DNA of 64,000 nt. Origin: Acidobacteriota bacterium. Its GTDB lineage: Bacteria > Acidobacteriota > Thermoanaerobaculia > Multivoradales > UBA5704. This document shows, piece by piece, positions 1 to 64,000 of the stretch. The notes under the pieces were generated by a model. The model had not been told where the DNA came from. It worked only from the letters and a program-made list of their open reading frames with translations, and made no database searches. Within the stretch, counting starts at the first letter, position 1, and the number at the start of each line of letters is the position of its first letter. Where the stretch lies: positions 28,552 through 92,551 of the forward strand of contig JBKPTH010000002.1 of the NCBI GenBank assembly GCA_046765915.1. Direction: 5' to 3'. The position numbers and the translations under genes are program-made.

Positions 1-1460
1 CGGACGGCCGGCTGCTGGTGACGACGCAGGGAGGCACCCTGCGCGTCATCCAGAACGACGCGCTGCTGGCGACGCCGGCGCTCACCTTCTCGACGAGCAG
101 CATCTGCACCGATTCCGAGCGCGGCCTGCTCGGGGTGGCCGTCCATCCGTCGTTCGCGGCGAACCATTTCATCTATCTTTTCTATACCTTCAAGACGGGC
201 GGCTCGCCGGCCTGCGTCAACCGCGTCTCCCGCTTCACGCTCCCCGATTCCAACGTCATCGATCCCGCCAGCGAGCTGGTGCTGATCGACAACATGCCGT
301 CGCCGGCCGGCAATCACAACGCCGGCGACGTCCATTTCGGCAACGACGGCTTCCTCTACGTGACGATCGGCGACGGCGGCTGCGACTACGCGGGCGGCGG
401 CTGCGCCGGCGCCAACGACGCGTCGCGCGATCAGCACACGTTGACCGGCAAGCTCCTGCGCATCACCGACACCGGCGGCATCCCCGCAGGCAATCCGTTC
501 CAGGGAGCGGGCACGGCCCGTTGCAACGTCACCGGCACCACCACCCCTGGCAACAAGTGCCAGGAGACCTTCGCCTGGGGATTCCGCAACCCGTTCCGCA
601 TGGCCTTCGATCCCAACACCACCGGCACCAGCCTCCGCGTCAACGACGTGGGGCAGGGGGCCTGGGAGGAGGTCGACGTCATTCAGTCAGGCGCCGACTA
701 TGGCTGGAACTGCCGCGAAGGGGCGCACGTCAACAGCACCACCGGCCCCTGCTCGCCGACGCCGCCGGGGATGGTGGACCCGTTCTTCGAGTACGCGCAC
801 GGCGCCACGATCCCCGGCACCACCAGCCCCGCGAGCTGCAATTGCATCAGCGGCGGCGCTTTCGTGCCCAACGGGCTGTGGCCGGGGTTCGACGGCGCCT
901 ACCTGTTCGGCGACTGCGTCTGCGGCGGCATCTTCCGGCTCACCGGCACGGCCGCGAGCGACTTCGGCATCGGCCTCGGCACGGTGGTGCACCTGGCCTT
1001 CGGTCCGTTCGGCGGCCGGCAGGCGCTCTACTACACGACCTTGGCCGGCGGCGGCCAGGTGCGGCGGATCGTGGGGCCGGACCACCCGTCCGATTACCAC
1101 ACCGTGGCGCCCTGCCGGCTCGCGGACACCCGCATGCCGCCGGGGCCCACGGGCGGGCCGGCGCTCGCCAGCGGCGCGCCGCGCACGTTCGCCTTCGCCG
1201 GGGCCTGCGGCGTGCCGGCCACCGCGTTGGCGGTGGCGCTCAACCTCACCGCCGTCTCGCCCTCCGCCGCCGGCAATTTGACGGTGTTCCCGGCCGGCAC
1301 GTTCCAGCCGGCCACCAGCAACCTCAACTTCACGGCCGGGCAGACGCGCTCCAACAACGCCGTCGTCCAGCTCCAGGCCGGCAGCGTGACGATCTCCTAC
1401 ACCGCGGCGGGGGGGGCCACGGTGCAGGTCGTCGTGGATGTCGTCGGCTACTTCGAATGA
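1..1460 (+). CDS. 5'-partial secreted PQQ-dependent soluble sugar (glucose/sorbosone) dehydrogenase-like beta-propeller protein carrying the recurrent ~120 aa C-terminal domain
   Basis: The reading frame is open from the window edge (DGRLLVTTQGGTLRVI matches the sGDH family), and the NHNAGDVHFGNDGFLYVTIGDGG motif is present. The C-terminal 120 aa has the PCRLADTR...CGVP...NLTAV...SNLNFT...VVDVVGYFE motif shared with 1464-3257 and 26696-27178. Confidence 0.6.
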   Translation, partial: DGRLLVTTQGGTLRVIQNDALLATPALTFSTSSICTDSERGLLGVAVHPSFAANHFIYLFYTFKTGGSPACVNRVSRFTLPDSNVIDPASELVLIDNMPSPAGNHNAGDVHFGNDGFLYVTIGDGGCDYAGGGCAGANDASRDQHTLTGKLLRITDTGGIPAGNPFQGAGTARCNVTGTTTPGNKCQETFAWGFRNPFRMAFDPNTTGTSLRVNDVGQGAWEEVDVIQSGADYGWNCREGAHVNSTTGPCSPTPPGMVDPFFEYAHGATIPGTTSPASCNCISGGAFVPNGLWPGFDGAYLFGDCVCGGIFRLTGTAASDFGIGLGTVVHLAFGPFGGRQALYYTTLAGGGQVRRIVGPDHPSDYHTVAPCRLADTRMPPGPTGGPALASGAPRTFAFAGACGVPATALAVALNLTAVSPSAAGNLTVFPAGTFQPATSNLNFTAGQTRSNNAVVQLQAGSVTISYTAAGGATVQVVVDVVGYFE

Positions 1461-1463
1461 GGT

Positions 1464-3257
1464 CTATTGGAAGTAGCCGTTGACGTCGATGATCACCTGG
1501 CTGGTGCCGAGGGAGGAGTTCAGCACGCCGATCGTCCCCGCGCCGTTGGTCGCCAGCTCGAGCATCGAGTTGCTGGCGCGGGTCGCTCCCGCCGGGAAGC
1601 CGACCGTGATGATGCCCATCGGGGCGGTGTTGCCCGGATAGATGCCGACGGAGCCGGAGGCGCCGCCGGCGATCACGGTGACGTTGGCGGAGACGGCCTT
1701 GGCGGTCGCCGGGATGCCGCAGGCTCCGGTGACGGTGAAGAGGCGGGTCCCGTTGGGAGCCAGGGCCGGGCCGCCGAGCGGGCCGTTGGGGTTGCGGGTA
1801 TCCAGCACGCGGCAAGGAGCCAGCGTATAGAAGTCCGTCGGCGCCGGAGGCGTGGGGGCGACCGGAGCCAGGCAGGCCGGATTGGCGTTGGCCGTCGTCG
1901 TCACGTAGCCGCTCATCCGCGCCGCCTCGCGCCCGGGCTGCACGCCGTAGGGGTGGCCGGTGCCGAAGTCGAGGCTGATGTCGCTGTAGCTGCCGCGCAC
2001 CAGGTGGCAGTAGCTCATGATCGTGCCGCTGCCGGCGCCCGCCGGGCCCGGCAGGGAGGTGGCGCCGGAGTAGCAGCCGCCCTCGCCGGAGTAGCACTGG
2101 TCGATGGGGCTGGCGCTGCCGCCGATGCCGTTGTAGCAGTGGGCGTGGGGCGAGTTGAAGTTGTGGCCGATCTCGTGCGCCACGGCCATGATGTCCCACA
2201 TCACGGTCGGCGCGTTGATGTTGAAGGTGCCGGTGATGCTGGCGGTGAAACCATAGCCGCCGCCCCAGTTAGCGTCCGTCGGCAGGCCCGGACAACTGGC
2301 GCTGGCGCCGAAACCGCCCGAGCACAGCACGCCCAGCCAGGCGATGCCGCCGCCCAGGTTCTTGCCGCTCAGGAAGTGGGCGATGGTCCGTGAGACGCCC
2401 GTCTTGTTGAGGTTCCAGTAGCGGCCGAACTCCATCAGGCCGCACAGGGTGCTGCCGGTCTGCGTCCAGGGATCGCTGGGCGTGGTCCACAGGCTGACGG
2501 ACTGGACGAGGAGCGACGTGCTGATCTCGTTGACGTAGATGGTGGAGGCGTAGCCGATCAGGTTGCCGGCGTAGGTGGTGGCGGTGGCGGCGTTGTTGAA
2601 CTTGGCGTAGTACTCGTAATCGGTCTCGACCGCCACCCGCGCCGTGTGCAGCACGCTGCCCGTCGCGGCCGGGTCGGCTGCCGCCGCCGGCTCGGCGTTG
2701 AGCACCAGGTCCTCCAGGGGATGTTGATTCTGCGGCAGCGCGGTGTTGCCGCAGGCGAAGCCCTCGCCGCGCGCCGCCTTCATCATCACCGGCTCCACCC
2801 GCCGCATCTCCAGCGGCGCGCCCACGGCCTTGGCGGCAACCTCGTCGCCGCCGATCATGTAGGTGTCTTCCCCGCGGGTGACGATCCCCTCCGTCCTGCC
2901 GTCGGGGAGCACGCTGAGGAACACCCGCGAGCCCGGCTCGCCGTCGACGGTGCCGCGGAAGTAGGTGTTGGCCGGTGCCGGCAGCACCTTGGTGGCGCCG
3001 CCCTTGCCGTGAACGGTGATCTTGGCGTCGTCGGCGAACACCTGGAAGCGCTGCAGCACGAACGCCGCGGCCTCTCCCGTGTCCGCCACCTGCACGTTCT
3101 CCAGCCGCAACTCTGCGCCGATCGGCGCCCCGGCGGCCACCTGCGGGAAGTCTCTGCTCTCGATGGACGTGGTGTGCGGCTCTGCCGCGGCGGCCGGCGC
3201 TGCGGCGACCAACAACGCGCAGACGGCCAGGAGCGTTCGGTTCAGGGTCCAGCGCAT
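1464..3257 (-). CDS. secreted metzincin-like zinc metalloprotease with the same recurrent C-terminal domain
   Basis: There is an N-terminal signal peptide (MRWTLNRTLLAVCALLVAAAPAAAA). The zinc motif HEIGHNFNSPH has His at positions 1, 5 and 11. The C-terminus carries PCRVLDTR...CGIP...NVTV...VIIDVNGYFQ. Confidence 0.6.
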   Translation of the reverse strand: MRWTLNRTLLAVCALLVAAAPAAAAEPHTTSIESRDFPQVAAGAPIGAELRLENVQVADTGEAAAFVLQRFQVFADDAKITVHGKGGATKVLPAPANTYFRGTVDGEPGSRVFLSVLPDGRTEGIVTRGEDTYMIGGDEVAAKAVGAPLEMRRVEPVMMKAARGEGFACGNTALPQNQHPLEDLVLNAEPAAAADPAATGSVLHTARVAVETDYEYYAKFNNAATATTYAGNLIGYASTIYVNEISTSLLVQSVSLWTTPSDPWTQTGSTLCGLMEFGRYWNLNKTGVSRTIAHFLSGKNLGGGIAWLGVLCSGGFGASASCPGLPTDANWGGGYGFTASITGTFNINAPTVMWDIMAVAHEIGHNFNSPHAHCYNGIGGSASPIDQCYSGEGGCYSGATSLPGPAGAGSGTIMSYCHLVRGSYSDISLDFGTGHPYGVQPGREAARMSGYVTTTANANPACLAPVAPTPPAPTDFYTLAPCRVLDTRNPNGPLGGPALAPNGTRLFTVTGACGIPATAKAVSANVTVIAGGASGSVGIYPGNTAPMGIITVGFPAGATRASNSMLELATNGAGTIGVLNSSLGTSQVIIDVNGYFQ

Positions 3258-3559
3258 CGGTACCTCTCTCACCAGGGCAGACGCCCGTCGTTGTTCTTCT
3301 TCGAGACGGGAGGATTGTGCGGGACGCAGGCGCCTATGTCAATCCGCGCATGCCTGTGTGTCCCAATTTTTGTCAGCGGGACTGTCACTCCGCGTCCCGT
3401 CGCGTTCTGTGGCCATCCTCGCAAGATGCCTGGAATCAACGTTTTCTCTCCTGGGAACAGCCAACGACGAGAGAGATAAACGCAAACTCCAGGCCCGGTA
3501 AGACGGCCGTCCGCCGGCCCTGAATTTCCCGCCGGGAGCCCGCCGGCGCTCGTGATACT

Positions 3560-5734
3560 GTGCCCGTCTCCATGCGACCCGTGCCTCTCCCGCTGTACGG
3601 AGATCCGGCTCGAGTTCCGCCCGACCGCCCTCCCGGGGCCGTGGACGTCGTCGTACCGGTAGCCGGCGCGCCGGAGGCTTTCTCCCGCTGCCTCGACAGC
3701 CTCCTCGTTCATACCGACCTCGCGCGGGACCGGCTGGTGGTGGTGCTCGACGGGCCGCAGCCGGCGGCGACGGCAGAGCGCGTCGAGCGCCTGCGCCGGG
3801 AGCGGCCCGAAGGAGTCCTCGTCCTGGAAAACCCGCGGCGGCAGGGATTCGTCGCCGCCGTCAACCGCGGGCTGGCGGTTTCCGGCCGCGACGTCATCCT
3901 GCTCAACAGCGATACGCGGGTCACCGCGGGCTGGGTGCGCAAGCTCCAGGCGGCCGCCTATTCGGCGCCGGAGATCGCCACCGTGACGCCGTTCTCCAAC
4001 AGCGCCACCATCTGCTCGCTGCCGCGCTTCCTGGAGGCCAACGCCCTGCCCGCCGGCTGGGACGCCGACGCCTTCGGGCGTCTCGTCGAGGAGCGTTCGC
4101 GGCGGGCCTACCCGCGCCTGCCCACCGGCGTCGGCGTGTGCCTCTACGTCAAGCGCAAGGTCCTCGACGACGTCGGTCCCCTCGACGTCAAGAGCTTCGG
4201 CGAGGGCTACGGCGAGGAGAGCGAGCTCTGCATGCGGGCGCTCAAGGCGGGCTACGCGCATGCGCTGGACGACGCGACCTTCATCTTCCACGAGGGGCAG
4301 CGGAGCTTCGGCCCCAGCCGCCGGAAGAGGACGAAGGCCGCTCACCGGGCGATGCGGCGGCTGCATCCGGAGTATCTCGCCACGGTGGCGAGCTTCCTGC
4401 GCGAGGACCCGATCCGCCCCTTGCGCGAGCGCGTGGTCTCGGCGCTGATCCCCAAGCGGAGCTCACCCGACCTGCGCCGCCCGGTCAGGATCCTGCACCT
4501 GGTGCACGGCTGGCCGCCCTGGAACTCCGCGGGCACCGAGCTCTATGCCGCCTGGCTCGCCCGGCGGCAGGTTTGCCGGCGCGAAGTCACGGTCTACGCG
4601 CGCCTCGCCGACCCGCAGCAGCCCAACGGCGAGGCCGTGGAGCTCCTCGATCGCGGCGTCCGCGTACGGCTGATCGTCAACAATTTCACCCAGCGCGATC
4701 CGCTGGCGCGCAATGCCTTGCGGGACCGGGCGATCGAGGCGGACTTCGCGCGCCTGCTGGCGGAGACGGCGCCGGGGCTCCTCCACGTGCACCACCTGGC
4801 GGGGCACACCGCTTCCCTCGTCGGCGCGGCGGCGCGGCGGGGCATTCCGGTGGTCTTTCAGCTCCAGGACTGGTGGCAGGCCTGCGCCCGTGTCAATCTG
4901 CTGGACGCGTGGGGCCGCCTCTGCAGCGGCCCGGGGATCGGCAAGTGCGCGGCCTGCCGGCCGCTCACCGGCCTGCCGCCGGCCGCGGTGCTCAACCGGG
5001 CGCTCTACGCCTGGCGCGCCTCCCGGATGAAGCGCGCGCTACGCCAGGCGGACGCCTTCGTCATGGGCTCGCGCTGCATCCATGAGAGCTACCTGGAGCT
5101 CGGCTACCTGCGGCCGGAGGACCCGGCTTTCGTGATTCCGTACGGCGTGGATCTGCCGCCGCGGCTGGAACGGCGGCCTCGGCGGCCGGGCGAGCCCCTG
5201 CGCTTCGGAGTGATCGGCTCGCTCCTGCCGCACAAGGGGATTCACGTCGCGGCGGCCGCCTTCGCGGGGATGGATCCGGGCCGGGCGCGGCTGGCGATCT
5301 GGGGCGATCCGTCCGTCGATCCCTCCTATGCGGAAGCGCTGCTCGGATCGGCCGCCGTGGAGCTGCGCGGGCGCTTCGAGGAGCAGCGGAAGCCGGAGGT
5401 CTTCGCCGAGCTCGACGCCTTGATCGTGCCCTCGCTCGGCCTCGAGTCGTTCGGCCTGGTGGCGCGCGAAGCCCTCTACCACGGCGTGCCCGTGCTGGCG
5501 AGCGACCGTGGCGCGCTGCCGGAGCTCTTCGCGGGTCCGGGGGCGTACGGCGCGCTCTTCGATCCGGAGGATCCGGCGTCGCTGCGCGCCTGGATCGAGC
5601 GGTTGATCGCGGAGCCGGAGATCCTGGACCGTTGGACGGCCGCGCTGCCGGCCGTCAAGGGGATGGACGAGCACGCAGAGGAGATCGAGGGGGTCTACGA
5701 GCGGGTGCTGAGCCGGCGGAGGCCCTCGCGATGA
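3560..5734 (+). CDS. bifunctional glycosyltransferase: N-terminal GT2 domain fused to C-terminal GT4 (GT-B) domain
   Basis: The N-terminal Rossmann GT2 signature is present (VVPVAG...VVLDGPQP...LLNSDTRV). The C-terminal GT4 has the E-x7-E motif region (LIVPSLGLESFGLVAREALYHGVPVLASDRGALPELF). Start is GTG 3560 or ATG 3572. Confidence 0.7.
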   Translation: MPVSMRPVPLPLYGDPARVPPDRPPGAVDVVVPVAGAPEAFSRCLDSLLVHTDLARDRLVVVLDGPQPAATAERVERLRRERPEGVLVLENPRRQGFVAAVNRGLAVSGRDVILLNSDTRVTAGWVRKLQAAAYSAPEIATVTPFSNSATICSLPRFLEANALPAGWDADAFGRLVEERSRRAYPRLPTGVGVCLYVKRKVLDDVGPLDVKSFGEGYGEESELCMRALKAGYAHALDDATFIFHEGQRSFGPSRRKRTKAAHRAMRRLHPEYLATVASFLREDPIRPLRERVVSALIPKRSSPDLRRPVRILHLVHGWPPWNSAGTELYAAWLARRQVCRREVTVYARLADPQQPNGEAVELLDRGVRVRLIVNNFTQRDPLARNALRDRAIEADFARLLAETAPGLLHVHHLAGHTASLVGAAARRGIPVVFQLQDWWQACARVNLLDAWGRLCSGPGIGKCAACRPLTGLPPAAVLNRALYAWRASRMKRALRQADAFVMGSRCIHESYLELGYLRPEDPAFVIPYGVDLPPRLERRPRRPGEPLRFGVIGSLLPHKGIHVAAAAFAGMDPGRARLAIWGDPSVDPSYAEALLGSAAVELRGRFEEQRKPEVFAELDALIVPSLGLESFGLVAREALYHGVPVLASDRGALPELFAGPGAYGALFDPEDPASLRAWIERLIAEPEILDRWTAALPAVKGMDEHAEEIEGVYERVLSRRRPSR

Positions 5735-6960
5735 AACGCCTTGCCGTTTCCTGGCGGGTGCTGCGGACGGAGGGGATCCTTGCCTTTCGTGACCGTGCCC
5801 TCGACCGGATGAGCGAGAATCGAAGACGGCGATCGTTCTCCTCCGCGTCATCGGATTGGCGCCCACCTCAGCCCATTCCCGTCCTCAACCTGTCGGCGAC
5901 GCCTCCGGCCCCGCAACTGGGGGGCGTGCAATCGCAGCTCCTGCGCAGGATCGAGGCCGAGCGGCGGCCGGTCGCTCTCCTTTATTCACGACCAGACGGG
6001 TGGCGCCTGGAGATCGCGGCGGCGGGGGAACGGCGATCCCTGCGTTTTCCGGGATCTCCTCCCACCCCCATCGCGCTGGAGGACTCCGCGTTCGAAGATG
6101 CGGTCCGCTCGGCCGCCGAGATCCTGGGCGCCCGGATTCTGCACGTCGAGGGGCTTTACGGTCTGCCGCCGGGCTCGCTGCTGCGGCTTCAACGCGAAGG
6201 CCTGGAGCTGAGCCTCGCGCTCCACGACTTCGCCGTCTTCTGTCCGCGGCCGCACCTGCTGGAGCGTCCGCAGCTTCAGTTCTGCTGGTACTCGCGGGAC
6301 CTCGGCCGCTGCGGGCGCTGCCTGCGCCAGGACTGGCCCGTCGAGGACGTCTTTCAGCAGGCGCGGCGGGAGATCGCAGCCGAGCTCCTGGCCGGCGCCC
6401 CCTCGCTCGTCTTTCCCTCGGAGTTCCTACGGCGCACCTATCAGGATCTCTTTCCGGGGCTTGCGCCGGAGCGCCTGCGCGTCGTCGCGCCGGCGGGAGA
6501 GCCGATCGCGTCCCCGCCAGCCCCTGGTCCGGTTCGGCACGTTGCGCTGGTCGGAGGGGTCCAGGCGCACAAGGGAGCCCTCGTCTTCGAGGAAGTGGTG
6601 AGGCGGATGGCGGGGGAGGGCTTGCGCTGGACCGCCTACGGAGGAGGGGAGGCGGAGCTGCTGGCCAGGCTTCGCCGGCTGCCGCGGGTGCGCATCCGCG
6701 GCTACTACCGGAGCGGTACCCTGCCGCGCCTGCTGCGGCGCGACCACGTCGACGAGGCGCTCCTCCTCTCGATCGTCCCCGAGTCGTACAGCCTGGTCCT
6801 CGACGAATGCGTGAGCGCCGGTGTACCGGTCCTGGCGTTCGATCTGGGCGCCGTGGGGGAACGCCTGCCGCGGCTCGGAGCGGGTCGACTGGTTCCCCTG
6901 GAGGAGGGCGCCGAAGGAATGGTTCGGGCGTTGAAACGCGCTACACTACCGCCCCCGTGA
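5731..6960 (+). CDS. GT4-family (GT-B) glycosyltransferase
   Basis: ATGA overlap with the upstream stop indicates translational coupling. The C-terminal region ALVGGVQAHKG...SIVPESYSLVLDECVSAGVPVLAFDLGA is typical of group-1 glycosyltransferases. Confidence 0.55.
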   Translation: MKRLAVSWRVLRTEGILAFRDRALDRMSENRRRRSFSSASSDWRPPQPIPVLNLSATPPAPQLGGVQSQLLRRIEAERRPVALLYSRPDGWRLEIAAAGERRSLRFPGSPPTPIALEDSAFEDAVRSAAEILGARILHVEGLYGLPPGSLLRLQREGLELSLALHDFAVFCPRPHLLERPQLQFCWYSRDLGRCGRCLRQDWPVEDVFQQARREIAAELLAGAPSLVFPSEFLRRTYQDLFPGLAPERLRVVAPAGEPIASPPAPGPVRHVALVGGVQAHKGALVFEEVVRRMAGEGLRWTAYGGGEAELLARLRRLPRVRIRGYYRSGTLPRLLRRDHVDEALLLSIVPESYSLVLDECVSAGVPVLAFDLGAVGERLPRLGAGRLVPLEEGAEGMVRALKRATLPPP

Positions 6961-7227
6961 GCAGCCCGCCTATCCGCGCATGGCTGGCATGCCGGGTCCG
7001 GGCTTCGCCGCCGGTCCCTGTCTGGTCAAGGACACGATGCAGCTCGCCGCCTTCAGCCACAACCATTTCATGCTCGGGCACGCCGCCATGCTGGTGAACG
7101 AGGGCCTGCCCGGCCGGTCATGAGGTCGTGGGAATCGACGCCTCCCCCGCGGCGGCCGTCGTCCGCGACACCGCCCGGCGTGGCTGGCGCTCTACCGGGA
7201 GCTGGGACTGTTTCCCTAGGCTCTTGC

Positions 7228-8724
7228 TCAGCCGGCAACGCCAGCCTCGGCGACGGCCGGGGCGGCCTCGGCGCGCTCGGCCGGGGCGTCGACGCGCCGG
7301 GCAACGGCGATGATGCCCAGGCCTGGACCGGGGAGGTGGGGATCGAGCCTGCGGATCAGCGGCACCAGCACGTTGAACACCTTGAGCTGCACACGGCTGA
7401 AATAGCGCCGCTTGAGGAGCTTGCCGTTGAGCCACCAGCCCGGGACCGAGAGGTGGTTGAAGTCGCGGAAGCTCTCCACCTCGAAGCCGGTGGCGCGCAG
7501 CTCGCGGGCGAGCTGCGCTTTCGAGTAGCGGCAGCGGTGCCCCAGCACCTCGTCGAGCGTCGAATACAGCTCCTGGCCCTGCGGCACGTAGAGCAGCAGC
7601 CGGCCCCCGGGCTCGAGGGCGCTCGCCATGTTGCGCAGCGCCACCAGGGGATCGCGCACATGCTCCAGCACGTTCAGGCAGACGACCGTGTCGAACCGCC
7701 CGCGCCACGGCTCGAAGCAGCGCGGGTCTTCGAGGTCGATGCGGTCGACCTGCAGATAGGGCTTGCCCAGGGCAAGGTTGCGCAGGTACTGGAGATAGTG
7801 CGGATTGATGTCGCTCGCCACGTAAAGGTCGCGGGGCAGGAGCCAGGCGGTGATGTTGCCGATGCCGGCGCCGATCTCGAGCACCCGCGCGCCGCCGTAG
7901 GGCAGGATGGCTTCGGCCATCCAGCGGTTGAAGCGCTGCGCCCGCTCGAGACTGTGGAGGATGTGGGAACCGTACTCGTCTTCGGTGTAGACATCGTCGA
8001 GGATCCAGTAGCGCAGGACGGCGCGCAGGGCCTTGAAGGCGTCCTTCCAGCCGATCTTCTTGCCCTCGCGATAGGTGCGGCCGAGGTAGCTGATCGGCAC
8101 CTCGAAGACGCGGCACTCGCGCTTGGCGACCTTGGCGGTGATCTCCGGCTCCAGGGCGAAGTCGTTCGAGCGGATCGGGATCGACTTCAGAAGCGGCGCC
8201 CGGAACATTTTGTAGCAGGTCTCCATGTCCGTCAGGTTCAGGTCGGTGAACCAGTTGCTCAAGGTGGTCAGGAGACGGTTGCCGAGCGTGTGGCGGTAGT
8301 AGAGGACGCGGCGGCGCTCGCTGGGCAGGAAGCGCGAGCCGTAGACCACGTCCGCGCCGTCCTCGAGGAACGGCTTGGCGAGCCGGGCGTAGTCGCGCGG
8401 GTCGTACTCCAGGTCGGCGTCCTGGAAGACGATGAGGTCGCCGGTGGCCGCGGCGATGCCGGTGCGGATGGCCGCCCCTTTGCCCTGGTTGCGCTCGTGC
8501 TCGATGTAGCGGATCATCTCGGGGTGCCCGGCGGCCAGCCGGCGTAGGATGTCGCGGGTGCCGTCCTTCGAGCCGTCGTCGACAACGATGACCTCCAAGC
8601 CCTGGATGCCGGGCACCTCGACGGCGAGCACGCGGTGCAGCAGCTCTGCAACGAGAAACCGCTCGTTGTAGACGGGGACGACGACGGAGAGCTTGAGTTC
8701 TTGGCTGTTGGCCTGTCCGAGCAT
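7228..8724 (-). CDS. GT2 polyprenyl-phosphate sugar synthase-like (Dpm1/GtrB-type) fused to C-terminal class I SAM-dependent methyltransferase
   Basis: The N-terminus (LSVVVPVYNE...VIVVDDGSKDGT...VVYGSRF) is Dpm1-like. The C-terminus (VLEIGAGIGNITAWLL...VVCLNVLEHVRDP...EPGGRLLLYVPQ) is a class I methyltransferase fold. Confidence 0.7.
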   Translation of the reverse strand: MLGQANSQELKLSVVVPVYNERFLVAELLHRVLAVEVPGIQGLEVIVVDDGSKDGTRDILRRLAAGHPEMIRYIEHERNQGKGAAIRTGIAAATGDLIVFQDADLEYDPRDYARLAKPFLEDGADVVYGSRFLPSERRRVLYYRHTLGNRLLTTLSNWFTDLNLTDMETCYKMFRAPLLKSIPIRSNDFALEPEITAKVAKRECRVFEVPISYLGRTYREGKKIGWKDAFKALRAVLRYWILDDVYTEDEYGSHILHSLERAQRFNRWMAEAILPYGGARVLEIGAGIGNITAWLLPRDLYVASDINPHYLQYLRNLALGKPYLQVDRIDLEDPRCFEPWRGRFDTVVCLNVLEHVRDPLVALRNMASALEPGGRLLLYVPQGQELYSTLDEVLGHRCRYSKAQLARELRATGFEVESFRDFNHLSVPGWWLNGKLLKRRYFSRVQLKVFNVLVPLIRRLDPHLPGPGLGIIAVARRVDAPAERAEAAPAVAEAGVAG

Positions 8725-8758
8725 GGGATCTCTCGAGCAGCGTACGATAACACGCTGG
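8600..8758. repeat. copy 1 of a ~155 bp imperfect direct repeat (5' coding end plus leader of the GT2-methyltransferase gene)
   Basis: It is ~85% identical to 10195-10348 and includes the ATG, ~35 bp of leader and an inverted repeat CAGCGT-N8-ACGCTG. Confidence 0.8.
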
Positions 8759-8776
8759 CCGCGGAGCTAGGTGGAC

Positions 8777-8830
8777 ATGCCGAGCGGGCAATTGCAGGTC
8801 ATCCTGGACGTCAACGGCTACTTCCAATAA
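8777..8830 (+). pseudogene. relic C-terminal fragment of the recurrent VNGYFQ domain (MPSGQLQVILDVNGYFQ*)
   Basis: The 17-codon ORF ends with the same ...VI.DVNGYFQ-stop tail as 1464-3257. It lies between two minus-strand genes with no upstream body. Confidence 0.4.
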
Positions 8831-10313
8831 CGCGCCGCTCGCCTCCATCGAGCCAGGCCCCTGGATACGTTTTTTCCTTGGGCACCCCCATGAGCTCCAG
8901 GAGCCGCATGGGGGCGAAGCCCCCCTGAAGCTCCAGCACGTACGGCGTGTTGTGCAGCCGCCAGAGGTTGTCGAAGTTCGCATTCAGGATCGGCTCACTA
9001 CCGCCCTGATAGATGAAGGCGCCGACCGCCTGCACCCAAACCGAAAACACACAGGCGGCGACGAACAGCAGCTTCGGCAGCGGGCGCAGCGCCGCCACGA
9101 TGGGCGCAAGCATCCAGATCAAGATCGGCAGCACGTCGGTGAGGAAACGTGGGCCGTAAGAAAACCCGCCGCGCCAATCCGAGCGCGCGTAGAGCAGGAG
9201 TTGGAGCACCACGCCCGTGGCGAGGCACAGGGTGAGCTGGCGCCAACGCGGATCCTCCGAGCTGACACGAAAACGGAGCGGCAGAAACAGCAAGAACGGC
9301 GCGAAGGTGAAAAGGCCTTTGCCGGGACTGAAGAGCAGTCCCACAATTCCTACGGGGATTGGCTGGGAGAAGAACTGGGACCCGGCTAGAATGATGCCGT
9401 AGCCGCCGCTCACATTCCCGAACATCCAAAGGTTATAGGCCAGCGTCAACGCAGCCGGGATCGCAGCGGCGGCGAAAAAGGCGACCGCCCGCCTGCGGGC
9501 CCAGGGGAGAGCATAGGCGGCGAAGCCGACCGCCAACAGAGCATTCGCGGGGCGGTTCGCGGGTAGGAGGCCGGTGGCCAGCCCGGCCGCGATCACGTTG
9601 CCCCATCGCGGCTGCCGGGACATCAGCAAGAGGCTCGCCGTCACGAACAGCTCGGTGGCGCCGTGCTGCCAGAGGGCTTGGCTGCTGCTCATCCAGTGGT
9701 TGGTGCCGAAGGCATAGGCGCCAGTCACGAGCAGGGCCTCCTGCACGGCGACGCGGCGCCTGAGCAGCAGGAACATGAGGCCCACCGTCAGGGCGGCGAC
9801 GGTCGATGCCGCCACCTTTTCCATGATCTCGCCGACCACAGCGAGGCGTTGATCGGACCTTCCGCTCTGGTGCAGGTAGAGGACGGCGGGTAAGTACAGC
9901 GGGGTGACCAGCAGCGGCGTCACCACCGGGTAGGTCGAGGCCGTCCGGCCGTCGCGCGAGGTGAGAATCCAATAGATGATGGAATGGGGATACCCTCCGC
10001 GGGTCGCCTCGAGGACGGAGTCGAGGTGCAGGCTTCCCTCCTCCCAGATCGCGAACGGCAGGAAACGGGCCGGCAGCGAGTCGCCGGTCGCAATGGTGCG
10101 GAAATTGGCGTTGTAGACGAGCAAGGACAGAAAAGCCAGCAGGACCGCCAGATAGAGGTCCCGGCGCCCCGCCGGCGCCAGAGCGAGCGGGCGACCCTGG
10201 ATGCCGGGCACCTCAACGGCGAGCACGCGGCAGCTCTGCGACGAGGAATCGCTCGTTGTAGACGGGGATGACGACAGGAGCTTGAGCTCTCTGCTGTTGA
10301 CCTGATCGAGCAT
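8811..10313 (-). CDS. polytopic GT-C-like membrane protein (putative lipid-linked-sugar-dependent glycosyltransferase); start supplied by a duplicated GT2 leader and 5' segment
   Basis: About 12 predicted TM helices with a large C-terminal soluble region. The only in-frame start codons (ATG 10313, GTG ~10210) lie inside the duplicated segment. Confidence 0.5.
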   Translation of the reverse strand: MLDQVNSRELKLLSSSPSTTSDSSSQSCRVLAVEVPGIQGRPLALAPAGRRDLYLAVLLAFLSLLVYNANFRTIATGDSLPARFLPFAIWEEGSLHLDSVLEATRGGYPHSIIYWILTSRDGRTASTYPVVTPLLVTPLYLPAVLYLHQSGRSDQRLAVVGEIMEKVAASTVAALTVGLMFLLLRRRVAVQEALLVTGAYAFGTNHWMSSSQALWQHGATELFVTASLLLMSRQPRWGNVIAAGLATGLLPANRPANALLAVGFAAYALPWARRRAVAFFAAAAIPAALTLAYNLWMFGNVSGGYGIILAGSQFFSQPIPVGIVGLLFSPGKGLFTFAPFLLFLPLRFRVSSEDPRWRQLTLCLATGVVLQLLLYARSDWRGGFSYGPRFLTDVLPILIWMLAPIVAALRPLPKLLFVAACVFSVWVQAVGAFIYQGGSEPILNANFDNLWRLHNTPYVLELQGGFAPMRLLELMGVPKEKTYPGAWLDGGERRVIGSSR

Positions 10314-10348
10314 CGGACCTCTCGAACAGCGTATGTTAACACGCTGGC
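10195..10348. repeat. copy 2 of the ~155 bp direct repeat (diverged, with small indels)
   Basis: It aligns to 8600-8758. Its translation (MLDQVNSRELKL...RVLAVEVPGIQG) matches MLGQANSQELKL...RVLAVEVPGIQG, with a frameshifted middle part. Confidence 0.8.
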
Positions 10349-10397
10349 TGCTCTGGTGGCGAAGGGCGAACTCGAGCTGATATAAGATAACAACTTC

Positions 10398-12452
10398 ATG
10401 GAACCGCTCGGCCGATCTTCGCCGCCGGTCACCGGCGTGCCCGACGCCCTGCGCATGCCGCACCCAGTATCCGCGGCGGCCACGGCCCGCCGCTTCACCC
10501 TGGCCCTCGCCCTGGTGGTGCTGGCGGTCGAGCTGGTCCTATATTTCCCGACGCTCGGCGCTTCCTGGGCCTACGACGACATGGACTACCTCAACTTGGC
10601 CGGGGACGTGCTGGCGGGTAAGCGACCGTTCTGGAACATGGTGTTCTTCCCCCAGGGCGAGCACCTAGTGATGATCCAACGCCTGGTCGTCTTCGCCAGC
10701 TTGAAGCTTTTCGGCGTCGACGTGCTCGCCTTCCGCCTGCTGAATCTGGCCGCTCATGCCGCAGCGGCGGTCTTCCTCGGTCTCATGGCGAGACGCGCCA
10801 GCGGGTCGGATGCCGCGGGCCTCGCCACCGGCGTCACCTATGTGGGGGCCGCGGGCCTGTCTTCGATGTGGGTCTGGTTCCCGACCGGCGCCGGCCTGAC
10901 CTTCGGGATCGCCTTCCTGACCGGCGCGGCGGCCGCCCTGGCCCATCGCGCGCGGCTCGGTGTCCGCCGCGCCCGCGTCCTGGCGGGATTGGGGGTCGTG
11001 CTCGGCCTCGCCTCGGAGAGCACGCTCTTCCCGCTGGTGGCGCTCCCCGTACTGCTCGACGAGGCCGAGCGGCGGCGTGAGGGGGCGCGGCGGCCGATCG
11101 GCGCCTTTGCGGTCTTCTGCGCCGTGGCGGTCGTGGCCTGCGTCGGCCTGGCTTCTTTCTTCTACCGCGGGAACTACGGGGGCTCGGGCTTTTCCATCAG
11201 CCTCCGCCACGGCATCCCGCGCGCCGTCTTCCTGATGCTGGTCGCCCCGTTCCGCCTGCTCTTCCCTGGCATTTGGACCGGCGCCTCCGATCCCGGCTTG
11301 AAGACGGCCGTTCTCGGCAGCGCCCTGGGCCTCGCGGTGGCGCTGCCGGCCGTCGCCCTCCTCCTCGCGCTCTGGCGGCGCGGCGCTCCCCGGCTCGCCG
11401 CCATTGCGGCGTTCGCCGCGGTCGGTCCTTTGGGTATAGTGGGACTGGTCGGGCTGGGGCGCTGGCGCACCAGCTACTGGGAGATCTTCGACGCCGACCG
11501 CTACTTCTTCACCTTGCTGATCCCCCTGTCGCTGCTCGCGGGAGCGGTGGCGGCCACCGCCTCCGAGCGCCTGCGGTCCTGGCCCTGGCGTCCCCGGATC
11601 GCTCTGTTGCTGCTGCTGTTCCTCGCTTTCGGCACCGAGCTGGCGCTCCACCGGCGGGCGATGCTCAACCGCATCCCGTTCCATGTCTATGACGACCACG
11701 AGAGGCGGCTGGATCAGCTCTCCCGGCTTGCCGACCGGCTCGAGACCGCGGCGCGGACCCTGCCCCCGGCTGCGCCGCCGCTCGAGTTTCCCGACACCGA
11801 CTTCTGGTTTCCCGAGGTGCACAACGGCCGGATCTCGGCGAGGCTCTTCGTCTACGCCATCTCCGACCGTGCCGACGGCCGCCTGCGCCTCGGCGGTCTG
11901 CGCGTCAGCGAGCGGGATTCCCGAATCCTCAATGCGGTCCTGGCAGCCTGGGCGCAGGAGATCGGCGAGCCGGGTCCCTTCTTGTCGATCGTCGACGGCC
12001 GTCTAGTCGACGCTCGTATTGCCCCCTTCGTCGATTTCCGAACCGATGCGCACGACGCGGTGGTGGTGAGCGGCTTCTACCGCTGGGAAGAGGCCAGCCG
12101 CTGGATGAGCAGGCGCGGCGAGCTGCGCCTGTCCCTGAGGTCGCGGCACCTCGCCTTCCTCCTGGCTGTGCCGCGGGAGGCCCTTGCCGGGCCGCAGGAG
12201 ATCGCGGTGACGGTGACGGCCGTCGACGAGGAGAGCGGCGGCTCGGCCGGGCTCGGCACGATCCACGTCCGGCAGGAAGGGATCCAGCGTTATCCGCTCG
12301 ACGCCAAGCCTTTCCTGGGCCGCATGGGGGCCGGCCGCATCGTCCGCCTCGTGCTGGAGAGCGACCGCACGTGGCGGCCGGACGCCACGATTCCGGGCTC
12401 GCTCGACCCCCGGCCTCTTTCCGTCCAGGTCTTTGCCGCGGGCTGCGAGTAG
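10398..12452 (+). CDS. polytopic membrane protein with C-terminal soluble domain, GT-C-like (possible glycosyltransferase)
   Basis: About 11 TM helices. The first loop carries the acidic motif WAYDDMDY, reminiscent of GT-C catalytic loops. It is divergent from the neighbouring membrane-protein gene. Confidence 0.45.
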   Translation: MEPLGRSSPPVTGVPDALRMPHPVSAAATARRFTLALALVVLAVELVLYFPTLGASWAYDDMDYLNLAGDVLAGKRPFWNMVFFPQGEHLVMIQRLVVFASLKLFGVDVLAFRLLNLAAHAAAAVFLGLMARRASGSDAAGLATGVTYVGAAGLSSMWVWFPTGAGLTFGIAFLTGAAAALAHRARLGVRRARVLAGLGVVLGLASESTLFPLVALPVLLDEAERRREGARRPIGAFAVFCAVAVVACVGLASFFYRGNYGGSGFSISLRHGIPRAVFLMLVAPFRLLFPGIWTGASDPGLKTAVLGSALGLAVALPAVALLLALWRRGAPRLAAIAAFAAVGPLGIVGLVGLGRWRTSYWEIFDADRYFFTLLIPLSLLAGAVAATASERLRSWPWRPRIALLLLLFLAFGTELALHRRAMLNRIPFHVYDDHERRLDQLSRLADRLETAARTLPPAAPPLEFPDTDFWFPEVHNGRISARLFVYAISDRADGRLRLGGLRVSERDSRILNAVLAAWAQEIGEPGPFLSIVDGRLVDARIAPFVDFRTDAHDAVVVSGFYRWEEASRWMSRRGELRLSLRSRHLAFLLAVPREALAGPQEIAVTVTAVDEESGGSAGLGTIHVRQEGIQRYPLDAKPFLGRMGAGRIVRLVLESDRTWRPDATIPGSLDPRPLSVQVFAAGCE

Positions 12453-12459
12453 CCGCTTG

Positions 12460-14991
12460 CTACCGCCCTGATTTCCGGAGCTCCCAATCGCTTGCGCTCT
12501 GCACGCTTGGCCCGGCTCCTGGGGTCCGTTTCCTGTCACGCCACAGAGCCGTGCCGATCAGCGCGAGGACGATCAACGCCGCTGCGAGAGACGCCACCAG
12601 TCCTGGCAGCAGACCCGGCGGAAAGTAGCTCAGCTCGACGACCAAGTCCCCGGCCGGCACCCGCACTGCGCGGAAGGCGTAGTTCGCCGCCAGGATCGGT
12701 GCAGGCCGCCCGTTGACGGTCGCCCGCCAGCCGGGGAAGAAAGACTCCGAGCAGTAGACCAGGCCGGGCCGCGGCGCATGGACCCGCAGCGTCACGCGGT
12801 TGCGCGAGAGCTCTTCCACCACGACCGGCGGCTCTCTCCCATCGTTCGGCACCGACGGAAACGCTGGCGGTTGCTCGACCAGGACCTCACGGTCAGCGCG
12901 GACCTCTGCCAGAGCCGGTAGGATCTTCTCGCGCGGCAGCCGGCGGTAGCGCGAAGTGAAGTAGTACCGGGGCGGCGTCGCTCTCTCGAACAGCCGCACG
13001 TAGCCGTCCGCGAAGAACTCTCTGTATCCCCTCTTAGCAGCTTCGACCGCTAGCGCGGAGCGGTCGACTTCGCGGATCGCCAGTAGCCCTACGTTGGCCG
13101 CATCGAGGACACCGTCGGGGGGCAACAGCGAAGCCTCACTGAGGAACAGGTAGGCACCCGGGGCCGCGTAGCTCTTGTACAGCTCGAGCATGCGCGGCGG
13201 GTTGAAAGTCATCATCGAATCGACCTGGAACAGCTCGAAAACCGACGCCGCGTTCGGGTGGAAGGCACCCGCGCCGTAGATGCGCCCCGCGTCCCGCCTT
13301 GCCAGCAGCTTCTGGACGTACGGCACGGGGTGCTTCCAGATGTTCCAGCGATCCTGCCGCGGATAGTAGGTGTTGATCACTCCCTCGACGGCCAGAAGCG
13401 CCACGATCGCGGCGGCGCACAGCCGCCGGCGCTTGACGCTCGGCTCGCGGGCTCCGGCGAGCGTCAGCAGGACCGCCGACGTCACCACGAGCAGGGCCAT
13501 GGCCAGGTACCACCGCGTGAGCCAAGCCGCGGCCTGCGAGTGAGCGAACGTGCCACGAACCAGGGCCACCGTCAGCATACCCAAGAGCACGATTCCCATG
13601 CCCAGGATGACGACCCAGACCCTGGTCCTCGACACCTTGCCACGCAGGAGACGCTCGAGGCCGATCCCCGCCGCGAACCCGAGCAGGATGTTGAGCGGAA
13701 TGCCGAAGTAATGCGCGAAGTGGATGGTCCTCAAGACCGGCAGCCGGGTCAGCGATTGCACGGGCTCGATGCCGGCCAGTTTGAGGACGATGAGCGCCGC
13801 AGCGGTCGCGACCACCACGAAAAACAGCCGGGTGTGCCGGGGCCCGACCCGTCCGGCCAGGCCTGCGATGAGCATGGCGACGACGCCGAGATACGGGAGG
13901 GTGATGCCGAGGCCGCCGATGTCAGGCATCGGCGGGCTCACGAAGACCTTGCCTCCGCCCATGAGAACCGGGGAGAGGAGTTGGGAAAACTGGTACCAAG
14001 GGAGGAAAGTGACCGATGCACCCTGGTAGTGCGCCGTGACCTGAGGGGTTGCTCGCATGACGGCGAAGGCGGGTAGGTAGTAGAAGCCCACCAGCCCCAA
14101 GGAGAGCGCGACGGCCGCCAGATACCGGCCTGCCTGCCGCGCTCTGTCTTCACCCGCCGCGATCAGGACGGTCGCGTACAGCCCTGACAGGCCGAAGGCG
14201 GCGAAGAGCAGCGGCGGAAAACTCGCCAGCGCCATCGCCGCGTAGCCGGCGGCGAGGAGCGCGGCGCGGCACCAGCTCGGCCGATCGAGGAACCACCGGG
14301 TCAGCAGGAGCGCCGGTGGCAGGCAGGCCGCGGTCTGTCCCATGAATGAGCCGACGTTCTGGTTGAGGCCGCCGCAGAAGAGGACTGCCACAGCGGCCGC
14401 AAATGACGCTTCCCGCGACAGGTGATGGCGGCGTAGGAGGAGGTACGAGAAAAAGGCCGCCGACAAAAGGACAGTCAGGAAGTACACGTTCTTGAGCGCC
14501 ACACCGTTGCCCAGCGCCACGAGTACGAGAGAGGGCGGAAAGAAGAACGCGGGGGTGAGATTCGCCATGGCAGGCACGCCCCCTCCCACGTAGGGATCCC
14601 ACCAGGGCAGCTCGCCGCGCCGCAGCCCTCGGCGCAGGAACTCGCCGCCCGGCTCCCATTGCCACCAGGTCGCACCGGCATCGTGGAAGTTTGCATAAGT
14701 CGACAAATTCCTGCTCGTCCAGACCTCGGCGGGCAAGAAGTCGGGTCCCTGGGTCTGCTCGAACATCCGGTAGTCCAGCGGGTTGTAATTGTCGCTGTAG
14801 ACCAGCGAGCGGCCGCCAAACACGACGTTGCAGTATGCCGCCGCAAGGAGCAGCAGGAGCAGGCCGCAGACCGCAGCTGCCTCCCGCAGTGGAATCGCCA
14901 TCCGGGGCTCCCCGGCAGGGGGTTGGACGAGCTTCTCTCCCGCCGGTTGCGCGAGCTCCTCGCCGGCCGCTACGGGACGCTCGTGCGTCAT
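12460..14991 (-). CDS. YfhO-like large polytopic membrane protein (GT-C superfamily-like)
   Basis: An 843 aa protein with many TM helices and a C-terminal extracytoplasmic domain. Its start overlaps the stop of the upstream dehydrogenase gene (ATGA), indicating the same operon. Confidence 0.5.
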   Translation of the reverse strand: MTHERPVAAGEELAQPAGEKLVQPPAGEPRMAIPLREAAAVCGLLLLLLAAAYCNVVFGGRSLVYSDNYNPLDYRMFEQTQGPDFLPAEVWTSRNLSTYANFHDAGATWWQWEPGGEFLRRGLRRGELPWWDPYVGGGVPAMANLTPAFFFPPSLVLVALGNGVALKNVYFLTVLLSAAFFSYLLLRRHHLSREASFAAAVAVLFCGGLNQNVGSFMGQTAACLPPALLLTRWFLDRPSWCRAALLAAGYAAMALASFPPLLFAAFGLSGLYATVLIAAGEDRARQAGRYLAAVALSLGLVGFYYLPAFAVMRATPQVTAHYQGASVTFLPWYQFSQLLSPVLMGGGKVFVSPPMPDIGGLGITLPYLGVVAMLIAGLAGRVGPRHTRLFFVVVATAAALIVLKLAGIEPVQSLTRLPVLRTIHFAHYFGIPLNILLGFAAGIGLERLLRGKVSRTRVWVVILGMGIVLLGMLTVALVRGTFAHSQAAAWLTRWYLAMALLVVTSAVLLTLAGAREPSVKRRRLCAAAIVALLAVEGVINTYYPRQDRWNIWKHPVPYVQKLLARRDAGRIYGAGAFHPNAASVFELFQVDSMMTFNPPRMLELYKSYAAPGAYLFLSEASLLPPDGVLDAANVGLLAIREVDRSALAVEAAKRGYREFFADGYVRLFERATPPRYYFTSRYRRLPREKILPALAEVRADREVLVEQPPAFPSVPNDGREPPVVVEELSRNRVTLRVHAPRPGLVYCSESFFPGWRATVNGRPAPILAANYAFRAVRVPAGDLVVELSYFPPGLLPGLVASLAAALIVLALIGTALWRDRKRTPGAGPSVQSASDWELRKSGR

Positions 14992-16229
14992 AGGACCCCC
15001 GGGGTGAATGCCAGCAGGTTCGGCTGCCGCATGGCGCGCAGGATCTCGTGTTTGCGATAGCGGATCTCGGTGACGATCAGGTCGTGCGGCACCAGGATCG
15101 CCAGCGCATCCGCGCCGCGCGCCACCGCCAGGACCGAGTCGCAGGCCATGCCGGAGACGAGGGGATCGTAGAGCGCGACGTCGAGCCCTCGCGACTGGAG
15201 GATTCCGAACACTTCCATCGCCGGGCTCTCGCGCAGGTCGCGCACGTTCGGCTTGTAGGTGGCTCCGAGGCAGACGACTCTCGGCCTCTCCACGCCGTCG
15301 ACCGCGGCGCAGATCTTGTCCGCCGTGCGCGCCGGCATCGCGTCATTGAGCTGGCGTGCGGCGCACAGCAGCCCGCTGAGGTCGGGGCAGGCGGCGACCA
15401 GGAACCACGGGTCCACCGGGATGCAGTGGCCGCCGACGCCGATGCCGGGCTTCAAGATGTCCACCCGCGGATGGTGGTTGGCGAGCTCGATCGCCTCCCC
15501 CGCGTCGATGCCCAGCCGCTCGCAGAGCACGGCCACCTGGTTCGCAAACGCGACGTTGACGTCGCGATAGGAGTTCTCGATCAGCTTGACGAACTCGGCG
15601 GTCCTCGCGTCGGTGAGCAGCAGCCTGCCCTTGACGAAACTGTTCAGCAGCTCGGCCGCCCGCCGGCTGGAGCGCTGGTCCACGCCGCCCACGATCCGCG
15701 CGTTGAACACCGCCTCGGCCATGATGTTGCCCGGCAGCACCCGCTCCGGGCAGTGGGCGAGCAGCAGGTCCGTCCCGACGCGCAGGCCGCCGCGCTCGAG
15801 GATCGGCCGCACGATGTTCTCGGTCGTAAGCGGCGGAATCGTCGACTCCACCACCACCAGATTGCCGCGGCGCAAGAAGGGCAGAATCGACTCGGTCGCC
15901 GCCACGACCGCTTCCAGATCTGGCGCCTTGGTCGCGTGGTCGACCGGCGTGGGCACGGCGATGACGAACGCATCGGCCTCCACCGGCGTGGTCTGCGCCC
16001 GCAGGTTGGCCTGGACGTCCGGGTCCTCGAAGAAGCTCTCGAAGTCCTCCTTCTCCTCGATCTTGGCGCGGCGCTCGTTGATCTCGCGCACCACCTGATC
16101 GTCGATGTCGACGGCGGTAACCTCGAGCCCCGTCTTGGCGAGGTGGAGACAGAGAGGAAGGCCGACGTAGCCGGCACCGACGACGGCCACCGACCGCAAG
16201 GGGGGCAGGCTCAGTGGCTCAGACACCAT
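14988..16229 (-). CDS. UDP-sugar 6-dehydrogenase (UDP-N-acetyl-D-mannosamine / UDP-glucose dehydrogenase family)
   Basis: The N-terminal Rossmann motif VAVVGAGYVGLP is present. The catalytic region is GGHCIPVDPWFL and the C-terminal UDP-binding domain includes LGATYKPNVRDLRESPA. The six-frame ORF is over-extended; the real start is ATG 16229. Confidence 0.8.
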   Translation of the reverse strand: MVSEPLSLPPLRSVAVVGAGYVGLPLCLHLAKTGLEVTAVDIDDQVVREINERRAKIEEKEDFESFFEDPDVQANLRAQTTPVEADAFVIAVPTPVDHATKAPDLEAVVAATESILPFLRRGNLVVVESTIPPLTTENIVRPILERGGLRVGTDLLLAHCPERVLPGNIMAEAVFNARIVGGVDQRSSRRAAELLNSFVKGRLLLTDARTAEFVKLIENSYRDVNVAFANQVAVLCERLGIDAGEAIELANHHPRVDILKPGIGVGGHCIPVDPWFLVAACPDLSGLLCAARQLNDAMPARTADKICAAVDGVERPRVVCLGATYKPNVRDLRESPAMEVFGILQSRGLDVALYDPLVSGMACDSVLAVARGADALAILVPHDLIVTEIRYRKHEILRAMRQPNLLAFTPGVL

Positions 16230-17139
16230 AGTACTCCCGCTGCCAGGCGATGGTGCGCGCGATGCCCTCCTCGAGGCCCACCGTCTCGCGATGATCGAGC
16301 TCGCGGCGGGCGCGCTCGTTGGAGGATTGCTTGTCGCGCGTGTTGTGCGCCTCGGCCGCCAGATAGCGCACCCAGCGATCGTCTTTGCCGAGCTGGGCCA
16401 GAGCGAGGTCCGAGATCGTCTTGATATCGTGCAGGGTATCGCCCGCGATATTGTAGACCGCCCCCGGCCGGAAGCGCTCGCAGATCGTCGCCAGGGTGCG
16501 CGCCGTGTCGTCGATGTAGGTCGAGGTCCGCCGGTGATCGAGGTAGACCGTGTACGGCAGGTCGTGCAGGGCGCAGTAGACGAACTTGCAGATGACGCTC
16601 CGGTACTCGCTGTAGGGCTCTCCCGGGCCATAGGTGTTGAACAGGCGCACGGTGACGGTCTCGGTGCCGTGCAAGGCGGCGGAGTTGCGCACCTGCAGCT
16701 CATTGACCCACTTGGACACGGCGTAGTCGTTGAGCTGTTGGATCGGATTCTGGTCCGGCACGTCCTCGTGCATTACGCCCGCGTAGTCGCCGTAGATCTC
16801 CGAGCTGGAGAAGACGACCATGCGGAAGCGGCGCTTCTCCTGCAGCCGGATCAGGTTCTTGGTGCCCACGGCGTTGGTGCGCCACAACGACTCGTAAAAG
16901 TCCTCGCCGTTGATGCGTCCGAACTCCGCCGCGGCATGATAGACGAGCTCGAACGGCACTTCGTCGAAGACCCGCTCGAGCTGCCGGTGCTCGCCGACGT
17001 CGCAGCGGTAGTAGAAGCTGCCCCGCACGCCGTGGTGGTGTGCGCGATCGAGAACCCAGACCTCGTGTCCCGCCTGGCGCAGCCGCTCGGACAGCGGCGC
17101 GCCGACGGCGCCCAGACCGCCCGTCACCAGAATCTTCAT
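16219..17139 (-). CDS. NAD-dependent epimerase/dehydratase (SDR family)
   Basis: Begins MKILVTGGLGAVG. The motif YAVSK supplies the catalytic Tyr-x3-Lys. Confidence 0.7.
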   Translation of the reverse strand: MKILVTGGLGAVGAPLSERLRQAGHEVWVLDRAHHHGVRGSFYYRCDVGEHRQLERVFDEVPFELVYHAAAEFGRINGEDFYESLWRTNAVGTKNLIRLQEKRRFRMVVFSSSEIYGDYAGVMHEDVPDQNPIQQLNDYAVSKWVNELQVRNSAALHGTETVTVRLFNTYGPGEPYSEYRSVICKFVYCALHDLPYTVYLDHRRTSTYIDDTARTLATICERFRPGAVYNIAGDTLHDIKTISDLALAQLGKDDRWVRYLAAEAHNTRDKQSSNERARRELDHRETVGLEEGIARTIAWQREYYGV

Positions 17140-17180
17140 GCTCGTCTGCTCTCCTTTTCTATCCAAGCTCGCCGTCCAGC

Positions 17181-18434
17181 TCACCAGTCGAGGATGACCC
17201 ACCTTCCGGTCAGCCGATTGATCAATGCCTTGATCAGGATCTTGCCATAACCGGGCCCTGCCCGCAGAAACGAAAAGTTGCTCTGCCCCGAGGCGCGCTT
17301 AAGGTGGCAGACGTCGACCTCGGCCACGCGGCGGGTGGCGAACCACGCCTTGAACGTGATCTCGGGCGAGATCTCGAAGCCGCCGCTCTCCGGGCCGGAG
17401 CGGTCGAAGATGCCGCGGTCGAAGACGCGAAAGGCGTTGGTGTAATCGGATAGCCGCAGTCCGATCATCAGGCGCGTGGTCAGCCGGAAGCAGAAGCTCC
17501 AGAAGCGGTAGATCCGCGGCACGGTCTGGTAGTTGCGACGGTATCGGTAGCGCGAGCCGATGGCCAGCGCAAACCCCTGATCGCGCACCTTCGCGAACAT
17601 CTCCGGGATGCGGTCGATCTCGTCGGAGCCGTCGCCCATGGTGACCGCCACGATCCGCGCCCGTGCGTGCCGCAGACCATAGCGGATGCCGTTGCCCATG
17701 CCGCGCGGCAGCGGCTTGGTAAAGGCCCGGACGCGTGGCGACCGCCACATCTGGGAAAGCGCCACCGCGTAGGTCGCATCCGGGCTCGCGTCGTCGACCA
17801 GCAGGATCTCGGCGTTGAGCCCGCTGCGGTCGAGCATCGCCAGCAGCCGGTCGCAGACGAGATCCAGATTGCCCTCCTCTTTGTAGGCGGGGACGACGAT
17901 GCTGAGCTCCGGCGGCACCACAGCCAGGGTCCCGGCGAGCCAGCGCGCCACGGTTGCCACGATCCTCTCTCCCGCTCGTGCGTCCTGGCCGGGATGCCCG
18001 GAGGGCAGCAGCGTCGAGCCGTAGCGGGGGTCGTTCAGCGCCGCCGGGAAGAGATCCTCGTGGGCGAGAAAGAAGAGGTCGGGACGCTGCTTGGTGCGAT
18101 CGCTGAGGTTGTGCAGCTCCTCCAGCGTTGCCATCAGGTAGAAGACCGGGAGGCCCAGCAGGTCGGCGGCCACCGCGACCAGCCGGGCCAGCGGCCCGCT
18201 CTCGGCCACGAAGCAGGCCACCGGCCGCTCGGCCTCCAGGCCGGCGACGATCTGCACGAAGTCCGGCAGGGCCACTCCGGCCGCCACCGAGCTTCCGACC
18301 TCGCGCGCCGGCGCCGCCGCCGGCTGCAGCCCGCTCAGACAGAAGTAGACGGGCGCGATGCCCGCGCGCGGGAAGTCGATGGCCGGCAGCCAACGCCGCT
18401 GGGACTCGCTCTCGACCGCCGCCACGAGCCGCAT
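17181..18434 (-). CDS. GT2 polyprenyl-phosphate sugar synthase-like glycosyltransferase with ~170 aa N-terminal domain of unknown function
   Basis: The C-terminal part (LSIVVPAYKEEGNLD...LLVDDASPDAT...AIGSRY) is Dpm1-like. The start is ATG 18434, overlapping the upstream stop by 1 nt. Confidence 0.65.
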   Translation of the reverse strand: MRLVAAVESESQRRWLPAIDFPRAGIAPVYFCLSGLQPAAAPAREVGSSVAAGVALPDFVQIVAGLEAERPVACFVAESGPLARLVAVAADLLGLPVFYLMATLEELHNLSDRTKQRPDLFFLAHEDLFPAALNDPRYGSTLLPSGHPGQDARAGERIVATVARWLAGTLAVVPPELSIVVPAYKEEGNLDLVCDRLLAMLDRSGLNAEILLVDDASPDATYAVALSQMWRSPRVRAFTKPLPRGMGNGIRYGLRHARARIVAVTMGDGSDEIDRIPEMFAKVRDQGFALAIGSRYRYRRNYQTVPRIYRFWSFCFRLTTRLMIGLRLSDYTNAFRVFDRGIFDRSGPESGGFEISPEITFKAWFATRRVAEVDVCHLKRASGQSNFSFLRAGPGYGKILIKALINRLTGRWVILDW

Positions 18435-19402
18435 CAGTCGAGGCTCCGCCACATTTCGGCCAGCCCGCGCCGGAGGTCGAAGCGCGGCCGGTATCCCAGC
18501 TCGCCGCTCGCCCGCGAGATGTCGGCCAGGCTGCGGCGCACCTCGCCGGCCCGCGGCTCGCGATGCACGATCTCCGCGCGCCGGCCGGTGATCTCGATCA
18601 TCGCCTCGGCGAGCTGCCGGATGTTGGTGGACACGCCGGTGCCGATGTTGTAGACGCCCCCGGGCCGGCCGCGGAGGGCCGCGAGCAGGTTTGCCTGGAC
18701 GACGTCGCCGACATGCACGAAATCGCGGACCTGCCCGCCGTCGCCATAGACGATCAGCGGCTGCCCGGCCCGCAACCGATTGAAGAAGATCGAGATGACG
18801 CCCGTGTACTCGCTGTCCTCCATGGGCAGGCCGAAGACATTGAAGTACCGCAAGCTCACCGCCGGCACCCCCCACAACCCGGCCGCCAGGCAGGCGTAGC
18901 GCTCGGCGGTGAGCTTGCTCAAGGCGTAGAAGCTGGCCGGCGACTGAGGGTGCGCCTCGTCGATCGGCAGGCGCTCCGCCTCGCCGAAGGTTGCCGAGGA
19001 ACTCGAATAGACGAGCTTGCGCAACCCCGCCCCCGCGTCCCGGCAAGCGCAGAGCAGCCGGACCGCGCCGAGGACGTTGGTGGTCGCGTCGCGCTCGGTC
19101 TCGTTGAGCGAGCGCACGTTGCCCACCTGCGCCGCCAGGTGGAAGACGTAGTCCGAGGTCGCCACCAGCGCGGGCAGCTCGGCCAGCGTGCAGACGTCGC
19201 CTGCGACCACGGTCAACCGCTCGGCGGCGGGCAGATGCTCGCGCCGGCCCGTCGAGAAGTCGTCGACCACGGTGACCTCGCAGCCCGCCGCGAGCAGGAT
19301 GCGCGTCAGGTTGCTCCCGATGAAGCCTGCCCCGCCGGTGACCAGGCACCGCGCGGCCGGGAAAGCCCGCACTATGTTCTCGAGGTCTCTTGGCTCCAGC
19401 AT
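18434..19402 (-). CDS. NAD-dependent UDP-sugar epimerase/dehydratase (SDR)
   Basis: Contains CLVTGGAGFIGSNL, the catalytic motif YALSK, and LRYFNVFG. Confidence 0.75.
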   Translation of the reverse strand: MLEPRDLENIVRAFPAARCLVTGGAGFIGSNLTRILLAAGCEVTVVDDFSTGRREHLPAAERLTVVAGDVCTLAELPALVATSDYVFHLAAQVGNVRSLNETERDATTNVLGAVRLLCACRDAGAGLRKLVYSSSSATFGEAERLPIDEAHPQSPASFYALSKLTAERYACLAAGLWGVPAVSLRYFNVFGLPMEDSEYTGVISIFFNRLRAGQPLIVYGDGGQVRDFVHVGDVVQANLLAALRGRPGGVYNIGTGVSTNIRQLAEAMIEITGRRAEIVHREPRAGEVRRSLADISRASGELGYRPRFDLRRGLAEMWRSLD

Positions 19403-19431
19403 TCTTTAGGGCTCCGCTGTGGCATGCAATG

Positions 19432-20550
19432 CTATCGCATGGCCCCTGGGGCCCATTCGGCAAGGATGGCGCCGATCCGCTCGGCCGCCCGTCCGTCGCC
19501 ATAGGGATTCACGGCGGTGGCCATGGAGGCGTAGGCTTCGGCGTCGGCGAGCAGCCGGGTCGCCGCGGCGACGATCCGGCCATGGTCGCTCCCCACCAGC
19601 ATCGCCACCCCTGCCTCCACGCCTTCGGGCCGCTCGGTCCTCTCGCGCAGCACCAGCACCGGCTTGCCGAAGGTCGGAGCCTCTTCCTGGATGCCGCCGC
19701 TGTCGGTGAGCACGAGACGCGACGTGCGCAGCCGGCGGACGAGCTCGAGATAATCGAAGGGCTCGTGGAGCTCTACGTTGGGCAGGCACGCCAGGATCTC
19801 GTGCGCCGGCCGCCAGACGTTGGGGTTGCGGTGGACCGGATAGACCCAGCGGATATTCGGAAAGGCGCCGGCGAGTTCCCGCACCGCCGCGAAGATCTCG
19901 CGCAGCGGCGCGCCGAAGCTCTCGCGCCGGTGCACCGTGATCAGCACCTCGTCGCGCACCGGCTCCGCGGGCAGCAGCGACGAAATCCAATACAGGGCGT
20001 CCACCACCGTGTTGCCGGTGACAAAGACCCGGCTGTCGGGAATCCCCTCCGCCGAGAGCACCTGCCCGGCCCGTTGGGTGGGCGCGAAATGGAGGTTCGA
20101 CACCAGGTCGATGATGCGTCGGTTGGCTTCCTCCGGGAAGGGCCGGCCGAGGTCGCCGGTCCGCAGTCCCGCCTCGATATGGCCCACCGGCAGCCGCCGG
20201 TGGAAGGCGGCGAGGGCGCCGACCATGGCGGTCGTGGTGTCCCCCTGGACGAGGAGCAGATCGGGCCTCACCTCTTCCAGGGCCCGATCCAGCTCGGCGA
20301 AGGCCCGCGAAGACAGGTCGTTGAGCTCCTGGTTCGCCCGCATGAGGTTGAGGTCGAGGTCCGGCCGCAGGTCGAAGACCTGGTGCATCTGGTCGAGCAT
20401 CTCCCGGTGCTGAGCGGTGGTGCAGAGGATGGGCGTGAAAGAGGCGGGAGATCGTCGGAGCTCCCGCACCACGGGCGCCATCTTGATGAGCTCGGGCCGG
20501 GTGCCGTAGAGCACCATGATCCGCAACGGCCGGGTAGCGTCGGTAAGCAT
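19432..20550 (-). CDS. wecB: UDP-N-acetylglucosamine 2-epimerase (non-hydrolysing)
   Basis: A full-length match to the WecB/MnaA family: IMVLYGTRPELIKMAPV, HIEAGLRTGD, VFVTGNTVVDAL, and VLTDSGGIQEEAPTFGKPVLVLRERTERPEG. Confidence 0.85.
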   Translation of the reverse strand: MLTDATRPLRIMVLYGTRPELIKMAPVVRELRRSPASFTPILCTTAQHREMLDQMHQVFDLRPDLDLNLMRANQELNDLSSRAFAELDRALEEVRPDLLLVQGDTTTAMVGALAAFHRRLPVGHIEAGLRTGDLGRPFPEEANRRIIDLVSNLHFAPTQRAGQVLSAEGIPDSRVFVTGNTVVDALYWISSLLPAEPVRDEVLITVHRRESFGAPLREIFAAVRELAGAFPNIRWVYPVHRNPNVWRPAHEILACLPNVELHEPFDYLELVRRLRTSRLVLTDSGGIQEEAPTFGKPVLVLRERTERPEGVEAGVAMLVGSDHGRIVAAATRLLADAEAYASMATAVNPYGDGRAAERIGAILAEWAPGAMR

Positions 20551-20640
20551 TCCGTGAATGTCCGGTCATGTCGAGCGGCGCATTGTACATCAGGGCGCGC
20601 GGGGGGCCGCGCCGGCAGCGCTCGCGTTTGGCGGCAGGAG

Positions 20641-21636
20641 TTATCGGGGCTTCTCCGCGATCATCGACAAAGGCAGGCTCCAGTGCCGGTAGACCCAACC
20701 TCCCGCGGCCCGGCTGCGCAGCAGCCGGTAGATCAGCCCGCGGCCCCAGGACCTACCGGCGAGGCGCCGCAGGAGCCCGGGGGCACCGGCCAGGAAGTCC
20801 TTGTCCGGATACAAGAGGCGGTAGCGCACGGTGCGCGGGGCGAGGCGGCGGCAGCGGAAGCCGTGCCGGCGCAGCGCCGCCCGGTACTCCGCGAGGCTGT
20901 AGAAGTTCTCGTTGATCCCCGCCTCCGTCTCGACGTTGTGCGGCTTGTTGCCCGGGATCGACTCCTTCTTGCAGGCCTCCGAGACGAAGACCAGCCGCCC
21001 TCCCGGCCGCAGCACGCGCCACACCTCGGCGAAGAGGCGGTCGATATCCGAGGAGTGGTGGATCGCCGCGCAACTGAACACGGCGTGCGCCCAGCCGTCG
21101 GCGAGCGGCAGCCGGTGGGCGTCCCCCCGCAGCCGCTCGAAGTAGATGCCGTCCATCTCCAGGAAGATATCAGCGGTCTCCAAGCCGAGAAAGCGGGTGG
21201 TGAGCACGTCGACCGCGACGACCTCGGCGGCCCGGCCGAGGGTCTTGAGGAAGCGCGACGACCAGGTGCGGCCCGCGCCCAGGTCCACGACCCGCTGGCC
21301 CGAGAAGTCGACGTGCTCGAAGATCTGGAAAAAATCGGGAGCCACGTGGGGCCAGGGCTCGTGCGGGAAGCAGGGCAGCGCCGTCATCACCGGGACCAAC
21401 CCTTCGTGCAGTGGCCCGGCGAGCTGGATCCACCCCTTCACCTCGCTGGCCAGGGTCGCGTCGTTGGCATCGAGGAAGTCCGGGATCCCCCGGTGGATGG
21501 GGAAGCCGCGGCCGCACGAACCGCAGCTCAGCTCGCCTTCGCGCACCTCCCGGGCGTCCTCCTCGGCCACGGAGAGGGAGAGGCCCCCGCCGCGGCAGAA
21601 GGGACACCGGATGGAGTTGAGGAATTTCCGCTTCAT
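20641..21636 (-). CDS. class I SAM-dependent methyltransferase with N-terminal Trm112-like zinc ribbon
   Basis: CPFC...CGSC forms a zinc ribbon. The methyltransferase motifs VVDLGAGRTW and VLRPGGRLVF follow. The real start is ATG 21636 (MKRKFLNS). Confidence 0.6.
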   Translation of the reverse strand: MKRKFLNSIRCPFCRGGGLSLSVAEEDAREVREGELSCGSCGRGFPIHRGIPDFLDANDATLASEVKGWIQLAGPLHEGLVPVMTALPCFPHEPWPHVAPDFFQIFEHVDFSGQRVVDLGAGRTWSSRFLKTLGRAAEVVAVDVLTTRFLGLETADIFLEMDGIYFERLRGDAHRLPLADGWAHAVFSCAAIHHSSDIDRLFAEVWRVLRPGGRLVFVSEACKKESIPGNKPHNVETEAGINENFYSLAEYRAALRRHGFRCRRLAPRTVRYRLLYPDKDFLAGAPGLLRRLAGRSWGRGLIYRLLRSRAAGGWVYRHWSLPLSMIAEKPR

Positions 21637-21866
21637 GCTCTGCTCCTCTGCAGAATCGCGGCTTTCTATCACGTTGGCGGCCCGCGCTGAAGCACCGCCT
21701 CCACCCCCAGCGCTCACCGCTCCCCTGTAACGGTTGCGCCTGCCCACACGCCTATCCTCTTGACGCCGAGCTGGGTTGGACATATAATTGAAATTGAGGA
21801 ACCTTCCTTCTGATCGGGCACTATCGACATATCTTCTACAATTTAATCTCTCGAAAGGAGAAAGTT

Positions 21867-22793
21867 GTGAACAAGCTATCCCTCCGTATCCTGTTGCTGG
21901 CATTCCTCGTCCTCCTCACCTTGAGCGCCGCCGCTCAGGCGCAGGCGACCCGCACCTGGGTTTCGGGAGTCGGCGACGACGCCAACCCCTGCAGCCGCAC
22001 GGCGCCCTGCAAGACCTTCGCAGGCGCGATCTCGAAGACAGCGACCGGCGGTGAGATCAACGTCCTCGATCCCGGCGGCTTCGGCGGGGTGACGATCACC
22101 AAGTCGATCACCATCTCCAGCGAGGGGTTCGAGGCTGGCGTGCTGGTCTCCGGCACCAACGCCATCATCATCAACGCGACGACGACCAGCGCCGTGGTGC
22201 TGCGCGGCCTCGACATCGAGGGGTTGGGCACGGGCTTGGTCGGCATCAAAGTGCTCGGCGGCCTGGGCTCTCTCCACGTCGAGAAGTGCACCATCAACAA
22301 CTTCCGTGGGACTAACGGCTCGGGCATCGAGGTCTCGCCGACCACGGCGGGCACGATGAAGTTTTTCGTCAAGGACACGATCGTGCGCAATAACGGCCAG
22401 GGCACGGGGGCGGGCGTCCTCCTGAGTCCCGGCGCGGGCGTCACCGTGAATGCGTCGCTCGACAACGTCCGGGTGGAGAACAACCTCATCGGCTTCAGGA
22501 GTCAAGGCGCCGGCACTTCCAACACCGCGGTGAACCACAGCGTCGCCGCAGGCAACACGAACGCCGGCTTCCAGGCCGCCACCGCCACGGCGACGCTGAA
22601 CGTTGAGGATAGCGTTGCCGCCAGCAACGGGACGGGGGTCGCCTGCGCCAACGGTGTCGTCCGTGTCGGCAACACCGTCTTCTCGTCCAACGGGGCCGCC
22701 GTGTCTGCGGTCGGCACGCTTTGCTTCACGTTCGGGAACAACGACTCCGACGTCGACATCTCGCCGCCGTTCACGCCGATCAACCCCTCGTAG
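21867..22793 (+). CDS. secreted right-handed parallel beta-helix repeat protein
   Basis: There is a signal peptide. Short Gly/Asn/Thr/Val-rich repeats (NN..G....GV) are typical of pectate-lyase-fold beta-helices. Confidence 0.55.
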   Translation: MNKLSLRILLLAFLVLLTLSAAAQAQATRTWVSGVGDDANPCSRTAPCKTFAGAISKTATGGEINVLDPGGFGGVTITKSITISSEGFEAGVLVSGTNAIIINATTTSAVVLRGLDIEGLGTGLVGIKVLGGLGSLHVEKCTINNFRGTNGSGIEVSPTTAGTMKFFVKDTIVRNNGQGTGAGVLLSPGAGVTVNASLDNVRVENNLIGFRSQGAGTSNTAVNHSVAAGNTNAGFQAATATATLNVEDSVAASNGTGVACANGVVRVGNTVFSSNGAAVSAVGTLCFTFGNNDSDVDISPPFTPINPS

Positions 22794-22933
22794 CGTCCTT
22801 CGCGGGCTTCCCCTCCCGGTTGGCCCGAAGCCAATCCGGGAGGGGACTCGCCGAAGATGTTCCAGCGGTAGAGGTAAGGGCGGGCCCGGCGCGCGCTCGA
22901 CGCGAGGCGGCGCACCCGGTAAGATGCGAAACG

Positions 22934-24283
22934 GTGCACGAAGCTCGATCGAAGAACGAAACTGCGCTTCGCTTCTGGGAGGAGCGCTACGCGAAGGACC
23001 CCGAGCTGGGTTCGGGCGCGGGATCGAAGGGCGTGTGGCGACTGCGCAAGCTGGATGCGATCGAGCGCGCGCTCAAGCGTCACCCGATCCGTCGAGTGGT
23101 CGACCTCGGATGCGGCGACCTGCAGGTGCTGCGCGAGCTACCGGCGCTCGCCGAGCTCGATTACGTCGGCGTCGACTTCGCGGCGGAGGTCGTGGCCAGG
23201 AACCGCGTCGCGTTTCCGCATCTTCGTTTCGTGCACGCCGATCTCGCGAATCTCGACACGCTGGACCTCGCGCCGGCCGACTTGGTGCTCTGCCTCGACG
23301 TCCTCTTTCACATTCCCGACGACGAGACGTATCGCGGCGTCTGCCGCTATCTCTTCAATTCGGGTGCGCGCGCCGTGATCCTGACCGGCACGGTCGGGCA
23401 TCGGGAATCGAACGGAGTCAACCTCTGGTACCGCGACTTTTGGGAGGAGGCGCGGCACGCCGGAGTTGGACATGTGGGATTCAGCGAGCGGACGTTCCGC
23501 CTGCCGTTCGAACGCCTGTTCAGCTTCGATCTCGTCGAGCCGGGAAGAGACCAGCCGACCGAGATCATCTACGCCTGCACGCCTGATCGGAGCCGACAGC
23601 TACGCGCATCGATCGCGACGCTGCTTCGATCGGGATCGTCGTTCGATCGGATCGTCGTCTTCTGGATCGGCGAAGAGCCCTGCCCACGCTTCGCCGATTC
23701 CCGCGTCACGATTCTCCCGAGCCGCCGGCTCTTCGGCGACTATGTGTTCGGCAACAAGAGCTATCTTTGCACGCGTCGCGCGGAGCGCGTGGTCTTCCTC
23801 GACACGGACACGTTCGTCCTGCGGCCGATCGAGCTGTCGTGGAACGAGCACGACGCCGAGTTCCTTGCTCGCGTTGGCAGCGCTTACAGAGACGAGCGCT
23901 GGAATCCAGCCGCGTGGCGGCAGGGTCTGGCTTCGGTCGGCGTCAAAGACGAAGTGCCGATGTACAACTGCGGGCTGGTCGTATTCCAGAATGGTGCCCA
24001 TCGGCGCTTGACCACCGATTGGGAGGCGCAGATATGGCGGTACCTTCGCGGCGAGCTGCCCCCACCCTGTCCGGACACGCGCATGCCGGAGCAGTGGGCG
24101 TTGGCGCAAGCCCTGGCGAAGCACGCCATTGGGCAGTCTCGCCTCGGCGCGCGCGAACATACCTTCGGGTGGTGCGAAGACCCGACGGAAGAAACGATCG
24201 TGCTGCACACGGGCGCCGACCGCTACGATCACTACTACGGCACGCTCGAGGCGGATCTGTCGGTGGCGAACCTTGACGCTTGA
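22934..24283 (+). CDS. fusion: N-terminal class I SAM methyltransferase and C-terminal nucleotide-diphospho-sugar transferase (GT8-like) domain
   Basis: The methyltransferase motifs VVDLGCGD and LVLCLDVLFHIPD are present. The C-terminal DxD motif FLDTDTFV plus NCGLVVF is GT-A/GT8-like. The GTG start is uncertain. Confidence 0.5.
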   Translation: MHEARSKNETALRFWEERYAKDPELGSGAGSKGVWRLRKLDAIERALKRHPIRRVVDLGCGDLQVLRELPALAELDYVGVDFAAEVVARNRVAFPHLRFVHADLANLDTLDLAPADLVLCLDVLFHIPDDETYRGVCRYLFNSGARAVILTGTVGHRESNGVNLWYRDFWEEARHAGVGHVGFSERTFRLPFERLFSFDLVEPGRDQPTEIIYACTPDRSRQLRASIATLLRSGSSFDRIVVFWIGEEPCPRFADSRVTILPSRRLFGDYVFGNKSYLCTRRAERVVFLDTDTFVLRPIELSWNEHDAEFLARVGSAYRDERWNPAAWRQGLASVGVKDEVPMYNCGLVVFQNGAHRRLTTDWEAQIWRYLRGELPPPCPDTRMPEQWALAQALAKHAIGQSRLGAREHTFGWCEDPTEETIVLHTGADRYDHYYGTLEADLSVANLDA

Positions 24284-24710
24284 GCTTCGCCCCCGCCTCC
24301 TCCGGCGCACGCTCGCCTTGGCTGGACGCGGACTCAAGATCGTCGGCCGCTCGGTGATGTCCACTGCCCTGGCTGAGACGGTGTGCGCGATCGTCGGAGC
24401 TCCTCGTGTCACCTTCGTAGACCTCGCCGACCATGTTGGAAACCGCGACGGCGAGATCCTGCCGGAGCTCGCCGTCTGTGACGGCAGGCTACTGTCGAGC
24501 TTCGCGCCTCCGGACTTCGAGCTTCTCTTGCGACGGGCAACCTTGTCATGGGATCGCTAGACCCTCGGCGCCGACCCGGCGCATGACGTGCGCGGGAGCA
24601 GCCAGAATGCCGAGGTTGAAGTACGGCGGGCAGTAGCGTAAGGCCGCGTCGTCGAACATGCAGCCCACCCCGTGTGCCGCAAGGCGCTCTTCGGTTCGAC
24701 GATTCAACCT

Positions 24711-26576
24711 TTACCTGAAGCCGAGGAATGCCCCCTTCAGCGTACGCTTGAGGCCGATGACCCATTGACGCATGCGCCAGCTCCGGGTACCCGCCATGAC
24801 GTCGACGCGTTCCCGCCAGGATGCCAGCTCCTGATAAAGCCGATCACGTTCAGCGTCTAGACGGGTTCGATCCAGGAGCAACCGGTCGCGCTCGGCGGCC
24901 AGTGACTCCCGCTCGCAAACGGCCGCGGCGAGGCGGCTGGCGGCAAGGTCCCGCTCGTTGGCAAGCGCCTTCAGCTCCTTTCGGAGACTCTCGCTCTCGC
25001 GCCTGGAGGACTGAACCATAATCAGGAGCTGCGGCAGGCGCTGCAAGTAGAGGTCCCGATACTTCTCAACGATGTAGCCTTGCAGAGGCCTTCCGACCTC
25101 GGGGCTCGCCAGGCCCCAATGCATCGATCCGGGACGTACCCTGTACTCGAAGGCGGCCCCGGGCAGGTAATGGAAAAGCCAGCCGCGCTCTGCCACCGAG
25201 ATCCAGAGCTCCCAGTCCTCCCAACCCTGAGAGGGCATGGCGCCGTCGAAGCCGCCACAATCGGACCACGTCTGCTTGCGAATCACGGTGCAGGCGTCGA
25301 TGAAGTTGCCTGTGAGGAGCGTGTCGAGGTCGAACTCCGGGACCTGGACCGCTCCCGAGCGCAGACCGAGCTCACGGCGGTCGCCGTAGACCACCCCCAC
25401 GCGCGGATCCTCATCGAGGACGCGCATCGCCGCCTCTGGGAACCCGGGAAGGAGCCGGTTATCGGAGTCGAGCGGAAGGATGTAGGAGCCGGTCGCCAGC
25501 TCGATTCCCCGGTTGCGCGCTGCGGCGAGCCCCTGGTTTTCCTGGTGCACAACGAAGTAGCCGGCGGCCTCGAGCGCGGCGAGCACCTCCAGGGTCCGCG
25601 GTTGCCGCGAGCCGTCATCGACCACGATCAGTTCATAGAACTCGGGGATGCTGCGCTCGGCGCTGGCCACCGCCTCGACCAGGAGCTCGCCGTGATCGAA
25701 GCAGGGAATGACGACGGAGAGGCGGACCGGCGCCGCGCCGGGGGAGGGGAGCGCCCGGTGATCCTCGGTATGAGGGATCTCCCAGAGCCCGGTGGATGGC
25801 AGGTCGGCCTCCGCGTCGAGCTCGCTCAGCAGCCGCACGGCTTCCGGGGAGGTCGCCGCCACCAGCCCGATGAGGGGATCGGCGCCACCCAGGCTCCGTA
25901 GCCGGCTGCCATCGACGATCTCGCGCAGCCGCTCCTCCGGCAGGTCGAGGCGGAAGCGTTCCGCGAGGAGAGCCCGGAAACTCTCGGGGTGGTGCTGCAG
26001 GGCGTTGACGCCGACCAGAAGCGAGCGCTCCCGGTGGCGCCGATGGAAGTCCAGGAGGTGGCGGTTGTAGAAGGCCCAGATCCGGTATGCGTACTCGGGG
26101 TTGCGGAGGAAGACCTCGGCGCCCAGCCGCTGCATCGAATCGGCGACGTCCCAAGGGTAACGGTAGACACAGAGATAGCGGGCATCCGGCAGGTTCTCGT
26201 CCCAGAAATCCAGCGCCAGCGTCGTGCGCGGGTCTTTCCACCCCCACGGCCGGCCGGTGCCGCGGCGGCTCTCGACCAGGGACCGCGCCTCCTCCCGATA
26301 GAGCGAGAACCGCTGCCGGTCCAGCCGTTCGTTCTCGGTCCACCCCCAGTCGCGGTGGCCGCCGTCGTCCGCGGGCGTGCAGTCCGTGAGCATCCGCTGC
26401 TGGAGGGAGAGGAAGCCGACGTCCTCGAAATAGCCCAGCGGGTTGGCCCGGTCCGCCTCCAGCAGCCGGTCGCCCATGTCCACGCCGGCCGCGGCGGCCA
26501 GGGAGGCGAGCAGCGAGGTGCCGGAGCGGTGCATTCCAGCCACCACCAACGGCCGAGGGATCGCCTGGCGGGACAT
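24711..26576 (-). CDS. fusion: N-terminal sulfotransferase domain, central GT2 domain and C-terminal coiled coil
   Basis: The 5'-PSB-like P-loop is VVAGMHRSGTSLLASL. The GT2 region is VVIPCFDHG...LIVVDDGS...LPLDSDN. The C-terminus has heptad repeats. Confidence 0.65.
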   Translation of the reverse strand: MSRQAIPRPLVVAGMHRSGTSLLASLAAAAGVDMGDRLLEADRANPLGYFEDVGFLSLQQRMLTDCTPADDGGHRDWGWTENERLDRQRFSLYREEARSLVESRRGTGRPWGWKDPRTTLALDFWDENLPDARYLCVYRYPWDVADSMQRLGAEVFLRNPEYAYRIWAFYNRHLLDFHRRHRERSLLVGVNALQHHPESFRALLAERFRLDLPEERLREIVDGSRLRSLGGADPLIGLVAATSPEAVRLLSELDAEADLPSTGLWEIPHTEDHRALPSPGAAPVRLSVVIPCFDHGELLVEAVASAERSIPEFYELIVVDDGSRQPRTLEVLAALEAAGYFVVHQENQGLAAARNRGIELATGSYILPLDSDNRLLPGFPEAAMRVLDEDPRVGVVYGDRRELGLRSGAVQVPEFDLDTLLTGNFIDACTVIRKQTWSDCGGFDGAMPSQGWEDWELWISVAERGWLFHYLPGAAFEYRVRPGSMHWGLASPEVGRPLQGYIVEKYRDLYLQRLPQLLIMVQSSRRESESLRKELKALANERDLAASRLAAAVCERESLAAERDRLLLDRTRLDAERDRLYQELASWRERVDVMAGTRSWRMRQWVIGLKRTLKGAFLGFR

Positions 26577-26695
26577 CGGGCCAGAAGACTAAGGCCAAAC
26601 CGGCAGGGTCGCAACAGCGGAGGGAAGGGATGAATCCAGCGGCCGATTTGTGTTATCCTGTGGTATCCTTATTGGACAGGAGGAGGACCTACACC

Positions 26696-27178
26696 GTGAA
26701 AAGAATCTATGCCTTTAGCGCAGTCGTGCTGACCCTCGCCGCCGTTGCGACGGCATTACCGGATGTCGCCTCGGCCGACGGTCCTTTTCGGTTCTTCGCC
26801 ATCACTCCTTGCCGGATCTTCGATTCGCGGGCTGATGGGGACGGCATCACGCCCTTGGCCAACGGCTTGCACTCGATCCGGGTCCAGGGCATCTGCGGCG
26901 TCCCTGTGGGCGCCAAGGCCGCGGCCCTCAACGTGACGGTTGTCACGCCGACCAAGCCCGGGCACATCACCATCTGGCCGGTCGGCGTATCAGAGCCCAC
27001 GGTGTCGACCCTGAACTTCCTGGCCAACGAGTCGGCGCTGGCGAACGGCGCTATCGTGCCGCTGGGTCCGGACAGCGGGGGCGCGGACGACGTGAGCTTC
27101 CGCTATTCGATGAACCCGGCTCCCGGCACCGGACACATCATCTTCGACGTGACGGGCTACTTCGCCACGGTGCCGTGA
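26696..27178 (+). CDS. small secreted protein consisting of signal peptide plus stand-alone copy of the recurrent domain
   Basis: GTG start preceded by the AGGAGGAGG ribosome-binding site. The signal peptide is followed by PCRIFDSR...CGVP...NVTVV...STLNF...IFDVTGYF. Confidence 0.55.
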   Translation: MKRIYAFSAVVLTLAAVATALPDVASADGPFRFFAITPCRIFDSRADGDGITPLANGLHSIRVQGICGVPVGAKAAALNVTVVTPTKPGHITIWPVGVSEPTVSTLNFLANESALANGAIVPLGPDSGGADDVSFRYSMNPAPGTGHIIFDVTGYFATVP

Positions 27179-27202
27179 CGCGGAGCGCCGGCGCGAGCGG
27201 AA

Positions 27203-27234
27203 AAAGGCGGCCTTCGGGCCGCCTTTTCGTGTTG
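27203..27234 (+). terminator. rho-independent terminator
   Basis: AAAAAGGCGGCC-TTCG-GGCCGCCTTTTCGTGTT is a GC stem followed by a U-run. Confidence 0.55.
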
Positions 27235-27268
27235 TATTCCCTGAATCGAGGAGCGTAGCTTCGCTTCC

Positions 27269-29299
27269 ATGGAGCTCCGGATCCGGCCCCAGATCCTCCT
27301 CCTGTTCCTCCTTGCCGCGAGCCTTCTGCCTCGCCTGCCGTTGCTGGTCAATGCGGAGGCGGCGTTCACCTCGGACGAGGCCGTCAACGCTCTGGCCGTC
27401 CAGCACCTCCTGGCGGGCCGGGAGCTTTCAGCCTTCAGTTGGGACGCTACCTACTACGGGATGGTCGAAGGTCTCCTGGCGGTCCCTTTCGTTGCGATCC
27501 TGGGCCCGACCGCGCTGGCCTTCAAGCTTGCGGCCGTCCTCGGCTTCCTGGCGCTCGTCGTGGCCGTGTTCTGCCTCGGCCGTGCTCTCTATGGTGAGAC
27601 GGAAGGGCTGGTGGCGGCAGGTCTCCTCGTCATCTTCTCCCCGCAGCTCCTGCGCTGGAGCACGCTGGCCGCCAGCGGTTTCTGCCTGATCGTCGCTTGG
27701 GGGACGCTGACGCTGCTCTGCCTGTACTACACGCTGCGAGAGCCGTCCCGCCGGCGTTTCGCGGCGCTCGGTTTCCTCGCTGGCTTCGGCCTCTACATCT
27801 TCGAGATGTACGTCCCTTATCTCGTGCTCCTCCTCCTAGCGGGGGGATTCACTTTTGTGGCGGCTGTCAGGAATCCGTCCATCTTTCGGCGATGGCTCAG
27901 CAGCGCGGCGGTCACGGCAGCGGGGTTCGCCTTAGGCGCAGCTCCCAAGCTCGCGCTAATCCTGTCGGGCGGGCGGGGAGCGAAGCGACCGGAATACACC
28001 CTGGCCGGGGGCGAGCAGATCCTCTCCAACCTCCGCCTGCTGGTGCGCGCCTGCATCCCCGCCCTGTTCGGCGTGAATCTCCATCCCAGATCGCCGCTCG
28101 AGCCCGAGAACGGGCCCGGGCTGGGGCCGCTCGCCTCCGGGCTCGGCGCCCTGCTCCTCCTCGGGTATGCCGCGGCCTGGGCGTGGGCGCTCGTTCGCTT
28201 CCTGCGGTCCCCGGCGCGAGATGCCGCGCGGAGATGGACTGAGGGGCTGCTCGTCGCGCTCGTCCCGCTCGTGACCCTGCTCTTCGTGCTCAGCCCCAAC
28301 CCCCAGGACGCGGGCTCCAACCGCTATCTCCTGCCCTGGCTGAGCGCGCTGCCGCTGGTGGGAGCCGCCTTGGTGGGGTGGGGACGCCGGAATCTTCCCA
28401 CCGCCCTTGCGGCGGGCCTCCTCGCGGTAGCTCTGCCTGCACTTCAGTCAGCCCTGTGGCTCGTCGACCGCGGCTTTCTCACTCCCTCGCTGGAGGTAGC
28501 GGAGAAACGGGAGCCGCTCCGCGGGGTTCTCCCAGTGCTCGCGGGCCGCGGGCTGATCGGAGGCTACGCCCGTTACTGGGACGCCTACAAGGCCACCTTC
28601 CTTGCCGGCGAGAAGCTCGTTTTCGTTCCCTACATGGGCTGGGACCGCTATCCACCCTACTCGCGGCGGCTGGGCGAGACGGAGCGGGTCGCCTGGATCT
28701 TCCCCGGGGAGCTTGTGGAGCTTATGCCCGCCGGGCGTGCGGAGGTGAACCTGCTGGAGGGGTGGCTGCAGAATCAGCTCGCCAGCTCAGGGCGTCCCTA
28801 TCGGGTACTCCACGCAGCCGGGTATCGCATCTATACGGGTTCAGACGGGCGGCGCCTCCTGCCGCCGCCGCTGCCTCTACAGCCGGTAGTGCTCGCCCGT
28901 CCGCGGACCGAGTTCCTATCCGCCGCCGTGCCGGCACGGGTTGCGGCCGGCTCGGAGATCGCCGTTCCGGTGAAGGTGCTCAACCGGAGCGATGCATTCT
29001 GGTCGGCGTCCGGCCTTCCCTTGCAGGCGGGCGCTCTGCGAGTCTCGGCCTCGTATCGATGGCTGGCGCCGGACGGCCGCGCTCTCGTGGCTGAGGGTGA
29101 GCGCTCGCTTCTGCCGGGAGACGTTCCGCCTGGCGGCATGCTCGATATGCTCGTCCGGGTGCCGGTCCCCGTCGCTACGGGTCCCCATCTCCTCCGCCTC
29201 ACCTTCGTTCAGGAGGGGGTGGCCTGGTTCGACCAAGTCTCTGGAGGCTTCTCCGACCAACCCGTCGAGATTTTCGCTATCCTCAAGGGGAGCCTTTGA
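27269..29299 (+). CDS. GT-C fold membrane glycosyltransferase (ArnT/PMT family-like)
   Basis: About 12 TM helices. The first periplasmic loop has an acidic DE motif (FTSDEAVN). A large C-terminal periplasmic domain follows. Confidence 0.55.
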   Translation: MELRIRPQILLLFLLAASLLPRLPLLVNAEAAFTSDEAVNALAVQHLLAGRELSAFSWDATYYGMVEGLLAVPFVAILGPTALAFKLAAVLGFLALVVAVFCLGRALYGETEGLVAAGLLVIFSPQLLRWSTLAASGFCLIVAWGTLTLLCLYYTLREPSRRRFAALGFLAGFGLYIFEMYVPYLVLLLLAGGFTFVAAVRNPSIFRRWLSSAAVTAAGFALGAAPKLALILSGGRGAKRPEYTLAGGEQILSNLRLLVRACIPALFGVNLHPRSPLEPENGPGLGPLASGLGALLLLGYAAAWAWALVRFLRSPARDAARRWTEGLLVALVPLVTLLFVLSPNPQDAGSNRYLLPWLSALPLVGAALVGWGRRNLPTALAAGLLAVALPALQSALWLVDRGFLTPSLEVAEKREPLRGVLPVLAGRGLIGGYARYWDAYKATFLAGEKLVFVPYMGWDRYPPYSRRLGETERVAWIFPGELVELMPAGRAEVNLLEGWLQNQLASSGRPYRVLHAAGYRIYTGSDGRRLLPPPLPLQPVVLARPRTEFLSAAVPARVAAGSEIAVPVKVLNRSDAFWSASGLPLQAGALRVSASYRWLAPDGRALVAEGERSLLPGDVPPGGMLDMLVRVPVPVATGPHLLRLTFVQEGVAWFDQVSGGFSDQPVEIFAILKGSL

Positions 29300-29470
29300 A
29301 GGCATCGCAGGCCGGTACTTGCAGCGAGTTCCCGGTTGCGTTTCTGAGTTCGCGTAAGTAGAGTCAGATCGTTATATGACCTCAAGTCAGGCTTCTTGGT
29401 GAGTTTGACGCTAGGACGGGTGGTGCGCCGTCGATTCTGACGGCGTCTCAGACGGAGAGACCCCGCGGAT

Positions 29471-29773
29471 ATGGAAAGACCCGAGGAGAGGCTGGAAGAG
29501 GCCCAGGTGAGTGGCCGCTCCGCAGCCGAGACGTTCGACCGCAAGCTGCGCGAACGCGAGCTCGCCGAGCGGGAGGCCCGCTTGACCCGCATGGCCTGGG
29601 GAGCCGAGGACGAGCCGCTCGCCCCATGGTCGAACGGACGCGAGCCCAACGACGAGGTCTGGCGCCTGCAACAAGACGTCGAGCGGCTGGCCGCTTTCCA
29701 TCGCGCGGTGCTCCAATCCAAGGGGTGGCGGGTGCTGCAAGCCTTGCGCCGTCCCTTTGGACGGAACTGGTGA
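29471..29773 (+). CDS. small coiled-coil protein
   Basis: GC3 is high. The stop is 2 nt before the next start. The C-terminus has the motif WRVLQALRRP. Confidence 0.35.
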   Translation: MERPEERLEEAQVSGRSAAETFDRKLRERELAEREARLTRMAWGAEDEPLAPWSNGREPNDEVWRLQQDVERLAAFHRAVLQSKGWRVLQALRRPFGRNW

Positions 29774-29775
29774 TG

Positions 29776-30069
29776 GCGAGCGAAGAGCAGTCGGAGATCG
29801 CCCGTCTGCAGGCCCAGGTGGCGGCTCTGGAGGCGGTGCTCGCTCGTCGCTCCCGGGAGCTGCGGCTGATCCAGAAATACATATGCCGGCGCGATCTCAT
29901 CCTCGTCTCGCGGTTGCTGTCGGGTTTTCCTCCTCTCCCGTTCGGCGCTTACGAGCCGGCCTTCTGGCAGGAGACGACCGCGCTCACCGGAGCTCATGTC
30001 GAGGAGACGCTGATCGACCTCTGGCGCTCGCTCGCGCCACTCCCCGAAAACCTCGATGAGCCGGCGTAA
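29776..30069 (+). CDS. small coiled-coil protein
   Basis: Heptad-like repeats (EIARLQAQVAALEAVL). Its stop overlaps the start of the downstream glycosyltransferase. Confidence 0.35.
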   Translation, partial: ASEEQSEIARLQAQVAALEAVLARRSRELRLIQKYICRRDLILVSRLLSGFPPLPFGAYEPAFWQETTALTGAHVEETLIDLWRSLAPLPENLDEPA

Positions 30070-31906
30070 AACCACGCTGATCATCCTGGCGTGGAATCGC
30101 TGGGACCTGACCGAGCACTGCCTCGAGACCTTGAGCAAGACCGATCTCGATGGCGCTGAGGTCCTGGTCGTCGACAACGGCTCTACGGACGAGACCCCGA
30201 AGCGCCTGGCCGTGCTCGACTGGGTGCGCGTGCTCACCCTCCCCAGGAATCTCGGCTTCGTCCGCGGCAACAACGCCGGCATCGAGGCGGCCGATCCCGG
30301 ATCGGACATCGTACTGCTCAACAACGACATGGAGCTCACGCAGCACGACTGGCTCCAGCGCCTGCAAGAGTGCGCCCACTCCGCGCCCGACGTCGGCGTC
30401 GTCGGCTGCCGTCTGGTGCTGCCCGACGGCTGTCTGCTTCATGCCGGCACCTATATCCTGCCCGATACCGTCTGGGGCCAGCAGATCGGCTCCCTCGAGA
30501 GGGACATCGGCCAATACCCGGGTGTACGCGAGGTCGAGGGGATCGTCTTCGCCTGCGCCTATATCCGGCGCGAAGTCCTCGACGCCATCGGCGGTCTGGC
30601 TCTCGACTTCGAGTCCTACTTCGAGGACACCGACTATTGCCTGCGCGCGCGGCAGGCCGGCTGGAAGACGGTCGTCTGCGGCGACGTGACCCTGGTCCAC
30701 AACGAGCACGGCTCGACGCAGAAGGACCCCCAGGCGTGGAAGAAGCTTTTCCAGACGAGCCGCAAGACCTTTCAACGCAAGTGGAATGCGGTGCTCAAGG
30801 GACGCTACCGGCGCCAGCTCTTCTGGCAGTCGATCATGAACTTCCCGACCGGCTATGCCATGAGCTGCCGTGAGATGCTGCATGCCTTGGAGGAGGAGGG
30901 GGTCAAGACCGCCTACCGCTACGTCTACGGTCCGGGGACGGTTTTTCCCGTCGCCGAGCCCGATTCGAGCGGCGACTATTGCCTGAACGTCATCCGCTCG
31001 CGTCCGGTGCCCTTCAGGCCGCCGGTGGCCGTGGTCTATGGGCAGGGTGATGTCTTCGAGCGCAACCGGGGAAAGTACAAGATCGGTTACACCATGCTCG
31101 AGGTTGACGGTTTTCCTGCGGAGTGGGTGCGCCAAGCCAACCGCATGGACGAGGTCTGGGTGCCCAGCGAGTTCAACCGGCAGGGGTTCCTGCGCTCGGG
31201 GCTCAAACGCCCGGTCCACGTCGTGCCCCTGGGCGTCGATATCAACTACTTCCACCCGGCCATGAAGGCCGAGCCCAACCCGATGGGCGACTTCATCTTT
31301 CTGTCCTTGTTCGAGTGGGGGGAGCGCAAGGAGCCCTGGCTGCTGCTCAAGGCCTTCAACGACGTGTTCTCGGCGCGCGAGCCGGTGCGCTTGCTTTGCA
31401 AGATCATGAACCGGGATCCGAGCGTGCGCATCAAGGAGGAGATCCAACGCCTGCGGCTCAAGCCCTCGGGCGGCAGGATCTCTTACCTTTTCAACCTGGA
31501 GTTCCCCCACTATGAGCTCGCCTCGCTCTACCGCTCGGCAGACTGCCTCGTTGCGGCCAGCCGCGGCGAGGGCTGGAACATGCCGCTTATCGAGGCCATG
31601 GCATGCGGCCTGCCGGCGATCGCCACGGACTGGGGCGCCCAGACCGATTTCTTCCACGCCGGGGTCGGTTATCCACTGCGCAGCCGCTGGACGGTGCCGG
31701 CAATCGCCAAGTGCCCCTATTATGCCGGTTTTTCCTGGGCCGATCCGGATCCCGACCATCTTCGCCATCTGTTGCGCGAAGTCTATGAGAATCGCGACGA
31801 GGCGGGGCGGCGCGGCCAGGCGGCGGCGGCCGAGGTGGCATCCCGCTGGACTTGGCAGAACACCGCGCGCAAAATCATGGCGCGGTTGGAAGCGATCGGG
31901 GGGTAA
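30056..31906 (+). CDS. bifunctional GT2 (rhamnosyltransferase-like) and GT4 glycosyltransferase
   Basis: The N-terminal GT2 has LIILAWNR...VVDNGSTD...EDTDYCLRARQAG. The C-terminal GT4 region is EGWNMPLIEAMACGLPAIATDWG. Confidence 0.7.
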   Translation: MSRRKTTLIILAWNRWDLTEHCLETLSKTDLDGAEVLVVDNGSTDETPKRLAVLDWVRVLTLPRNLGFVRGNNAGIEAADPGSDIVLLNNDMELTQHDWLQRLQECAHSAPDVGVVGCRLVLPDGCLLHAGTYILPDTVWGQQIGSLERDIGQYPGVREVEGIVFACAYIRREVLDAIGGLALDFESYFEDTDYCLRARQAGWKTVVCGDVTLVHNEHGSTQKDPQAWKKLFQTSRKTFQRKWNAVLKGRYRRQLFWQSIMNFPTGYAMSCREMLHALEEEGVKTAYRYVYGPGTVFPVAEPDSSGDYCLNVIRSRPVPFRPPVAVVYGQGDVFERNRGKYKIGYTMLEVDGFPAEWVRQANRMDEVWVPSEFNRQGFLRSGLKRPVHVVPLGVDINYFHPAMKAEPNPMGDFIFLSLFEWGERKEPWLLLKAFNDVFSAREPVRLLCKIMNRDPSVRIKEEIQRLRLKPSGGRISYLFNLEFPHYELASLYRSADCLVAASRGEGWNMPLIEAMACGLPAIATDWGAQTDFFHAGVGYPLRSRWTVPAIAKCPYYAGFSWADPDPDHLRHLLREVYENRDEAGRRGQAAAAEVASRWTWQNTARKIMARLEAIGG

Positions 31907-31921
31907 GGTTCGTAAACGGCT

Positions 31922-32863
31922 GTGAAATCCGCGACTTCCCTGGGCCTGCGGATCCTGACGGGCGTTCTCCTGCTCGCGGTGCTCCTGGTGGCGAACCCCG
32001 CCCCGCTCCTCACCGCCCTTCGCGGTGGGGACTTAGCCCGCTTAGCAGCCGCCGTAGTGCCATTTGTCGCCGTGCTCCTTCTGGATGCTCTACGATTTGC
32101 GCTGCTCTTCGAGCCCTACCACCTGCGATACCGAACAGCGGTGCGCGTCTCCCTGGCGAGTATGTTCGTCGGAAGCTTTACGCCAGGCTCCCTGGGAGGG
32201 GAAGCTTACAGGGTCTACTTCCTGCACCGCCGCGCACCGGGGCTGGTCCGTCCGATCGCGCTCACGGTGCTGCTCCGGCTAACCGGAATCGGTGCCAGCC
32301 TCTCACTCGCTGGACTCTATTTCGCCGTCTATCCCGGGCGGATTGCAAGGGGGAAAGATCTTCTACAGATCCGCTGGAGCGAGACCGCGCAGTCCGCTGT
32401 GGGATGGATTGGGCTCTTGCTCGCGGCCGGTTTGGGTGTCGTGATGGCGAGCCCCGGTGGGCGTGCCCTCTGCCGGCGCGCCGGAGTAGCCCTGGCCGAG
32501 GCAAGCAAAGGTGCGCGCCGCCCGCTACAGCTCGTCGGCCTGGCGCTGGCCAGTCTGCTGGTCGCTGCTGGGAGAATCGCATATCTCTTTCTTCTGGCGC
32601 GGGCCTTTTCACCGCACCTCTTCCTCCCAGACCTGGCACCGGTAGCAGCGGCGACGGCCGTTGCCGGAGCTCTCCCGATCACGATCGGCGGCCTGGGCAC
32701 ACAGGAGGGAGCGCTCGCGGCCGGACTCGTCCTCATCGGCCTGCCGTATCCCGAAGCGGTGGCAATCTCCCTCCTTAACCGAGGATTCCTGTGGAGTGCT
32801 GCGGCGGCCGGCTGGCTGTCCATGGGCAGCTCCTGGCGCGAAGGGATGCGGCCGGCCACCTGA
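31922..32863 (+). CDS. flippase-like membrane protein (lysylphosphatidylglycerol-synthase TM-region / UPF0104 family)
   Basis: About 8 TM helices. The TIGGLGTQEGALAAGL motif is typical of this family, which is often found next to polyprenyl-P-sugar GT2s. Confidence 0.5.
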   Translation: MKSATSLGLRILTGVLLLAVLLVANPAPLLTALRGGDLARLAAAVVPFVAVLLLDALRFALLFEPYHLRYRTAVRVSLASMFVGSFTPGSLGGEAYRVYFLHRRAPGLVRPIALTVLLRLTGIGASLSLAGLYFAVYPGRIARGKDLLQIRWSETAQSAVGWIGLLLAAGLGVVMASPGGRALCRRAGVALAEASKGARRPLQLVGLALASLLVAAGRIAYLFLLARAFSPHLFLPDLAPVAAATAVAGALPITIGGLGTQEGALAAGLVLIGLPYPEAVAISLLNRGFLWSAAAAGWLSMGSSWREGMRPAT

Positions 32864-32922
32864 GCGTCGGAAAACAAGTTGCGGCGAAGCCATGAGTCCA
32901 CTATGCTGCGCAAAGACTTCCG

Positions 32923-34716
32923 ATGGATACCCAAGCCCTCGATGATGCCGAGGCGGTCTCCGCTGACTATGGCGTAGAGACAACTGCGGCGAACCAGCAC
33001 GCCGAAACGCTGCTATCACGGCGGCGGTTCCGGGATCCAGGCCTCGCAGGGTTGGCGCTGTTGCCCCTCGTCTTGCTCGCGCTCGATTCGAACTGGATCT
33101 ACAGCGGCCCCCACCGTGACGCCTGGATCTACTTCGGCTACTTCCAGAACGCCATTTTCTATCTGAGGCATTTCCAGGACCTCTACTACTCATCTCGCCT
33201 CGCGGTCATACTTCCCGGATTCGTGGTCTATCACTTGCTCCCGCCGGTGGTCGCTAACTTTGTGCTCCATCTCGCCCTCTACTGGGCCGCCGTCCTGTCC
33301 TTCTACTACGTCACGAAAGAGCTTTTCGGGGCCCGGGTGGCGTTGCTCGCCGGGCTCGCCTTGGGCTGCCATCCGTACTTCCTCCAGGCGATCGGGTGGA
33401 ATCACCCCGACGCGTTCGGAATCACCTACTTCCTGTTGGCGCTACTCTTCCTGACCCAGGCCAGCATTTCTCCTGCATGGCGATTCCTGCTTCTGGCCGC
33501 GGGGGCCATGGCAACGGCCATCCTCTCGTCCAACCTCTTCTATGGGATTTACTTGCCTCTGCTGGCAGGACACTTCCTAGTGCTCAACCGGCAGCGCGGG
33601 CGTATCCCTCTGCTCCCGGCTGTAGCTTGTGTGGCGTCAGGAGCAGTCGGCATGCTCCTCCTTTTCGGGTCGCTGACCTGGATGCTCGGCGGCGAGTTCT
33701 TTTATTTTCGTTCGTCCCTGAAATTCGTCTCGGGCTCCATAGGAACCCCGAATATCTTTCGCGATCCCACCTACTCATGGCTGCTGTTGGCGGTCTGGCT
33801 CGTGTTTCCGGCGGTGGTTCTCTTCGGCGCAGCCATCCTTCTGGGGCGGTCACGGACCCGCGCCTCCTTGCGCCAGGACCGCCTGCTGCTATGGTCGCAG
33901 ATCCAGTTCCTCATTCTGCTCGCGGCCATGCTCTTCTTTCAGGTCTTCGGCGATACCGCGGTGCTGGAGCACTTCTACTATGCGAGCCTGTTGATCCCTT
34001 CCGCCTTCCTGGCCTTTGCAGGCCAGCTCCGGCAGTTGATGGACGGCCTTCCCGACCGACTGTTCACCGGGCTGGCAGCGGTCGTGGCATTGCTCCAGAT
34101 CGTGCCCCTGTGCGTGCCGATAGTCCATTCCCTCACGAAGGACGGGATGCCTTTCAAAGCCCCAGTCCCTCTGGCCCTCTTCGCCGGGCTCGGCGTCGCG
34201 GTCGCCATGTGGCGGAAGACGACCGGGATGCGGGCGATCCTGAATCTCTTCCTGTGCCTTGCGCTCTCGCAATTCCTGGTGCGGCAGGGGGGCACGATCT
34301 TCGAGCAATTCGAGCACCACGACGGCGACGGACGCGGCCTCTTTCGGCAGCTCAGCCACGCCGTGACGGCGATCGAGAGATTCGATCCTTCTCAGAATGC
34401 GCGCCTCTGGTATGACCTCGATGAGCACGATGGGAGGATCTACGATGCCGTGGCTTCCGCATTTCTGCTCTGCCCACGGATGATCGGGCTCGACTTTCCA
34501 GACATTCAAGCCGGCAGGATGTGCGACGGCGTCCAGCTCGGACCAGGCGTCCCGATCGCCATTCTCTCGGCGGACCCGGCCGCGTTCAAGAAAGCCGCTA
34601 CGGCGCTCCACAGCATCGGTCTCTCCGCCCAGTTTCTCGGGTGGGAAGAGATCGACGGTCCTTCGCGCGGATTCGCCCTCACGTACCTGCGGACCGAAAA
34701 AGGGCCTTCACCGTGA
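32923..34716 (+). CDS. large polytopic membrane protein of unknown function (possible GT-C-like glycosyltransferase or polymerase)
   Basis: About 13 TM helices with a C-terminal soluble domain. No recognisable motif. Confidence 0.45.
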   Translation: MDTQALDDAEAVSADYGVETTAANQHAETLLSRRRFRDPGLAGLALLPLVLLALDSNWIYSGPHRDAWIYFGYFQNAIFYLRHFQDLYYSSRLAVILPGFVVYHLLPPVVANFVLHLALYWAAVLSFYYVTKELFGARVALLAGLALGCHPYFLQAIGWNHPDAFGITYFLLALLFLTQASISPAWRFLLLAAGAMATAILSSNLFYGIYLPLLAGHFLVLNRQRGRIPLLPAVACVASGAVGMLLLFGSLTWMLGGEFFYFRSSLKFVSGSIGTPNIFRDPTYSWLLLAVWLVFPAVVLFGAAILLGRSRTRASLRQDRLLLWSQIQFLILLAAMLFFQVFGDTAVLEHFYYASLLIPSAFLAFAGQLRQLMDGLPDRLFTGLAAVVALLQIVPLCVPIVHSLTKDGMPFKAPVPLALFAGLGVAVAMWRKTTGMRAILNLFLCLALSQFLVRQGGTIFEQFEHHDGDGRGLFRQLSHAVTAIERFDPSQNARLWYDLDEHDGRIYDAVASAFLLCPRMIGLDFPDIQAGRMCDGVQLGPGVPIAILSADPAAFKKAATALHSIGLSAQFLGWEEIDGPSRGFALTYLRTEKGPSP

Positions 34717-34736
34717 CCGTGCGGTCCACGCGCGCC

Positions 34737-35891
34737 ATGGCCCGTCCTATGGTCGGGCTGGCGGAGGCCCCGATCCCGTTCAACCGCCCGGAACTCGCCG
34801 GTCGCGAGCTCGACTACGTGCGCGATGCTGTGGACCGGGGGCAACTGTCGGGAGACGGCTGCTACACCCGTCAGTGCCAGGAGCTCCTCTCCGAAATCCT
34901 GGGAGGGGCCCGCGTCTTGCTGACGACCTCGTGCACTCACGCCTTGGAGATGGCGGCGCTGCTGCTCGACATTGGTCCCGGGGACGATTTCATCGCCCCG
35001 TCCTTCACGTTCGTCTCTACCGTCAACGCTTTCGTCCTGCGCGGCGCCCGCCCGGTCTTCGCCGACATCCGGCCGGACACGCTTAACCTCGACGAGGAGC
35101 AGCTTTCTTCCGTCATCACGCCGCGGACCCGGGCGATCCTCCCGGTCCACTACGCCGGGATGGGCTGCGAGATGGACCGGATCCTCGAGGCGGCACACGC
35201 AGCGGGGGCCGCTGTGGTGGAAGACAACGCCCATGGGCTCTTCGGCGCCTGGCGCGGCCGCCCGCTGGGGACCTTCGGCGCCCTGAGCACGCTCAGCTTC
35301 CATGAGACCAAGAACGTCTTCTGCGGGGAAGGGGGCGCCCTGGTGATCAACGACCGCGCCCTCACCGCTCGGGCCGAGATCCTGCGCGAGAAGGGCACCG
35401 ACCGGAGCCGCTTCTTCCGCGGCGAGGTCGACCGCTACACCTGGGTCGATATGGGATCGAGCTACGTCCCCTCCGATCTCCTGGCCGCGTTTCTTCTGGC
35501 ACAGCTCGAAGCGCGGGAAACAATCCAGGCGAGGCGCTGCCGGATCTGGCAACGCTACCGAGAGGAGCTCGCTGACTGGGCTCTGGCGCATGGCACCCGC
35601 TTGCCGGTGGTCCCTAATGAATGCGGGCCGCCTTGGCATCTCTTCTATCTCCTACTCCCGTCGCTGGAGGAGCGCCAGGCGCTGATCGCTCATCTCAAGA
35701 GCCGCGGCATCCAGGCGGTTTTCCACTACCTCCCTCTCCACCTCTCCGAAATGGGGCGTCGGTTCGGAGGACGGCCAGGCGACTGCCCCGTGACGGAGAG
35801 CGTCAGCGATCGGCTCCTCCGCCTGCCCTTCTTTTCAGGGTTGACCGATTCCGAACAGACGCGGGTCATCGAGGCGATCCGCGCCTTCTAA
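34737..35891 (+). CDS. DegT/DnrJ/EryC1/StrS-family PLP-dependent sugar aminotransferase (WecE/ArnB-like)
   Basis: Contains DFIAPSFTFVSTVNA, VEDNAHG, and the lysine motif LSFHETKNVFCGEGG. Confidence 0.8.
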   Translation: MARPMVGLAEAPIPFNRPELAGRELDYVRDAVDRGQLSGDGCYTRQCQELLSEILGGARVLLTTSCTHALEMAALLLDIGPGDDFIAPSFTFVSTVNAFVLRGARPVFADIRPDTLNLDEEQLSSVITPRTRAILPVHYAGMGCEMDRILEAAHAAGAAVVEDNAHGLFGAWRGRPLGTFGALSTLSFHETKNVFCGEGGALVINDRALTARAEILREKGTDRSRFFRGEVDRYTWVDMGSSYVPSDLLAAFLLAQLEARETIQARRCRIWQRYREELADWALAHGTRLPVVPNECGPPWHLFYLLLPSLEERQALIAHLKSRGIQAVFHYLPLHLSEMGRRFGGRPGDCPVTESVSDRLLRLPFFSGLTDSEQTRVIEAIRAF

Positions 35892-35892
35892 G

Positions 35893-36510
35893 TCAGCCCT
35901 TCCGCGCCCGCAGGATAAAGTGACTGTAGGGGATAGGTAGCAGGTCCGTGACCAGCCTCTCCTCGATATCGGCGAAACGCGCTGCCACCAGTCTCCGGTA
36001 ACCCTCGGGAGTCCGCACGCGGCGGCCCCGGTCCCGGGAGATGAGAAAACGGGCGATCCACGACTGGTTGGAATGGAAGACTGGGTCTGAGGTGACGAAG
36101 CAGCCCCCCTCCCTCAGATGACCGTGGGCGTCGCGGATCAGGCGGTCAGCATCGGCATCGCTCAGGTGGTGAAGGACCCCCTTGGCCACCACGAGATCAA
36201 AGTCCCCTTCGAGCGGTGGCTCCTCTCCGACCCGGGCGCAGAAAAACCTGCCGCGGCTGCCGTAGCGCCGCTCGGCCTCGGCAACGTACCGGGGGTTCAG
36301 GTCGTAGCCGGTGTACTCCACGTCCGGCAGATCGTCGAGCAGCGAACCCGAACCGCAGCCGATGTCGAGGATCCTGGCGCCGGGAAACGGGAGTAGAAAA
36401 TTCCTCGCGAAGCGTTGCCGGGCTGCCCGAGCCCCGAGCGCCCGCTGAAACCCCTCGTACACGCCCGCCCACTCCAGGAGCCGGTAAATTCCGCTCGAGA
36501 GCTGCTCCAT
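35893..36510 (-). CDS. class I SAM-dependent methyltransferase
   Basis: Contains ILDIGCGSGS and VVAKGVLHHL. It shares an ATGA overlap with the upstream gene. Confidence 0.6.
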   Translation of the reverse strand: MEQLSSGIYRLLEWAGVYEGFQRALGARAARQRFARNFLLPFPGARILDIGCGSGSLLDDLPDVEYTGYDLNPRYVAEAERRYGSRGRFFCARVGEEPPLEGDFDLVVAKGVLHHLSDADADRLIRDAHGHLREGGCFVTSDPVFHSNQSWIARFLISRDRGRRVRTPEGYRRLVAARFADIEERLVTDLLPIPYSHFILRARKG

Positions 36511-37448
36511 CAGCGGGGCTCCTCGGCCTCGGGGAACCCCCCCCGGCGGCGGATGAGGTAGGTAGGCCGGTTTTCGCTGCTCTCGATGATCCGGAGGAGG
36601 TACTCGCCGACTACGCCCAGGCTGACGAGGAGTAGGCCACCAATCAGCATCAGGGCCGCGAAGAGGGAGGCCCAGCCCTGGACGCTGACTCCGTGGACGA
36701 TCCTCCTGTAGACCACCAGGGCCGCCAGGAGGAAGCTGATCGCGGCGAAGGAAATCCCCGCCACGCCCACCAGGCGCAGCACCAGCGAGGAGTTGTTGAT
36801 GAGGAGGTTGCTGAACACGCGGAACAGCTTCCGCAAGGTGTAGCCGCTCCGCCCTCCTTGCCGGGCACCATGGCCCACCGGTACACCGACCACGTCCTTG
36901 CTCACATGGAACATCAACGCTGGGAGAAAGGGATGTGGAGTTCGAATCGAAAGGACCCCGTCCACGACCGTGCGGCCGAGCAAGCGGAACGAGCTGAGCT
37001 GGATGCCTCGGGGCTTGCCGATGAGGATCTGGTCGAAGAAGCCCTTTATGCGGCTGGCGGTCCGCCGGAAGAAGCTGTGCCGTTTGCGTTCGAACTGTCC
37101 GATCGCGATGTCGTGGCTCGCGTGCGCCAGCAGCTTCGGGATGTCTTGCGGGTCGTGCTGCAGGTCGTCGTCCAGAGTGACGACCACCTCGCCTTGAGCC
37201 TCGCGCAAGCCGCACAGCGTGGCCGCCTGCTGACCGAAGTTGCGCGTCAATTGCACCGCTCTCACCTCTTTCCGCTCTCGCGCCAGCCGCTCGAGGGTCA
37301 GCCAGGTCCCGGGATCGGGTGAGCGGTCGTCGACGAAGACGATCTCGTAGGCATCCTCCGTTCGGTCCCGGAACACGGCATCGATGCGGTCAGCCAATTC
37401 CTCCAGGACCGGGCTGTCGTAGACGGGGATTACGATGGAGACGCGCAT
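36510..37448 (-). CDS. GtrB/ArnC-like polyprenyl-phosphate sugar transferase (GT2 with C-terminal TM helices)
   Basis: Begins MRVSIVIPVYD. Contains IVFVDDRSPD, VTLDDDLQHDPQDI and two C-terminal TM helices. Confidence 0.75.
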   Translation of the reverse strand: MRVSIVIPVYDSPVLEELADRIDAVFRDRTEDAYEIVFVDDRSPDPGTWLTLERLARERKEVRAVQLTRNFGQQAATLCGLREAQGEVVVTLDDDLQHDPQDIPKLLAHASHDIAIGQFERKRHSFFRRTASRIKGFFDQILIGKPRGIQLSSFRLLGRTVVDGVLSIRTPHPFLPALMFHVSKDVVGVPVGHGARQGGRSGYTLRKLFRVFSNLLINNSSLVLRLVGVAGISFAAISFLLAALVVYRRIVHGVSVQGWASLFAALMLIGGLLLVSLGVVGEYLLRIIESSENRPTYLIRRRGGFPEAEEPR

Positions 37449-38152
37449 GCCCTCGCTGTGCTTAGAAGGTAGCTCCGAGCCCCATGCGGCCCTTCGTTGA
37501 GCAGCAGGTCCAGGATACTCACCTCGTGAATGAATGGTGGGGAGAAGAGCTGGTGGTACTCCGGGTAGCTGGAGTAATCCATCCAGCGTACGGCGATTCC
37601 CTTTTCGGCGAAACGGCTCTCGTCCAAGTAGACCCGGGCCGCCGGTCCCGAGAGGTACTCTCCGGCTCCTGCCTGCTCGCACAGACCGACGAGCCGCTCC
37701 GTACGATCGCCGCGCAATTCATACTCCGTCGAACGGGTGATGCGGGTCTCGACTCTGAGGAGGTCGCAAATCGCCCGCAAGAACAGCTCGTTGACACAGC
37801 TCAGGAGCCGCTCGCCAGCGGCACGCTCGTACAACCCGGCCAGCCGCGGTGCGATGTCGGCGAACCAGGGTGCACGGGCGTAATGAGTCTGGATCGAAGT
37901 CCAATGCCTGGCCGTCCACCGTGGATCGCCGATCTCGACCTCTCGAATCGGTTGTCCGAAGCGGCCCTTCAGGAGCACCGGAATGGTAATCCAGGCCGTT
38001 CCTTCGCGCGTCTTAATGCGGTTACGGTTCCGCCAGCCGTTCTTGCTGTACTGGACGTCGTCGTAGAGAATGAACTCATCTACGGATCCGATAATGTCGA
38101 AGTACCCCTTCCAGGGAACATAGGACGACTGGATAATGGCGACGCGTTTCAT
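37430..38152 (-). CDS. WbqC-like family protein
   Basis: The N-terminus MKRVAIIQSSYVPWKGYFDII is characteristic of WbqC-like proteins in O-antigen clusters. Confidence 0.55.
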   Translation of the reverse strand: MKRVAIIQSSYVPWKGYFDIIGSVDEFILYDDVQYSKNGWRNRNRIKTREGTAWITIPVLLKGRFGQPIREVEIGDPRWTARHWTSIQTHYARAPWFADIAPRLAGLYERAAGERLLSCVNELFLRAICDLLRVETRITRSTEYELRGDRTERLVGLCEQAGAGEYLSGPAARVYLDESRFAEKGIAVRWMDYSSYPEYHQLFSPPFIHEVSILDLLLNEGPHGARSYLLSTARACASPS

Positions 38153-38204
38153 CCGGCTGGTTCACGGATTCTAGCGCAATCTGCTACCGTCTCGGGCACG
38201 CCTC

Positions 38205-39335
38205 ATGGATGGCTTTACCCTTTTCCTCACTGGCATGCAGCGCTCAGGCACGACACTACTCGAAAGGCTGGTCGGCCTCCATCCCCATGCCTCGATCCTC
38301 GCGCAGCCGTTCCCCCTGATCTTCGTGGAGGCGAAGAGGGATTTTCTGCTTGGGTTCGGCCGGAGCCGCGTCCGCTATCCCCTGGGCCATCTCTTCCTCG
38401 AGGACGAATATCGGCAGGAGGACTTCGATCGATACCTGGCGAAGCTGCAGATCAACGGCGTGCGACTGCGGCAGATCTTCGACGAGATGCGGGACTTCTC
38501 CGGCCAGTATACTCGCTTTGACCGCTCCGCTGTGGAGCGGGCGATCCCGGTACTCCCTGCCGCCGCTGGCTTCGCCGAGCTCCTCGCAGCCCTCTACCGC
38601 AGCCTCTCCCCTGAGCCGGAAGCCCCGATCGTGGGCGGCAAAGAGACGATCTGCGAGGAGTTCCTGCCCCACTTCCTGGACCGCGGTTGGCGGTGCGTGC
38701 TCATCCTCCGCGATCCGCGTGACGTGGTGGCCTCGCTCAACCATGGCCGGGGTCCCGAGTACGGTGGCCCGCTAAAAACGACGCTCTTCAACGTCCGCAA
38801 CTGGCGCAAGAGCGTCGCCTACGCCCTCCACCTTGACGGCCACCCGGGGTTTCTCTGGCTGCGCTATGAAGATCTTGTCGCCGATCCCCGAACGACCCTA
38901 CACCGGATCGCCCACAATTTAGGGCTTGCCGATTTCGTGCCGGGTGAGATCCGCGATGTCGCAGGCCGCTTCTGGACAGGCAACTCCTCCCACGGTGAGC
39001 GCCTGGGCGTGAGCGACGCATCGGTCGGTGCCTACCAGCAGATCCTTCCGGAGGCGGTTGTCCAGTTCGTCGAGGCCGCCTGTCTGCCGGAGTTGCGGTT
39101 CCTCGGTTATCCCACGAGCCTGGACGCGGAAGAGGCGCCCGGCGTCCTCCACGGTTTCGAGGAGCCCTACGAGATCACGCGCGAGGGCATCGAGAACGAC
39201 CTCGCCGGCGATGCCAACGCTGCTCTGGAATCACGACGCCTCGAGCTACTCGGCGAGGCTCCGGCCGCCGCGACCCAACCCTGGTTCCTGTTTGAGCGCG
39301 CCCATGCCAGGCTGCGGGAGGCCCTTTTGGGATGA
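38205..39335 (+). CDS. sulfotransferase
   Basis: The 5'-PSB motif is TGMQRSGTTLL and the 3'-PB region is LILRDPRDVVAS. Confidence 0.65.
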   Translation: MDGFTLFLTGMQRSGTTLLERLVGLHPHASILAQPFPLIFVEAKRDFLLGFGRSRVRYPLGHLFLEDEYRQEDFDRYLAKLQINGVRLRQIFDEMRDFSGQYTRFDRSAVERAIPVLPAAAGFAELLAALYRSLSPEPEAPIVGGKETICEEFLPHFLDRGWRCVLILRDPRDVVASLNHGRGPEYGGPLKTTLFNVRNWRKSVAYALHLDGHPGFLWLRYEDLVADPRTTLHRIAHNLGLADFVPGEIRDVAGRFWTGNSSHGERLGVSDASVGAYQQILPEAVVQFVEAACLPELRFLGYPTSLDAEEAPGVLHGFEEPYEITREGIENDLAGDANAALESRRLELLGEAPAAATQPWFLFERAHARLREALLG

Positions 39336-40312
39336 TTGTCTTCGCGGCCCGGGCCTGCTCGATCCTGCACGACCTCTTGCGCTCATGCGGGGAAGAGCGC
39401 CCCTTCCTGATGCCGGCCAACATCTGCCCTATCGTTCCGGTGACCTTTCTGGAGACGCGGCGCTCCTTCGTACTGGTCGACATCGCCGAATCTACGTTGG
39501 AGATAGATCCCGAAGCCTGCCTCGACCGCCTTCGACAGGAGCCGGGGAGGTTCGGCGGGATCCTGTTCGTCCGCCCTTACGGTAGCGAGCGGGATGTGGA
39601 TACCTTCTTTCGCCGGCTCAAGGAACTGCAGCCGGACCTGCTCCTTATTGATGACAAGTGCCTCTGCCGGCCGGACTGCGAAGGCGCGAGGATCTCACCT
39701 TGGGCGGATGTGACCTTGTTCAGCACGGGCCGGGTAAAGTACGTCGACCTGGGATACGGCGGCTTCGCGCACATGCGGGAGAGCGTCCCGTATCGCCGTA
39801 GCGATGGGCCGACATATCGCGAGACCGCGCTGGAAGAGGTGACCCGCCGTTACGAGAGGGCTGTGGCCGAGAGGTCACCCTTCGAAGGGACTTGCGAAGG
39901 ATGGCTCGATCTCCGGGTGCCGAAGGTCTCCTGGAGAGATCACAGCCAGCGCACGGCCGCGGCGTTGCGCCGGGCCGATCAGCACAAGCGTCGCCTCAAT
40001 GCCCTCTACGCGGATGAGCTGCCACGGGAGATTCAGTTAGCGCCCGAGTTCCAGGCTTGGCGGTTCAACATCCGGGTGCCTGCACCAGAGAGGCTCATCA
40101 AGCGCCTCTTCGCGAAAGGGCTCTACGCCAGCCGCCATTACCCCGGCCTGGGAGGAATCTTCTCTAAAGGTCAGTTTCCCCAGGCGGAGAGGTTCCACCA
40201 GGAGATTGTCAATCTGTTCAATGACAGGTACTTCAACGAGGAGCAGGGGGAGCAGGCTGTCAACCTCGTGCGCGAGCACCTCGCAGAATTGGAAACGGCA
40301 GGTCTGCTATGA
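39332..40312 (+). CDS. divergent DegT-like PLP-fold protein (function uncertain)
   Basis: The order of motifs resembles DegT: ICPIVPVTF, a DDK segment, FSTGRVKYVDLGYGG, and a C-terminal GLYASRHYP. It is translationally coupled on both sides. Confidence 0.35.
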   Translation: MIVFAARACSILHDLLRSCGEERPFLMPANICPIVPVTFLETRRSFVLVDIAESTLEIDPEACLDRLRQEPGRFGGILFVRPYGSERDVDTFFRRLKELQPDLLLIDDKCLCRPDCEGARISPWADVTLFSTGRVKYVDLGYGGFAHMRESVPYRRSDGPTYRETALEEVTRRYERAVAERSPFEGTCEGWLDLRVPKVSWRDHSQRTAAALRRADQHKRRLNALYADELPREIQLAPEFQAWRFNIRVPAPERLIKRLFAKGLYASRHYPGLGGIFSKGQFPQAERFHQEIVNLFNDRYFNEEQGEQAVNLVREHLAELETAGLL

Positions 40313-41229
40313 AGCTGGCGTCACTACCGAGCAGGCGGGTGGAGGCAGCCGACTTGATGGATTGCATCGAATCGTGTCCAGTTTGTCTGTACCGGGGCGA
40401 GCGGCGCCCTGTGCTTCCCCTCCAAGATGCGCCGAGGGTCGACTTTCTCGAATGTCCGGTCTGCCAGGCGTGCTCCGCGTCTCATATGCCCAGCGAAGAG
40501 CTCCTGTCTCGGTTCTACAGCTCGTTTTACGACGGCAAGGAGGAGCACGTGACGTTCGATGGCCCCGAACGCTTTGCCGCACACCTGGTCAAGTACCTGC
40601 GGGTCGCGGCGTCGGTGGAACGCTTTCGCATCCTCGATTTCGGAGGCGGTGACGGCCGTCTGGCGGCAGCGGTTGGCTCCCGACTGCTGAGCAATGGGCC
40701 TTGTCACCATGCCGAGGTCACAGTCGTCGATCCCCACGTAGGTGAGGTGGTCGCTGCGACAGGCATTGCAATACGCCGAGCCGGCGGGCTCGACGAAGAG
40801 CTGGGCGAGTTCGACCTGGTGCTTGCCTCGGGAGTGCTGGAGCATATGCCTCTTTTTCACGACGTGATGAAGCGTCTCGCCGATGCCATAGCTCCCGGAG
40901 GCCACTTCTACGCCAGGACGCCCTGGAACGTTCCCCTGGCCAAGATCCTACCAAGGGCGGACTTGTCCTTTCCGGCGCATGTGCATGATTTCGGTGCACC
41001 TTTCTGGAACCAGGTCGTCCAAACGCTGCAGCTCCCACTCCGCCGCAGACGCTCGCGGCCCTCGATTCGTCAGGTGGGGTTCAGGGAAGCGCCATTACGG
41101 GCTCTGCTGGTGGCCGGGCTCAAGCTGCCCGGCCACATCGAGAGCAGCATCTCGCCAGCAAATCGGCGGAACCGCTTCTACCGGTTTGTTGGTGGCTGGG
41201 AGGTACTCCTGCAACGGCCAGCGAGCTGA
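40309..41229 (+). CDS. class I SAM-dependent methyltransferase with N-terminal CxxC zinc ribbon
   Basis: CPVC...CPVC forms the zinc ribbon. The methyltransferase motifs ILDFGGGDG and LVLASGVLEHMP follow. Confidence 0.55.
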   Translation: MKLASLPSRRVEAADLMDCIESCPVCLYRGERRPVLPLQDAPRVDFLECPVCQACSASHMPSEELLSRFYSSFYDGKEEHVTFDGPERFAAHLVKYLRVAASVERFRILDFGGGDGRLAAAVGSRLLSNGPCHHAEVTVVDPHVGEVVAATGIAIRRAGGLDEELGEFDLVLASGVLEHMPLFHDVMKRLADAIAPGGHFYARTPWNVPLAKILPRADLSFPAHVHDFGAPFWNQVVQTLQLPLRRRRSRPSIRQVGFREAPLRALLVAGLKLPGHIESSISPANRRNRFYRFVGGWEVLLQRPAS

Positions 41230-41291
41230 ATGCTCCAGCATCTGGGTGAACGTGGAGACCCGGCGCGCACCGGGTCTCCACTCAGATCCGG

Positions 41292-43058
41292 TTACTGCTT
41301 CTCCGCCTTCTCCAGGAGGAGCTGCTTGATCTCGCGTAGCTCTTTCTGCAACTCGGCGATCTGCGCGTCCTTCTCCTGCACTACCTGGTAGAGCCCCTGC
41401 ACCGCCAACATGGTAATGCCTTGGACATCCATCGGGACGATGTACTTTCCATCCGTTCCCAGGCCGAAGGCGCTCTGGAAGTCCTCGACGGTCGGGCCGA
41501 CGTGGCGCATCTTGCGCTCGTCGTCCTTGTAGCTCCACTCCTGGACCGGCAGCTCGGCGAACTTTTGCAGCACGGCGCTCGAATCCACCGGCTGGAAGTT
41601 CTCCTTGAACGTGCGCGAGGAGTTGTTGGTGAACACGCCGTTCACGGTCAGGCCGTTGTTGGCCGTCACCAACCCGCTGGTTCCGTTGATCGTCATGCGG
41701 CTGGCGTTGTTGGTGCCAAAGGTGATGTCGTCGGCTTCTGAACCCGTCCCGATGAGGAGTCCATTGCCGCCAGCGGCGAGGATTTCTTGGCGGTTGCCGA
41801 GCGTTATGCCGTACCGTGTGGCCGTCCTGCCGCTCCCGTGCGAGATTAACTGCGCCAGGCCGCCGGCGTTATTCTTGGCGCGAAAGCCAGCGAGTGCGGA
41901 GGTGCCCGCGCTGGTGTTCTCGACCTGGATAAAGGTGTTCGCATCGACGCTATCGAAGACGTGCAGCTTCTCGTCCGGGGCAGCTATGTTGATGCCCACG
42001 TCGCCATCCGAGCTGATGTCGAGGCTGCTCGTCGGCGCGCCGGGGCGGATGCGGAAGGACAGCTTGGAGCCGCCGGTGACGTCGCGGACGAAGAAGTTGG
42101 CCTCGTTGGCGCCGATGTCCCAGGTCTGGGCGGTGAAGCCGCCGGAGTTGTTCTGCTCGAGGCGGATGGCCGGCGTGTTGGACGTGTTGATGTGGAGGTC
42201 GAGCACCGGGGTGGACGTGCGCAGGCCGATGCGGCCGGTGCTGTCGGCGAAGATCGAGTTGGTCGCGGCGCCGGCGGTGATGGTGAAGGGCACCTTGCTG
42301 CCGGTGATGTCCTCGATGGAGAACTTGCTCGAGCCGCCGCTCGCCGAGTCGTTGGCGGTGAGCTGCCAGTCGTTGGCCGGGAAACCCGCGGACGAGCTGG
42401 TGTCGTCGAACTTGATGCGGGTGTTGTTCTCCTTCAACCGGATGGTGTCGAAGCCGAAGCTCTCGTTGTTGACGCAGTCGAGGCCGACGCACGCGCTGCC
42501 CTGGACGATGAGGTCGTCCGGGATGACCTGGTCCGCCGCGGTGGAGGGCGTCAGCGCCTTCGAGGCGGCCGAGCCCTTGCCGCGCCTCGGCTCATTGGCT
42601 TCCTGCACCAGCGTGCCGTGGTCGATGCTGAAAGCGCCGGACTGCACCATCGGCGTGCGCGGCAGCTTGCCGGCCTCCTGCAGCTTGGCGATGGCGGCGT
42701 CGTCGCCGTTCTGCCGCGCCGCGGCGAGGGCCCGCCGGGTCGCCCGGTCGAGCACCGGCGCGGCGACGAGCTCGTAGCGGTAGGCGCCGTCGGGAAGCGG
42801 CTTGCCGTCGTCGCCGACGGCCTCGAAGACGATGGCGGCGCCGGCGGCGAACTCACGGCGTACGATCAGACCCTCGGGGCCGGACACGGTCAAGGTCATC
42901 TTCTGGAACTCGACCGACGGCTGGAACTGGATCCCGAGCGGGCTGACGCTCGCGGCGGCCAGAGCGGCCGGAGCGGCGGTCGCCGGCGCCGCCAGCAGGG
43001 CCGCGGCGAGGGCCAGGACCGCGATCGCCCCCCAACTGGATTGCGTGCTCCTCATCAT
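41292..43058 (-). CDS. secreted beta-helix/tail-fibre-like protein with C-terminal peptidase-S74 intramolecular chaperone domain
   Basis: A strong GGAGG ribosome-binding site and a signal peptide. The Gly/Ser/Thr/Asn-rich beta repeats are followed by a C-terminal SSRTFKENFQPV...YKDDERKMRHVGPTVEDF...MLAVQGLYQVVQEK-coiled coil matching the endosialidase chaperone domain. Confidence 0.65.
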   Translation of the reverse strand: MMRSTQSSWGAIAVLALAAALLAAPATAAPAALAAASVSPLGIQFQPSVEFQKMTLTVSGPEGLIVRREFAAGAAIVFEAVGDDGKPLPDGAYRYELVAAPVLDRATRRALAAARQNGDDAAIAKLQEAGKLPRTPMVQSGAFSIDHGTLVQEANEPRRGKGSAASKALTPSTAADQVIPDDLIVQGSACVGLDCVNNESFGFDTIRLKENNTRIKFDDTSSSAGFPANDWQLTANDSASGGSSKFSIEDITGSKVPFTITAGAATNSIFADSTGRIGLRTSTPVLDLHINTSNTPAIRLEQNNSGGFTAQTWDIGANEANFFVRDVTGGSKLSFRIRPGAPTSSLDISSDGDVGINIAAPDEKLHVFDSVDANTFIQVENTSAGTSALAGFRAKNNAGGLAQLISHGSGRTATRYGITLGNRQEILAAGGNGLLIGTGSEADDITFGTNNASRMTINGTSGLVTANNGLTVNGVFTNNSSRTFKENFQPVDSSAVLQKFAELPVQEWSYKDDERKMRHVGPTVEDFQSAFGLGTDGKYIVPMDVQGITMLAVQGLYQVVQEKDAQIAELQKELREIKQLLLEKAEKQ

Positions 43059-43396
43059 TTCCTTCCTCCTTCCATGCATACGGCTGGTGTCAAGGGACCG
43101 GACCCACGCGGTCCGGACCCGGAGAGTCCGTCTCAGGCTGGAGCCCACAAGGTGAAGAACCAGGACTCCAAGATAGTGCGAAAAAAGGAAGAAAGAGAGA
43201 CACCCCGTTCGCCCTCCGGCCGGCCTGGTACCACAGGCGCGTCGAACCGAGATCCGTTACAGGGCAGCGATGAACGCGGCTGGAGGTCGTGCGAGCCCTG
43301 GTGTCAATATAAACGAAATCCACGCGCTTGTCGATTAGCCCTCACTGTTGAATCGAGTGTGCTGTGCAAACGATAAAAGTGATCAATTCAAAGCCC

Positions 43397-45379
43397 TCAA
43401 GGAACCGGCCGCGCGAGGAGCGAGAAGATTTCTCCGTACACCGGATGAAGGTCGGCGGCGATCCCCAGCTCCAGGCGCTCGATGGCGGCCGTCACCCTAC
43501 TCTCGCCATTCTCCTCCGGCAGGGGCCAATGCAGGGTCAGCCGGTTCAGCCCGGGGCGCAGGCCGCCGCGCTCCACCCGCAGCCACGCCCGGGACCAGCG
43601 CTCCTCGGCTGCCGCCCCGCCCACTGCGGCGCCGTTGACGGTCACGCCGATCCGTCCCCGGCGGCTCCCTCCGGCGAGGGGGGAAGGGAGGCGGGCCGTC
43701 AGCTCCAGCTCGACGTCGCACTGGGCGTCGCAGATCAGACAGAAAGAGGACTCCGGCCAGGGGCAGCGGAGAAAAGCCCGCTCGGGAAGGTCGGCGAAGC
43801 GCATGGCGTCGGGATAGAACCTCTCCAGCGGTTCCCAGAGATACGGCGGCTGGGTGAGATCGGTGCCTTCGCCGCGGATCGCGAGGTGGCGGAGCAGGAG
43901 AGCGGCGGTCTGCTGCCGCGCCGGCCGGCCCCGCCGCTCCAGGACCTCGCAGAGGGCCTCGATCAGGTCGGCGTCTAGATGGTCCCAGCGCCACCCGTGC
44001 TGCAGCAGGAGGCGATAGGGCGAGCCGAGGTTGCGCTGCTGGGCCGCCGTCAGCACCGCCGGACAGGGGGCGCAGCGGGCGGCGATCAGATCGAGCATGG
44101 CCCCCTCGATCCCTGGCGAGACATCGAGGGCCGCTTCGCACCAATGCTCCAGCAGCGGGCGCTTGGAGCCCACCGGCAGCAGACGATGGGCGGTGTGGAC
44201 GGCGGCGCCCAGGCGGGCGGTGGCCTCCGCCTCAGGCGAGATCTCCGTGGGAAGAAGGAGCCGATGCCAATCGATCTTCTCCTCGAGCATCCCCGAGAGA
44301 TCCAGCACCTCGGAGGCCACGGCCGCCATGGCGACCTGGATACCTTCGAGGGTGAGATGACAGTAGTCGAGGAAGAGGCGGCGGTCCGGAAGGGGCGAGC
44401 CGGTATGCGCCGCGAAAACCTGCCGCAGGTCGACGCGGGAGAAGCCATGCCGGCGGCCGGCGCCCTCGAGGATGTCCCGCGCGATCGTGGTGGCCTGGGG
44501 AGCGCTCAGGAAGGCGAGGGTGGGGTAGGCGGCGGCGTCGATCTCGGCGAGAGCGGCGCGCCTCGCCTCGTCGTGATTTCCCAGCCCCATCCACGCCCGG
44601 GCGGCCAGACGCCAGGAGGAGGAGCAGGCGCCGCCGTCCAGGTCCCGCATCGCCTGAGCGGCGGCGAGCGCTCCTTTGAAGTCCTGTCGCGCGAGCCGTT
44701 CCCGGGCTTCCTCGTAGAGGCCATGCCAGCGGGCGATGCCATCGCCCGGCAGCCAGACCGGCGGCTGGCGGGTCTCCCAGTCGGCGAGGTTGACCTCGGG
44801 GAGGACGAGGACGACCGGGATGCGGACGGTCCGCGCGATCATGGCGATGAAATCCAGGACCGCCTCCGCCTTCTGCCGCAGCTCCTGCCCGGCGAGCCGC
44901 ACCGGCCCCGCCATCCCTTCCTTCCGCAGCGCGTGGGCGTAGCGCCGGCGGGCCGCGGCCGAGGGAGCGTAGGGAGAGATCTCCGGCGTCTCCAGCAGGT
45001 TCCAGTTGTTGCCGGTGAACAGCACCAGCACGTCCGGATCGATCTGCAGGGAGGTCCGCACCGTCGCGGCGAGGGAGGCGAGGGTCTCGTTGGTGCGCGC
45101 GAGGTCGATCACCTCGAAATGGGCCTCGCCGCCCGCGGCCTGGAGCTGCGCCTCGAGGACCCGCGCCGGCGTCAGGTGGGGCGCATAGAGGTAGCCGGCC
45201 GCCACGGACTCGCCGAAGAAGGCCACCCGCAGCGGCAGCTCTGATTTTTTCGGGCGCAGCACCCTCGCCGCCGCGTAGTGGTCCCCCAGCGGCAGGGGAT
45301 CGGGACGGACGAAGGCGAGCTCGCCGTCGATCTCCCGCGGCTGCCAGATGCTGATCGGCTCGGGCGGCCGCGTCTTCAT
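43397..45379 (-). CDS. SGNH/GDSL-fold hydrolase-like protein with large C-terminal domain
   Basis: Block I is FFGESVAAGY, block III is FTGNNW and block V is DYCHL. It shares an ATGA overlap with the carbamoyltransferase. The 1395 aa track ORF merges two genes. Confidence 0.5.
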   Translation of the reverse strand: MKTRPPEPISIWQPREIDGELAFVRPDPLPLGDHYAAARVLRPKKSELPLRVAFFGESVAAGYLYAPHLTPARVLEAQLQAAGGEAHFEVIDLARTNETLASLAATVRTSLQIDPDVLVLFTGNNWNLLETPEISPYAPSAAARRRYAHALRKEGMAGPVRLAGQELRQKAEAVLDFIAMIARTVRIPVVLVLPEVNLADWETRQPPVWLPGDGIARWHGLYEEARERLARQDFKGALAAAQAMRDLDGGACSSSWRLAARAWMGLGNHDEARRAALAEIDAAAYPTLAFLSAPQATTIARDILEGAGRRHGFSRVDLRQVFAAHTGSPLPDRRLFLDYCHLTLEGIQVAMAAVASEVLDLSGMLEEKIDWHRLLLPTEISPEAEATARLGAAVHTAHRLLPVGSKRPLLEHWCEAALDVSPGIEGAMLDLIAARCAPCPAVLTAAQQRNLGSPYRLLLQHGWRWDHLDADLIEALCEVLERRGRPARQQTAALLLRHLAIRGEGTDLTQPPYLWEPLERFYPDAMRFADLPERAFLRCPWPESSFCLICDAQCDVELELTARLPSPLAGGSRRGRIGVTVNGAAVGGAAAEERWSRAWLRVERGGLRPGLNRLTLHWPLPEENGESRVTAAIERLELGIAADLHPVYGEIFSLLARPVP

Positions 45380-47148
45380 ACGAAGGTGTAGAGATCCTCG
45401 CTGATCGCGGATCTCTCGGTTGCGAAGCCGCTGCGCGCCGGTTCCCGCCAGGCCGGCAGCAGCTCGGCCCAGTTGCCGGGCAGACTCTCGCGATCGATCA
45501 GGAAGTCCTCCAGGACCAGGGCGTCGATGCCCGACACCCCCATGCAGAAGAGAGCATCCACCGGCGAGCGGACGATCGGCTCGCCGCGCACGTTGAACGA
45601 GGTGTTCACCAGCAGGGGACAGCCGGTCCGCCGGTGGAAGGCCTCGAGCAGGGCGGCGAAGCGGGGAGCGGTCTCCGGCTCGACGGTCTGCGGGCGCGCC
45701 GAGCCGTCCACGTGAGTGACCGCGGGCAGGCCGAGCGGCGAGATCACCCGGCAGGTCGCGAGCATGAAGGGCGAGGCCTGGCCGAGATCGAAGTGCTCCC
45801 CGGCGTGGGCGGCCAGGACGCTCGGCGCGAAGGGACGGAACGCCTCCCGCTTCTTGACCAGCCGGTTGAGGCGGTCGCGCATGCCCGGTTCGCGCGCGTC
45901 GGCGAGCAGGCTGCGGGCGCCCAGGGCCCGCGGGCCGAGCTCCATGGCGCCGTGGAACCAGCCGACGACCTGGCCGGCCGCCAGTCGCCCGGCTACGGTT
46001 TCCAGCAGGGCGTCCTCGCGTCCTCGGAAATCCTCGCCCGGCAGGCCCGTGGCCGCGAGCAGATCCGCGATCTCCTCTGCCGTCCAGCTCGGCCCGAGAA
46101 AGACGTGGCGGAGAGGTGCGGTCCCGGGGTGCCGCCCCGTCATCTGGACATGGGCGAGCGCGGCGGCGCCCAGGCAGCCTCCTGAGTCGCCGGCCGCCGG
46201 CTGCACGAACAGGCGCTCGAACGGACCTTCGCGCCGGATGCGGCCGTTGGCCACCACGTTCAAGGCGACGCCTCCCGCCATGCAGAGATCGGGCAGGCCG
46301 GTCCGCGCGTGGAGGTAACGGACCTTCTCGAGCAGGATCTCTTCCAGCACCACCTGGAGGCTGCGCGCCACGTCCTGATGAAACGGGGTGATCTCCTCCT
46401 CCCGGCGTCGCGGCGGCTGGCCGAAGAGACGGGGCAGGGCGTCCGAGTACATGCGCGAGCCGCGGATGAAATCGAAATAGTCCAGATCGAGCCGGAACTG
46501 CCCGTCCGCCGCGGCGGAGACGAGCTGGCGCATCTCGCCGACGTAGCGCGGCTCGCCATAGGGAGCGAGCCCCATCACCTTGTACTCGCCGTCGTTGACC
46601 GCGAAGCCGAGATAGGCGGTGAGGGTGGAGTAGAGGAGGCCGAGCGAATGCGGGAACTCCACCTCCTCGAACGGCTCGATCGCCGTCCCGGCCGCCCGGC
46701 CGTAGGTGGTGGTGGCCCACTCGCCGACGCCGTCCACGGTGAGGACGGCGGCGGCGGGAAAACCGGAGAAGAAGAAGGCGCTGGCGGCGTGGGAGAGGTG
46801 ATGATCGAAGGTGAGGAGCGGCCCCTCGTAGCCCAGGTCTTCGCGGATGGCGCGCTCCGGGCGGCCGGGATCGCGCCAGGCGGAATCGCCCGCCGCGGCC
46901 GCCGGCACGCCCGCCCGGAGCTGGCGGGCCAGCTTCTTCGCCGGCGACTCGTAAAAGGCCACGCAGTCGACGTCGGCGATGCCGAGGCCGCCCCGGCGCA
47001 GACACCAGCGGAAGGCGGCGACGGGCAGCCGCGGATCGTGCTTGACCCGCGAGAACCTCTCCTCCTCCGCCGCGGCCACCAGGCGGCCGTCGCGCATCAG
47101 GCAGCAGGCGGATTCGTGGAAGAAGGCGGAGATGCCGATGACGTTCAC
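45376..47148 (-). CDS. NodU/CmcH-family carbamoyltransferase
   Basis: The N-terminus NVIGISAFFHESACCLMRDGRLVAAAEEERFSRVKHD matches this family. The start is GTG 47148, because the upstream ATG extension has AT-rich atypical codons. Confidence 0.8.
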   Translation of the reverse strand: MNVIGISAFFHESACCLMRDGRLVAAAEEERFSRVKHDPRLPVAAFRWCLRRGGLGIADVDCVAFYESPAKKLARQLRAGVPAAAAGDSAWRDPGRPERAIREDLGYEGPLLTFDHHLSHAASAFFFSGFPAAAVLTVDGVGEWATTTYGRAAGTAIEPFEEVEFPHSLGLLYSTLTAYLGFAVNDGEYKVMGLAPYGEPRYVGEMRQLVSAAADGQFRLDLDYFDFIRGSRMYSDALPRLFGQPPRRREEEITPFHQDVARSLQVVLEEILLEKVRYLHARTGLPDLCMAGGVALNVVANGRIRREGPFERLFVQPAAGDSGGCLGAAALAHVQMTGRHPGTAPLRHVFLGPSWTAEEIADLLAATGLPGEDFRGREDALLETVAGRLAAGQVVGWFHGAMELGPRALGARSLLADAREPGMRDRLNRLVKKREAFRPFAPSVLAAHAGEHFDLGQASPFMLATCRVISPLGLPAVTHVDGSARPQTVEPETAPRFAALLEAFHRRTGCPLLVNTSFNVRGEPIVRSPVDALFCMGVSGIDALVLEDFLIDRESLPGNWAELLPAWREPARSGFATERSAISEDLYTFV

Positions 47149-47336
47149 AGGGATCCATTCTAGAAGCGGTTTGCGACCTGTTGCAGGCTCTGCTATCTTT
47201 ATGGGTCCTGAGACAGGGAGGCGTCCGTCTTTGTCGCGCCGCGGCCAGAGACTCAACCGCCCTCGAACACGGTGACGCCGGCGGCAGTGGGTCGGCTTTT
47301 GGAAACACGGCCTCGCGAGGCCAGGAGCGACAGAGA

Positions 47337-47825
47337 ATGGGCAAGAAGCTTTTCGTCGGCAACCTCAACTTCAAGACCAACGACGACGACCTGAAAGAGC
47401 TGTTCGGCCAGGCCGGCACGGTCGATTCGGCCACGGTGATGATGGACCGCGCCACCGGCCGCTCCCGCGGCTTCGGCTTCGTCGAGATGGGCACGGAAGA
47501 AGAGGCCCAGAAGGCGATCCAGCAGTTCAACGGCCACGAGTTCCAGGGCCGCAACCTGAACGTCAACGAGGCCCGCGAGCGCACGCCCGGCGGTCCGCGC
47601 GGCGGCGGCTATGGCGGCGGCTACAGTGGCGGCCGCGGCGGCTACGGCGGCGGCGACCGCGGCGGCTATGGCGGCGACTTCAACGCCGGTCCCAACTTCG
47701 GCGGCGGCGACGACTTCGGCGGCGGCAGTCCCGGCTTCGGCGGCGGCTTCAACCGCGGCAACTACAAGCCCCGCAAGGAAGGCGGCAGCCGGCGGGGCCT
47801 GCGGGCCAAGAAGCGCAGCCTGTAG
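47337..47825 (+). CDS. RRM-domain RNA-binding protein with glycine-rich (GGY/RGG) tail
   Basis: RNP2 is LFVGNL and RNP1 is RGFGFVEM. A C-terminal GGYGGG low-complexity region follows. Confidence 0.8.
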   Translation: MGKKLFVGNLNFKTNDDDLKELFGQAGTVDSATVMMDRATGRSRGFGFVEMGTEEEAQKAIQQFNGHEFQGRNLNVNEARERTPGGPRGGGYGGGYSGGRGGYGGGDRGGYGGDFNAGPNFGGGDDFGGGSPGFGGGFNRGNYKPRKEGGSRRGLRAKKRSL

Positions 47826-47831
47826 TCCAAC

Positions 47832-48971
47832 TCAATAGAGATCGAAGACGAGGATCCGCGCCTCGAGCGGCCCGTTCATCACGGGGATGCGCCGGCGCGG
47901 GCGCAGGCCGATGTGCTTGCCGCGGTCCTCGCCGCCGGCGAGCACGACCGCTTTCCACCCCTTGAAACGCCGCTTGAGAAGATCCCCCAGCTCCCGCCAG
48001 CGCTCGGCCGCGGTGCCCAGGCGCTCGCCATGCGGCGGATTGACCACCACGAGGCCGGGATCCGCCGGCGGCTGGAAGGTTGCGGCGTCGCCGCGCGAGA
48101 GGGTGGCGCGGTCGAGGAGGTTGGCGCGCTCCAGATTCGCCCGTGCCGCCGCCAGGGCCTCTCCCGAGATGTCGTTGCCGAAGAGGCGTACCGCCGGGTC
48201 GTGGGCCGGCAGGGGCTCCTGGAGGAGCGCGGTGAACGCCGCGGGATCGTAGCCGGGCAGGCGCTCGAAGGCCCAGTGTCGGCGTAGCCGGCCCGGCGGC
48301 CAGCCGAGGGCGAACCAGGCCGCTTCGACGAGCAGCGTGGCGGAGCCGCACATGGGGTCCGCCACGGGGCCGCGGCCGTCCCAGCCGGAAGCGAGGACGC
48401 AGGCGGCGGCGAGCTGCTCGCGCACCGGCGCGCCGGTGCTGACGGCCCGGTAGCCGCGGCGGTCGAGCGGCTCACCGGAGGTGTCGAGCAGCAGGGTCGC
48501 CTGGTCGCCGTGGAGGCGCAGGCGCAGGTGGAGGTCCGGATCCTTCCGGTCCACGTCGGAGCGCCGGCCCCAGCGGTCCCGCTGGCCGTCCACCAGGCCG
48601 TCCTTGAGGGAGAGGGCGGCCCAGCGCGTGTCCCGCACCTCGGAGCCCGCCGAGGTGGCGTGGATGGCGAAGCTGCGGTCCGGGTGGAGCAGAGAGGGAA
48701 GATCGAGACCGTCAGGCGGACCGGGCCTTCCCGCGACCGCCTCGCGGGCGCCGGCGGCGAGAGCGGGCCCGTCCTTCGCCGTCCAGGAGGCCAGCTCGAC
48801 GAGCACGCGGTTGGCCGTGCGCAGCCGCCAGTTGGCCCGCCAGCAATCCCGCCAGTCGCCGCTGAACGAAACGGCGCCCCGCTGGCGCTGGACGTCGCGC
48901 GCTCCCAGGCCGCGCAGCTCCCCCTCCAGGATCTCCTCCAGCCCGAGGGCACAGGTGGCGGCGAGGCGCAT
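47832..48971 (-). CDS. THUMP-domain class I SAM-dependent RNA (guanine-N2) methyltransferase, RlmL-like
   Basis: The NPPHGERLG motif (N-P-P-[YFH]) is present, and N-terminal THUMP-like region. Confidence 0.65.
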   Translation of the reverse strand: MRLAATCALGLEEILEGELRGLGARDVQRQRGAVSFSGDWRDCWRANWRLRTANRVLVELASWTAKDGPALAAGAREAVAGRPGPPDGLDLPSLLHPDRSFAIHATSAGSEVRDTRWAALSLKDGLVDGQRDRWGRRSDVDRKDPDLHLRLRLHGDQATLLLDTSGEPLDRRGYRAVSTGAPVREQLAAACVLASGWDGRGPVADPMCGSATLLVEAAWFALGWPPGRLRRHWAFERLPGYDPAAFTALLQEPLPAHDPAVRLFGNDISGEALAAARANLERANLLDRATLSRGDAATFQPPADPGLVVVNPPHGERLGTAAERWRELGDLLKRRFKGWKAVVLAGGEDRGKHIGLRPRRRIPVMNGPLEARILVFDLY

Positions 48972-49030
48972 TCCCCGAGTGTATATCGCGTGTAGGGGGC
49001 GCCCCGTTGCCGCTGCCGGCGCCCCTCACC

Positions 49031-49225
49031 TCCCCTACCCCTCTCCCCTGGGGTCTGTGAATTTATCGGCGGTCTGCCCTCCGAAGCCCTCACTCCCCTA
49101 ACCCCTCTCTCCCGGGGGGAGAGAGGGGAACAAAGCCAAGAAAAGAAACCCTTTATCGTAGTTTCTCCCTCCTCTCCCTCTGGGAGAGGAGGGCCGGGGA
49201 GGTGAGGGCTTCGGAGGGCAGATCG
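49031..49225. repeat. MITE/REP-like palindromic intergenic element, copy A
   Basis: Nested inverted repeats run from GCCCCTCACCTCCCC to GGGGAGGTGAGGGC, with an inner CCCTCTCTCCCGGGGGAGAGAGGGG. It is related to 52169-52352. Confidence 0.6.
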
Positions 49226-49242
49226 CTGAAAAATCCCTGGCC

Positions 49243-50064
49243 TTACCCTGCCTTGTCCTGCCGGCCCTTGGCCTCGCCGCTCTCCTCGACGGGACGGGGA
49301 ACGGAGACCCCGTGCAGGCGGGAGTCTCCCAGCCGCCGGTAGAGGGCGTTGGCCCGCTCCAGCGTCTCGGCGGCTTTCCGGTACTCTCCGAGGTCGCACA
49401 GCAGGTTGACCAGCGCGCCGAGGAGGCTGGCTTCCTCCAGCAGGTCGCCGGTGCCCATCTCGAGATTGATGCGGGCCTGGCTGATGGCCAGCCGGGCGCC
49501 GGCCAGATCGCCGGCGAGCCGGCGGGCGTCGCCGAGGGCGACGAGGGCGGCGGTCTTGAAGTCCGCCACGCGCGCGGCGCCATAGGCGGGGCCGTCCAGA
49601 CGCTCGGCGACGGCCAGAGCCAGCACGGCCAGGCTCACGGCGGCCACGGGATCGTCCGCCGCGGCGTCACGGCTCTTCTCCAGGAGGAGGTCGTACAGTC
49701 CCCAATGGTGCAGGCGCCCGTCGTTGAGCACCATCACCAGCCGGCGCGCCGGCGGATGGCTCACCAGGGAGGACCACTGCATGCCCGCGAGCTGCCGCTC
49801 CCTCTTCGCCTGCTCCTGGGCTTCCGTCAGGCGTCGCTCGGTGTCGAGAAATGCCTTGTCGTAGCGTGCGGCGTCGCCGTCCGCCGCGGCCCCGGGGCGG
49901 AGCTTGTGCCTGTGGTCCGGCGGGAACGGCCGTCTCGGCGAGCCCGCGAGCATGCGGCGGACGGCTTCGCGAGCCTCCTGGCGGGAAAGCTCCGAGCCGA
50001 GGAGATCCTTCTTCGCCCCTGGCGGGGTCCTCTCATCCACGATCTGACTCCCTTCAAAAAGCAA
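49243..50064 (-). CDS. hypothetical protein with C-terminal TPR-like helical repeats
   Basis: ORF with high GC3. No assignable family. Confidence 0.35.
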   Translation of the reverse strand: MLFEGSQIVDERTPPGAKKDLLGSELSRQEAREAVRRMLAGSPRRPFPPDHRHKLRPGAAADGDAARYDKAFLDTERRLTEAQEQAKRERQLAGMQWSSLVSHPPARRLVMVLNDGRLHHWGLYDLLLEKSRDAAADDPVAAVSLAVLALAVAERLDGPAYGAARVADFKTAALVALGDARRLAGDLAGARLAISQARINLEMGTGDLLEEASLLGALVNLLCDLGEYRKAAETLERANALYRRLGDSRLHGVSVPRPVEESGEAKGRQDKAG

Positions 50065-50138
50065 GTAAGAGAATCGCTCTCAAAGAATAAGTTGCTTCGA
50101 GGCGGCGAAAGGGGACAAAAAACCGAACACGAGTTCCT

Positions 50139-50173
50139 AATCGCGTTCGGAGGTTCCAAGTTCGCGATTTTTT
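50139..50173 (+). promoter_or_regulatory. hairpin plus T-run in cysA leader (possible attenuator/regulatory structure)
   Basis: The sequence AATCGCG...CGCGATT is followed by TTTTTT, about 50 nt upstream of the cysA ATG. Confidence 0.25.
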
Positions 50174-50223
50174 GTCACCGGTCTGCGACTGACGGCGTTA
50201 CCCGCGGCCCCTATGCTCCGGGC

Positions 50224-52104
50224 ATGTCGATCGTCCTGACGGATCTGACCAAGCGCTACGGCGGCCATCCGGTGGTCAACGCCGTGTCCCTGGAGGTGGG
50301 CGACGGCGAGCTGTTCGTGCTGCTGGGGTCCTCGGGGAGCGGCAAGAGCACGCTGCTGCGGATGATCGCCGGTCTATCCGAGGTCGACGCCGGCCGCGTG
50401 CTGCTCCATGGACGCGACGTCACCGATCTGCCGCCGGCCCGGCGCGGGGTCGGGTTCGTCTTCCAGAGCTACGCCCTGTTCCGCGGCATGCCGGTGAAGG
50501 AGAACGTGGAGTTCGCGCTGACGGTGCGCGGCGTTCCGGCGGCCCAGCGGCGGCAACGGCGCGACGAGCTGCTGGAGCTGGTGGGGCTCGCCGGGCTGGG
50601 CGGCCGCATGCCGCGCCAGCTCTCCGGCGGCCAGCAGCAACGGGTCGCGCTGGCCCGGGCGCTCGCCCATCAACCGGAGGTGCTGCTGCTCGACGAGCCG
50701 TTCGGCGCGCTGGACGCCAAGGTGCGCGCCGAGTTGCGGCGGACGATCCGGGAGATCCAGCGCGAGCTGCGCATCACCACCCTGTTCGTCACCCATGACC
50801 AGGAGGAGGCCTTCGAGCTGGCGGACCGCCTGGCGGTGCTCAGCTTCGGGCGCCTGCTGGAGGCGGGACCGCCGGAAGAGCTGTATCTGCGCCCCGAGAC
50901 GGAGTTCGTCGCCACCTTCCTCGGCACCGCCAACCTCATGGTGGGGGAAGCCACGGTGGAAGGGGTGCGGCTGGGGCCGGTGCAGATCCCGTTGTCGACG
51001 CGCGCCGAGCCGCCGGGGGGCGGACGGCGGGTGCAGGTCCTCTTCCGTCCGGAGGACGTCACCCTGCGCGACTCGGCGGCGGACGTCTCCTCGCCCCTGC
51101 TCGGCCAGGCGGTAGTGGAGGAACGCTCCTTCATCGGCTCCTTCGAGCGTCTCCGCCTCCGCCTGCCGCCGCTGCCCGGCGTGCGCACCATCGCTCCGCC
51201 CGTGCCGTTCGGCAGCGACGAGGTCTGGATCGAGGCCACCCGTCCGCAGGACCAGGCGCGCCGCTTCCCGCTGCGGCCGGGCGACTCGACGTGGGTCGGG
51301 GTGCAGCGGGTCCACGCGCTGGTCCATCCCGGACTGAGGTTCCTGCTGCTCGCCGACGGCACGCCGCGTTCGCGCGCCGCGCTGGCGCTCGGCGGCGAGC
51401 TGGCCCGCCGCTCGCAGGCCCGGGTGGCCGTGCTGTCGCCCGGCGCGGCAGGCCAGGCGGGGGAAGCCGCCCTGCAGGAGGCGAAGGAGCTGCTCGGCAG
51501 CGGCATCGCCGCCGTCGAGGCGCGGCTGAGCTGGGGCTCGCCGGCCGAGGCGGTGAGGGACGAGGTCTCCCGCCAGCCCTCCGACCTGGTGATCCTGAGC
51601 CTGCCTCCCCGCGAGGGCGGCGAGCTGGCGGAGGAGGTGCTGGCGGCCGGCCATCATCACCTGCTGCTCGTGCCTGCGGAGGCCCCCGGGCAGGTGCCGG
51701 AGCGGCTGCTCATCTGCGTCGCCGTGGGCGAGCCGGGCAAGGAGGACGTCTCGTTCACCGGCCGGCTCGCCCGCCATCTGGGCGCGGCGGCGACCATCCT
51801 CACCGTCCTGCCGCCGGCCGCGGGCCCGCGGGAAGAGGCCCTGGCCGAGCGTTTCCTCTCCGGCAGCGCCCGCACGTTGAACCGCATGGGCGTCCCCGTG
51901 GCGACGAGCATCCGCCGCGGCGCCGTGCGCGAGCAGATCCTCGCCCAGCTCGCCGAGGGCGGCCACGATCTCCTCGTGCTGGGCGCGCCGCTGCCGGGCA
52001 GAGACCGGCGGATCGAGATCGGCGGCGGCGTCGTCGGGCGGTTGCTGGCGGAGGTGGCGCCGCGGCCGGTGCTCATCGTGCGCTCGCCGGAGGCCGTGTC
52101 GTGA
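50224..52104 (+). CDS. cysA: sulfate/thiosulfate ABC transporter ATP-binding protein fused to two C-terminal universal-stress-protein-like domains
   Basis: Walker A is GSSGSGKST, the signature motif is [15 protein letters not shown], and a TOBE domain is present. The ~300 aa C-terminal extension has two USP-like blocks ending ...VLSPG and ...PVLIVRSP. Confidence 0.75.
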
Positions 52105-52168
52105 GCCCTCACTCTCAGGACCTATTCGCGTTAACCTTACGTCGAGCGTTATCGCCGAGCAGGCGTCG

Positions 52169-52352
52169 CCGCCGCCTCAGGCCCCTCACTCCCCCTTCCC
52201 CCTCTCTCCCACCGCACACCCTGCCCCCGGGAGAGAGGGGGGTAGAAAAAGCAAAAACCAATTTTTTCTTTTGCAGTCTCCCTCCTCTCCCCGGGAGGGT
52301 GGGCGTGAGGTGGGAGAGGAGGGCCGGGGAGGTGAGGGGCCCGGAGCGGCGG
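52169..52352. repeat. MITE/REP-like palindromic intergenic element, copy B
   Basis: Runs from GGCCCCTCACTCCCCC to GGGGAGGTGAGGGGCC. It shares the CTCCCTCCTCTCCC...GGGAGAGGAGGGCCGGGGAGGTGAGGG core with copy A. Confidence 0.6.
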
Positions 52353-52431
52353 ATCGGCCCCTATGATCGGCAGACTCTCGGCGTCAGGTTAACGCGCGTA
52401 GATCGCCTGCTGAAGAAAGGAGATCGACATC

Positions 52432-53436
52432 ATGAGAATACGCTTCGTTCTGCCGCTGCTCTCCCTGCTCCTGGCGCTCGCCGCGGGTCCCGCGGCCGCC
52501 CAGGTCAAGCTGCTCAACGTCTCCTACGATCCGACGCGCGAGCTCTACCAGGACTTCAACGCCGCCTTCGCCAAGGCCTGGAAGGCGAAGACCGGCAAGG
52601 ACGTCACCGTCCAGCAGTCGCACGGCGGCTCGGGCAAACAGGCCCGCTCGGTCGTCGAAGGGCTGGAGGCGGACGTCGTCACCCTCGCCCTCGCCTATGA
52701 CGTCGACGCCATCGCCAAATCCGGACTGATCGCCAGGAACTGGCAGTCCCGCCTGCCCAACAACGCCGCCCCCTACACCTCGACGATCGTCTTCCTGGTG
52801 CGCAAGGGGAACCCGAAGAAGATCCACGACTGGAACGATCTGACGCGGCCGGGCGTGTCGGTGATCACGCCCAATCCCAAGACCTCGGGCGGCGCCCGCT
52901 GGAACTACCTCGCGGCGTGGGGCTTCGCCCTGCGCAAGCTCGGCAACGATCCGGCGAAGGCGAAGGACTTCGTGGGCCGGCTATACAAGAACGTGCCGAT
53001 CCTCGACACCGGCGCGCGCGGCGCCACGGTCACCTTCGCCGAGCGGGGCATCGGCGACGTCCTCATCGCCTGGGAGAACGAGGCGTTGCTGGCCGCCAGG
53101 CAGCTCGGCAAGGGAGAGCTCCAGATCGTCGCTCCCTCGCTCAGCATCCTGGCCGAGCCGCCGGTGGCGGTGGTGGACAAGGTGGCCGCCAGGCACCAGA
53201 CCACCGCGGTGGCGACCGCCTATCTCCAGTATCTCTACACGCCGCAGGGACAGGAGATCGCGGCGCGGCATTACTACCGGCCGCGCAACCAGGCGGTGGC
53301 CGCCAGGTACGCCGCGCAGTTCCCGAAGATCCAGCTCTTCACCGTCGGCCAGGTCTTCGGCGGCTGGGCCAAGGCGCAGAAGACCCACTTCGACGATGGC
53401 GGCGTCTTCGACCAGATCTACGGCGCGGGGCGGTAG
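52432..53436 (+). CDS. sbp: sulfate ABC transporter substrate-binding protein
   Basis: Has a signal peptide and is full-length Sbp/CysP-like ([13 protein letters not shown]...[11 protein letters not shown]...[15 protein letters not shown]). Confidence 0.85.
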
Positions 53437-54309
53437 ATGATTGAAGAAAGGCGGAAAAAACCGGGCAGGCGCTTCCGCGGCGGCAGCGTCCTCCCCGGCT
53501 TCGGTCTCTCCCTGGGCTTCACGCTGCTCTACCTCGGTCTGCTGATCCTCATCCCGCTGTCGACGGTCTTCCTGAAGACGGCGACGATGACGTGGAGCGA
53601 TTTCTGGCAGACCGTCAGCGGCGCGCGGGCGCTCGCCGCCTATCGCCTCAGCCTCGGCGCCGCCTTCGCCGCGGCGTCGATCAACGCCGTCTTCGGCCTG
53701 CTCGTCGCCTGGGTGCTCGAGCGCTACAGCTTCCCCGGCCGGCGGCTCGTCGACGCCTTGGTCGACCTCCCCTTCGCCCTGCCCACGGCGGTCGCCGGCA
53801 TCGCGCTCGCCACGCTGTACGCCAAGAACGGCTGGATCGGCCGCTGGCTCGAGCCGCTGGGGGTGGAGGTGGCCTACACGCGCCTCGGCGTGGTGGTGGC
53901 CCTCACCTTCATCGGCCTGCCGTTCGTCGTGCGCACCGTGCAGCCGGTGCTCGCCGATCTCGATCCGGAGGTGGAGGAGGCCGCCGCCAGCCTCGGCGCC
54001 GGCCGCTGGCAGACCTTCCGGCGGGTGCTCCTGCCGGAGCTGCTGCCGGCCGCCCTCACCGGTTTCGTGCTCGCCTTCGCCCGCGCGCTCGGCGAATACG
54101 GCTCGGTGATCTTCATCGCCGGCAACATGCCGATGAAATCGGAGATCGTACCGCTGCTGATCATGATCAAGCTCGAGCAGTTCGACTACGCGGGCGCCAC
54201 GGCGATCGCCCTCGTCTTCCTGCTCGTCTCGTTCAGCCTGCTGCTGCTGATCAACCTGCTCGCCTGGCGGCGGGGCCGGCGGCTGCGAACCGCCGAGGGT
54301 GGAGAATGA
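53437..54309 (+). CDS. cysT: sulfate ABC transporter permease CysT
   Basis: About 6 TM helices. The ABC permease EAA-like region is LGAGRWQTFRRVLLPE. Confidence 0.85.
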   Translation: MIEERRKKPGRRFRGGSVLPGFGLSLGFTLLYLGLLILIPLSTVFLKTATMTWSDFWQTVSGARALAAYRLSLGAAFAAASINAVFGLLVAWVLERYSFPGRRLVDALVDLPFALPTAVAGIALATLYAKNGWIGRWLEPLGVEVAYTRLGVVVALTFIGLPFVVRTVQPVLADLDPEVEEAAASLGAGRWQTFRRVLLPELLPAALTGFVLAFARALGEYGSVIFIAGNMPMKSEIVPLLIMIKLEQFDYAGATAIALVFLLVSFSLLLLINLLAWRRGRRLRTAEGGE

Positions 54310-54323
54310 AATGAGAGGATCCG

Positions 54324-55157
54324 ATGCGTGAGCGGACGCAAGGGCGGGGAGCCCTCGCCGAGCCGCGCCTCGTGCGCTGGCTCCTCCTTGGGACGGCCCT
54401 GCTGTTCCTGGGCTTCTTTCTTTTCGTCCCTCTGGCGCTGGTCTTCGCCAAGGCGCTGGAGGACGGTTTCGCGACGTATCTGGCGGCGATCCGCGAGCCG
54501 GCGGCGCTGGCGGCCGTGCGCCTGACGCTGACCGCGGCGGCCATCGCGGTGCCGGTGAACCTCCTCTTCGGCCTGGCCGCCGCCTGGGCGATCACCAAGT
54601 TCCGCTTCCCCGGCAAGAACCTGTTGATCACTTTGATCGACCTGCCGTTCAGCGTCTCGCCGGTGATCGCGGGCATGATTTTCGTCCTCCTCTTCGGCGC
54701 CCATGGCTATCTCGGTCCCTGGCTGCAGGCGCACGACGTCAAGATCATCTTCGCCGTGCCCGGCATCGTGCTGGCGACGATGTTCGTCACCTCGCCGATG
54801 GTGGCGCGGGAGCTGATCCCGCTCATGCAGTCGCAGGGCAACGATCAGGAGGAGGCCGCGCTCACCCTCGGCGCCTCGGGATTGCAAACGTTTTTGCGCG
54901 TCAGCCTGCCGAAGATCCGCTGGGGCCTGCTCTACGGCGTGGTGCTCTGCAACGCGCGGGCGATGGGAGAGTTCGGCGCCGTCTCCGTGGTTTCCGGCCA
55001 CATCCGCGGCCTCACCAACACCATGCCTCTCCACATCGAGATCCTCTACAACGAATACCAGTTCTCGGCCGCCTTCGCCGTGGCCTCGCTGCTGGCGCTG
55101 CTCGCCCTGGCGACGCTGGCGATCAAGAGCCTGATCGAGTGGCGGACGAGCCGGTAG
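54324..55157 (+). CDS. cysW: sulfate ABC transporter permease CysW
   Basis: Paralogous to cysT. The EAA region is LGASGLQTFLRVSLPK. Confidence 0.85.
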   Translation: MRERTQGRGALAEPRLVRWLLLGTALLFLGFFLFVPLALVFAKALEDGFATYLAAIREPAALAAVRLTLTAAAIAVPVNLLFGLAAAWAITKFRFPGKNLLITLIDLPFSVSPVIAGMIFVLLFGAHGYLGPWLQAHDVKIIFAVPGIVLATMFVTSPMVARELIPLMQSQGNDQEEAALTLGASGLQTFLRVSLPKIRWGLLYGVVLCNARAMGEFGAVSVVSGHIRGLTNTMPLHIEILYNEYQFSAAFAVASLLALLALATLAIKSLIEWRTSR

Positions 55158-55215
55158 GTGGTGGCCCAGCAGTTGGTCCGAGGACTGCGAGGGGACGTGC
55201 CCTTCGAGACCTCAC

Positions 55216-55250
55216 CCCCCGGCCCCCTCTCCATCGGAGATGGAGAGGGG
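55216..55250. repeat. short palindromic hairpin related to the REP-like elements (possible terminator after cysW)
   Basis: CCCCCTCTCCATC-GGA-GATGGAGAGGGGG forms a 13 bp stem. Confidence 0.4.
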
Positions 55251-55322
55251 GAGAAAAGGGCAGGACCGTCCGAGATCCACAGGCAAACTGAACCCTGACC
55301 GGATGTTAAGCTGCGAGGCGGA

Positions 55323-56659
55323 ATGCCCACGCTGCTGCTCTTCGCGCTCCTCTTGGCGTCTCTCGCCATTCTCGCGGGCTTCCTGATCAGGCGGCGGTTG
55401 AGGCGGCGCATCCAGGCCCTCACCGAGGCGGCGGAGCGCATCGGCCGCGGCGACCTCCGGACGCCGGCGCCGCGTGCGCCGGAAGCCGAGCTCGGCACGC
55501 TCGCCGCCGCCATGGACGACATGCGGCGGCGCCTGCTCCAGCTCACCTCCGAGCTGCGCCGCCGCCAGGCCGAGGGCGAGGCGATCCTCACCGGCATCGT
55601 CGAAGGGGTGTTCAGCGTCGATCGCGACCGCCGCATCCGCTATCTCAACCCCGCCGCGGCGGCGATGCTCGGCGTGCGGCCGGAGGAGGCGCTCGGCCGC
55701 TTCTGCGGCGACGTGCTGAACCCGCAGGGCCGCGAGGGCGTGCGGCCGTGCGAGGAGAGCTGCCCCATCGTGCACGCCCGCTTCCGCGGCGGCGCCGCCG
55801 CCACCGAGCACCTGCTGCGGCCGGACGGCACGCGGCGCGCTGTGGTGATCACCAGCGCGCCGCCGGCCGAGGAGCAGCAGGTGCAGTTGCTGCGCGACGA
55901 GACCGACGTCGAAGCCGCGCGCCGGCAGCGCGACGCCGTGCTCGCCAACATCTCCCACGAGTTCCGCACGCCGCTCTCGGCCCAGCTCGCCTCGCTCGAG
56001 CTGCTGCGCGACCGGCTGCTGCAATCTCCCGAGGGGCTCGATCCCGAGACGCGCGATCTCGTCCTCTCGCTGGAGCGCGGCAGCCTGCGCCTGACGCATC
56101 TCATCGACAACCTGCTGGAGAGCGTGCGCATCGAATCAGGGCAGGACTCGATCCGCGGCCGCCCGGTGGCCCTCGACGAGGTGATCGAGGAGGCCGTCGA
56201 GATGACCGCCCCGCTGCTCGCCCAGCGCGCCCAGTCCATCGAGGTCGAGCTGCCGTATCCGCTGCCAGCGGTCCATGGCGACGCGCCCCGCCTCACCCAG
56301 GTGTTCGTCAATCTGCTTGCCAACGCCAACAAGTTCGCGCCCGCGGGCTCCGCCGTGCGCGTCGGCGGCGCGGTGGAGGAGGAGCGGATCGTGCTATGGG
56401 TGGAGGACGACGGGCCGGGGATTCCGGCGGCGGCCGGGGCCGCGGGCGGGCGGTCCCTCTTCGACCGCTTCGTGCGCCTCGCCGGCGAAGGGGAGGAGCC
56501 GGAGTCGGGAGGCATGGGACTGGGCCTGTTCATCGTGCGCTCCATCGTCGAGCGGCACGGCGGCACGGTCGAGGCGGAGGCAGGGAGCGGTGGCCGCGGC
56601 ACGCGCCTGCGGATCCTCCTGCCGCGGGCCGCTCACGGCGCCGGCGAGGAGACCGCGGC

Positions 56660-56663
<4 letters not shown>
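55323..56663 (+). CDS. sensor histidine kinase (TM, HAMP, PAS-like, HisKA, HATPase_c)
   Basis: The H-box is ISHEFRTPL, the N-box is VNLLANANKFA, and the G-boxes are DDGPGIP and GGMGLGL. Confidence 0.8.
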
Positions 56664-57355
<692 letters not shown>

Positions 57356-57426
57356 GAACCGCTGTGCAGGCTCGGCTCCGGAAACCCACTGGAGGCACCG
57401 ATGGGGTTCAGCTTGGCAATGATCCT

Positions 57427-57456
57427 TGACAAATGGAGTCCATCAATGGCATATTA
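57427..57456 (+). promoter_or_regulatory. putative sigma70-like promoter with embedded palindrome ATGGA-N-TCCAT
   Basis: TTGACA is followed by a 17-18 nt spacer and then CATATT, upstream of ORF 57636. Confidence 0.25.
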
Positions 57457-57635
57457 GGCGCATTCAGCAACGGAGCGCATCATCGGCTCCCATAGAGCAA
57501 CCCAGCGGCGCGGGAATCACTGGATCGGGAACCAGCGAGGCCGCCGGGCGAGATTGAAGCCGGAGTTGGCCCGGCGCCAATCGAGGCGCCGTGGTTGAAC
57601 CGGAGCCCAAGCGGCTCCAAAAAAGGAGAAGGACC

Positions 57636-58052
57636 ATGCCGAAGCGAAAGAACAAGGAGAAGTTGAAGTCCCGCCTGGGGTACCTCCAGCGCCTCAACGC
57701 CCCGCTGACCGCCAACAGCGCCGACCTGGTGCATCTGGAGGCCACGCGCGCGCGGTTCGCGGAGTTTCTGGCGCAGGCCGAGGAAGCGGCTAACCGCCAG
57801 GGCGTCCACACCGCCGCCAAGCAGGAGGCGAGCCTGCAGCTCCGCACGGCTCTCGCCGAGTGCGAGCGGCTGGCGAACATCCTGCGCCTGGGGGTCAAGC
57901 AGCACTACGGCATCCGCTCGGAGAAGCTCGCCGAGTTCGGTCTGCAGCCGTTCCGTGGCCGCAAGACCCCGGATGCCGAGGAGCCGCAGCCTTCCGTTCC
58001 CACGCCGCCGGAGCCGCAAACGCCGCCGCCGGTCAACCCCAAACAGTCCTGA
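57636..58052 (+). CDS. hypothetical protein (basic N-terminus, Pro-rich C-terminus)
   Basis: Strong AAGGAG ribosome-binding site 7 nt upstream of the ATG. GC3 is high. Confidence 0.45.
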   Translation: MPKRKNKEKLKSRLGYLQRLNAPLTANSADLVHLEATRARFAEFLAQAEEAANRQGVHTAAKQEASLQLRTALAECERLANILRLGVKQHYGIRSEKLAEFGLQPFRGRKTPDAEEPQPSVPTPPEPQTPPPVNPKQS

Positions 58053-58149
58053 AGTCCTCGGGAGGCGTGGACCTTCACGCCTCCCTCCCTTTGTCTCCCC
58101 CTCTTCGAAGACCCGATCCGCGGACGCTCCGCCTGGGCCCGTGGACCTC

Positions 58150-58750
58150 TTGACCGACTCTCGGCACCCTGAGAAAAAGTCCGCTTACTCGATGAGCGAG
58201 CAAGCTTATTTTTCCCAAAAGAAGCTCGCTCCTTGAAAGAGTCCCGGGACTTTGCCGGAAATAAGCTCACTCGGCGACTGAGCAAGCTCATCCAATGAAA
58301 GAGCGAGCTTGTTTTTCCGTAGCGGAGCTTGCTCTTTGAAAGAGTCCCGCCAACTTTGCAAAGATCCGCGGACTCGGTGACTGAGCGAGCTCACTCACTG
58401 ACTGAGCGAGCTTGTTTTTCCGCAGCGGAGCTTACCCGATGAAAGAGTCCCGGGACTTTGCCGGAAATAAGCGGCCTCATTGACCGAACGAGCTCGTCCG
58501 GAGAAAGAGCGGGCTTCTTTTCGCGTAGCGGAGCTTCCTCGCTGACTGAGTCCCGGGACTTTGGCAGAAATAAGCGGACTCACTGACTGAGCAAGCTCGC
58601 TCGCTGACTGAGTGAGCTTATTTTCCCGAAAACGGGCCCACTCACCGACAAAGTCCCGGGACTTTGCCAAAAATAAGCCGGCTCATTGACTGAGGAAGCT
58701 CACTCGCTGACTGAGCGAGCTTATCTTTGCAAAGAGGAGCGGGCTCGCCG
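58150..58750. repeat. tandem array of about 5.5 copies of a ~103 bp repeat, each with an 18 bp perfect palindrome CAAAGTCCCGGGACTTTG and a long imperfect hairpin
   Basis: Unit starts are at about 58240, 58344, 58442, 58548 and 58651. Conserved blocks are AGTCCCGGGACTTTGCCGGAAATAAGC and GAGCGAGCTTGTTTTTCC. No ORF is present. Confidence 0.8.
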
Positions 58751-58969
58751 AGGAGCTCCCGGGCCGTCGCGCCCGCACCGAGCCGACAGCTCCCCCCGCG
58801 CGGGGACGGGAAGGCATCCTTCGGGGAGAGTCCTCGCAGGCGCCGTCCTTCCCCGGCCGGCGAGCCGGCGAGGGCTCAAAGAAGAAAGTTGTCAGATGAG
58901 TCGGCGTTTTTCCGTCTTATATAGGTGGCGGACGGAATCGCCCGTCCGGTCCATCGAGAGGGCTGCGCT

Positions 58970-59962
58970 ATGCCTGAGCCGACCCATGCCGTTTCTTCCA
59001 CGAGGGAGCCCAAGCTGCTCGACCGGGTTCGCGCCTCGGCGCGAGTCCGTCACCTGAGCCTCCGCACCGAGAGGACCTACGTCCAGTGGATCCGCCGCTA
59101 CATCCTTTTTCACGGCAAGCGCCATCCCGCGGAGATGGGGGAGGCGGAGATCAACACCTTCCTGACGCACCTGGCCGTCGAGGGAAAGGTCAGCGCCTCG
59201 ACGCAGACTCAGGCCCTGTGCGCGATCCTGTTCCTCTACCGCGCTGTCCTGGGCCGGGAGGTGGGCGAGTTCGAGGGGCTCGTACGGGCCAGACGCAGGC
59301 GCAAGCTGCCGGTGGTGCTGACGGCGGAGGAGGTCAAGCGGATCCTGGTCAACGTCGAAGGAGTCGAGCGGCTCTTCCTTTCTCTCCTCTACGGCACCGG
59401 ACTGCGGCTGACGGAGGCCCTCCGGTTGAGGATCAAGGACGTGGACCTGGTCTACGACCAGATCACCGTACGCGACGGCAAGGGAGGGAAGGATCGCGTG
59501 ACCATGCTGCCGGTCTCCTTGAAGGCCGAGCTGATGGAGCACCTCAAGGGTGTCAAGCGGCTGTACGAGGAGGATCTGCGCGCCGGGTACGGCCGCGTCC
59601 ATCTTCCCCATGCCTTGGCGAGGAAATACCCGCGGGCGGCGGGTGAATGGGGCTGGCAATACGTCTTCCCGGCGCCGCAGATCTCGCGCGACCCGCGTTC
59701 AGGAGAGCACCGGCGCCACCACCTGCACGAGAGGCCGCTCCAACGAGCCTTCCATGATGCGGCACGGAAGGCCGCCGTCACGAAGGCGGCGACCTGCCAT
59801 ACCCTGCGGCACTCCTTCGCCACCCACTTGCTGATGAACGGCTACGACATCCGGACGGTGCAGGAGCTCCTGGGGCACAGCAGCGTGAAGACGACGATGA
59901 TCTACACCCACGTCCTCAACCGCGGCGGCCGGGGCGTGCGGAGCCCGATCGACGTGCTATAG
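58970..59962 (+). CDS. intI: integron integrase
   Basis: Colinear with IntI1, including the IntI-specific patch [21 protein letters not shown]...[14 protein letters not shown]. Box I is [16 protein letters not shown], box II is [12 protein letters not shown]...[22 protein letters not shown], and the C-terminus is GVRSPIDVL. Confidence 0.85.
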
Positions 59963-60354
59963 CCGGGTTTGCGCCGGCGTCTTATACGACCGGTTTCAGC
60001 CGCATAAGCAGCTCGGCTGCCGAGCCAAGGTATCCCCGCAACCGGTTGAAAGGATGGAAGATAGGCGAGGCTTGCCGAGTTGGCGAGAGGAGTGCTTCTT
60101 GCCTCTGAGCCAGCCGGATATCGTTCCCTTGGACGGCATATGGCCTTCGGATAAGGCTCACGCATGCGACGGTCTGCGGCCCCAACCTCAGCCGTTTCAA
60201 CAGGATCGCCCACAGCAAGCCTCCGTGCAGGAAAGCTGCCGATGTCCTCGGCGGCCCGAGAGGCTTATGCGACTGAATCTCCTCAGTTTGACCTGGCGCC
60301 GAAGGCGCTGTAGAATACTATGACGCATAGAATGAATGACATAGACCGCTTTCT

Positions 60355-60419
60355 CGAATTCGAGAACCCCCGTGACGCGAAGCACGCCACGAGGGGCGCA
60401 TAAGCTCAGTGCGAGGTTA
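60355..60419 (+). mobile_element. putative attI / first recombination site ending in canonical GTTAGGC core
   Basis: GTTAGGC is followed by GGCAGGGAGAAG. The same TAGGCGGCAGGAGA junction recurs after attC0 at 60692. Confidence 0.3.
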
Positions 60420-60440
60420 GGCGGCAGGGAGAAGTTGACG

Positions 60441-60647
60441 ATGGCGAAGGCAACAACCTGTCTTCTGAATGGTCGACGCGTTGAGATCGCTGAAGCCCTG
60501 CGTCTCAGGCAGGCCGAACGGATGGCGCCACCGTTTCGATGTATCGAGTGTTGCAAGCAAGTCCGGGCACATAAGAGGGGAACGACTGGCCAAGCAGCGC
60601 ATTTCGAACATCAGGAGCGAAACCCTTCTTGCTCCCTGAGCGGGTAG
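60441..60647 (+). CDS. cassette ORF: small Cys/His zinc-ribbon-like protein
   Basis: Ribosome-binding site GGGAGAAG. The metal-ligand pattern is FRCIECC...HFEH. The 3' end overlaps attC0. Confidence 0.4.
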   Translation: MAKATTCLLNGRRVEIAEALRLRQAERMAPPFRCIECCKQVRAHKRGTTGQAAHFEHQERNPSCSLSG

Positions 60648-60692
60648 CGGTCGGCAAGCATGTGTCGCAGCGCCGCACGCCACTGGTTGGCC
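60616..60692 (+). mobile_element. attC-like site 0 (77 bp)
   Basis: It aligns with attC1 and attC2: AGCGAAACCC...GAGCGG...GTTGGCC. Confidence 0.45.
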
Positions 60693-60716
60693 TGAGCTAG
60701 GCGGCAGGAGATATCG

Positions 60717-61100
60717 ATGAAGCAAGTAGTGCTGTCGATCCTAGTAGCTGTTCTGCTGGGCAACTGCCAGACAGCAGCCAGGCAAGAAGCCGATAGGCAA
60801 GCTTATTGCCTCAACGAGCTCGCGTGGTCGAGTGACCTTAGTAGACCGAAAATTATCGAATCCGAACCACCGTCGGGTTATCACTACGACGGCGGCGTCC
60901 TGCGAGCCTGTCTCGCTGTCCAGATTGACGAAGCTGGCAATGTCACAGGAGTGGAGGTGATCCGTACAGACTCTTCAGATTTCGGCTCAGCCTGTGCATC
61001 TGCGTTGAGGCGCTGGCACTTCGAGCCCGCAAGGAGGGGCTCAACACCGGTCGCTGTCACGTATCGCATATTTATGGTGAGTAGTATGACATATTTATAG
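60717..61100 (+). CDS. cassette ORF: secreted protein with TonB C-terminal-like domain
   Basis: Signal peptide. The C-terminus has the TonB_C-like pattern ACLAVQIDEAGNVTGVEVIRTDSSDFGSACASALRRWHFEPA. Confidence 0.5.
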   Translation: MKQVVLSILVAVLLGNCQTAARQEADRQAYCLNELAWSSDLSRPKIIESEPPSGYHYDGGVLRACLAVQIDEAGNVTGVEVIRTDSSDFGSACASALRRWHFEPARRGSTPVAVTYRIFMVSSMTYL

Positions 61101-61446
61101 GAGTATGGTGCAGTGGTTCGCCGCCTAACCCTCGCTTGGAGCGGACCGGCGGGCGACCGATCCAGCACGCAGGAGCGGCTGTGGCCGCCGGTCGCTCAAG
61201 CGTTGAACGTTCGCCGGCTGGCATGTCGAGGTTACCGCTTCAGGATTCATTGGCGGGGGAATTGAGCAGTGGCTGGTCAAACGGTTGATTCTCTAGAGCA
61301 CGGTGGTATCAGGTTTTCAGCAGACCTCCTTGCTGAGCTAGATCGTGGTCGTCCGGATGGGTTGGATCATTGATGCTCCGTTGTATGAGAAGGCTAGGTA
61401 AGGCAGGCCCTTATGAAGTGGTGAGGTATTGGTCTTGGAGAACGCC

Positions 61447-61521
61447 GGCGAACCCCGCCGATCGAGCGGACGGAAACCGCAAACTGCGCGGTTCCCGCCG
61501 CTCATCGGCATCCCGTTGGCC
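61447..61521 (+). mobile_element. attC site 1 (75 bp)
   Basis: R'' is GGCGAAC and R' is GTTGGCC. The central region GAGCGGACGGAAACCGCAAACTGCGCGGTTCCCGCC is an imperfect palindrome. Confidence 0.6.
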
Positions 61522-61722
61522 GGCCAAAAGTTGAGAAACGCCATTCCGTGAGCTCGATGTGCTGATGCGAGTAGGCTCAGCCGCGCGGAGAAGCTCGCCA
61601 AGTGGGTAGCACCTGTCTGCCCGGGCACGAGTGTTATCTCTGCCGTTCTCTTCTGATATACTGTTATACCCAGGGCACGCCGGATGCGCCGTCGTGCCCG
61701 AAGCTAATCTCAGGAGGACGAT

Positions 61723-62151
61723 ATGAAGAAGACAGCGGCAAGTCTTGGATTGTTCTTTCTGCTCATGGCGCATGTCGCACTGGCTGCGGACGACGGTCAG
61801 ACACAGCCGAAGGTGAACACTACTTTTACCAACTCCACAACGGCAACGGACCTAATCGCTACGACGAATGGCTCCGGTAATGTAAAGGGCGTGACGTGTA
61901 AACTGACCCAGGACGGATCAGGGTTCTTTCCAACAGCGCTCGTGAAGTTTTATGTGAACGGCGGCTCCGCACAATCCGTCACGCTCACTAGCGACTACAT
62001 GCTGCCATCCGGCACCGGACCTTTCGCAGATGGTTATACCGGCTGGGTCCCTTTCAATGTTCGCTTCACGAACAGCATTCGCATTACGATTCAAAAGGCC
62101 ACGTCGAGTGGTCTACAGATAGACTGCGCAGTAAGCTGGGGACTCGACTGA
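61723..62151 (+). CDS. cassette ORF: small secreted hypothetical protein
   Basis: Ribosome-binding site AGGAGGA. Signal peptide is MKKTAASLGLFFLLMAHVALA. GC content is ~50%. Confidence 0.5.
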   Translation: MKKTAASLGLFFLLMAHVALAADDGQTQPKVNTTFTNSTTATDLIATTNGSGNVKGVTCKLTQDGSGFFPTALVKFYVNGGSAQSVTLTSDYMLPSGTGPFADGYTGWVPFNVRFTNSIRITIQKATSSGLQIDCAVSWGLD

Positions 62152-62426
62152 CGTCGCGGCGCAACGCGTTACAGGTGATGTTATGGAAAGCGTTTCACGG
62201 CGGCCCGTAACGAGGCGCAGGATAGGTACCGATGGGCGGGCGCAGGTGCCGATAAGTGCCCCCAAATAGGCTCCGAATTAAAGGTGTCGACCGAGTGGAG
62301 AGGGGCACCAAACTGGCACTTGCATTTAGCGGAGGACTCTAGCCATAGTGTGGCTCTTGGGGTAGAATTGGAGCAGCCACTGCAGAGGAGAAGCTGCATA
62401 CCAATATCGCAATGTACTGGTTGTAC

Positions 62427-62503
62427 GGCCAACCCGAAGCGGTCGAGCGGACGGAAACCGCAAACAGCGCGGTTTCCGCGCGCTCACCGCTAAAGCGTTG
62501 GCC
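62427..62503 (+). mobile_element. attC site 2 (77 bp)
   Basis: R'' is GGCCAAC and R' is GTTGGCC, a perfect inverted pair. The centre is almost identical to attC1. Confidence 0.65.
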
Positions 62504-62537
62504 GACTAGATAGATGAGCTAAGGAGCATAATTTTTT

Positions 62538-63971
62538 GTGACAGCACCACCCGAAGAACCCAAGGGCGGAGAGTTGCGGAAAGGCCCTCTCGAAAGTCTA
62601 AAGGCGCTCGATCTAGTTGCACCCAAGGACCATAAAATCTGGGCCTTCGCGTTCCTTTTGCGGCTCAGTGAAGTGACCGGGATCCGGCAAGTAAAGGCGC
62701 TTTTTAAGTTCATGTTCGTTGAACTGGCGCCTTCGATTCCGGTCTCGCTAAGACGCAGCATCACGGGTGCGGCAGGTCTTCAGTCTGCGATCCTGGGTGC
62801 CGTGATCACGCTGATCTTCTGCCTTCTTGTGCCCATAGGTTGGACTATTGCAATCGGACGCTTCTCCAGCGACAAACCTGGAAATTTGTTTTTGCTGCAG
62901 GACGCCACTAACCTTGTTCTCTACTCGATTGTGTGTCCACTCTACGTAGGCCTGGGGTGTTGGTTGGCAGTCGCAGTCATAAAAGGTTGGGCAGACATTA
63001 AGGAATTCGCATCGACGCTTGGTTCCAAAGTGGAAAAGCCTTCGCGAGCAACGCTTATCAAAAACCTGCTTCTGGTTATTTTAATCCTCTCGATGGGATT
63101 CTTCTCCACCGCAGCCTATATCAACGATATCATGAAGCCAGACAACGTGCCTCAGCGCTACTGGTTTATGGATCTCAGCCGCTCGGGTGAACACATTCTG
63201 GGTGCTTTGGGTGTCTACTATTTTTTGTTGACTTTTGTTCTGCTCATCGTGACGCTTATATCAATCACTTTGTTCATGTCAATCTTTGTTTCGGTTATGG
63301 CAGTTGGGGACGCGTTGGAATCCAGAACACAACCCACTGAAGCCGAGCTGCCGGTTCTCGAGGCCAAGTTATCCACATTTACCGAAGCCTATATTCTTGC
63401 CAAAACACTGACCTTCGTATACATGGTCAATTTCTATCTGTGGCAGAAATCCCCCCTTGGCGCTACTCAGAATATATATGTCGCCGTCATCTTCTTGACC
63501 CTCTTCGGAGTCTTGTTTGTTTCGCTGCCTCGCTACTTCGTTGAGTTGCAATGGTACCGATTTCTGGTGCGCTCAAAACAAGTGCGTATTGATGAGGATG
63601 TATACGAGGATATTCGCCCGTACCGGATCAGAACACTTGCCTCTATTATGGATGACCTCCTGATTGGAGGCTTCGTGATCACAGTACTGACGGGTCTGCT
63701 TTCAGGGGTTCTCTCGAGCTCAGGGCCATACGCGCGTGTCTTTCGCGATTCGCGTGTGCAGAGCACATACACTGTCGCAGTTGACCTTTGTTACTATGAA
63801 CCGCCTGCGCAGCTTGCCTCAGAACTTGGGGTAGCTAATGATCGTGAGGTTATCGCTCGGGCCTATTCAATGCGCTCAACAGAGAGTGCACACCGTGAAG
63901 CGGCGTACATAGGCTGTTTGAAAGGGCTATCCGGGCTTGGCTCTGGCCAGAAAAAGCAATTTGGACATTGA
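62538..63971 (+). CDS. cassette ORF: polytopic membrane protein of unknown function
   Basis: GTG start 11 nt after AAGGAG. About 10 TM helices. Codon usage is low-GC. Confidence 0.5.
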   Translation: MTAPPEEPKGGELRKGPLESLKALDLVAPKDHKIWAFAFLLRLSEVTGIRQVKALFKFMFVELAPSIPVSLRRSITGAAGLQSAILGAVITLIFCLLVPIGWTIAIGRFSSDKPGNLFLLQDATNLVLYSIVCPLYVGLGCWLAVAVIKGWADIKEFASTLGSKVEKPSRATLIKNLLLVILILSMGFFSTAAYINDIMKPDNVPQRYWFMDLSRSGEHILGALGVYYFLLTFVLLIVTLISITLFMSIFVSVMAVGDALESRTQPTEAELPVLEAKLSTFTEAYILAKTLTFVYMVNFYLWQKSPLGATQNIYVAVIFLTLFGVLFVSLPRYFVELQWYRFLVRSKQVRIDEDVYEDIRPYRIRTLASIMDDLLIGGFVITVLTGLLSGVLSSSGPYARVFRDSRVQSTYTVAVDLCYYEPPAQLASELGVANDREVIARAYSMRSTESAHREAAYIGCLKGLSGLGSGQKKQFGH

Positions 63972-64000
63972 GCTGAGTTGGAGACCGAAGTAAACCGTGA

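Follow-up and report, generated by a model that had tools for sequence, protein, structure and literature searches.

A dense set of genes for building and decorating sugars lies in the genome of an uncultured soil acidobacterium (a MAG of the class Thermoanaerobaculia, Acidobacteriota), and raises the question whether they make one heavily decorated surface polymer or belong to separable pathways. A sequence-only reading of positions 20641-47148 had favoured the former, namely an O-antigen/EPS-like island with the decoration logic of Nod factors. We analysed the whole surrounding stretch of 64,000 nucleotides (the window). The genes form a real cluster, an envelope-glycan supercluster of ~44 kb (about 3560-47148; Table 1), and the genetic capacity read from it earlier (sulfation, carbamoylation, methylation, an amino sugar and a ManNAc(A)-type precursor) was borne out. 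We put the probability at roughly 0.6 that the supercluster consists of juxtaposed, separable modules conserved throughout the class, rather than being a single strain-specific O-antigen operon. Nearly all gene calls of the sequence-only reading held, while several placements did not; its glycan region and tailoring capacity were supported, its Nod logic, O-antigen island and single product were not.

Table 1. Genes of the supercluster, with positions in the window and the evidence for each assignment.
Position	Strand	Product	Evidence or property
3560..5734	+	GT2-GT4 two-domain glycosyltransferase, copy a	Pfam Glycos_transf_2 + Glycos_transf_1/Glyco_transf_4
5731..6960	+	GT4-like glycosyltransferase	Glyco_trans_1_4, E=3e-7
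7228..8724	-	GT2-methyltransferase fusion, single ORF, 498 aa	Glycos_transf_2 13-180, Methyltransf_23 277-418
8811..10226	-	Polytopic membrane protein TM550, GT-C-like (topology only)	at least 7 TM segments
10398..12452	+	Polytopic membrane protein, GT-C-like (topology only)	12 TM
12460..14991	-	YfhO-family GT-C membrane glycosyltransferase	Pfam YfhO, E=1e-13; 13 TM segments
14988..16229	-	NDP-sugar dehydrogenase, nearest UDP-ManNAc dehydrogenase	TIGR03026, 361 vs cut-off 190
16219..17202	-	SDR epimerase/dehydratase	Pfam Epimerase, E=2e-41
17181..18434	-	GT2, polyprenyl-phosphate-sugar synthase type (weak), N-terminal extension	
18434..19402	-	SDR NAD-dependent epimerase	Pfam Epimerase, E=5e-56
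19432..20550	-	WecB, non-hydrolysing UDP-GlcNAc 2-epimerase	TIGR00236, 429 vs cut-off 210 (NCBIfam equivalog, passed)
20641..21636	-	Trm112-like zinc ribbon + class I methyltransferase	Pfam Trm112p + Methyltransf_11
21867..22793	+	Secreted right-handed beta-helix protein	signal peptide seen in sequence
22934..24283	+	Methyltransferase-GT8-like fusion	methyltransferase domain E~1e-9
24711..26576	-	Sulfotransferase-GT2-coiled-coil fusion (ST-GT2-CC)	Sulfotransfer_3 + Glycos_transf_2
26630..27178	+	Small secreted protein, conserved with module A	one N-terminal TM/signal segment
27269..29299	+	GT-C (PMT_2-like) membrane glycosyltransferase, module A	PMT_2, E=3e-5; 9 TM segments
29471..29773	+	Small helical protein, 100 aa, module A	41-54% conserved in L001, L003-L005
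29773..30069	+	Small helical protein, 98 aa, module A	translationally coupled (TGATG)
30056..31906	+	GT2-GT4 two-domain glycosyltransferase, copy b	Pfam domains
31922..32863	+	LPG_synthase_TM (MprF flippase-domain-like) membrane protein, first gene of module B	Pfam E=2e-26; 8 TM
32923..34716	+	GT-C (PMT_2-like) membrane glycosyltransferase, module B	PMT_2, E=8e-8; 11 TM
34737..35891	+	WecE-type dTDP-4-amino-4,6-dideoxyhexose transaminase	NF008687, 542 vs 375; TIGR02379, 491 vs 435
35893..36510	-	Stand-alone class I methyltransferase, 205 aa	separate frame from adjoining GT2
36510..37448	-	ArnC/PgfS-like polyprenyl-phosphate GT2 + 2 C-terminal TM	NF007986 full-length, 163 bits vs cut-off 529
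37430..38152	-	WbqC-family protein	Pfam WbqC, E=2e-73
38205..39335	+	Stand-alone sulfotransferase ST2	Sulfotransfer_3, E=3e-14; Sulfotransfer_1, E=9e-10
39332..40312	+	DegT-fold (sugar-aminotransferase-like) protein, previously unannotated	ATGA-coupled to ST2
40309..41229	+	Class I methyltransferase, 306 aa	Methyltransf_23, E=6e-12
41292..43148	-	Secreted tail-fibre-like protein, C-terminal S74 intramolecular-chaperone domain	Peptidase_S74, E=2e-10
43397..45379	-	SGNH-fold protein, 660 aa, helical insert + large C-terminal region	ATGA-coupled to carbamoyltransferase
45376..47148	-	O-carbamoyltransferase (NodU/CmcH/TobZ family)	Carbam_trans_N, E=1e-69; Carbam_trans_C, E=1e-63

The modules are conserved and separable

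Module A comprises ST-GT2-CC, a GT-C and a GT2-GT4 protein. Module B comprises a flippase-like protein, a GT-C, WecE, a methyltransferase, an ArnC-like GT2, WbqC, a sulfotransferase, the DegT-fold protein and the S74 fibre. The module A neighbourhood recurs in relatives (loci L001, L003-L005, L009-L011, L029, L041 and L046), and module B was found in L007, L008 and L089. One relative has a contig of 8.38 Mb that carries module A at 2.46 Mb and, ~2 Mb away, module B at 4.53 Mb; this copy of module B lacks the adjoining carbamoyltransferase/SGNH pair. Genes of the island are 50-83% identical among many Thermoanaerobaculia MAGs (all homologues used are MAG-derived, with taxa taken from the names of the match sources). 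The GC content is somewhat reduced across 30-42 kb of the window; this is a trait of module B in three genomes and no sign of recent transfer here.

Genes of the upstream block and module A

The upstream glycosyltransferases have counterparts in L003: a 708-aa homologue of GT2-GT4 copy a, a 414-aa gene with 59% identity to the GT4-like gene and a 497-aa homologue of the GT2-methyltransferase fusion (77% identity); the GT2-GT4 and GT2-methyltransferase proteins have homologues of equal length in related loci and are no artefacts. Two of the five GT-C-like proteins in the window gave no family match whatsoever. TM550 has no Pfam or PDB match; among the divergent neighbours of ST-GT2-CC in distant loci its family is the most frequent (adjoining the fusion in about 22 of 80 loci). 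Homologues of the 12-TM protein, 50-61% identical, lie near module A in L001, L005, L010, L011 and L046.

In the nucleotide-sugar operon, the dehydrogenase has UDP-ManNAc dehydrogenase as its best NCBIfam match and scores 339 against the WecC equivalog cut-off of 459, which it does not reach. This gene and wecB, from which the sequence-only reading had predicted the ManNAc(A)-type residue, are both real but lie at 14988-20550, outside 20641-47148. The GT2 of the operon is TGATG-coupled to the upstream SDR gene, and its best NCBIfam matches (ArnC, dolichyl-P hexose transferase and PpgS) are all far under cut-off. Coupling by ATGA and TGATG was seen within operons.

Both sulfotransferases called from the sequence carry Pfam Sulfotransfer_3. 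In ST-GT2-CC this domain covers residues 9-184 (E=2.3e-9, 38 bits vs a cut-off of 27) and is followed by Glycos_transf_2 at 287-397 (E=1.6e-23); the AlphaFold model (pLDDT 90) adds one helix of 89 residues (507-595) and another at the terminus. The motifs GMHRSGTS and WGWKDPR are conserved, and the sulfotransferase profile matches the solved PAPS sulfotransferases OLS and CurM. Since a Foldseek search with the model listed GT2 matches alone and no sulfotransferase-fold match, the sulfotransferase fold is assigned from Pfam, the conserved motifs and the sequence profile. The fusion has more than 120 near-full-length homologues (42-81% identity), with a GT-C-like membrane protein and a beta-helix protein as conserved partners. 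Homologues of the beta-helix protein carry Pfam Beta_helix and adjoin ST-GT2-CC or module B. Within module A, the small secreted protein (69-81% identity in L001-L005) and the 100-aa helical protein have no Pfam match, the GT-C is 73-80% identical in relatives and GT2-GT4 copy b has homologues of 614-616 aa (75-78% identity).

The methyltransferase-GT8-like fusion is rare and is represented by six independent full-length cluster representatives. Its C-terminal domain falls short of the Pfam GT8 threshold in its own sequence; 38 of 46 homologues do reach it, the profile matches glycogenin, LgtC and WbbM, and D85/D87 (DxD) are invariant in the alignment. Because ST-GT2-CC, the methyltransferase-GT8-like protein and GT2-GT4 all have independent full-length homologues, these fusions are not frameshift artefacts. 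Other architectures had been misplaced: of the two GT2-GT4 genes only copy b lies inside 20641-47148, the genuine GT2-methyltransferase fusion is at 7228-8724, outside, and the pair at 35893-37448 consists of two genes with a TGATG overlap. At least five methyltransferases had been claimed for the interval; it contains four (20641-21636, 22934-24283, 35893-36510 and 40309-41229), the fifth being the GT2 fusion. The first of these has 330-aa homologues in L003, L004, L009 and L025 (68-87% identity). RlmL (47832-48971) is a housekeeping rRNA methylase.

Genes of module B and the carbamoyltransferase pair

The DegT aminotransferase and the WbqC-like protein noted earlier are both present by Pfam. 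The LPG_synthase_TM protein is present in the module B copies at L007, L008 and L089, and the same three loci hold the ArnC-like GT2 (69-83% identity), ST2 (51-68%) and the S74 protein (60-70%), which also matches PHROG tail fibres. The GT-C is 60% and the 205-aa methyltransferase 81% identical in L089, whereas the 306-aa methyltransferase occurs in L008 and is absent from L007 and L089. The polyprenyl-phosphate assignments of this GT2 and of the one in the nucleotide-sugar operon are both under NCBIfam equivalog cut-offs. In ST2 the motifs GMQRSGTT and RDPRD are visible. The second DegT-fold protein gave no Pfam match; its AF2 model (pLDDT 96) matches DegT, WbpE, ArnB and WecE in Foldseek (E~3e-15, TM 0.66). 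It has 305 homologues, and K136, D107 and D108 are invariant.

The carbamoyltransferase call stood, with both Pfam domains and full-length alignment to NovN, GdmN and TobZ (E=1e-102 to 1e-81). These are likewise O-carbamoyltransferases of two domains, YrdC-like and Kae1-like; the enzyme here differs in being translationally coupled to the SGNH-fold protein. The SGNH protein is real as well: the window copy is under the Lipase_GDSL_2 threshold (E=2e-4, 22 bits vs 32.9), most of the more than 120 homologues that share at least 67% identity with it carry PF13472, and conservation of blocks I, III and V with the catalytic Ser/Asn/Asp-His (S58, G123/N124, D338/H341) was seen across 60 homologues. 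The two genes adjoin in L007 and L008, and the pair is 68-78% identical in Thermoanaerobaculia.

In a crude hydropathy scan, none of the sulfo-, methyl- and carbamoyltransferases, nor the SGNH protein, was predicted to have a signal peptide or to span the membrane, each showing no more than a single isolated hydrophobic stretch in its interior, which suggests that they are cytoplasmic. The scan of GC3-supported ORFs throughout the window found neither PAPS-synthesis genes nor Wzx, Wzy, Wzz, Wza, Wzm, Wzt, a ligase or an initiating phosphoglycosyltransferase; the window instead holds five polytopic GT-C-like proteins, two polyprenyl-phosphate-type GT2s and one flippase-like protein.

Proposed mechanism and comparison with known systems

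We propose that the operon at 14988-20550 would supply UDP-ManNAc(A)-type and other precursors. The glycosyltransferases of module A and the upstream block (two GT2-GT4, GT4, GT2-methyltransferase and methyltransferase-GT8) may assemble and also methylate, on the cytoplasmic side of the membrane, a glycan linked to polyprenol, with GT2-GT4 copy b as the candidate polymerase. ST-GT2-CC would add a sugar and then sulfate that sugar with PAPS. Its order of catalytic domains, long coiled coil and basic terminal helix resembles coiled-coil terminators and rulers of ABC-transporter-dependent O-polysaccharides: E. coli O9a WbdD, Klebsiella O12 WbbB and those of K. pneumoniae O4/O7 (PMC3482155, PMC11231755). 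As in those systems, it is accompanied by multi-domain polymerase glycosyltransferases (GT2-GT4), and some close relatives have a Wzm gene at a distance of a few genes. However, no sequence homology with WbdD or WbbB was detected, the partners are a GT-C-like and a beta-helix protein, and the window has no Wzm/Wzt. Of 88 related loci, just 9 have a Wzm homologue within 10 kb of the fusion, which makes for a weak connection to ABC-transporter-type assembly. The capping candidate here is also a PAPS sulfotransferase; to our knowledge, no sulfate terminator has been described.

Module B could be a self-contained three-component extracytoplasmic glycosylation system. WecE would make dTDP-4-amino-4,6-dideoxyhexose, to be tailored in the cytoplasm by the DegT-fold protein, WbqC, the methyltransferase(s) and the second sulfotransferase; the ArnC-like GT2 would load the tailored sugar onto polyprenyl phosphate, the LPG_synthase_TM protein, by analogy only, might flip it across the membrane, and the PMT_2-type GT-C would pass it to an acceptor outside. 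Known systems of this type (GtrA/B/C, ArnC/ArnE-F/ArnT, CsbB/GtcA/YfhO and C. youngae PPPRS/MATE/GT136; PMC11127046) likewise combine a polyprenyl-phosphate-type GT2 with C-terminal TM, a polytopic candidate flippase, a GT-C and sugar-precursor enzymes, and YfhO and other GT-C-like proteins occur elsewhere in the island. Module B differs in its flippase candidate, which is MprF-type and not GtrA, MATE or ArnEF, in its predicted donor, a tailored 4-amino-4,6-dideoxyhexose, and in containing a sulfotransferase, cytoplasmic as predicted, as well as a second protein of DegT fold. Neither ArnA nor ArnD is present here, and the aminotransferase is WecE-type, not ArnB. The carbamoyltransferase and SGNH protein may form a third unit that adds O-carbamoyl and handles O-acyl groups.

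Two sulfotransferases of different subfamilies, many glycosyltransferases and a methyltransferase in one polysaccharide cluster are also features of the synechan (xss) sulfated-EPS cluster of Synechocystis PCC 6803 (PMC8205485) and the predicted wps-1 cluster of Actinoplanes (PMC13390465). Those clusters are Wzx/Wzy-dependent with stand-alone sulfotransferases, whereas in this acidobacterial host one sulfotransferase forms a fusion with a GT2 and a coiled coil, and its counterpart belongs to a lipid-carrier/GT-C module. As in enterobacterial common antigen, there is a WecC-like dehydrogenase alongside WecB and WecE, both of which pass their NCBIfam cut-offs, but WecA, WecD, WecF, WecG, WzxE and WzyE are absent and WecE lies in a different module from WecB/WecC.

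Alternative explanations

The PMT_2 and YfhO GT-Cs might instead O-glycosylate the co-encoded secreted proteins (S74 fibre, beta-helix and the 182-aa protein); the product would then be not a polysaccharide or LPS but glycoprotein fibres, sulfated or methylated, or a coat resembling an S-layer. PMT_2 belongs to the protein-O-mannosyltransferase/ArnT superfamily, the S74 gene adjoins module B in all four genomes examined, beta-helix genes lie in or beside module B or beside ST-GT2-CC at about 20 loci, and the 182-aa protein is always upstream of the module A GT-C. Adjacency, however, does not identify an acceptor, and beta-helix or tail-fibre-like proteins are equally typical of glycan-binding or glycan-cleaving functions. 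A coiled-coil glycosyltransferase and two-domain GT2-GT4 enzymes suggest polymer synthesis, and the Pfam domain scan found no oligosaccharyltransferase (PglB, PglL or AglB). We regard this as a serious though unlikely alternative. It partly overlaps with the modular reading, the acceptor being the sole difference.

A single island making one sulfated, carbamoylated and methylated amino-sugar polymer with ManNAc(A) is quite improbable, even though every enzyme class is present and contiguous in the source genome and the lowered GC had pointed the same way. The lack of assembly genes among the GC3-supported ORFs scanned does not fit a classical O-antigen/EPS island, the high conservation across MAGs is unlike the hypervariable O-antigen loci, and the separation of the modules in one relative makes a single, fully decorated product an unsafe assumption. 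The Nod-factor analogy, which invoked NodU, NodH and NodS, is superficial: NodU-family carbamoyltransferases, PAPS sulfotransferases and SAM methyltransferases are shared at the family level, but the NCBIfam equivalogs fail by a wide margin (NodU 151 bits vs a cut-off of 1000, NoeE 26 vs 500), NodH, NodS, NodC, NodA and NodB were not found, and the substrates almost certainly differ. That the tailoring genes (carbamoyltransferase, SGNH, sulfotransferase and methyltransferases) serve a small-molecule or glycolipid natural product, such as an aminoglycoside-like compound or lipo-oligosaccharide, is very hard to credit, since the nearest solved relatives are antibiotic-tailoring (NovN, GdmN, TobZ) or PKS-associated (OLS, CurM) but antibiotic enzymes are over-represented in the PDB, the window has no PKS, NRPS, NodC/NodA/NodB or aminoglycoside core genes, and the neighbours are GT-Cs, polyprenyl-P GT2s and multi-domain polymer-type glycosyltransferases.

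On the preferred reading of separable, class-wide modules, the cluster predicts sulfated cell-surface sugars in this soil acidobacterium, and such sugars have seldom been reported in bacteria beyond the cyanobacteria.

Gene content of the glycan region

Because the window has a G+C content of about 68%, raw lists of open reading frames were crowded with shadow frames. Reading frames were picked by third-position GC and then annotated with Pfam and NCBIfam. The glycan genes span roughly 3560 to 47148 and encode cytoplasmic multi-domain Leloir glycosyltransferases, nucleotide-sugar enzymes (WecB, an NDP-sugar dehydrogenase, two SDRs and a WecE-type transaminase), tailoring enzymes, polytopic membrane proteins and three secreted proteins. 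Neither a signal peptide nor a membrane-spanning topology was predicted for any of the tailoring enzymes. Many gene junctions show ATGA or TGATG overlaps, indicating translationally coupled operons. The gene set is real and was mostly read correctly in the earlier sequence-only reading, while its interpretation is to be revised.

Some of the genes lie elsewhere than that reading had placed them. It counted at least five methyltransferases in 20641-47148; we found four genes there, the fifth being the GT2-methyltransferase fusion to the left. The WecB-like and dehydrogenase operon is present as claimed, but is likewise outside this interval. WecB scores above its NCBIfam equivalog cut-off and the dehydrogenase is nearest to UDP-ManNAc dehydrogenase.

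The left flank holds two genes unrelated to the glycan genes, and on the right an RNA-binding protein gene directly adjoins the carbamoyltransferase gene. Further right, a tyrosine recombinase and a stretch of lower GC (58925-64000) may represent one border of a mobile element. No tRNA was found there, and scanning the whole window for Rfam families and tRNAs gave no matches.

Positions of features in and beside the glycan region, with family evidence
Feature	Position (strand)	Evidence or remark
Left flank	18-3272	Glucose/sorbosone dehydrogenase-like protein; reprolysin-type (M12B) metalloprotease
GT2-GT4 fusion, second copy	3560-5734
GT2-methyltransferase fusion	7228-8724
TM550 polytopic membrane protein	8811-10226 (-)
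WecB-like and dehydrogenase operon	14988-20550
Methyltransferase-GT8-like fusion	22934-24283
Sulfotransferase-GT2-coiled-coil fusion (ST-GT2-CC)	24711-26576 (-)
182-aa secreted protein	26630-27178
Polytopic membrane protein	27269-29299	PMT_2, 24.5 bits, just under the gathering cut-off
100-aa protein of module A	29471-29773
Polytopic membrane protein	32923-34716	PMT_2, 33.2 bits, passing the 26.1-bit gathering cut-off
Predicted WecE-type aminotransferase	34737-35891	NF008687, 542 bits (cut-off 375); TIGR02379, 491 (435); ArnB model, 215 (631)
ArnC-like GT2	36510-37448	ArnC, 163 bits, and PgfS, 130 bits, end-to-end, under equivalog cut-offs
Stand-alone sulfotransferase (ST2)	38205-39335 (+)	Sulfotransfer_3, 54 bits (cut-off 27); Sulfotransfer_1, 38.8 (22)
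DegT-fold protein, 326 aa	39332-40312	No Pfam match
S74 tail-fibre-like secreted protein	41292-43148 (-)
SGNH-fold protein	43397-45379 (-)	Lipase_GDSL_2, 22.2 bits, below the 32.9 cut-off
O-carbamoyltransferase	45376-47148 (-)	Pfam Carbam_trans_N and Carbam_trans_C
RRM_1 RNA-binding protein, bacterial	47337-47825 (+)	Long Gly/Tyr/Arg-rich tail
Sulfate ABC importer, complete	50221-55157 (+)	Sbp, CysT and CysW above NCBIfam cut-offs; CysA-like ATPase, 305 bits (343)
Tyrosine recombinase	58925-59962 (+)	Phage_integrase and Phage_int_SAM_4
Low-GC stretch	60000-64000	GC 0.52-0.58; short ORFs including a TonB_C protein

Fusion proteins have independent homologues

The sequence-only reading listed several uncommon fusions. 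More than 120 database clusters, with identities of 42-81%, contain the full-length ST-GT2-CC architecture, which also occurs in 473 or more stretches of GTDB species-representative genomes. All of the best 80 stretches come from MAGs, mostly of Thermoanaerobaculia or other Acidobacteriota and a few of other phyla; Chthoniobacterales, Bryobacterales, Blastocatellia, Anaerolineae, Eremiobacterota, Betaproteobacteria and one Schlesneria bin are also represented. Where a source name was given, the homologues of three window proteins came from MAGs of Thermoanaerobaculia or Acidobacteriota, and the window is assigned to an uncultured Thermoanaerobaculia (Acidobacteriota) genome. The GT2-GT4 and GT2-methyltransferase fusions have homologues of equal length in related loci. 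The methyltransferase-GT8-like fusion is rare; six 50%-identity cluster representatives are full-length, and its GT8-like domain has relatives that mostly occur as stand-alone proteins of 230-300 aa. These independent homologues of full or equal length indicate that the fusions are genuine and not artefacts.

Both claimed GT2-GT4 proteins exist, but the second copy is outside 20641-47148. As for the GT2-methyltransferase architecture, one such fusion is real, whereas at 35893-37448 the GT2 and the methyltransferase are encoded by separate genes. A frameshifted fusion at 35893-37682 was ruled out by the TGATG stop/start overlap between them and by the occurrence of both genes as stand-alone genes in relatives.

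Two predicted PAPS-dependent sulfotransferases

Both sulfotransferases that had been noticed earlier score above Pfam cut-offs and carry PAPS-binding motifs. ST-GT2-CC matched Sulfotransfer_3 with 38.3 bits (gathering cut-off 27; E=2.3e-9) and Glycos_transf_2 with E=1.6e-23. In an AlphaFold2 model built from 56 homologues (pLDDT 90) the sulfotransferase and GT2 domains are both globular; a single helix of 89 residues (507-595) and then a basic terminal helix come after them. In this model the 5'-PSB motif GMHRSGTS forms a strand (10-14) and then a helix (17-29), and the 3'-PB motif WGWKDPRT a strand (111-114) and then a helix (116-128). Conservation of the two motifs is at least 80-95% in 118 aligned homologues. 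Since a Foldseek search with the full model returned only GT2 structures in the top 50 and did not inform on the sulfotransferase domain, a sequence profile of this domain alone was used, which matched the solved OLS sulfotransferase 4gox (E=3e-7) and the CurM sulfotransferase. An exact-sequence look-up of ST-GT2-CC was empty because the deposited gene model (P0001) starts 14 codons later.

The stand-alone protein ST2 contains the motifs GMQRSGTT and RDPRD (LILRDPRDVVAS). Judged from these matches, the sulfotransferase domain of ST-GT2-CC and ST2 are members of the PAPS-dependent sulfotransferase family (Pfam Sulfotransfer_3/1), and both are predicted to transfer sulfate from PAPS to a glycan. 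Genes for PAPS synthesis were not found among the GC3-supported ORFs of the window.

In a related locus (L003, 13316-14716) a sulfatase gene is two genes away from the ST-GT2-CC homologue, and in another homologue (P0005, 1084 aa) sulfatase/phosphodiesterase domains are part of the same protein. These arrangements hint at a coupling of sulfation and desulfation.

Other tailoring and sugar enzymes

The carbamoyltransferase of the earlier reading was confirmed by its two Pfam domains and aligns end-to-end with NovN, GdmN and TobZ. For the claimed SGNH hydrolase the result is mixed: the window copy is under the Pfam cut-off, but PF13472 is precomputed on most homologues and the catalytic blocks are conserved. 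Across 60 homologues, conservation is at least 98% for block I Ser (S58, FFGES), block III Gly-Asn (G123-N124, TGNNW) and block V Asp-x-x-His (D338/H341, LDYCH). In the methyltransferase-GT8-like protein the methyltransferase domain is clear in Pfam. The C-terminal domain of the window copy matched Glyco_transf_8 with E=0.16; 38 of 46 homologues of this domain match PF01501 (best E=4e-9), its profile matches glycogenin (E=3e-4), LgtC and WbbM, and the DxD motif is invariant. The aminotransferase noticed earlier scores above two NCBIfam cut-offs, which points to a WecE-type enzyme (dTDP-4-amino-4,6-dideoxyhexose transaminase).

The 326-aa protein translationally coupled to ST2 belongs to a new family without a Pfam model. 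Its predicted structure (pLDDT 96) has the fold of sugar aminotransferases of the DegT/WbpE/ArnB/WecE type (Foldseek E~3e-15, TM 0.66), with an N terminus that is about 50 residues shorter. K136 and D107/D108 are invariant in the family and located at the expected cofactor positions. They also paired with the DegT Lys and Asp in hhalign, where three-sequence profiles (DegT-like against WecE) gave a probability of only 18%; this weak comparison is superseded by the structure prediction. Nearly all of the 305 detectable homologues are from Thermoanaerobaculia. Cysteines C32, C110 and C112 are also invariant (alignment A3), in a DDKCLCxPDC motif beside the cofactor Asp, which suggests a metal or redox site atypical for sugar aminotransferases.

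The region consists of separable conserved modules

When related contigs were compared, at least three separable units were resolved. Module A comprises ST-GT2-CC and, divergently, the 182-aa secreted protein, a PMT_2 GT-C protein, two helical proteins of about 100 aa and a GT2-GT4 fusion; it is collinear in ten related loci at 41-81% identity. Module B starts with LPG_synthase_TM, a PMT_2 GT-C protein, WecE, a methyltransferase, the ArnC-like GT2 and WbqC, continues divergently with ST2 and the 326-aa protein, and ends with the S74 fibre. It is collinear in three other genomes at 37-83% identity. The carbamoyltransferase-SGNH pair adjoins the S74 gene in the window and in two of these three genomes, and not in the third. 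On one contig of 8.38 Mb the two modules are far apart (A at 2.46 Mb, B at 4.53 Mb), so that their adjacency in the window is not obligatory.

The 182-aa secreted protein, encoded upstream of the module A GT-C protein, is 69-81% identical across relatives, like the enzymes, and matched no family. The 100-aa protein of module A ends in ...SKGWRVLQALRRPFGR and ST-GT2-CC (C terminus at 24711-24800) in ...TRSWRMRQWVIGLKRTLKG; these similar basic W-R helices might dock on the membrane or on a common partner. In distant loci, two types of protein recur beside ST-GT2-CC, a secreted beta-helix protein (about 20 loci) and a polytopic protein of the TM550 type (about 22).

That the lower-GC stretch at 30-42 kb was acquired recently by horizontal transfer was ruled out by a module B GC of 0.64-0.65 in three genomes: the low GC of module B (0.64) is common to its copies elsewhere and gives no evidence of recent transfer. 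A phage origin of the S74 protein was also rejected, as PHROG matches cover only the C-terminal chaperone and fibre segments and the gene, whose product has a signal peptide, is chromosomal and keeps its synteny in four genomes.

Membrane proteins and export systems

Five polytopic membrane proteins of 460-843 aa are encoded in the region. Two match PMT_2, one matches YfhO above its Pfam cut-off and two have no family match; the PMT_2 and YfhO proteins have 9-13 TM segments. The PMT_2 and YfhO matches argue for a GT-C transferase of three-component glycosylation in the region. The region also contains two GT2s, putatively of the polyprenyl-phosphate type, and the ArnC-like one has two C-terminal TM segments. 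A flippase of the GtrA, MATE or ArnEF type is not present, and the LPG_synthase_TM protein holds the flippase position in all four copies of module B.

The window copy of TM550 and six homologues had no Pfam match, and a 19-sequence profile had no PDB match, so that its GT-C nature is suggested by topology. In distant loci (L055-L087, e.g. L055:6793-9528) TM550-type proteins carry an extra, well conserved C-terminal region of about 400 aa, which is absent from the window copy and has no Pfam or PDB match.

The sole ABC ATPase of the window is part of the sulfate importer, which lies 3 kb from the island and is an ordinary assimilation operon. This CysA-like ATPase has a C-terminal universal-stress-protein domain fused to it. 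The importer could possibly supply sulfate for glycan sulfation.

Comparison with known systems

The sequence-only reading had compared the tailoring enzymes with the decoration of Nod factors; every equivalog test of this idea failed. The carbamoyltransferase scores 151.5 bits against the NodU equivalog (NF041651; cut-off 1000), a likeness at family level only, NodC reached 21-26 bits (550) and NoeE 26 (500), and NodA, NodB and NodS had no NCBIfam matches in the window. Lipid A modification by the Arn (L-Ara4N) pathway does not fit either, as the ArnA formyltransferase and the deformylase are not present.

An O-antigen/EPS-like island, as proposed earlier, is also not what we found. None of the GC3-supported ORFs that were scanned in the window encodes Wzx, Wzy, Wzz, Wza, an O-antigen ligase or an initiating phosphoglycosyltransferase, and none encodes an ABC2_membrane protein (Wzm) or Wzt. 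The region instead consists of conserved, separable modules centred on GT-C proteins and is neither Nod-like nor a classical O-antigen island. For annotation, this corrects the notion of one Nod-like decorated O-antigen.

In functional terms the region comes closest to three-component GT-C systems, coiled-coil terminator complexes and the synechan cluster, and it differs from all of them. The components of module B are those of a three-component extracytoplasmic glycosylation system (framework in PMC11127046). The layout of ST-GT2-CC is similar to that of coiled-coil terminator proteins in ABC-transporter-dependent O-polysaccharide assembly (PMC3482155, PMC11231755); this resemblance is treated as an analogy and not as membership. 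Of 88 related loci, only 9 have a Wzm homologue within 10 kb of ST-GT2-CC, and none is in the window. The synechan cluster shares with the region the presence of two sulfotransferases.

Discussion

PAPS, SAM and carbamoyl phosphate are cytoplasmic. As the tailoring enzymes are apparently soluble, modification should occur before export: sulfation, methylation and carbamoylation would take place on nucleotide- or lipid-linked intermediates. Module B would then deliver a tailored 4-amino-4,6-dideoxyhexose as a three-component extracytoplasmic system, with LPS, a polymer or co-encoded secreted proteins as candidate acceptors.

We propose, with a probability of only about one in five, that Thermoanaerobaculia and some other soil phyla have two undescribed routes for the sulfation of envelope glycoconjugates, a lipid-carrier donor and a sulfate cap. 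In the first, a 4-amino-4,6-dideoxyhexose may be made, sulfated and methylated in the cytoplasm by module B; this sugar may cross the membrane on polyprenyl phosphate and be attached outside by the GT-C protein. Possible acceptors are LPS and, among the co-encoded proteins, the S74 fibre or the beta-helix proteins. Such a sulfated lipid-carrier donor would account for sulfate on extracytoplasmic glycans despite cytoplasmic PAPS. In the second route, ST-GT2-CC may cap and measure glycan chains with sulfate; if true, the sulfate cap would be a new terminator chemistry beside methyl, methyl-phosphate and Kdo.

Bacterial sulfated polysaccharides are still described as essentially cyanobacterial (PMC8205485, PMC13390465), which makes a class-wide pair of sulfotransferase-bearing modules in Acidobacteriota noteworthy. 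Our literature search found nothing relevant on Thermoanaerobaculia sulfotransferases or on WbqC. Both sulfotransferases are encoded within conserved glycan modules, in a soil class that is abundant and almost uncultured, and the sulfated Acidobacteriota glycans expected from these two modules are a prediction from sequence. If confirmed, the sulfotransferase-glycosyltransferase fusion, the DegT-fold family and the conserved carbamoyltransferase-SGNH pair would be a supply for glycoengineering. Sulfated, methylated and carbamoylated surface glycans would then be common in soil Acidobacteriota, with a bearing on metal binding, desiccation tolerance, aggregation and phage recognition.

Follow-up and report, generated by a model that had tools for sequence, protein, structure and literature searches.

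A probable host-owned trimeric surface fibre with an S74 chaperone, encoded in an acidobacterial surface-glycan cluster

What is the function of a bacterial protein that ends in a phage-type S74 chaperone and whose gene lies among genes for cell-surface sugars, i.e., does it process glycans, is it a stray part of a phage, or is it a fibre of the cell itself? An earlier note, made on the same DNA, had left the choice between a host-encoded glycan depolymerase or trimmer and a surface fibre. We approached the question computationally for the gene at 41292..43058 on the (-) strand of a window of 64 kb, i.e., the whole stretch of DNA analysed. Its ORF encodes 588 aa plus stop codon, shows a GC3 of 0.91 and has more than 5800 homologues. 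A GGAGG ribosome binding site (RBS) is located 7 nt ahead of the ATG at 43058; translation could also begin further upstream at a GTG (43148), which however lacks an RBS. The signal peptide claimed by the earlier note is found by inspection as a Sec-type N-terminus, MMRSTQSSWGAIAVLALAAALLAAPATA|A (aa 1-28, A-T-A|A; 42975..43058, (-)), its hydrophobic stretch being kept in 70 homologues, and the AF2 model places a helix at aa 10-22. The body had further been described as rich in Gly, Ser, Thr and Asn, which is right as to the enrichment, but the latter is only moderate (G 9.5%, S 8.2%, T 7.5%, N 5.3%; A 12.9%). From N- to C-terminus, the protein consists of the signal peptide, an Ig/FN3-like N-domain, a shaft, a hypervariable tip and the S74 chaperone.

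The assignment of the C-terminal ~110 aa to the S74 chaperones holds for a domain of 109 aa (aa 480-588; 41295..41621, (-)), which includes a C-terminal coiled-coil helix. A Pfam scan of the protein matches PF13884 (Peptidase_S74) at aa 480-531 with 41.1 bits (E 2.1e-10), given a curated cutoff of 22 bits. Within the AF2 monomer, the domain has a pLDDT of ~90, and Foldseek relates it to the ICA domain of MyRF (7DC3) with probability 1.0 and a TMt of 0.60. Its mean pairwise identity among homologues is 47%, and S74 domains of N4-like phages are 39-46% identical to it. The Ser-Lys dyad is in place as well: the catalytic motif S480-S-R-T-F-K485 (41604..41621, (-); translation checked) holds S480 and K485, both invariant in 70/70 homologues and aligned with the dyad positions of MyRF ICA and of the phage S16 fibre (6F45). 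The canonical SDxxxK thus reads SSRTFK here, and SS and SD alternate within the family. Autocleavage is predicted between N479 and S480. The likeness to MyRF covers the fold of aa ~455-588 (profile E 3.5e-4), i.e., the two proteins have nothing in common beyond the chaperone/protease domain and the beta-helix turn ahead of it, MyRF being a eukaryotic membrane-bound transcription factor.

Ahead of the chaperone, the protein is divided sharply by conservation. The N-terminal domain (aa 30-151; 42606..42971, (-)) is built by AF2 (pLDDT ~93) as an Ig/FN3-like beta-sandwich followed by two helices and a beta-hairpin. It matches FN3 and DUF3244 Ig-like sandwiches in Foldseek (TMt 0.5-0.69) and weakly FlgD_ig in Pfam (E 0.02), and shows a mean pairwise identity of 49%. 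A variable linker rich in Ala, Ser, Pro and Lys follows (aa 152-174; 42537..42605, (-); 25% mean pairwise identity, pLDDT <50). The next 188 aa form an ultra-conserved shaft (aa 175-362; 41973..42536, (-)) with a mean pairwise identity of 85% and a minimum of 71%. It comprises a neck with the invariant C190 and C195 and two fibre modules of the MAT type (see below), closed by the capping-loop motifs RIGLRTSTPVLDL and DVGINIAAPDEKL. Many of its Asp and Glu residues are invariant, and its dS is about half that of the other regions of the gene. This extreme conservation, together with the invariant acidic residues and the low dS, hints at an additional function or partner of the shaft beyond what a passive spacer needs. 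The distal module, or tip (aa 363-479; 41622..41972, (-)), is hypervariable with 26% mean pairwise identity and indels, and is exchanged independently of the rest of the protein. Given the values for shaft, tip, N-domain and S74 domain, the identity profile is typical of receptor-binding proteins. In the AF2 monomer, the pLDDT is above 90 in both terminal domains but stays below 55 in the body; the shaft model is thus of low confidence, as is expected for an obligately intertwined trimer.

Searching PDB by sequence and profile, the only solved structures that match the body are fibres of Bdellovibrio (8OND, E 1.3e-11; 8OJN, E 1.2e-3; also 8OL4, 8ON4 and 8OML). These are mosaic adhesive trimers (MATs), with Bd3182 (8OJN) as an example of the S74 subgroup and Bd2133 (8OND) as another member; as shown by Caulton et al. 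(Nat Microbiol 2024, PMC10769870), MAT fibres are trimeric and displayed on the surface, their S74-dependent processing is abolished by the mutation S782A, and glycan binding was demonstrated for Bd2439. The acidobacterial protein resembles the MATs in its layout: behind the signal peptide comes a beta-rich N-domain of ~120-130 aa, the fibre modules are recognisably homologous in sequence and share a capping loop of the VGIGTxxPxxKL type, and the C-terminus is an S74 chaperone whose dyad has the form Sx4K. Both are chromosomal and neither is phage-borne, and relatives with alternative non-S74 tips parallel the S74 and non-S74 subfamilies of the MATs. On the other hand, the acidobacterial fibre has 588 aa and three modules compared to ~1000 aa for MATs, and its 188-aa shaft is nearly invariant over hundreds of species. 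Its host has no known predatory lifestyle and is absent from the MAT-bearing taxa listed in the paper (PMC10769870), whose accessible text mentions for MATs neither a position at the edge of a glycan cluster nor an upstream motif of the type GTAAC-N-GCC(C/T). When a Bd2133 fragment, assembled from the 8OND alignments, was used as query, all matches were short fibre proteins of diverse kinds, none of them a full-length protein of Bdellovibrio. Given the body match and the intact dyad, a surface fibre trimerised by a phage-like chaperone is the best-supported of the readings offered by the earlier note. Its beta-helix is to be understood accordingly as the intertwined helix of a trimeric fibre and not as the single-chain right-handed helix of a tailspike.

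With regard to genomic context, the gene is embedded in a 45-kb glycan cluster. Downstream of it, the module at 32923..41229 encodes, by Pfam, a PMT_2 GT-C protein, a DegT aminotransferase, a methyltransferase, a GT2, WbqC, a sulfotransferase, an unknown 326-aa protein and a second methyltransferase; this very module also flanks the fibre gene in 12-17 other genomes. Upstream lies a pair of genes for a carbamoyltransferase (45376-47256) and a GDSL/SGNH-like protein (43397-45379), which overlap by 4 nt at start and stop (43397..47256, (-); Pfam) and adjoin the fibre gene in 14-15 orthologous loci. The fibre gene is indeed located downstream of this pair, a 338-bp spacer with promoter-like elements of its own lying in between. 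Surface-glycan genes are found within 6 kb of 41/72 fibre loci. A rule that the fibre is always part of a glycan cluster would therefore be too strong: 31/72 loci have no panel glycan gene within 6 kb, and many of these follow frr-SpoU or lie beside type I R-M systems, while others of them adjoin tandem paralogues.

Does the protein thus process the glycan of its own cluster? Such a depolymerase or trimmer would be a trimer with a catalytic cleft acting on the cell's own exopolysaccharide or O-antigen. The setting within the cluster and the glycan genes near related loci fit this, S74 chaperones classically accompany endosialidases and tailspikes, and a shaft of 85% conservation with invariant Asp/Glu would suit an active site. 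However, Pfam, NCBIfam, PDB sequence/profile and Foldseek searches revealed no catalytic domain, be it of a glycoside hydrolase, lyase or sialidase, a GH58 beta-propeller or an active-site-bearing parallel beta-helix of the right-handed kind. Instead, the Ig-like N-domain and three MAT-homologous modules fully account for the mature part of 450 aa. In alignments, the conserved region corresponds to fibre modules of the Bdellovibrio MATs that have no enzymatic role, and the 188-aa unit occurs 3-4 times in giant proteins of 1700-4900 aa, which is typical of a structural repeat. Hypervariability of the distal part also argues against a depolymerase, since it suits a binding tip, unlike a conserved active site. 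Furthermore, the cluster encodes a separate secreted, beta-helix-like protein of 308 aa (21867-22793), whose homologues match PF13229 (Beta_helix), and this right-handed beta-helix protein is a better candidate for glycan cutting than the fibre. We thus consider a depolymerase quite improbable.

The second question is whether the gene belongs to a phage. That no phage genes are nearby was claimed before and is confirmed for structural genes, none of which were found among the ~55 ORFs of the window using Pfam and PHROGs. Only a tyrosine recombinase (58925-59962) departs from this picture; it is located 16 kb from the fibre gene, with RRM, RlmL, ABC-transporter and histidine-kinase genes in between. 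One could suppose a tail fibre, remnant or accessory, that belongs to a prophage, tailocin or extracellular contractile injection system (eCIS) at another place in the genome. Tail fibres and S74 domains of phages are distantly homologous to the protein (99 such proteins at E<=1e-3 in a search of viral structures), which points that way, as do the recombinase and a low-GC island 16-21 kb off and one orthologous locus (L003/L006) adjoining an eCIS sheath/tube/Pvc16 cluster. Yet the latter adjacency is seen in only 1/~76 loci, the island ORFs have no PHROG matches, and a full-length relative is absent from IMG/VR as well as from 50,697 phage genomes, where matches are piecewise only. No phage families occur among the neighbours of annotated related loci, and a Sec signal peptide is unexpected for a part of a virion or tailocin assembled in the cytoplasm. 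Moreover, the gene recurs at conserved chromosomal sites across many species, i.e., after frr-SpoU or after carbamoyltransferase-GDSL. We therefore reject an origin from a prophage, tailocin or eCIS as extremely improbable. That is, the fibre gene is chromosomal, as had been stated, with 526 chromosomal loci recurring at the same positions, and it lies inside a cell-surface sugar cluster and is not prophage-borne. Compared to the phage proteins themselves (K1F endoNF, 3GW6; T5 pb1, 4UW8; S16 gp37), the S74 dyad likewise follows trimeric beta-structure, and the N-proximal part is conserved while the distal part varies. The acidobacterial protein differs by its signal peptide and by lacking a sialidase/tailspike catalytic domain, a virion attachment domain and phage neighbours; the bodies are similar in stretches only, at 26-34%.

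The 526 fibre-family loci in species genomes belong almost all to Thermoanaerobaculia/Holophagales, and at least 1469 clusters of 50% identity match the shaft at E<=1e-30. The S74-capped chromosomal fibre type thus reaches far past Bdellovibrio and dominates in groups of abundant, mostly uncultured soil Acidobacteria; a homologue is also present in the cultured Tahibacter soli. To our knowledge, Bdellovibrio is the only genus from which S74-capped fibres encoded on the chromosome have been characterised, and there they serve to recognise prey. Thermoanaerobaculia are not known as predators, and the surface biology of Acidobacteriota is almost unknown. A constant shaft with a hypervariable tip, recurrently beside glycan loci, offers a route into cell-surface recognition in this phylum.

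Mosaicism within the family is seen from pairwise comparisons with the window protein. Relative P0009 shares 98% identity in the N-domain and 90% in the shaft but only 22% in the tip and 16% in the C-terminus, while P0001 shows 43%, 91%, 65% and 89%, respectively. The window gene is thus a recombinant whose crossover lies in the shaft. Two different non-S74 ends are also found on this combination of N-domain and shaft, i.e., that of P0025/P0074 and that of P0009, and both alternative tips are found at orthologous loci. In the explanation that we favour, the gene evolves as cassettes are exchanged through crossovers within the ultra-conserved shaft. Shaft and S74 chaperone together form a natural scaffold for exchanging binding tips.

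Taken as a whole, the protein is probably a host-owned, Sec-exported homotrimeric fibre of the phage-tail-fibre/Bdellovibrio MAT type, most likely an adhesin of the cell surface and a relative of the prey-gripping fibres of predatory Bdellovibrio. Domain layout, homology, conservation of the dyad, mosaicism, genomic context and upstream motif are results of the computation. For such a fibre we infer trimerisation, autocleavage, surface display, adhesion, ligand class and export route as follows. The signal peptide would carry the chain over the inner membrane, and the invariant Cys190/Cys195 pair would fit an oxidising compartment. The S74 chaperone (aa 480-588) may align three chains and nucleate the intertwined beta-helical shaft from its C-terminal end. 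The Ser480/Lys485 dyad would then cut between N479 and S480, which would free the 109-aa chaperone and leave the third, hypervariable module (aa 363-479) exposed at the distal end, where it would bind the ligand, most likely a glycan. The Ig-like N-domain is proposed to remain cell-proximal, i.e., as the anchor by which the fibre is attached. Neither an export route beyond Sec nor an outer-membrane anchor was identified for the protein, so it could also be periplasmic.

We also investigated the region upstream of the fibre gene, for which we propose a stand-alone transcription unit at the edge of a variable surface-glycan cluster. A sigma-70-like promoter TCGACA-17-TATATT (43306..43334, (-)) matches the consensus at 10/12 positions (0.2 such sites expected by chance) and is kept in orthologous loci of the carbamoyltransferase/GDSL type. 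Closer to the gene, the bipartite motif GTAACG-N16-CGCCTG (43234..43260, (-)) may serve as an operator or as a promoter of the ECF-sigma type. Its general form, GTAAC-N15-18-GCC(C/T), precedes the fibre gene by no more than 300 nt in 44/71 loci, the background rate being 0.0046 per 300 nt, and it stays with the fibre gene whatever the upstream neighbour. An ECF sigma gene, possibly for the cognate factor, adjoins the fibre in loci L004 and L078, the latter from Tahibacter soli. The gene of the secreted beta-helix protein carries such a motif as well (GTAACG-N-CGCCTA at 21727-21754; motif and gene 21727..22793, (+)), as do 10/19 of its homologues and the gene of a polytopic membrane protein. 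We thus regard the secreted beta-helix protein as a candidate co-regulated partner of the fibre. A conserved leader hairpin, GGACCGCGTGGGTCC (43100..43114, (-)), is located ~35 nt ahead of the RBS; RNAalifold finds 9 base pairs across 13 loci, 5 of them with compensatory changes. Rfam at gathering threshold reports nothing within the window, such that the leader matches no known RNA family. At the other end of the gene, a 10-bp perfect hairpin read from the sequence (41254..41279) is placed between the convergent fibre and methyltransferase genes and is terminator-like, without a T-run.

This leaves the question how fibre and glycan genes are linked. One answer would make the fibre a functional part of the adjacent pathway, i.e., the protein acceptor of a periplasmic glycosylation system with a PMT_2-type GT-C, which would make it a glycosylated surface fibre, or a fibre anchored to, or specific for, the cell's own modified surface glycan. 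The fibre recurs beside three different modules of the undecaprenyl-phosphate-sugar/GT-C type (DegT-WbqC-GT2-PMT_2-LPG_synthase_TM; GtrA-GT2-FdtA-Hexapep-DegT; Wzm/Wzt with GTs), and the upstream motif common to fibre, secreted beta-helix and polytopic membrane protein genes is in line with such a role. Tips of loci with the same class of downstream genes share an identity of 0.53, those of different classes 0.21, although linkage and shared ancestry can yield such an association and the permutation test ignores phylogeny. The N-domain tracks the upstream genes instead. In loci L020 and L008, the tip has kept its pairing with the cluster although the C-terminal domain between them was replaced. 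Against this, tip and neighbour identities are uncorrelated inside the unk326-sulfotransferase class (rho ~0.1), matches to published bacterial N-/O-glycosylation motifs are few and about at chance level (inspection, rough hand estimate), and the loci lacking nearby glycan genes do not fit. On balance, we hold a part in the glycan pathway to be unlikely.

A more specific and distinctly unlikely variant views fibre and adjacent glycan genes as an exchangeable surface-type cassette. Here, the hypervariable tip (or else the N-domain) would fit the variable surface polysaccharide of its own cell and serve in anchoring or in the recognition of kin or self. Recombination in the ultra-conserved shaft would exchange tip and glycan genes as one unit, and one ECF-sigma-type promoter (GTAAC-N16-CGCCTA) would drive fibre, secreted beta-helix glycan-processing enzyme and polytopic membrane protein alike. 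If true, non-predatory soil Acidobacteria would possess an adhesin system coupled to glycans, which would also suggest what MAT-type fibres attach to. For the trimeric surface fibre that we favour, glycan-gene linkage and shared promoter motif provide testable candidates for the anchoring and export of MAT-type fibres.

Finally, an antisense ORF of 390 aa with a GC3 of 0.93 lies inside the fibre gene (41605-42777, (+)), which we take to be a high-GC artefact.

The gene at 41292-43058 (-) is a genuine ORF (GC3 = 0.91) with a ribosome-binding site GGAGG 7 nt 5' of the ATG at 43058 (-). As the earlier note had claimed, its 588-aa product is a predicted secreted protein with a C-terminal S74 chaperone: Pfam's PF13884 Peptidase_S74 matches aa 480-531 (E 2.1e-10, 41.1 bits vs. 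a cutoff of 22) and the N-terminus reads, by inspection, as a Sec signal of the usual kind, with its hydrophobic core at aa 11-24 and A-T-A|A, that is kept in homologues. The Ser-Lys dyad which the same note had proposed to look for is present as well: the motif S480-S-R-T-F-K485 is spaced Ser-x4-Lys as in the S74 dyad, S480 and K485 are invariant across 70 aligned full-length homologues, and a PDB profile search places both at the dyad positions of the MyRF intramolecular chaperone (ICA) domain 7DC3 and of 6F45, the long tail fibre of phage S16. An antisense ORF nested in the gene (41605-42777 (+), 390 aa, GC3 0.93) most likely reflects high GC rather than a gene.

Regarding function, both a surface fibre and a glycan depolymerase or trimmer had been offered as interpretations, of which only the former is supported. 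No catalytic glycanase domain was detected in the protein by Pfam, NCBIfam, PDB sequence/profile search or Foldseek, while the fibre body matches by sequence the mosaic adhesive trimer (MAT) fibres of Bdellovibrio, the only solved structures to do so (8OND (Bd2133) with E 1.1e-8 for the single sequence and 1.3e-11 for the family profile; furthermore 8OJN (Bd3182), 8OL4, 8ON4 and 8OML). A better candidate for a glycan-cutting or glycan-modifying enzyme is the secreted 308-aa protein encoded at 21867-22793 (+), which carries a signal peptide and shows beta-helix-like repeats. Pfam does not match it directly; its homologues in related loci (41-53% identical) match PF13229 Beta_helix, and in 12 loci such a gene is found at most 6 kb from the fibre gene.

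The AlphaFold2 monomer is confident for the N-domain (aa 30-151; beta-sandwich, two helices and a hairpin; pLDDT about 93) and for aa 480-588 (about 90), and unconfident for aa 155-470 (below 55), as expected if the middle of the fibre folds solely as an intertwined trimer. When compared to the PDB, Foldseek relates the C-terminus to MyRF's ICA domain (TMt 0.60), the N-domain to FN3/Ig-like sandwiches and the body, loosely, to the gp34 fibre of T4; among viral models, 99 phage tail-fibre or S74 proteins are matched at E<=1e-3. According to Caulton et al. 2024 (PMC10769870), MAT fibres have a signal peptide, an N-domain that is conserved, beta-rich and about 130 aa long, and a trimeric intertwined beta-helix with capping loops, end in an S74 chaperone/protease bearing the motif SDxxxK or else in alternative tips, and are displayed on the surface, with glycan binding in one case. 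Tip swapping, a MAT pattern in that account, is shared by the acidobacterial family, i.e., its members carry S74 or non-S74 endings. The window protein holds two capping-loop-like motifs, namely RIGLRTSTPVLDL and DVGINIAAPDEKL. The fibre probably works like the S74 subgroup of MAT fibres and is probably akin to it; formally it can be assigned to the MAT fibres only in part, as the comparison covers the fibre modules and the C-terminal end. It is an acidobacterial variant of the MAT-like kind, noteworthy for its invariant shaft, its modular recombination, its surface-glycan linkage and an upstream motif common to the genes of the fibre and the secreted beta-helix protein.

Given the homology to S74 and MAT proteins that have been characterised, the invariant dyad and the conservation pattern, the fibre chain would be exported via Sec, the S74 chaperone would drive trimerisation with the shaft folding from its C-terminal end, and autocleavage at N479|S480 would free a 109-aa fragment. 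In the mature fibre, each chain would then comprise about 450 aa, the third, variable module forming the tip and the Ig-like domain the base. By analogy, it may bind a ligand, probably a glycan.

The fibre has more than 5800 homologues, and its 526 loci in species-representative genomes belong nearly all to Thermoanaerobaculia, Holophagales or other Acidobacteriota. Mean pairwise identity is 49% for the N-domain, 25% for the linker (aa 152-174), 85% (minimum 71%) for the shaft (aa 175-362), 26% with indels for the tip (aa 363-479) and 47% for S74 (aa 480-540); synonymous divergence of the shaft is roughly half that of the other regions. The shaft alone retrieves 1469 50%-identity clusters at E<=1e-30. 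Since this 188-aa unit is found in 3-4 copies within giant proteins (P0184-P0187; 1701, 3409, 4164 and 4928 aa) and also in proteins of ~400 aa without N-domain, it acts like an autonomous repeatable unit. The cultured gammaproteobacterium Tahibacter soli strain BL (locus L078, NZ_JAOVZO020000020.1) encodes a homologue of full length (overall identity 47%, shaft dN of 0.18 relative to the window), likely through cross-phylum transfer, and provides an experimentally tractable host; genes for an ECF sigma factor, an amidohydrolase and a TonB-dependent receptor lie next to the homologue. Two genomes carry tandem paralogous S74 fibre genes directly 5' of the fibre gene (L038 7980-9683, L039 7896-9722).

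Two relatives show opposite identity patterns to the window protein. P0009 (locus L088) is 98% identical in the N-domain, 90% in the shaft, 22% in the tip and 16% in its non-S74 C-terminus, with an upstream GDSL gene of 90.5% identity, while P0001 (L089) shows 43%, 91%, 65% and 89%, respectively, with downstream genes of 62-82% identity. The window gene is therefore a recombinant with a crossover within the shaft. Non-S74 endings are of two kinds, and some occur at loci sharing flanking genes (L008, L020, L024, L026, L027). N-domain identity follows the upstream gene class (0.59 vs. 0.41), tip identity the downstream class (0.53 vs. 0.21) and shaft identity neither, and these sequence patterns fit shaft crossovers that would co-transfer the tip and neighbouring glycan genes. 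Inside one downstream class, tip and neighbour identity do not correlate (rho about 0.1), thus a functional tip-glycan match is not demonstrated.

The window's 3.5-47 kb form one large surface-glycan cluster comprising GT1, GT2 and GT4 glycosyltransferases, two PMT_2 proteins, a YfhO GT-C protein, UDP-glucose dehydrogenase, epimerases, a DegT aminotransferase, WbqC, two sulfotransferases, several methyltransferases, a carbamoyltransferase and a GDSL-like protein. On its upstream side, the fibre gene is preceded by a translationally coupled carbamoyltransferase-GDSL pair in 15 loci and by an rpsB-tsf-pyrH-frr-SpoU methylase block in 20. Downstream, three glycan modules are observed: unk326-sulfotransferase-WbqC-GT2-DegT-PMT_2-LPG_synthase_TM, GtrA-GT2-FdtA-Hexapep-DegT, and GT2 with polytopic membrane proteins and Wzm/Wzt. 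Here, unk326 encodes a 326-aa protein (39332-40312 (+)) without match in Pfam or PHROGs, which is translationally coupled to the sulfotransferase on its upstream side and to a methyltransferase on its downstream side; it is kept beside the fibre gene in 12-17 genomes. Glycan-module genes lie no more than 6 kb from the fibre gene in 41/72 loci with enough flank; in the remaining loci its neighbours are type I restriction-modification systems, tandem S74 paralogues or unrelated genes, such that the association is frequent, not universal. In five frr-SpoU-type loci (L025, L034, L041, L053, L075), a type I restriction-modification system (HsdM, HsdS) is located immediately 3' of the fibre (about 12-16 kb in the locus), which suggests that this site is a hotspot for variable or inserted DNA.

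Consistent with the earlier reading, no phage genes were found among about 55 window ORFs by Pfam and PHROGs scans. A tyrosine recombinase (Phage_integrase with SAM-like N-domain, 58925-59962) is encoded 16 kb from the fibre gene, followed by a low-GC stretch (60-64 kb, GC 52-58%) of small ORFs, one TonB_C-like; none has a PHROG match, and a 477-aa ORF (62538-63971) matches neither Pfam nor PHROGs. This region (58925-64000) may be the border of an integrated element that continues beyond the window; housekeeping genes separate it from the fibre gene. In one Thermoanaerobaculaceae genome (L003/L006, 1-9100), the orthologous fibre gene lies beside, and in divergent orientation to, a cluster for an extracellular contractile injection system (sheath, gp19-like tube, Pvc16_N, eCIS_core), an arrangement limited to 1 of about 76 loci.

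The 338-bp spacer 5' of the fibre gene (43059-43396) contains a sigma-70-like promoter (43306-43334 (-)) conserved in carbamoyltransferase/GDSL-type loci, a bipartite motif GTAACG-N16-CGCCTG (43234-43260 (-)) and a conserved hairpin GGACCGCGTGGGTCC (43100-43114 (-)), for which 5/9 pairs show compensatory changes in 13 loci. The conserved 5' leader of ~240 nt on the (-) strand of the spacer includes this hairpin as well as a pyrimidine-rich block TGTCCCTCTTTCTTCCTTTTTCCGCACTT and has no match in Rfam. GTAAC-N15-18-GCC(C/T) is present within 300 nt 5' of the fibre gene in 44/71 loci (background 0.0046 per 300 nt), irrespective of the upstream neighbour, and in frr-SpoU-type loci the motif is placed 47-66 nt 5' of the ATG, i.e., in promoter geometry. 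It looks like an ECF-sigma-type promoter marking a small regulon; its AAC-containing first element and 16-17-nt spacer presumably resemble such promoters, and ECF sigma genes are found near the fibre gene in L004 and L078. The motif also precedes 10/19 genes for the secreted ~300-aa right-handed beta-helix protein in fibre loci (in the window at 21727-21754 (+)) and, in seven loci, genes of a polytopic membrane protein family that come right after the fibre gene. Between the fibre gene and the convergent methyltransferase gene lies a perfect 10-bp hairpin (41254-41279).

Follow-up and report, generated by a model that had tools for sequence, protein, structure and literature searches.

What kind of element is a tandem array of palindromic repeats that lies near an integron integrase gene (intI) in a genome of the Acidobacteriota, and does it belong to that integron? 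The question was addressed in a window of 64,000 nt, i.e. the whole stretch of DNA that was analysed. For this window the original prediction, made from the sequence alone, had placed head-to-tail units of ~103 bp next to intI and had listed regulator binding sites, ORF-less cassette-like structures and a structured RNA array among the possible identities.

To begin with, Tandem Repeats Finder called an array at positions 58183-58724 of the window with a period of 103, 5.3 copies, 76% matches, 1% indels and a score of 478, together with a super-period of 206 bp. CCCGGG centres were located at 58243, 58346, 58449, 58552, 58655 and 58758, spaced by exactly 103 bp with zero indels, the one at 58346 being degenerate (CCCGCC). 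Neither of the two unit motifs had a site outside the array within the 64-kb window, where 100 shuffles gave a maximum of 1 or 0 matches, and neither the window nor the other parts of the fetched loci gave a further match to a profile HMM of the units. Thus, the tandem array of about 5.5 units that had been announced was borne out by the repeat caller, the in-register centres and the shuffles, and its periodicity did not vanish on re-examination, the exact 103-bp spacing being recovered. The perfect 18-bp palindrome that had been ascribed to each unit was found in one unit only: CAAAGTCCCGGGACTTTG had a single occurrence, at 58649-58666. Three other units carried the perfect 12-bp palindrome AGTCCCGGGACT with an imperfect extension, one unit was degenerate and the sixth centre (58758) was a remnant. 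The second long hairpin of the unit (GGAAATAAGC...GCTTGTTTTTCC) was present and imperfect, as described. Moreover, the array was confirmed to be non-coding, and its separation from CRISPR also held, as the entire 103-bp unit repeats, unlike the short identical repeats with unique spacers of CRISPR arrays.

The 103-bp unit was found to consist of five blocks of ~20.6 bp, each of about two helical turns. Cutting the window array at 20.6 bp gave 29 consecutive blocks from 58184 to 58761, a lattice of direct repeats that falls within the ~17-22 bp of plasmid iterons, with successive repeats about two helical turns from each other. At the centre of each block there was a box with the consensus A.AGAG..AGCT..CT, and the AGTCCCGGGACT palindrome appeared at every fifth box. 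Autocorrelation peaks were observed at 21, 41, 62, 82/83, 103, 124, 144, 165, 186, 206, 227 and 247 bp in the window-type arrays and in the array of locus L018, and at n x 20.25 bp in those of L019 and L007 (these loci are described below). Furthermore, the tetranucleotide AGCT was enriched 3-13 fold in 7 of the 10 arrays analysed, with no enrichment in L016 and no AGCT at all in the arrays of L001 and L010. Where present, AGCT was phased (Rayleigh R of 0.87-1.0, periods of 20.2-20.75 bp), and the block lattices extended over 23-38 boxes without drift. Because of this phased 20.6-bp lattice, the 103-bp unit is considered a higher-order repeat of five two-turn blocks. The quantisation in steps of 20.6 bp could be an inheritance from ancestral blocks of 20 and 21 bp instead of a result of selection. 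Overall, we are highly confident that the anatomy described for the array is a real, non-random feature.

On the 5′ side of the array, a histidine kinase gene, a response regulator gene and a small ORF were found, the last of which encodes a basic protein of 138 aa with a pI of 9.9. The search for its homologues retrieved 679 proteins in a 90%-clustered database, and the family comprised ~1100 clusters at 50% identity (E <= 0.001). The best 150 proteins listed were all stand-alone and 88-204 aa long, and across all sources the only taxon named was Thermoanaerobaculia. The family shares a strongly conserved core (...LANILRLGVKQHYGIRSEKLAEFGLQPFRGRK) and a variable proline-rich tail, with a median pI of 9.6 and with K/R/Q/H residues at conserved positions. 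These properties make the small protein plausibly a nucleic-acid-binding one. Pfam, NCBIfam, PHROGs and PADLOC gave no match for it beyond coiled-coil noise. Its AlphaFold2 model consisted of three long helices forming a bundle (pLDDT of 82.5), and a fold search of this model against the PDB returned nothing at E <= 0.001. A protein-profile scan of viral contigs found no match either, and the searchable literature contained no description of the repeats or of the small protein.

The linkage between this gene and the array was studied in seven contexts, namely the window and six fetched homologue loci, whose proteins were 77% (L014), 75% (L015), 80% (L016), 88% (L017), 58% (L018) and 48% (L019) identical to that of the window. 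The layout of gene, hairpin terminator and tandem array was found in all six fetched contexts, with arrays of ~160 bp to 0.8 kb and periods of n x 20.2-20.7 bp. The upstream neighbours all differed, comprising genes for a radical-SAM protein, an outer-membrane protein, a tRNA methyltransferase, ArgR and RmuC, with a gene fragment at the contig end in L017, and the genes downstream of the module also varied between loci. For L014-L017, homology to the window extended from 115-210 bp upstream of the gene into the array, and the arrays of the close homologues matched the unit HMM of the window. The arrays of the more distant L018 (boxes such as GGAAGCTTCC) and L019 (CCTAAGCTTAGG) were unrelated in sequence and had the same two-turn lattice, that of L018 retaining the higher-order periods of 82 and 103 bp. 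The array and the small gene form a conserved two-part module of the chromosome, in which the array is the 3′ part. Drift over time, together with the regeneration of repeats by slippage, could by itself account for the divergence of protein and array.

The remaining parts of the module were also recurrent. The TTGACA hexamer of the putative promoter of the small gene was kept in 6 of the 7 homologous loci, and the consensus fold of the leader (RNAalifold) contained 33 pairs, 8 of them with compensatory changes, with no Rfam family at threshold. A GGGCGTG...CACGCCC hairpin followed by a T-run was found 3′ of the gene in each of L014, L015, L016, L017, L018 and L019 as well. The conservation of the left flank extended to a copy at a locus without the small gene. 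When folded as RNA, both module flanks had z-scores of ~0, the right one on both strands. The sequences CCGATCC and GGATCGG at the ends of the module were considered as terminal inverted repeats and rejected for being too short and inconsistent. The GC-skew profile of the window showed no signal of a replication origin or terminus near the array. The coordinates of all these features are collected in Table 1.

Table 1. Coordinates in the window of the two-part module, its flanks and the neighbouring integron
Feature	Position	Strand	Description
Sigma-70-like promoter of the small gene (putative)	57426..57455	+	TTGACA, 18-nt spacer, CATATT; consensus scan
Leader 5′ of the small gene	57456..57635	+	~180 nt with hairpins; kept across loci with proteins 48-90% identical
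Small-protein gene	57636..58052	+	138 aa, basic, predicted three-helix; candidate partner of the array
Terminator-like hairpin	58060..58097	+	GGGAGGCGTG-GACCTT-CACGCCTCCC, then T-rich tail; between gene and array; read from the sequence
Left flank of the repeat module	58108..58182	+	Conserved; ~90% identical in L002, L003, L005
Array	58183..58763	.	5.5 higher-order units of 103 bp each, equal to 29 blocks on the 20.6-bp lattice
Whole array units	58239-58341, 58342-58444, 58445-58547, 58548-58650, 58651-58753		Plus a partial unit on either side
Right flank of the repeat module	58764..58872	+	GC-rich; highly conserved in L002, L003, L005
Integron platform start (intI upstream region)	58878..58969	+	Outside the module; conserved with L013 from about AGAAAGTTGTCAGATGAG
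intI, integron integrase	58970..59962	+	Neighbour, outside the module; TIGR02249 and Pfam

Arrays were then sought at other loci by scanning the core pattern GTCCCGGGACTTTGNNNNAAATAAGC against one genome per species and, separately, against metagenomes. A total of four loci appeared in two Thermoanaerobaculia MAGs, two per MAG, and the metagenomes provided three more. Gene-less arrays accounted for six of the seven loci of these DNA-pattern scans and were thus commoner there than gene-linked ones, which means that arrays exist without the adjacent gene. A protein database searched with the spurious ORF read through the array gave 2 matches and no further array locus. L002 is the syntenic locus in a relative, with flanking genes ~91% identical, 3.5 units and an intI reduced to a remnant. 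In L003, from the same MAG as L002, and in its orthologue L005, the segment 58099-58875, including both flanks, recurred with 85% identity between unrelated genes and without intI. Arrays with the same core and units of 62 bp, 81 bp or a mosaic of 21/62/83 bp were located in other intergenic regions (L001, L004, L006 and L007). Among the four loci of the 103-bp type, units at orthologous positions were 86-95% identical compared to 73-85% for non-orthologous units, and the loci differed by whole units or blocks of 21 bp lost or gained, resulting in units of 82, 103 or 124 bp. Copy-number variation between relatives, which had been suggested as a check, was therefore detected, as the unit number varied between loci. 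The divergence of the module between the window and L002 was 9.5%, compared to 15% at the four-fold degenerate sites of the neighbouring genes.

The reading that we favour, tentatively and with somewhat less than even confidence, is that the array would be a DNA-level binding lattice, most likely for the adjacent 138-aa protein. The module runs from the putative promoter through the leader of ~180 nt, the small gene and the hairpin terminator to a lattice of ~29 boxes (GAG..AGCT..CTC and AGTCCCGGGACT), which are 20.6 bp or two helical turns apart and grouped into the 103-bp units. With this spacing the boxes would be aligned along a single face of the duplex, where a sequence-specific protein could bind them as dimers or oligomers and form an extended nucleoprotein complex, for which the candidate binder is the protein of the adjoining gene. 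The gene-less arrays found elsewhere in the genome would offer additional targets to this protein. Both the binding of the array by the protein and a cellular function of the resulting complex, such as a boundary or insulator, chromosome organisation or protein titration, are inferred. Arrays would change as blocks of 21 bp or whole units are gained or lost through slippage or unequal recombination, and the integron here, like the IS elements in other genomes, would have been inserted beside an array. An array of regulator binding sites, one of the identities initially listed, comes close to this best reading of a predicted protein-binding lattice. Several points weigh against it: the small protein lacks a recognisable DNA-binding fold, being a generic three-helix bundle without a PDB match, the linkage was studied in seven contexts only, gene-less arrays were the commoner ones in the DNA-pattern scans, the 20.6-bp quantisation and the divergence of protein and array may have the other origins mentioned above, and the hairpin motifs discussed below fit a different role.

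The array is comparable in design to iteron/inc arrays and plasmid centromeres and in genome behaviour to REP-RAYT and BOX/MIRU elements, and the defining features of each of them are missing. Iteron/inc arrays adjoin the gene of their binding protein, as in repA-incA of P1 and repE-incC of F. The array resembles them in having direct repeats of ~20 bp about two turns apart, directly downstream of a candidate binder gene, and both could titrate or pair DNA. However, the neighbour here is a 138-aa protein predicted to be a three-helix bundle, with no Rep-like family or fold, and not a winged-helix Rep initiator. There is also no AT-rich unwinding element and no DnaA box, the GC content being 52-56% in windows inside the array vs. 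~70% in host genes. Moreover, the array is chromosomal with gene-less copies elsewhere, and its boxes are palindromic and arranged in higher-order units of 62-186 bp. Plasmid centromere arrays, such as those of pSK41, R1 (parC) and F, whose sopC has 12 repeats of 43 bp, each with a 16-bp palindrome, share with it the tandem units with a palindromic core adjoining a small (here candidate) binder gene and the extended nucleoprotein complex proposed. Unlike these centromeres, no gene for a ParA, ParM or TubZ NTPase was found in the neighbourhood in the window or in L014-L019, several arrays occur per chromosome, and the predicted fold of the small protein is neither RHH nor ParB-like.

Among the alternatives, the one that survives best, which we nevertheless regard as unlikely, is that the arrays are dispersed mosaic extragenic palindromes of the REP/BIME, pneumococcal BOX or mycobacterial MIRU kind without a partner protein, the small gene being a favoured neighbour. 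They would be kept by slippage and recombination, and their function would not go beyond that of hairpin terminators, mRNA stabilisers or gyrase sites. REP sequences are palindromes of 20-40 bp that bear a terminal tag, either GTAG or CGTC, on one side (PMC3733652). Together with BIME and RAYT they resemble the present system in their clustered extragenic palindromes with mosaic linkers, in a gene flanked by its own repeat type with copies elsewhere, in the lineage-specific repeat sequence and in the attraction of IS insertions. In particular, an IS3-family element was inserted within the array of L017, as known for REPs, and IS4 and IS21 elements were found in L016. Several intergenic arrays per genome with variable copy number, mosaic units of 21, 42, 62, 82, 103 and 124 bp, and other 21-bp palindromic arrays in related genomes (L010 and L011) also fit this alternative. 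Furthermore, each 103-bp unit carried terminator-like hairpin-plus-T-run motifs on either strand (7 observed vs. 2.4 expected), which would fit a role of the REP/BIME type. In contrast, no consistent tag was present: GTAG occurred in 2 of the 5 units, away from the main palindrome, CGTC occurred once within the units (58495) and twice in the right flank, and both were missing from the 62-bp variants. The copy number and density appeared low in the DNA covered, as neither the 64-kb window nor the remainder of the fetched loci contained a second copy, and the units followed a strict 20.6-bp lattice. No RAYT gene was seen, the flanking gene being not a Y1 transposase but one without a Pfam match and with a predicted three-helix bundle as product. 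This alternative leaves unexplained why 7 of the 7 gene contexts keep the array in place despite a complete change of the repeat sequence.

The BOX elements of Streptococcus pneumoniae and the MIRU of Mycobacterium tuberculosis are dispersed intergenic tandem repeats that vary in copy number. The likeness to them lies in the intergenic tandem repeats of 40-100 bp, the copy-number variation, the unit variants arising from block deletions and, for BOX in particular, the conserved end modules around a variable middle, the unit number being variable here too. There is no sequence similarity to either of them, however, and the repeats studied here differ in their link to one particular conserved gene and in the two-turn periodicity inside the units. 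The array is a dispersed minisatellite of the MIRU/BOX type in the sense of a descriptive class, not of a homologous family.

An improbable alternative is that the array would be transcribed into a repeat-rich non-coding RNA acting on, or bound by, the small protein, such as a CsrB-like sponge, a repeat RNA like those of type III toxin-antitoxin systems or a structured 3′ UTR. The 103-bp units did fold somewhat better than shuffled sequences (z-scores of -2.4 to -5.8), there were many short hairpins inside the array, the conserved structured leader of the gene hints at control at the RNA level, and the size and basic charge of the small protein would suit this role. However, the 62-bp unit variant had a z-score of ~0, and among nine arrays the better-folding strand was co-oriented with the gene in 4 and opposite to it in 4, with 1 tie, which amounts to no consistent preference. 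Between the gene and the array lies the conserved terminator, and a promoter consensus scan found no promoter-like site in or just before the array. The search of Rfam that had been recommended (Rfam 15, positions 56500-64000, permissive E-value) gave chance matches only and no known non-coding RNA family at threshold. The best match on the array, mir-193, scored 23 bits against a threshold of 55 and merely reflects the palindromes. The toxI RNA of type III toxin-antitoxin systems consists of ~5.5 tandem repeats of ~36 nt each and is accompanied by a terminator and an adjacent small gene. The array is similar in having ~5.5 tandem repeats set off from a small gene by a terminator, but the units measure 103 bp, the gene precedes the repeats, which is the reverse of the toxI-toxN order, and the small protein is predicted to be all-helical instead of having an endoribonuclease fold, with no PADLOC match. 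Moreover, palindromic boxes on a two-turn lattice fit dimers on one face of duplex DNA, a spacing that would be irrelevant to RNA. The structured RNA array named in the original prediction thus received little support given the inconsistent strand preference and the 62-bp unit, and the lattice most likely acts as double-stranded DNA.

A pile-up of head-to-tail MITEs with common ends (GGGACTTTG..AAATAAGC) appears highly improbable. In such a pile-up, terminal inverted repeats of 21 bp (GGGACTTTGCCAGAAATAAGC ... CAAAGTCCC) would abut at every CCC|GGG junction, and the elements would depend for their mobility on the transposase of an IS at another locus. The unit variants of 62, 81 and 103 bp do have the same ends and different interiors, the arrays of L004 and L007 start or stop at a CCC|GGG junction, and the half-palindrome, which we take to resemble IS5/IS903-type ends, is counted in favour of such elements. 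In contrast, there were no target-site duplications between units, the unit HMM found no solo copies in the 64-kb window or the fetched loci, and no matching transposase was seen. Collections of mobile DNA were also without a match, both for the units (blastn against plasmid and phage collections) and for the core pattern (DNA scan of viral contigs). In addition, the units correspond by position from one locus to the next and are stable, and therefore not a pile-up of recent insertions, and the 20.6-bp lattice runs on through the supposed interiors of the elements.

Finally, the relation to the integron was assessed. The integrase was unequivocal in the profile searches (TIGR02249, 469 bits vs. 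a cut-off of 265; Pfam Phage_int_SAM_4 and Phage_integrase), and gene cassettes followed intI on the same strand, with attC sites of the GGCCAAC...GTTGGCC type at ~61430-61530 and 62421-62505, so that intI stands between the array and the cassettes. The array ended 207-246 bp before the start of intI (58970) and hence does not directly abut it, at variance with the position immediately upstream that had been stated. Between 58100 and 58880 there were no attC cores (GTTRRRY / RYYYAAC), both of which occur in the cassette region (59963-64000), and no LexA box, DnaA box or parS. This upholds the initial remark that the repeats are unlike the attC sites beyond intI and rejects their reading as ORF-less cassette-like structures. 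A total of five loci (L009-L013) encoding IntI proteins 79-89% identical to that of the window were compared, and none of them had a match to the unit HMM. In the closest one, L013 (IntI 89% identical), an ArgR gene stands upstream without any array, and its alignment with the window placed the beginning of the conserved integron platform at ~58878, just past the repeat module. Conversely, intI was absent from all six further loci of the small gene (L014-L019). Consequently, the implied link to intI was not sustained, given the five related intI loci without the array and the array copies at loci without intI: the array is independent of intI and not a component of the integron, and their adjacency is incidental. 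That it could be a bank of regulator or IntI sites controlling intI, or a series of degenerate ORF-less cassettes, is hardly credible, as this would have in its favour the position upstream of intI and the syntenic L002, which retains the array and an intI remnant, against the missing attC cores and LexA box, the cassettes on the opposite side, the five related integrons without the array, the platform that begins after the module end and the arrays kept where there is no intI.

For integron biology, the array should accordingly not be mistaken for a new attI or attC or for a regulatory bank, and it marks a place at which several genomes have gathered mobile elements. More interesting than the question of intI is that a family of small proteins without annotation is paired, in a conserved manner, with a palindrome lattice of two-turn spacing. 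The binding lattice could, in a broader version that we consider rather doubtful, be part of a hitherto undescribed chromatin-type system widespread in the Thermoanaerobaculia, in which a dedicated three-helix protein and two-turn palindrome lattices would build large nucleoprotein structures. One lattice would always stay beside its own gene and others would be scattered over the chromosome, and they might act as boundaries or insulators, as landmarks for replication forks or segregation, or as landing zones for integrons and IS elements. Protein and box sequence would co-evolve as RAYT does with REP, but without a transposase. Should the protein bind the lattices, this would also account for intergenic repeats of a kind at which metagenome assemblies break off, as in L008, a contig of 1.3 kb that ends 211 bp past the stop codon of the gene, at the first palindrome of the array. 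Under the same condition, a new sequence-specific nucleoprotein system, with a protein family of ~1100 clusters (50% identity) that is now without annotation, would be added to the biology of a poorly studied phylum that is abundant in soils and sediments.

The small gene (window 57636-58052) differs from its counterpart at L002 (3594-4010), a syntenic locus in the related MAG097, at 5.8% of first and second codon positions, and a similar difference of 7% was found at four-fold degenerate sites. These changes are mostly located in the proline-rich tail, which thus evolves almost freely, and the helical core is conserved. The gene is preceded by a 5′ leader of approximately 180 nt (window 57456-57635), with counterparts in L002 and in the loci of the small-protein homologues (L014-L019), which is kept even where the proteins share just 48-58% identity. 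Hairpins were found within this leader, such as CTGG..CCAG and CCGGCGCC..GGCGCCGG, with some compensatory changes, and the leader could be a cis-regulatory RNA. Comparison of the leader with Rfam gave no family at threshold. Moreover, the sequence GGGCGTG..CACGCCC of the terminator-like hairpin that follows the gene is kept across distant homologues. Ordinary intrinsic terminators do not usually show such sequence conservation, and the hairpin may therefore have a second role.

Coordinates of the hairpin following the small gene and of the integron features of the window
Feature	Locus	Position
Terminator-like hairpin 3′ of the small gene	Window	58060-58097
Terminator-like hairpin 3′ of the small gene	L014	about 5425-5465
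Terminator-like hairpin 3′ of the small gene	L018	about 4425-4460
Terminator-like hairpin 3′ of the small gene	L019	about 4420-4455
attC sites, GGCCAAC...GTTGGCC type	Window	about 61430-61530 and 62421-62505
Cassette ORF, TonB_C-domain protein	Window	60717-61100
Cassette ORF, 477-aa membrane protein	Window	62538-63971

With regard to the integron, intI lies on the same strand as the cassettes and upstream of them (window 58970-64000), which is the 'inverted integrase' arrangement. At L002, intI is reduced to a remnant (4700-4965), of which only the upstream platform and the final ~53 codons are left; thus, the integron is decaying there and the repeat module, comprising the array and its conserved flanks, is retained. 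Downstream of the array of the homologue locus L015 (6260-9400), a VapB/VapC-like remnant appears together with small genes (DUF4160, DUF2442, Uma2 and EVE) of kinds typical of cassette arrays, the first gene of the stretch being preceded by GTTAGGC, and a 34-bp element occurs twice (7067-7100 and 8002-8034). This stretch is possibly an integrase-less cassette array. Furthermore, at L009, a reverse transcriptase gene of the group II intron type (RVT_1 and GIIM; 7795-9012) is located amid presumed cassettes 3′ of a related intI, both being carried on a 7-Mb contig.

Other tandem repeats were also observed. A distinct array, in which a palindromic unit of 21 bp (CAGACCTCGCGAGGTTTGCTC) is repeated 7.3 times, was found in two other loci with a related IntI, L010 (3176-3331) and L011 (3439-3594). 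It lies between the genes of an aspartyl-tRNA synthetase and an acetyltransferase, and another intI follows ~1.4 kb downstream. The period of this array is exactly 21 bp, with lags of 21, 42, 63 and so on, compared to 20.6 bp in the window array. The GGC-rich tandem repeat at window 47599-47759, with periods of 3, 12, 18, 21 and 33 bp, is probably a glycine-rich coding repeat unconnected with the 103-bp array.

Finally, mobile DNA was found beside or within the arrays of three small-protein homologue loci. An IS3-family element interrupts the L017 array after ~1.5 units (1259-2614), the L016 array is followed by IS21 genes and the gene of an IS4-like transposase (7112-10426), and the L018 array has a gene for a DDE transposase nearby (6925-8157). 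Taken with the window's integron, these elements suggest that mobile DNA uses the far side of the array as a landing zone.
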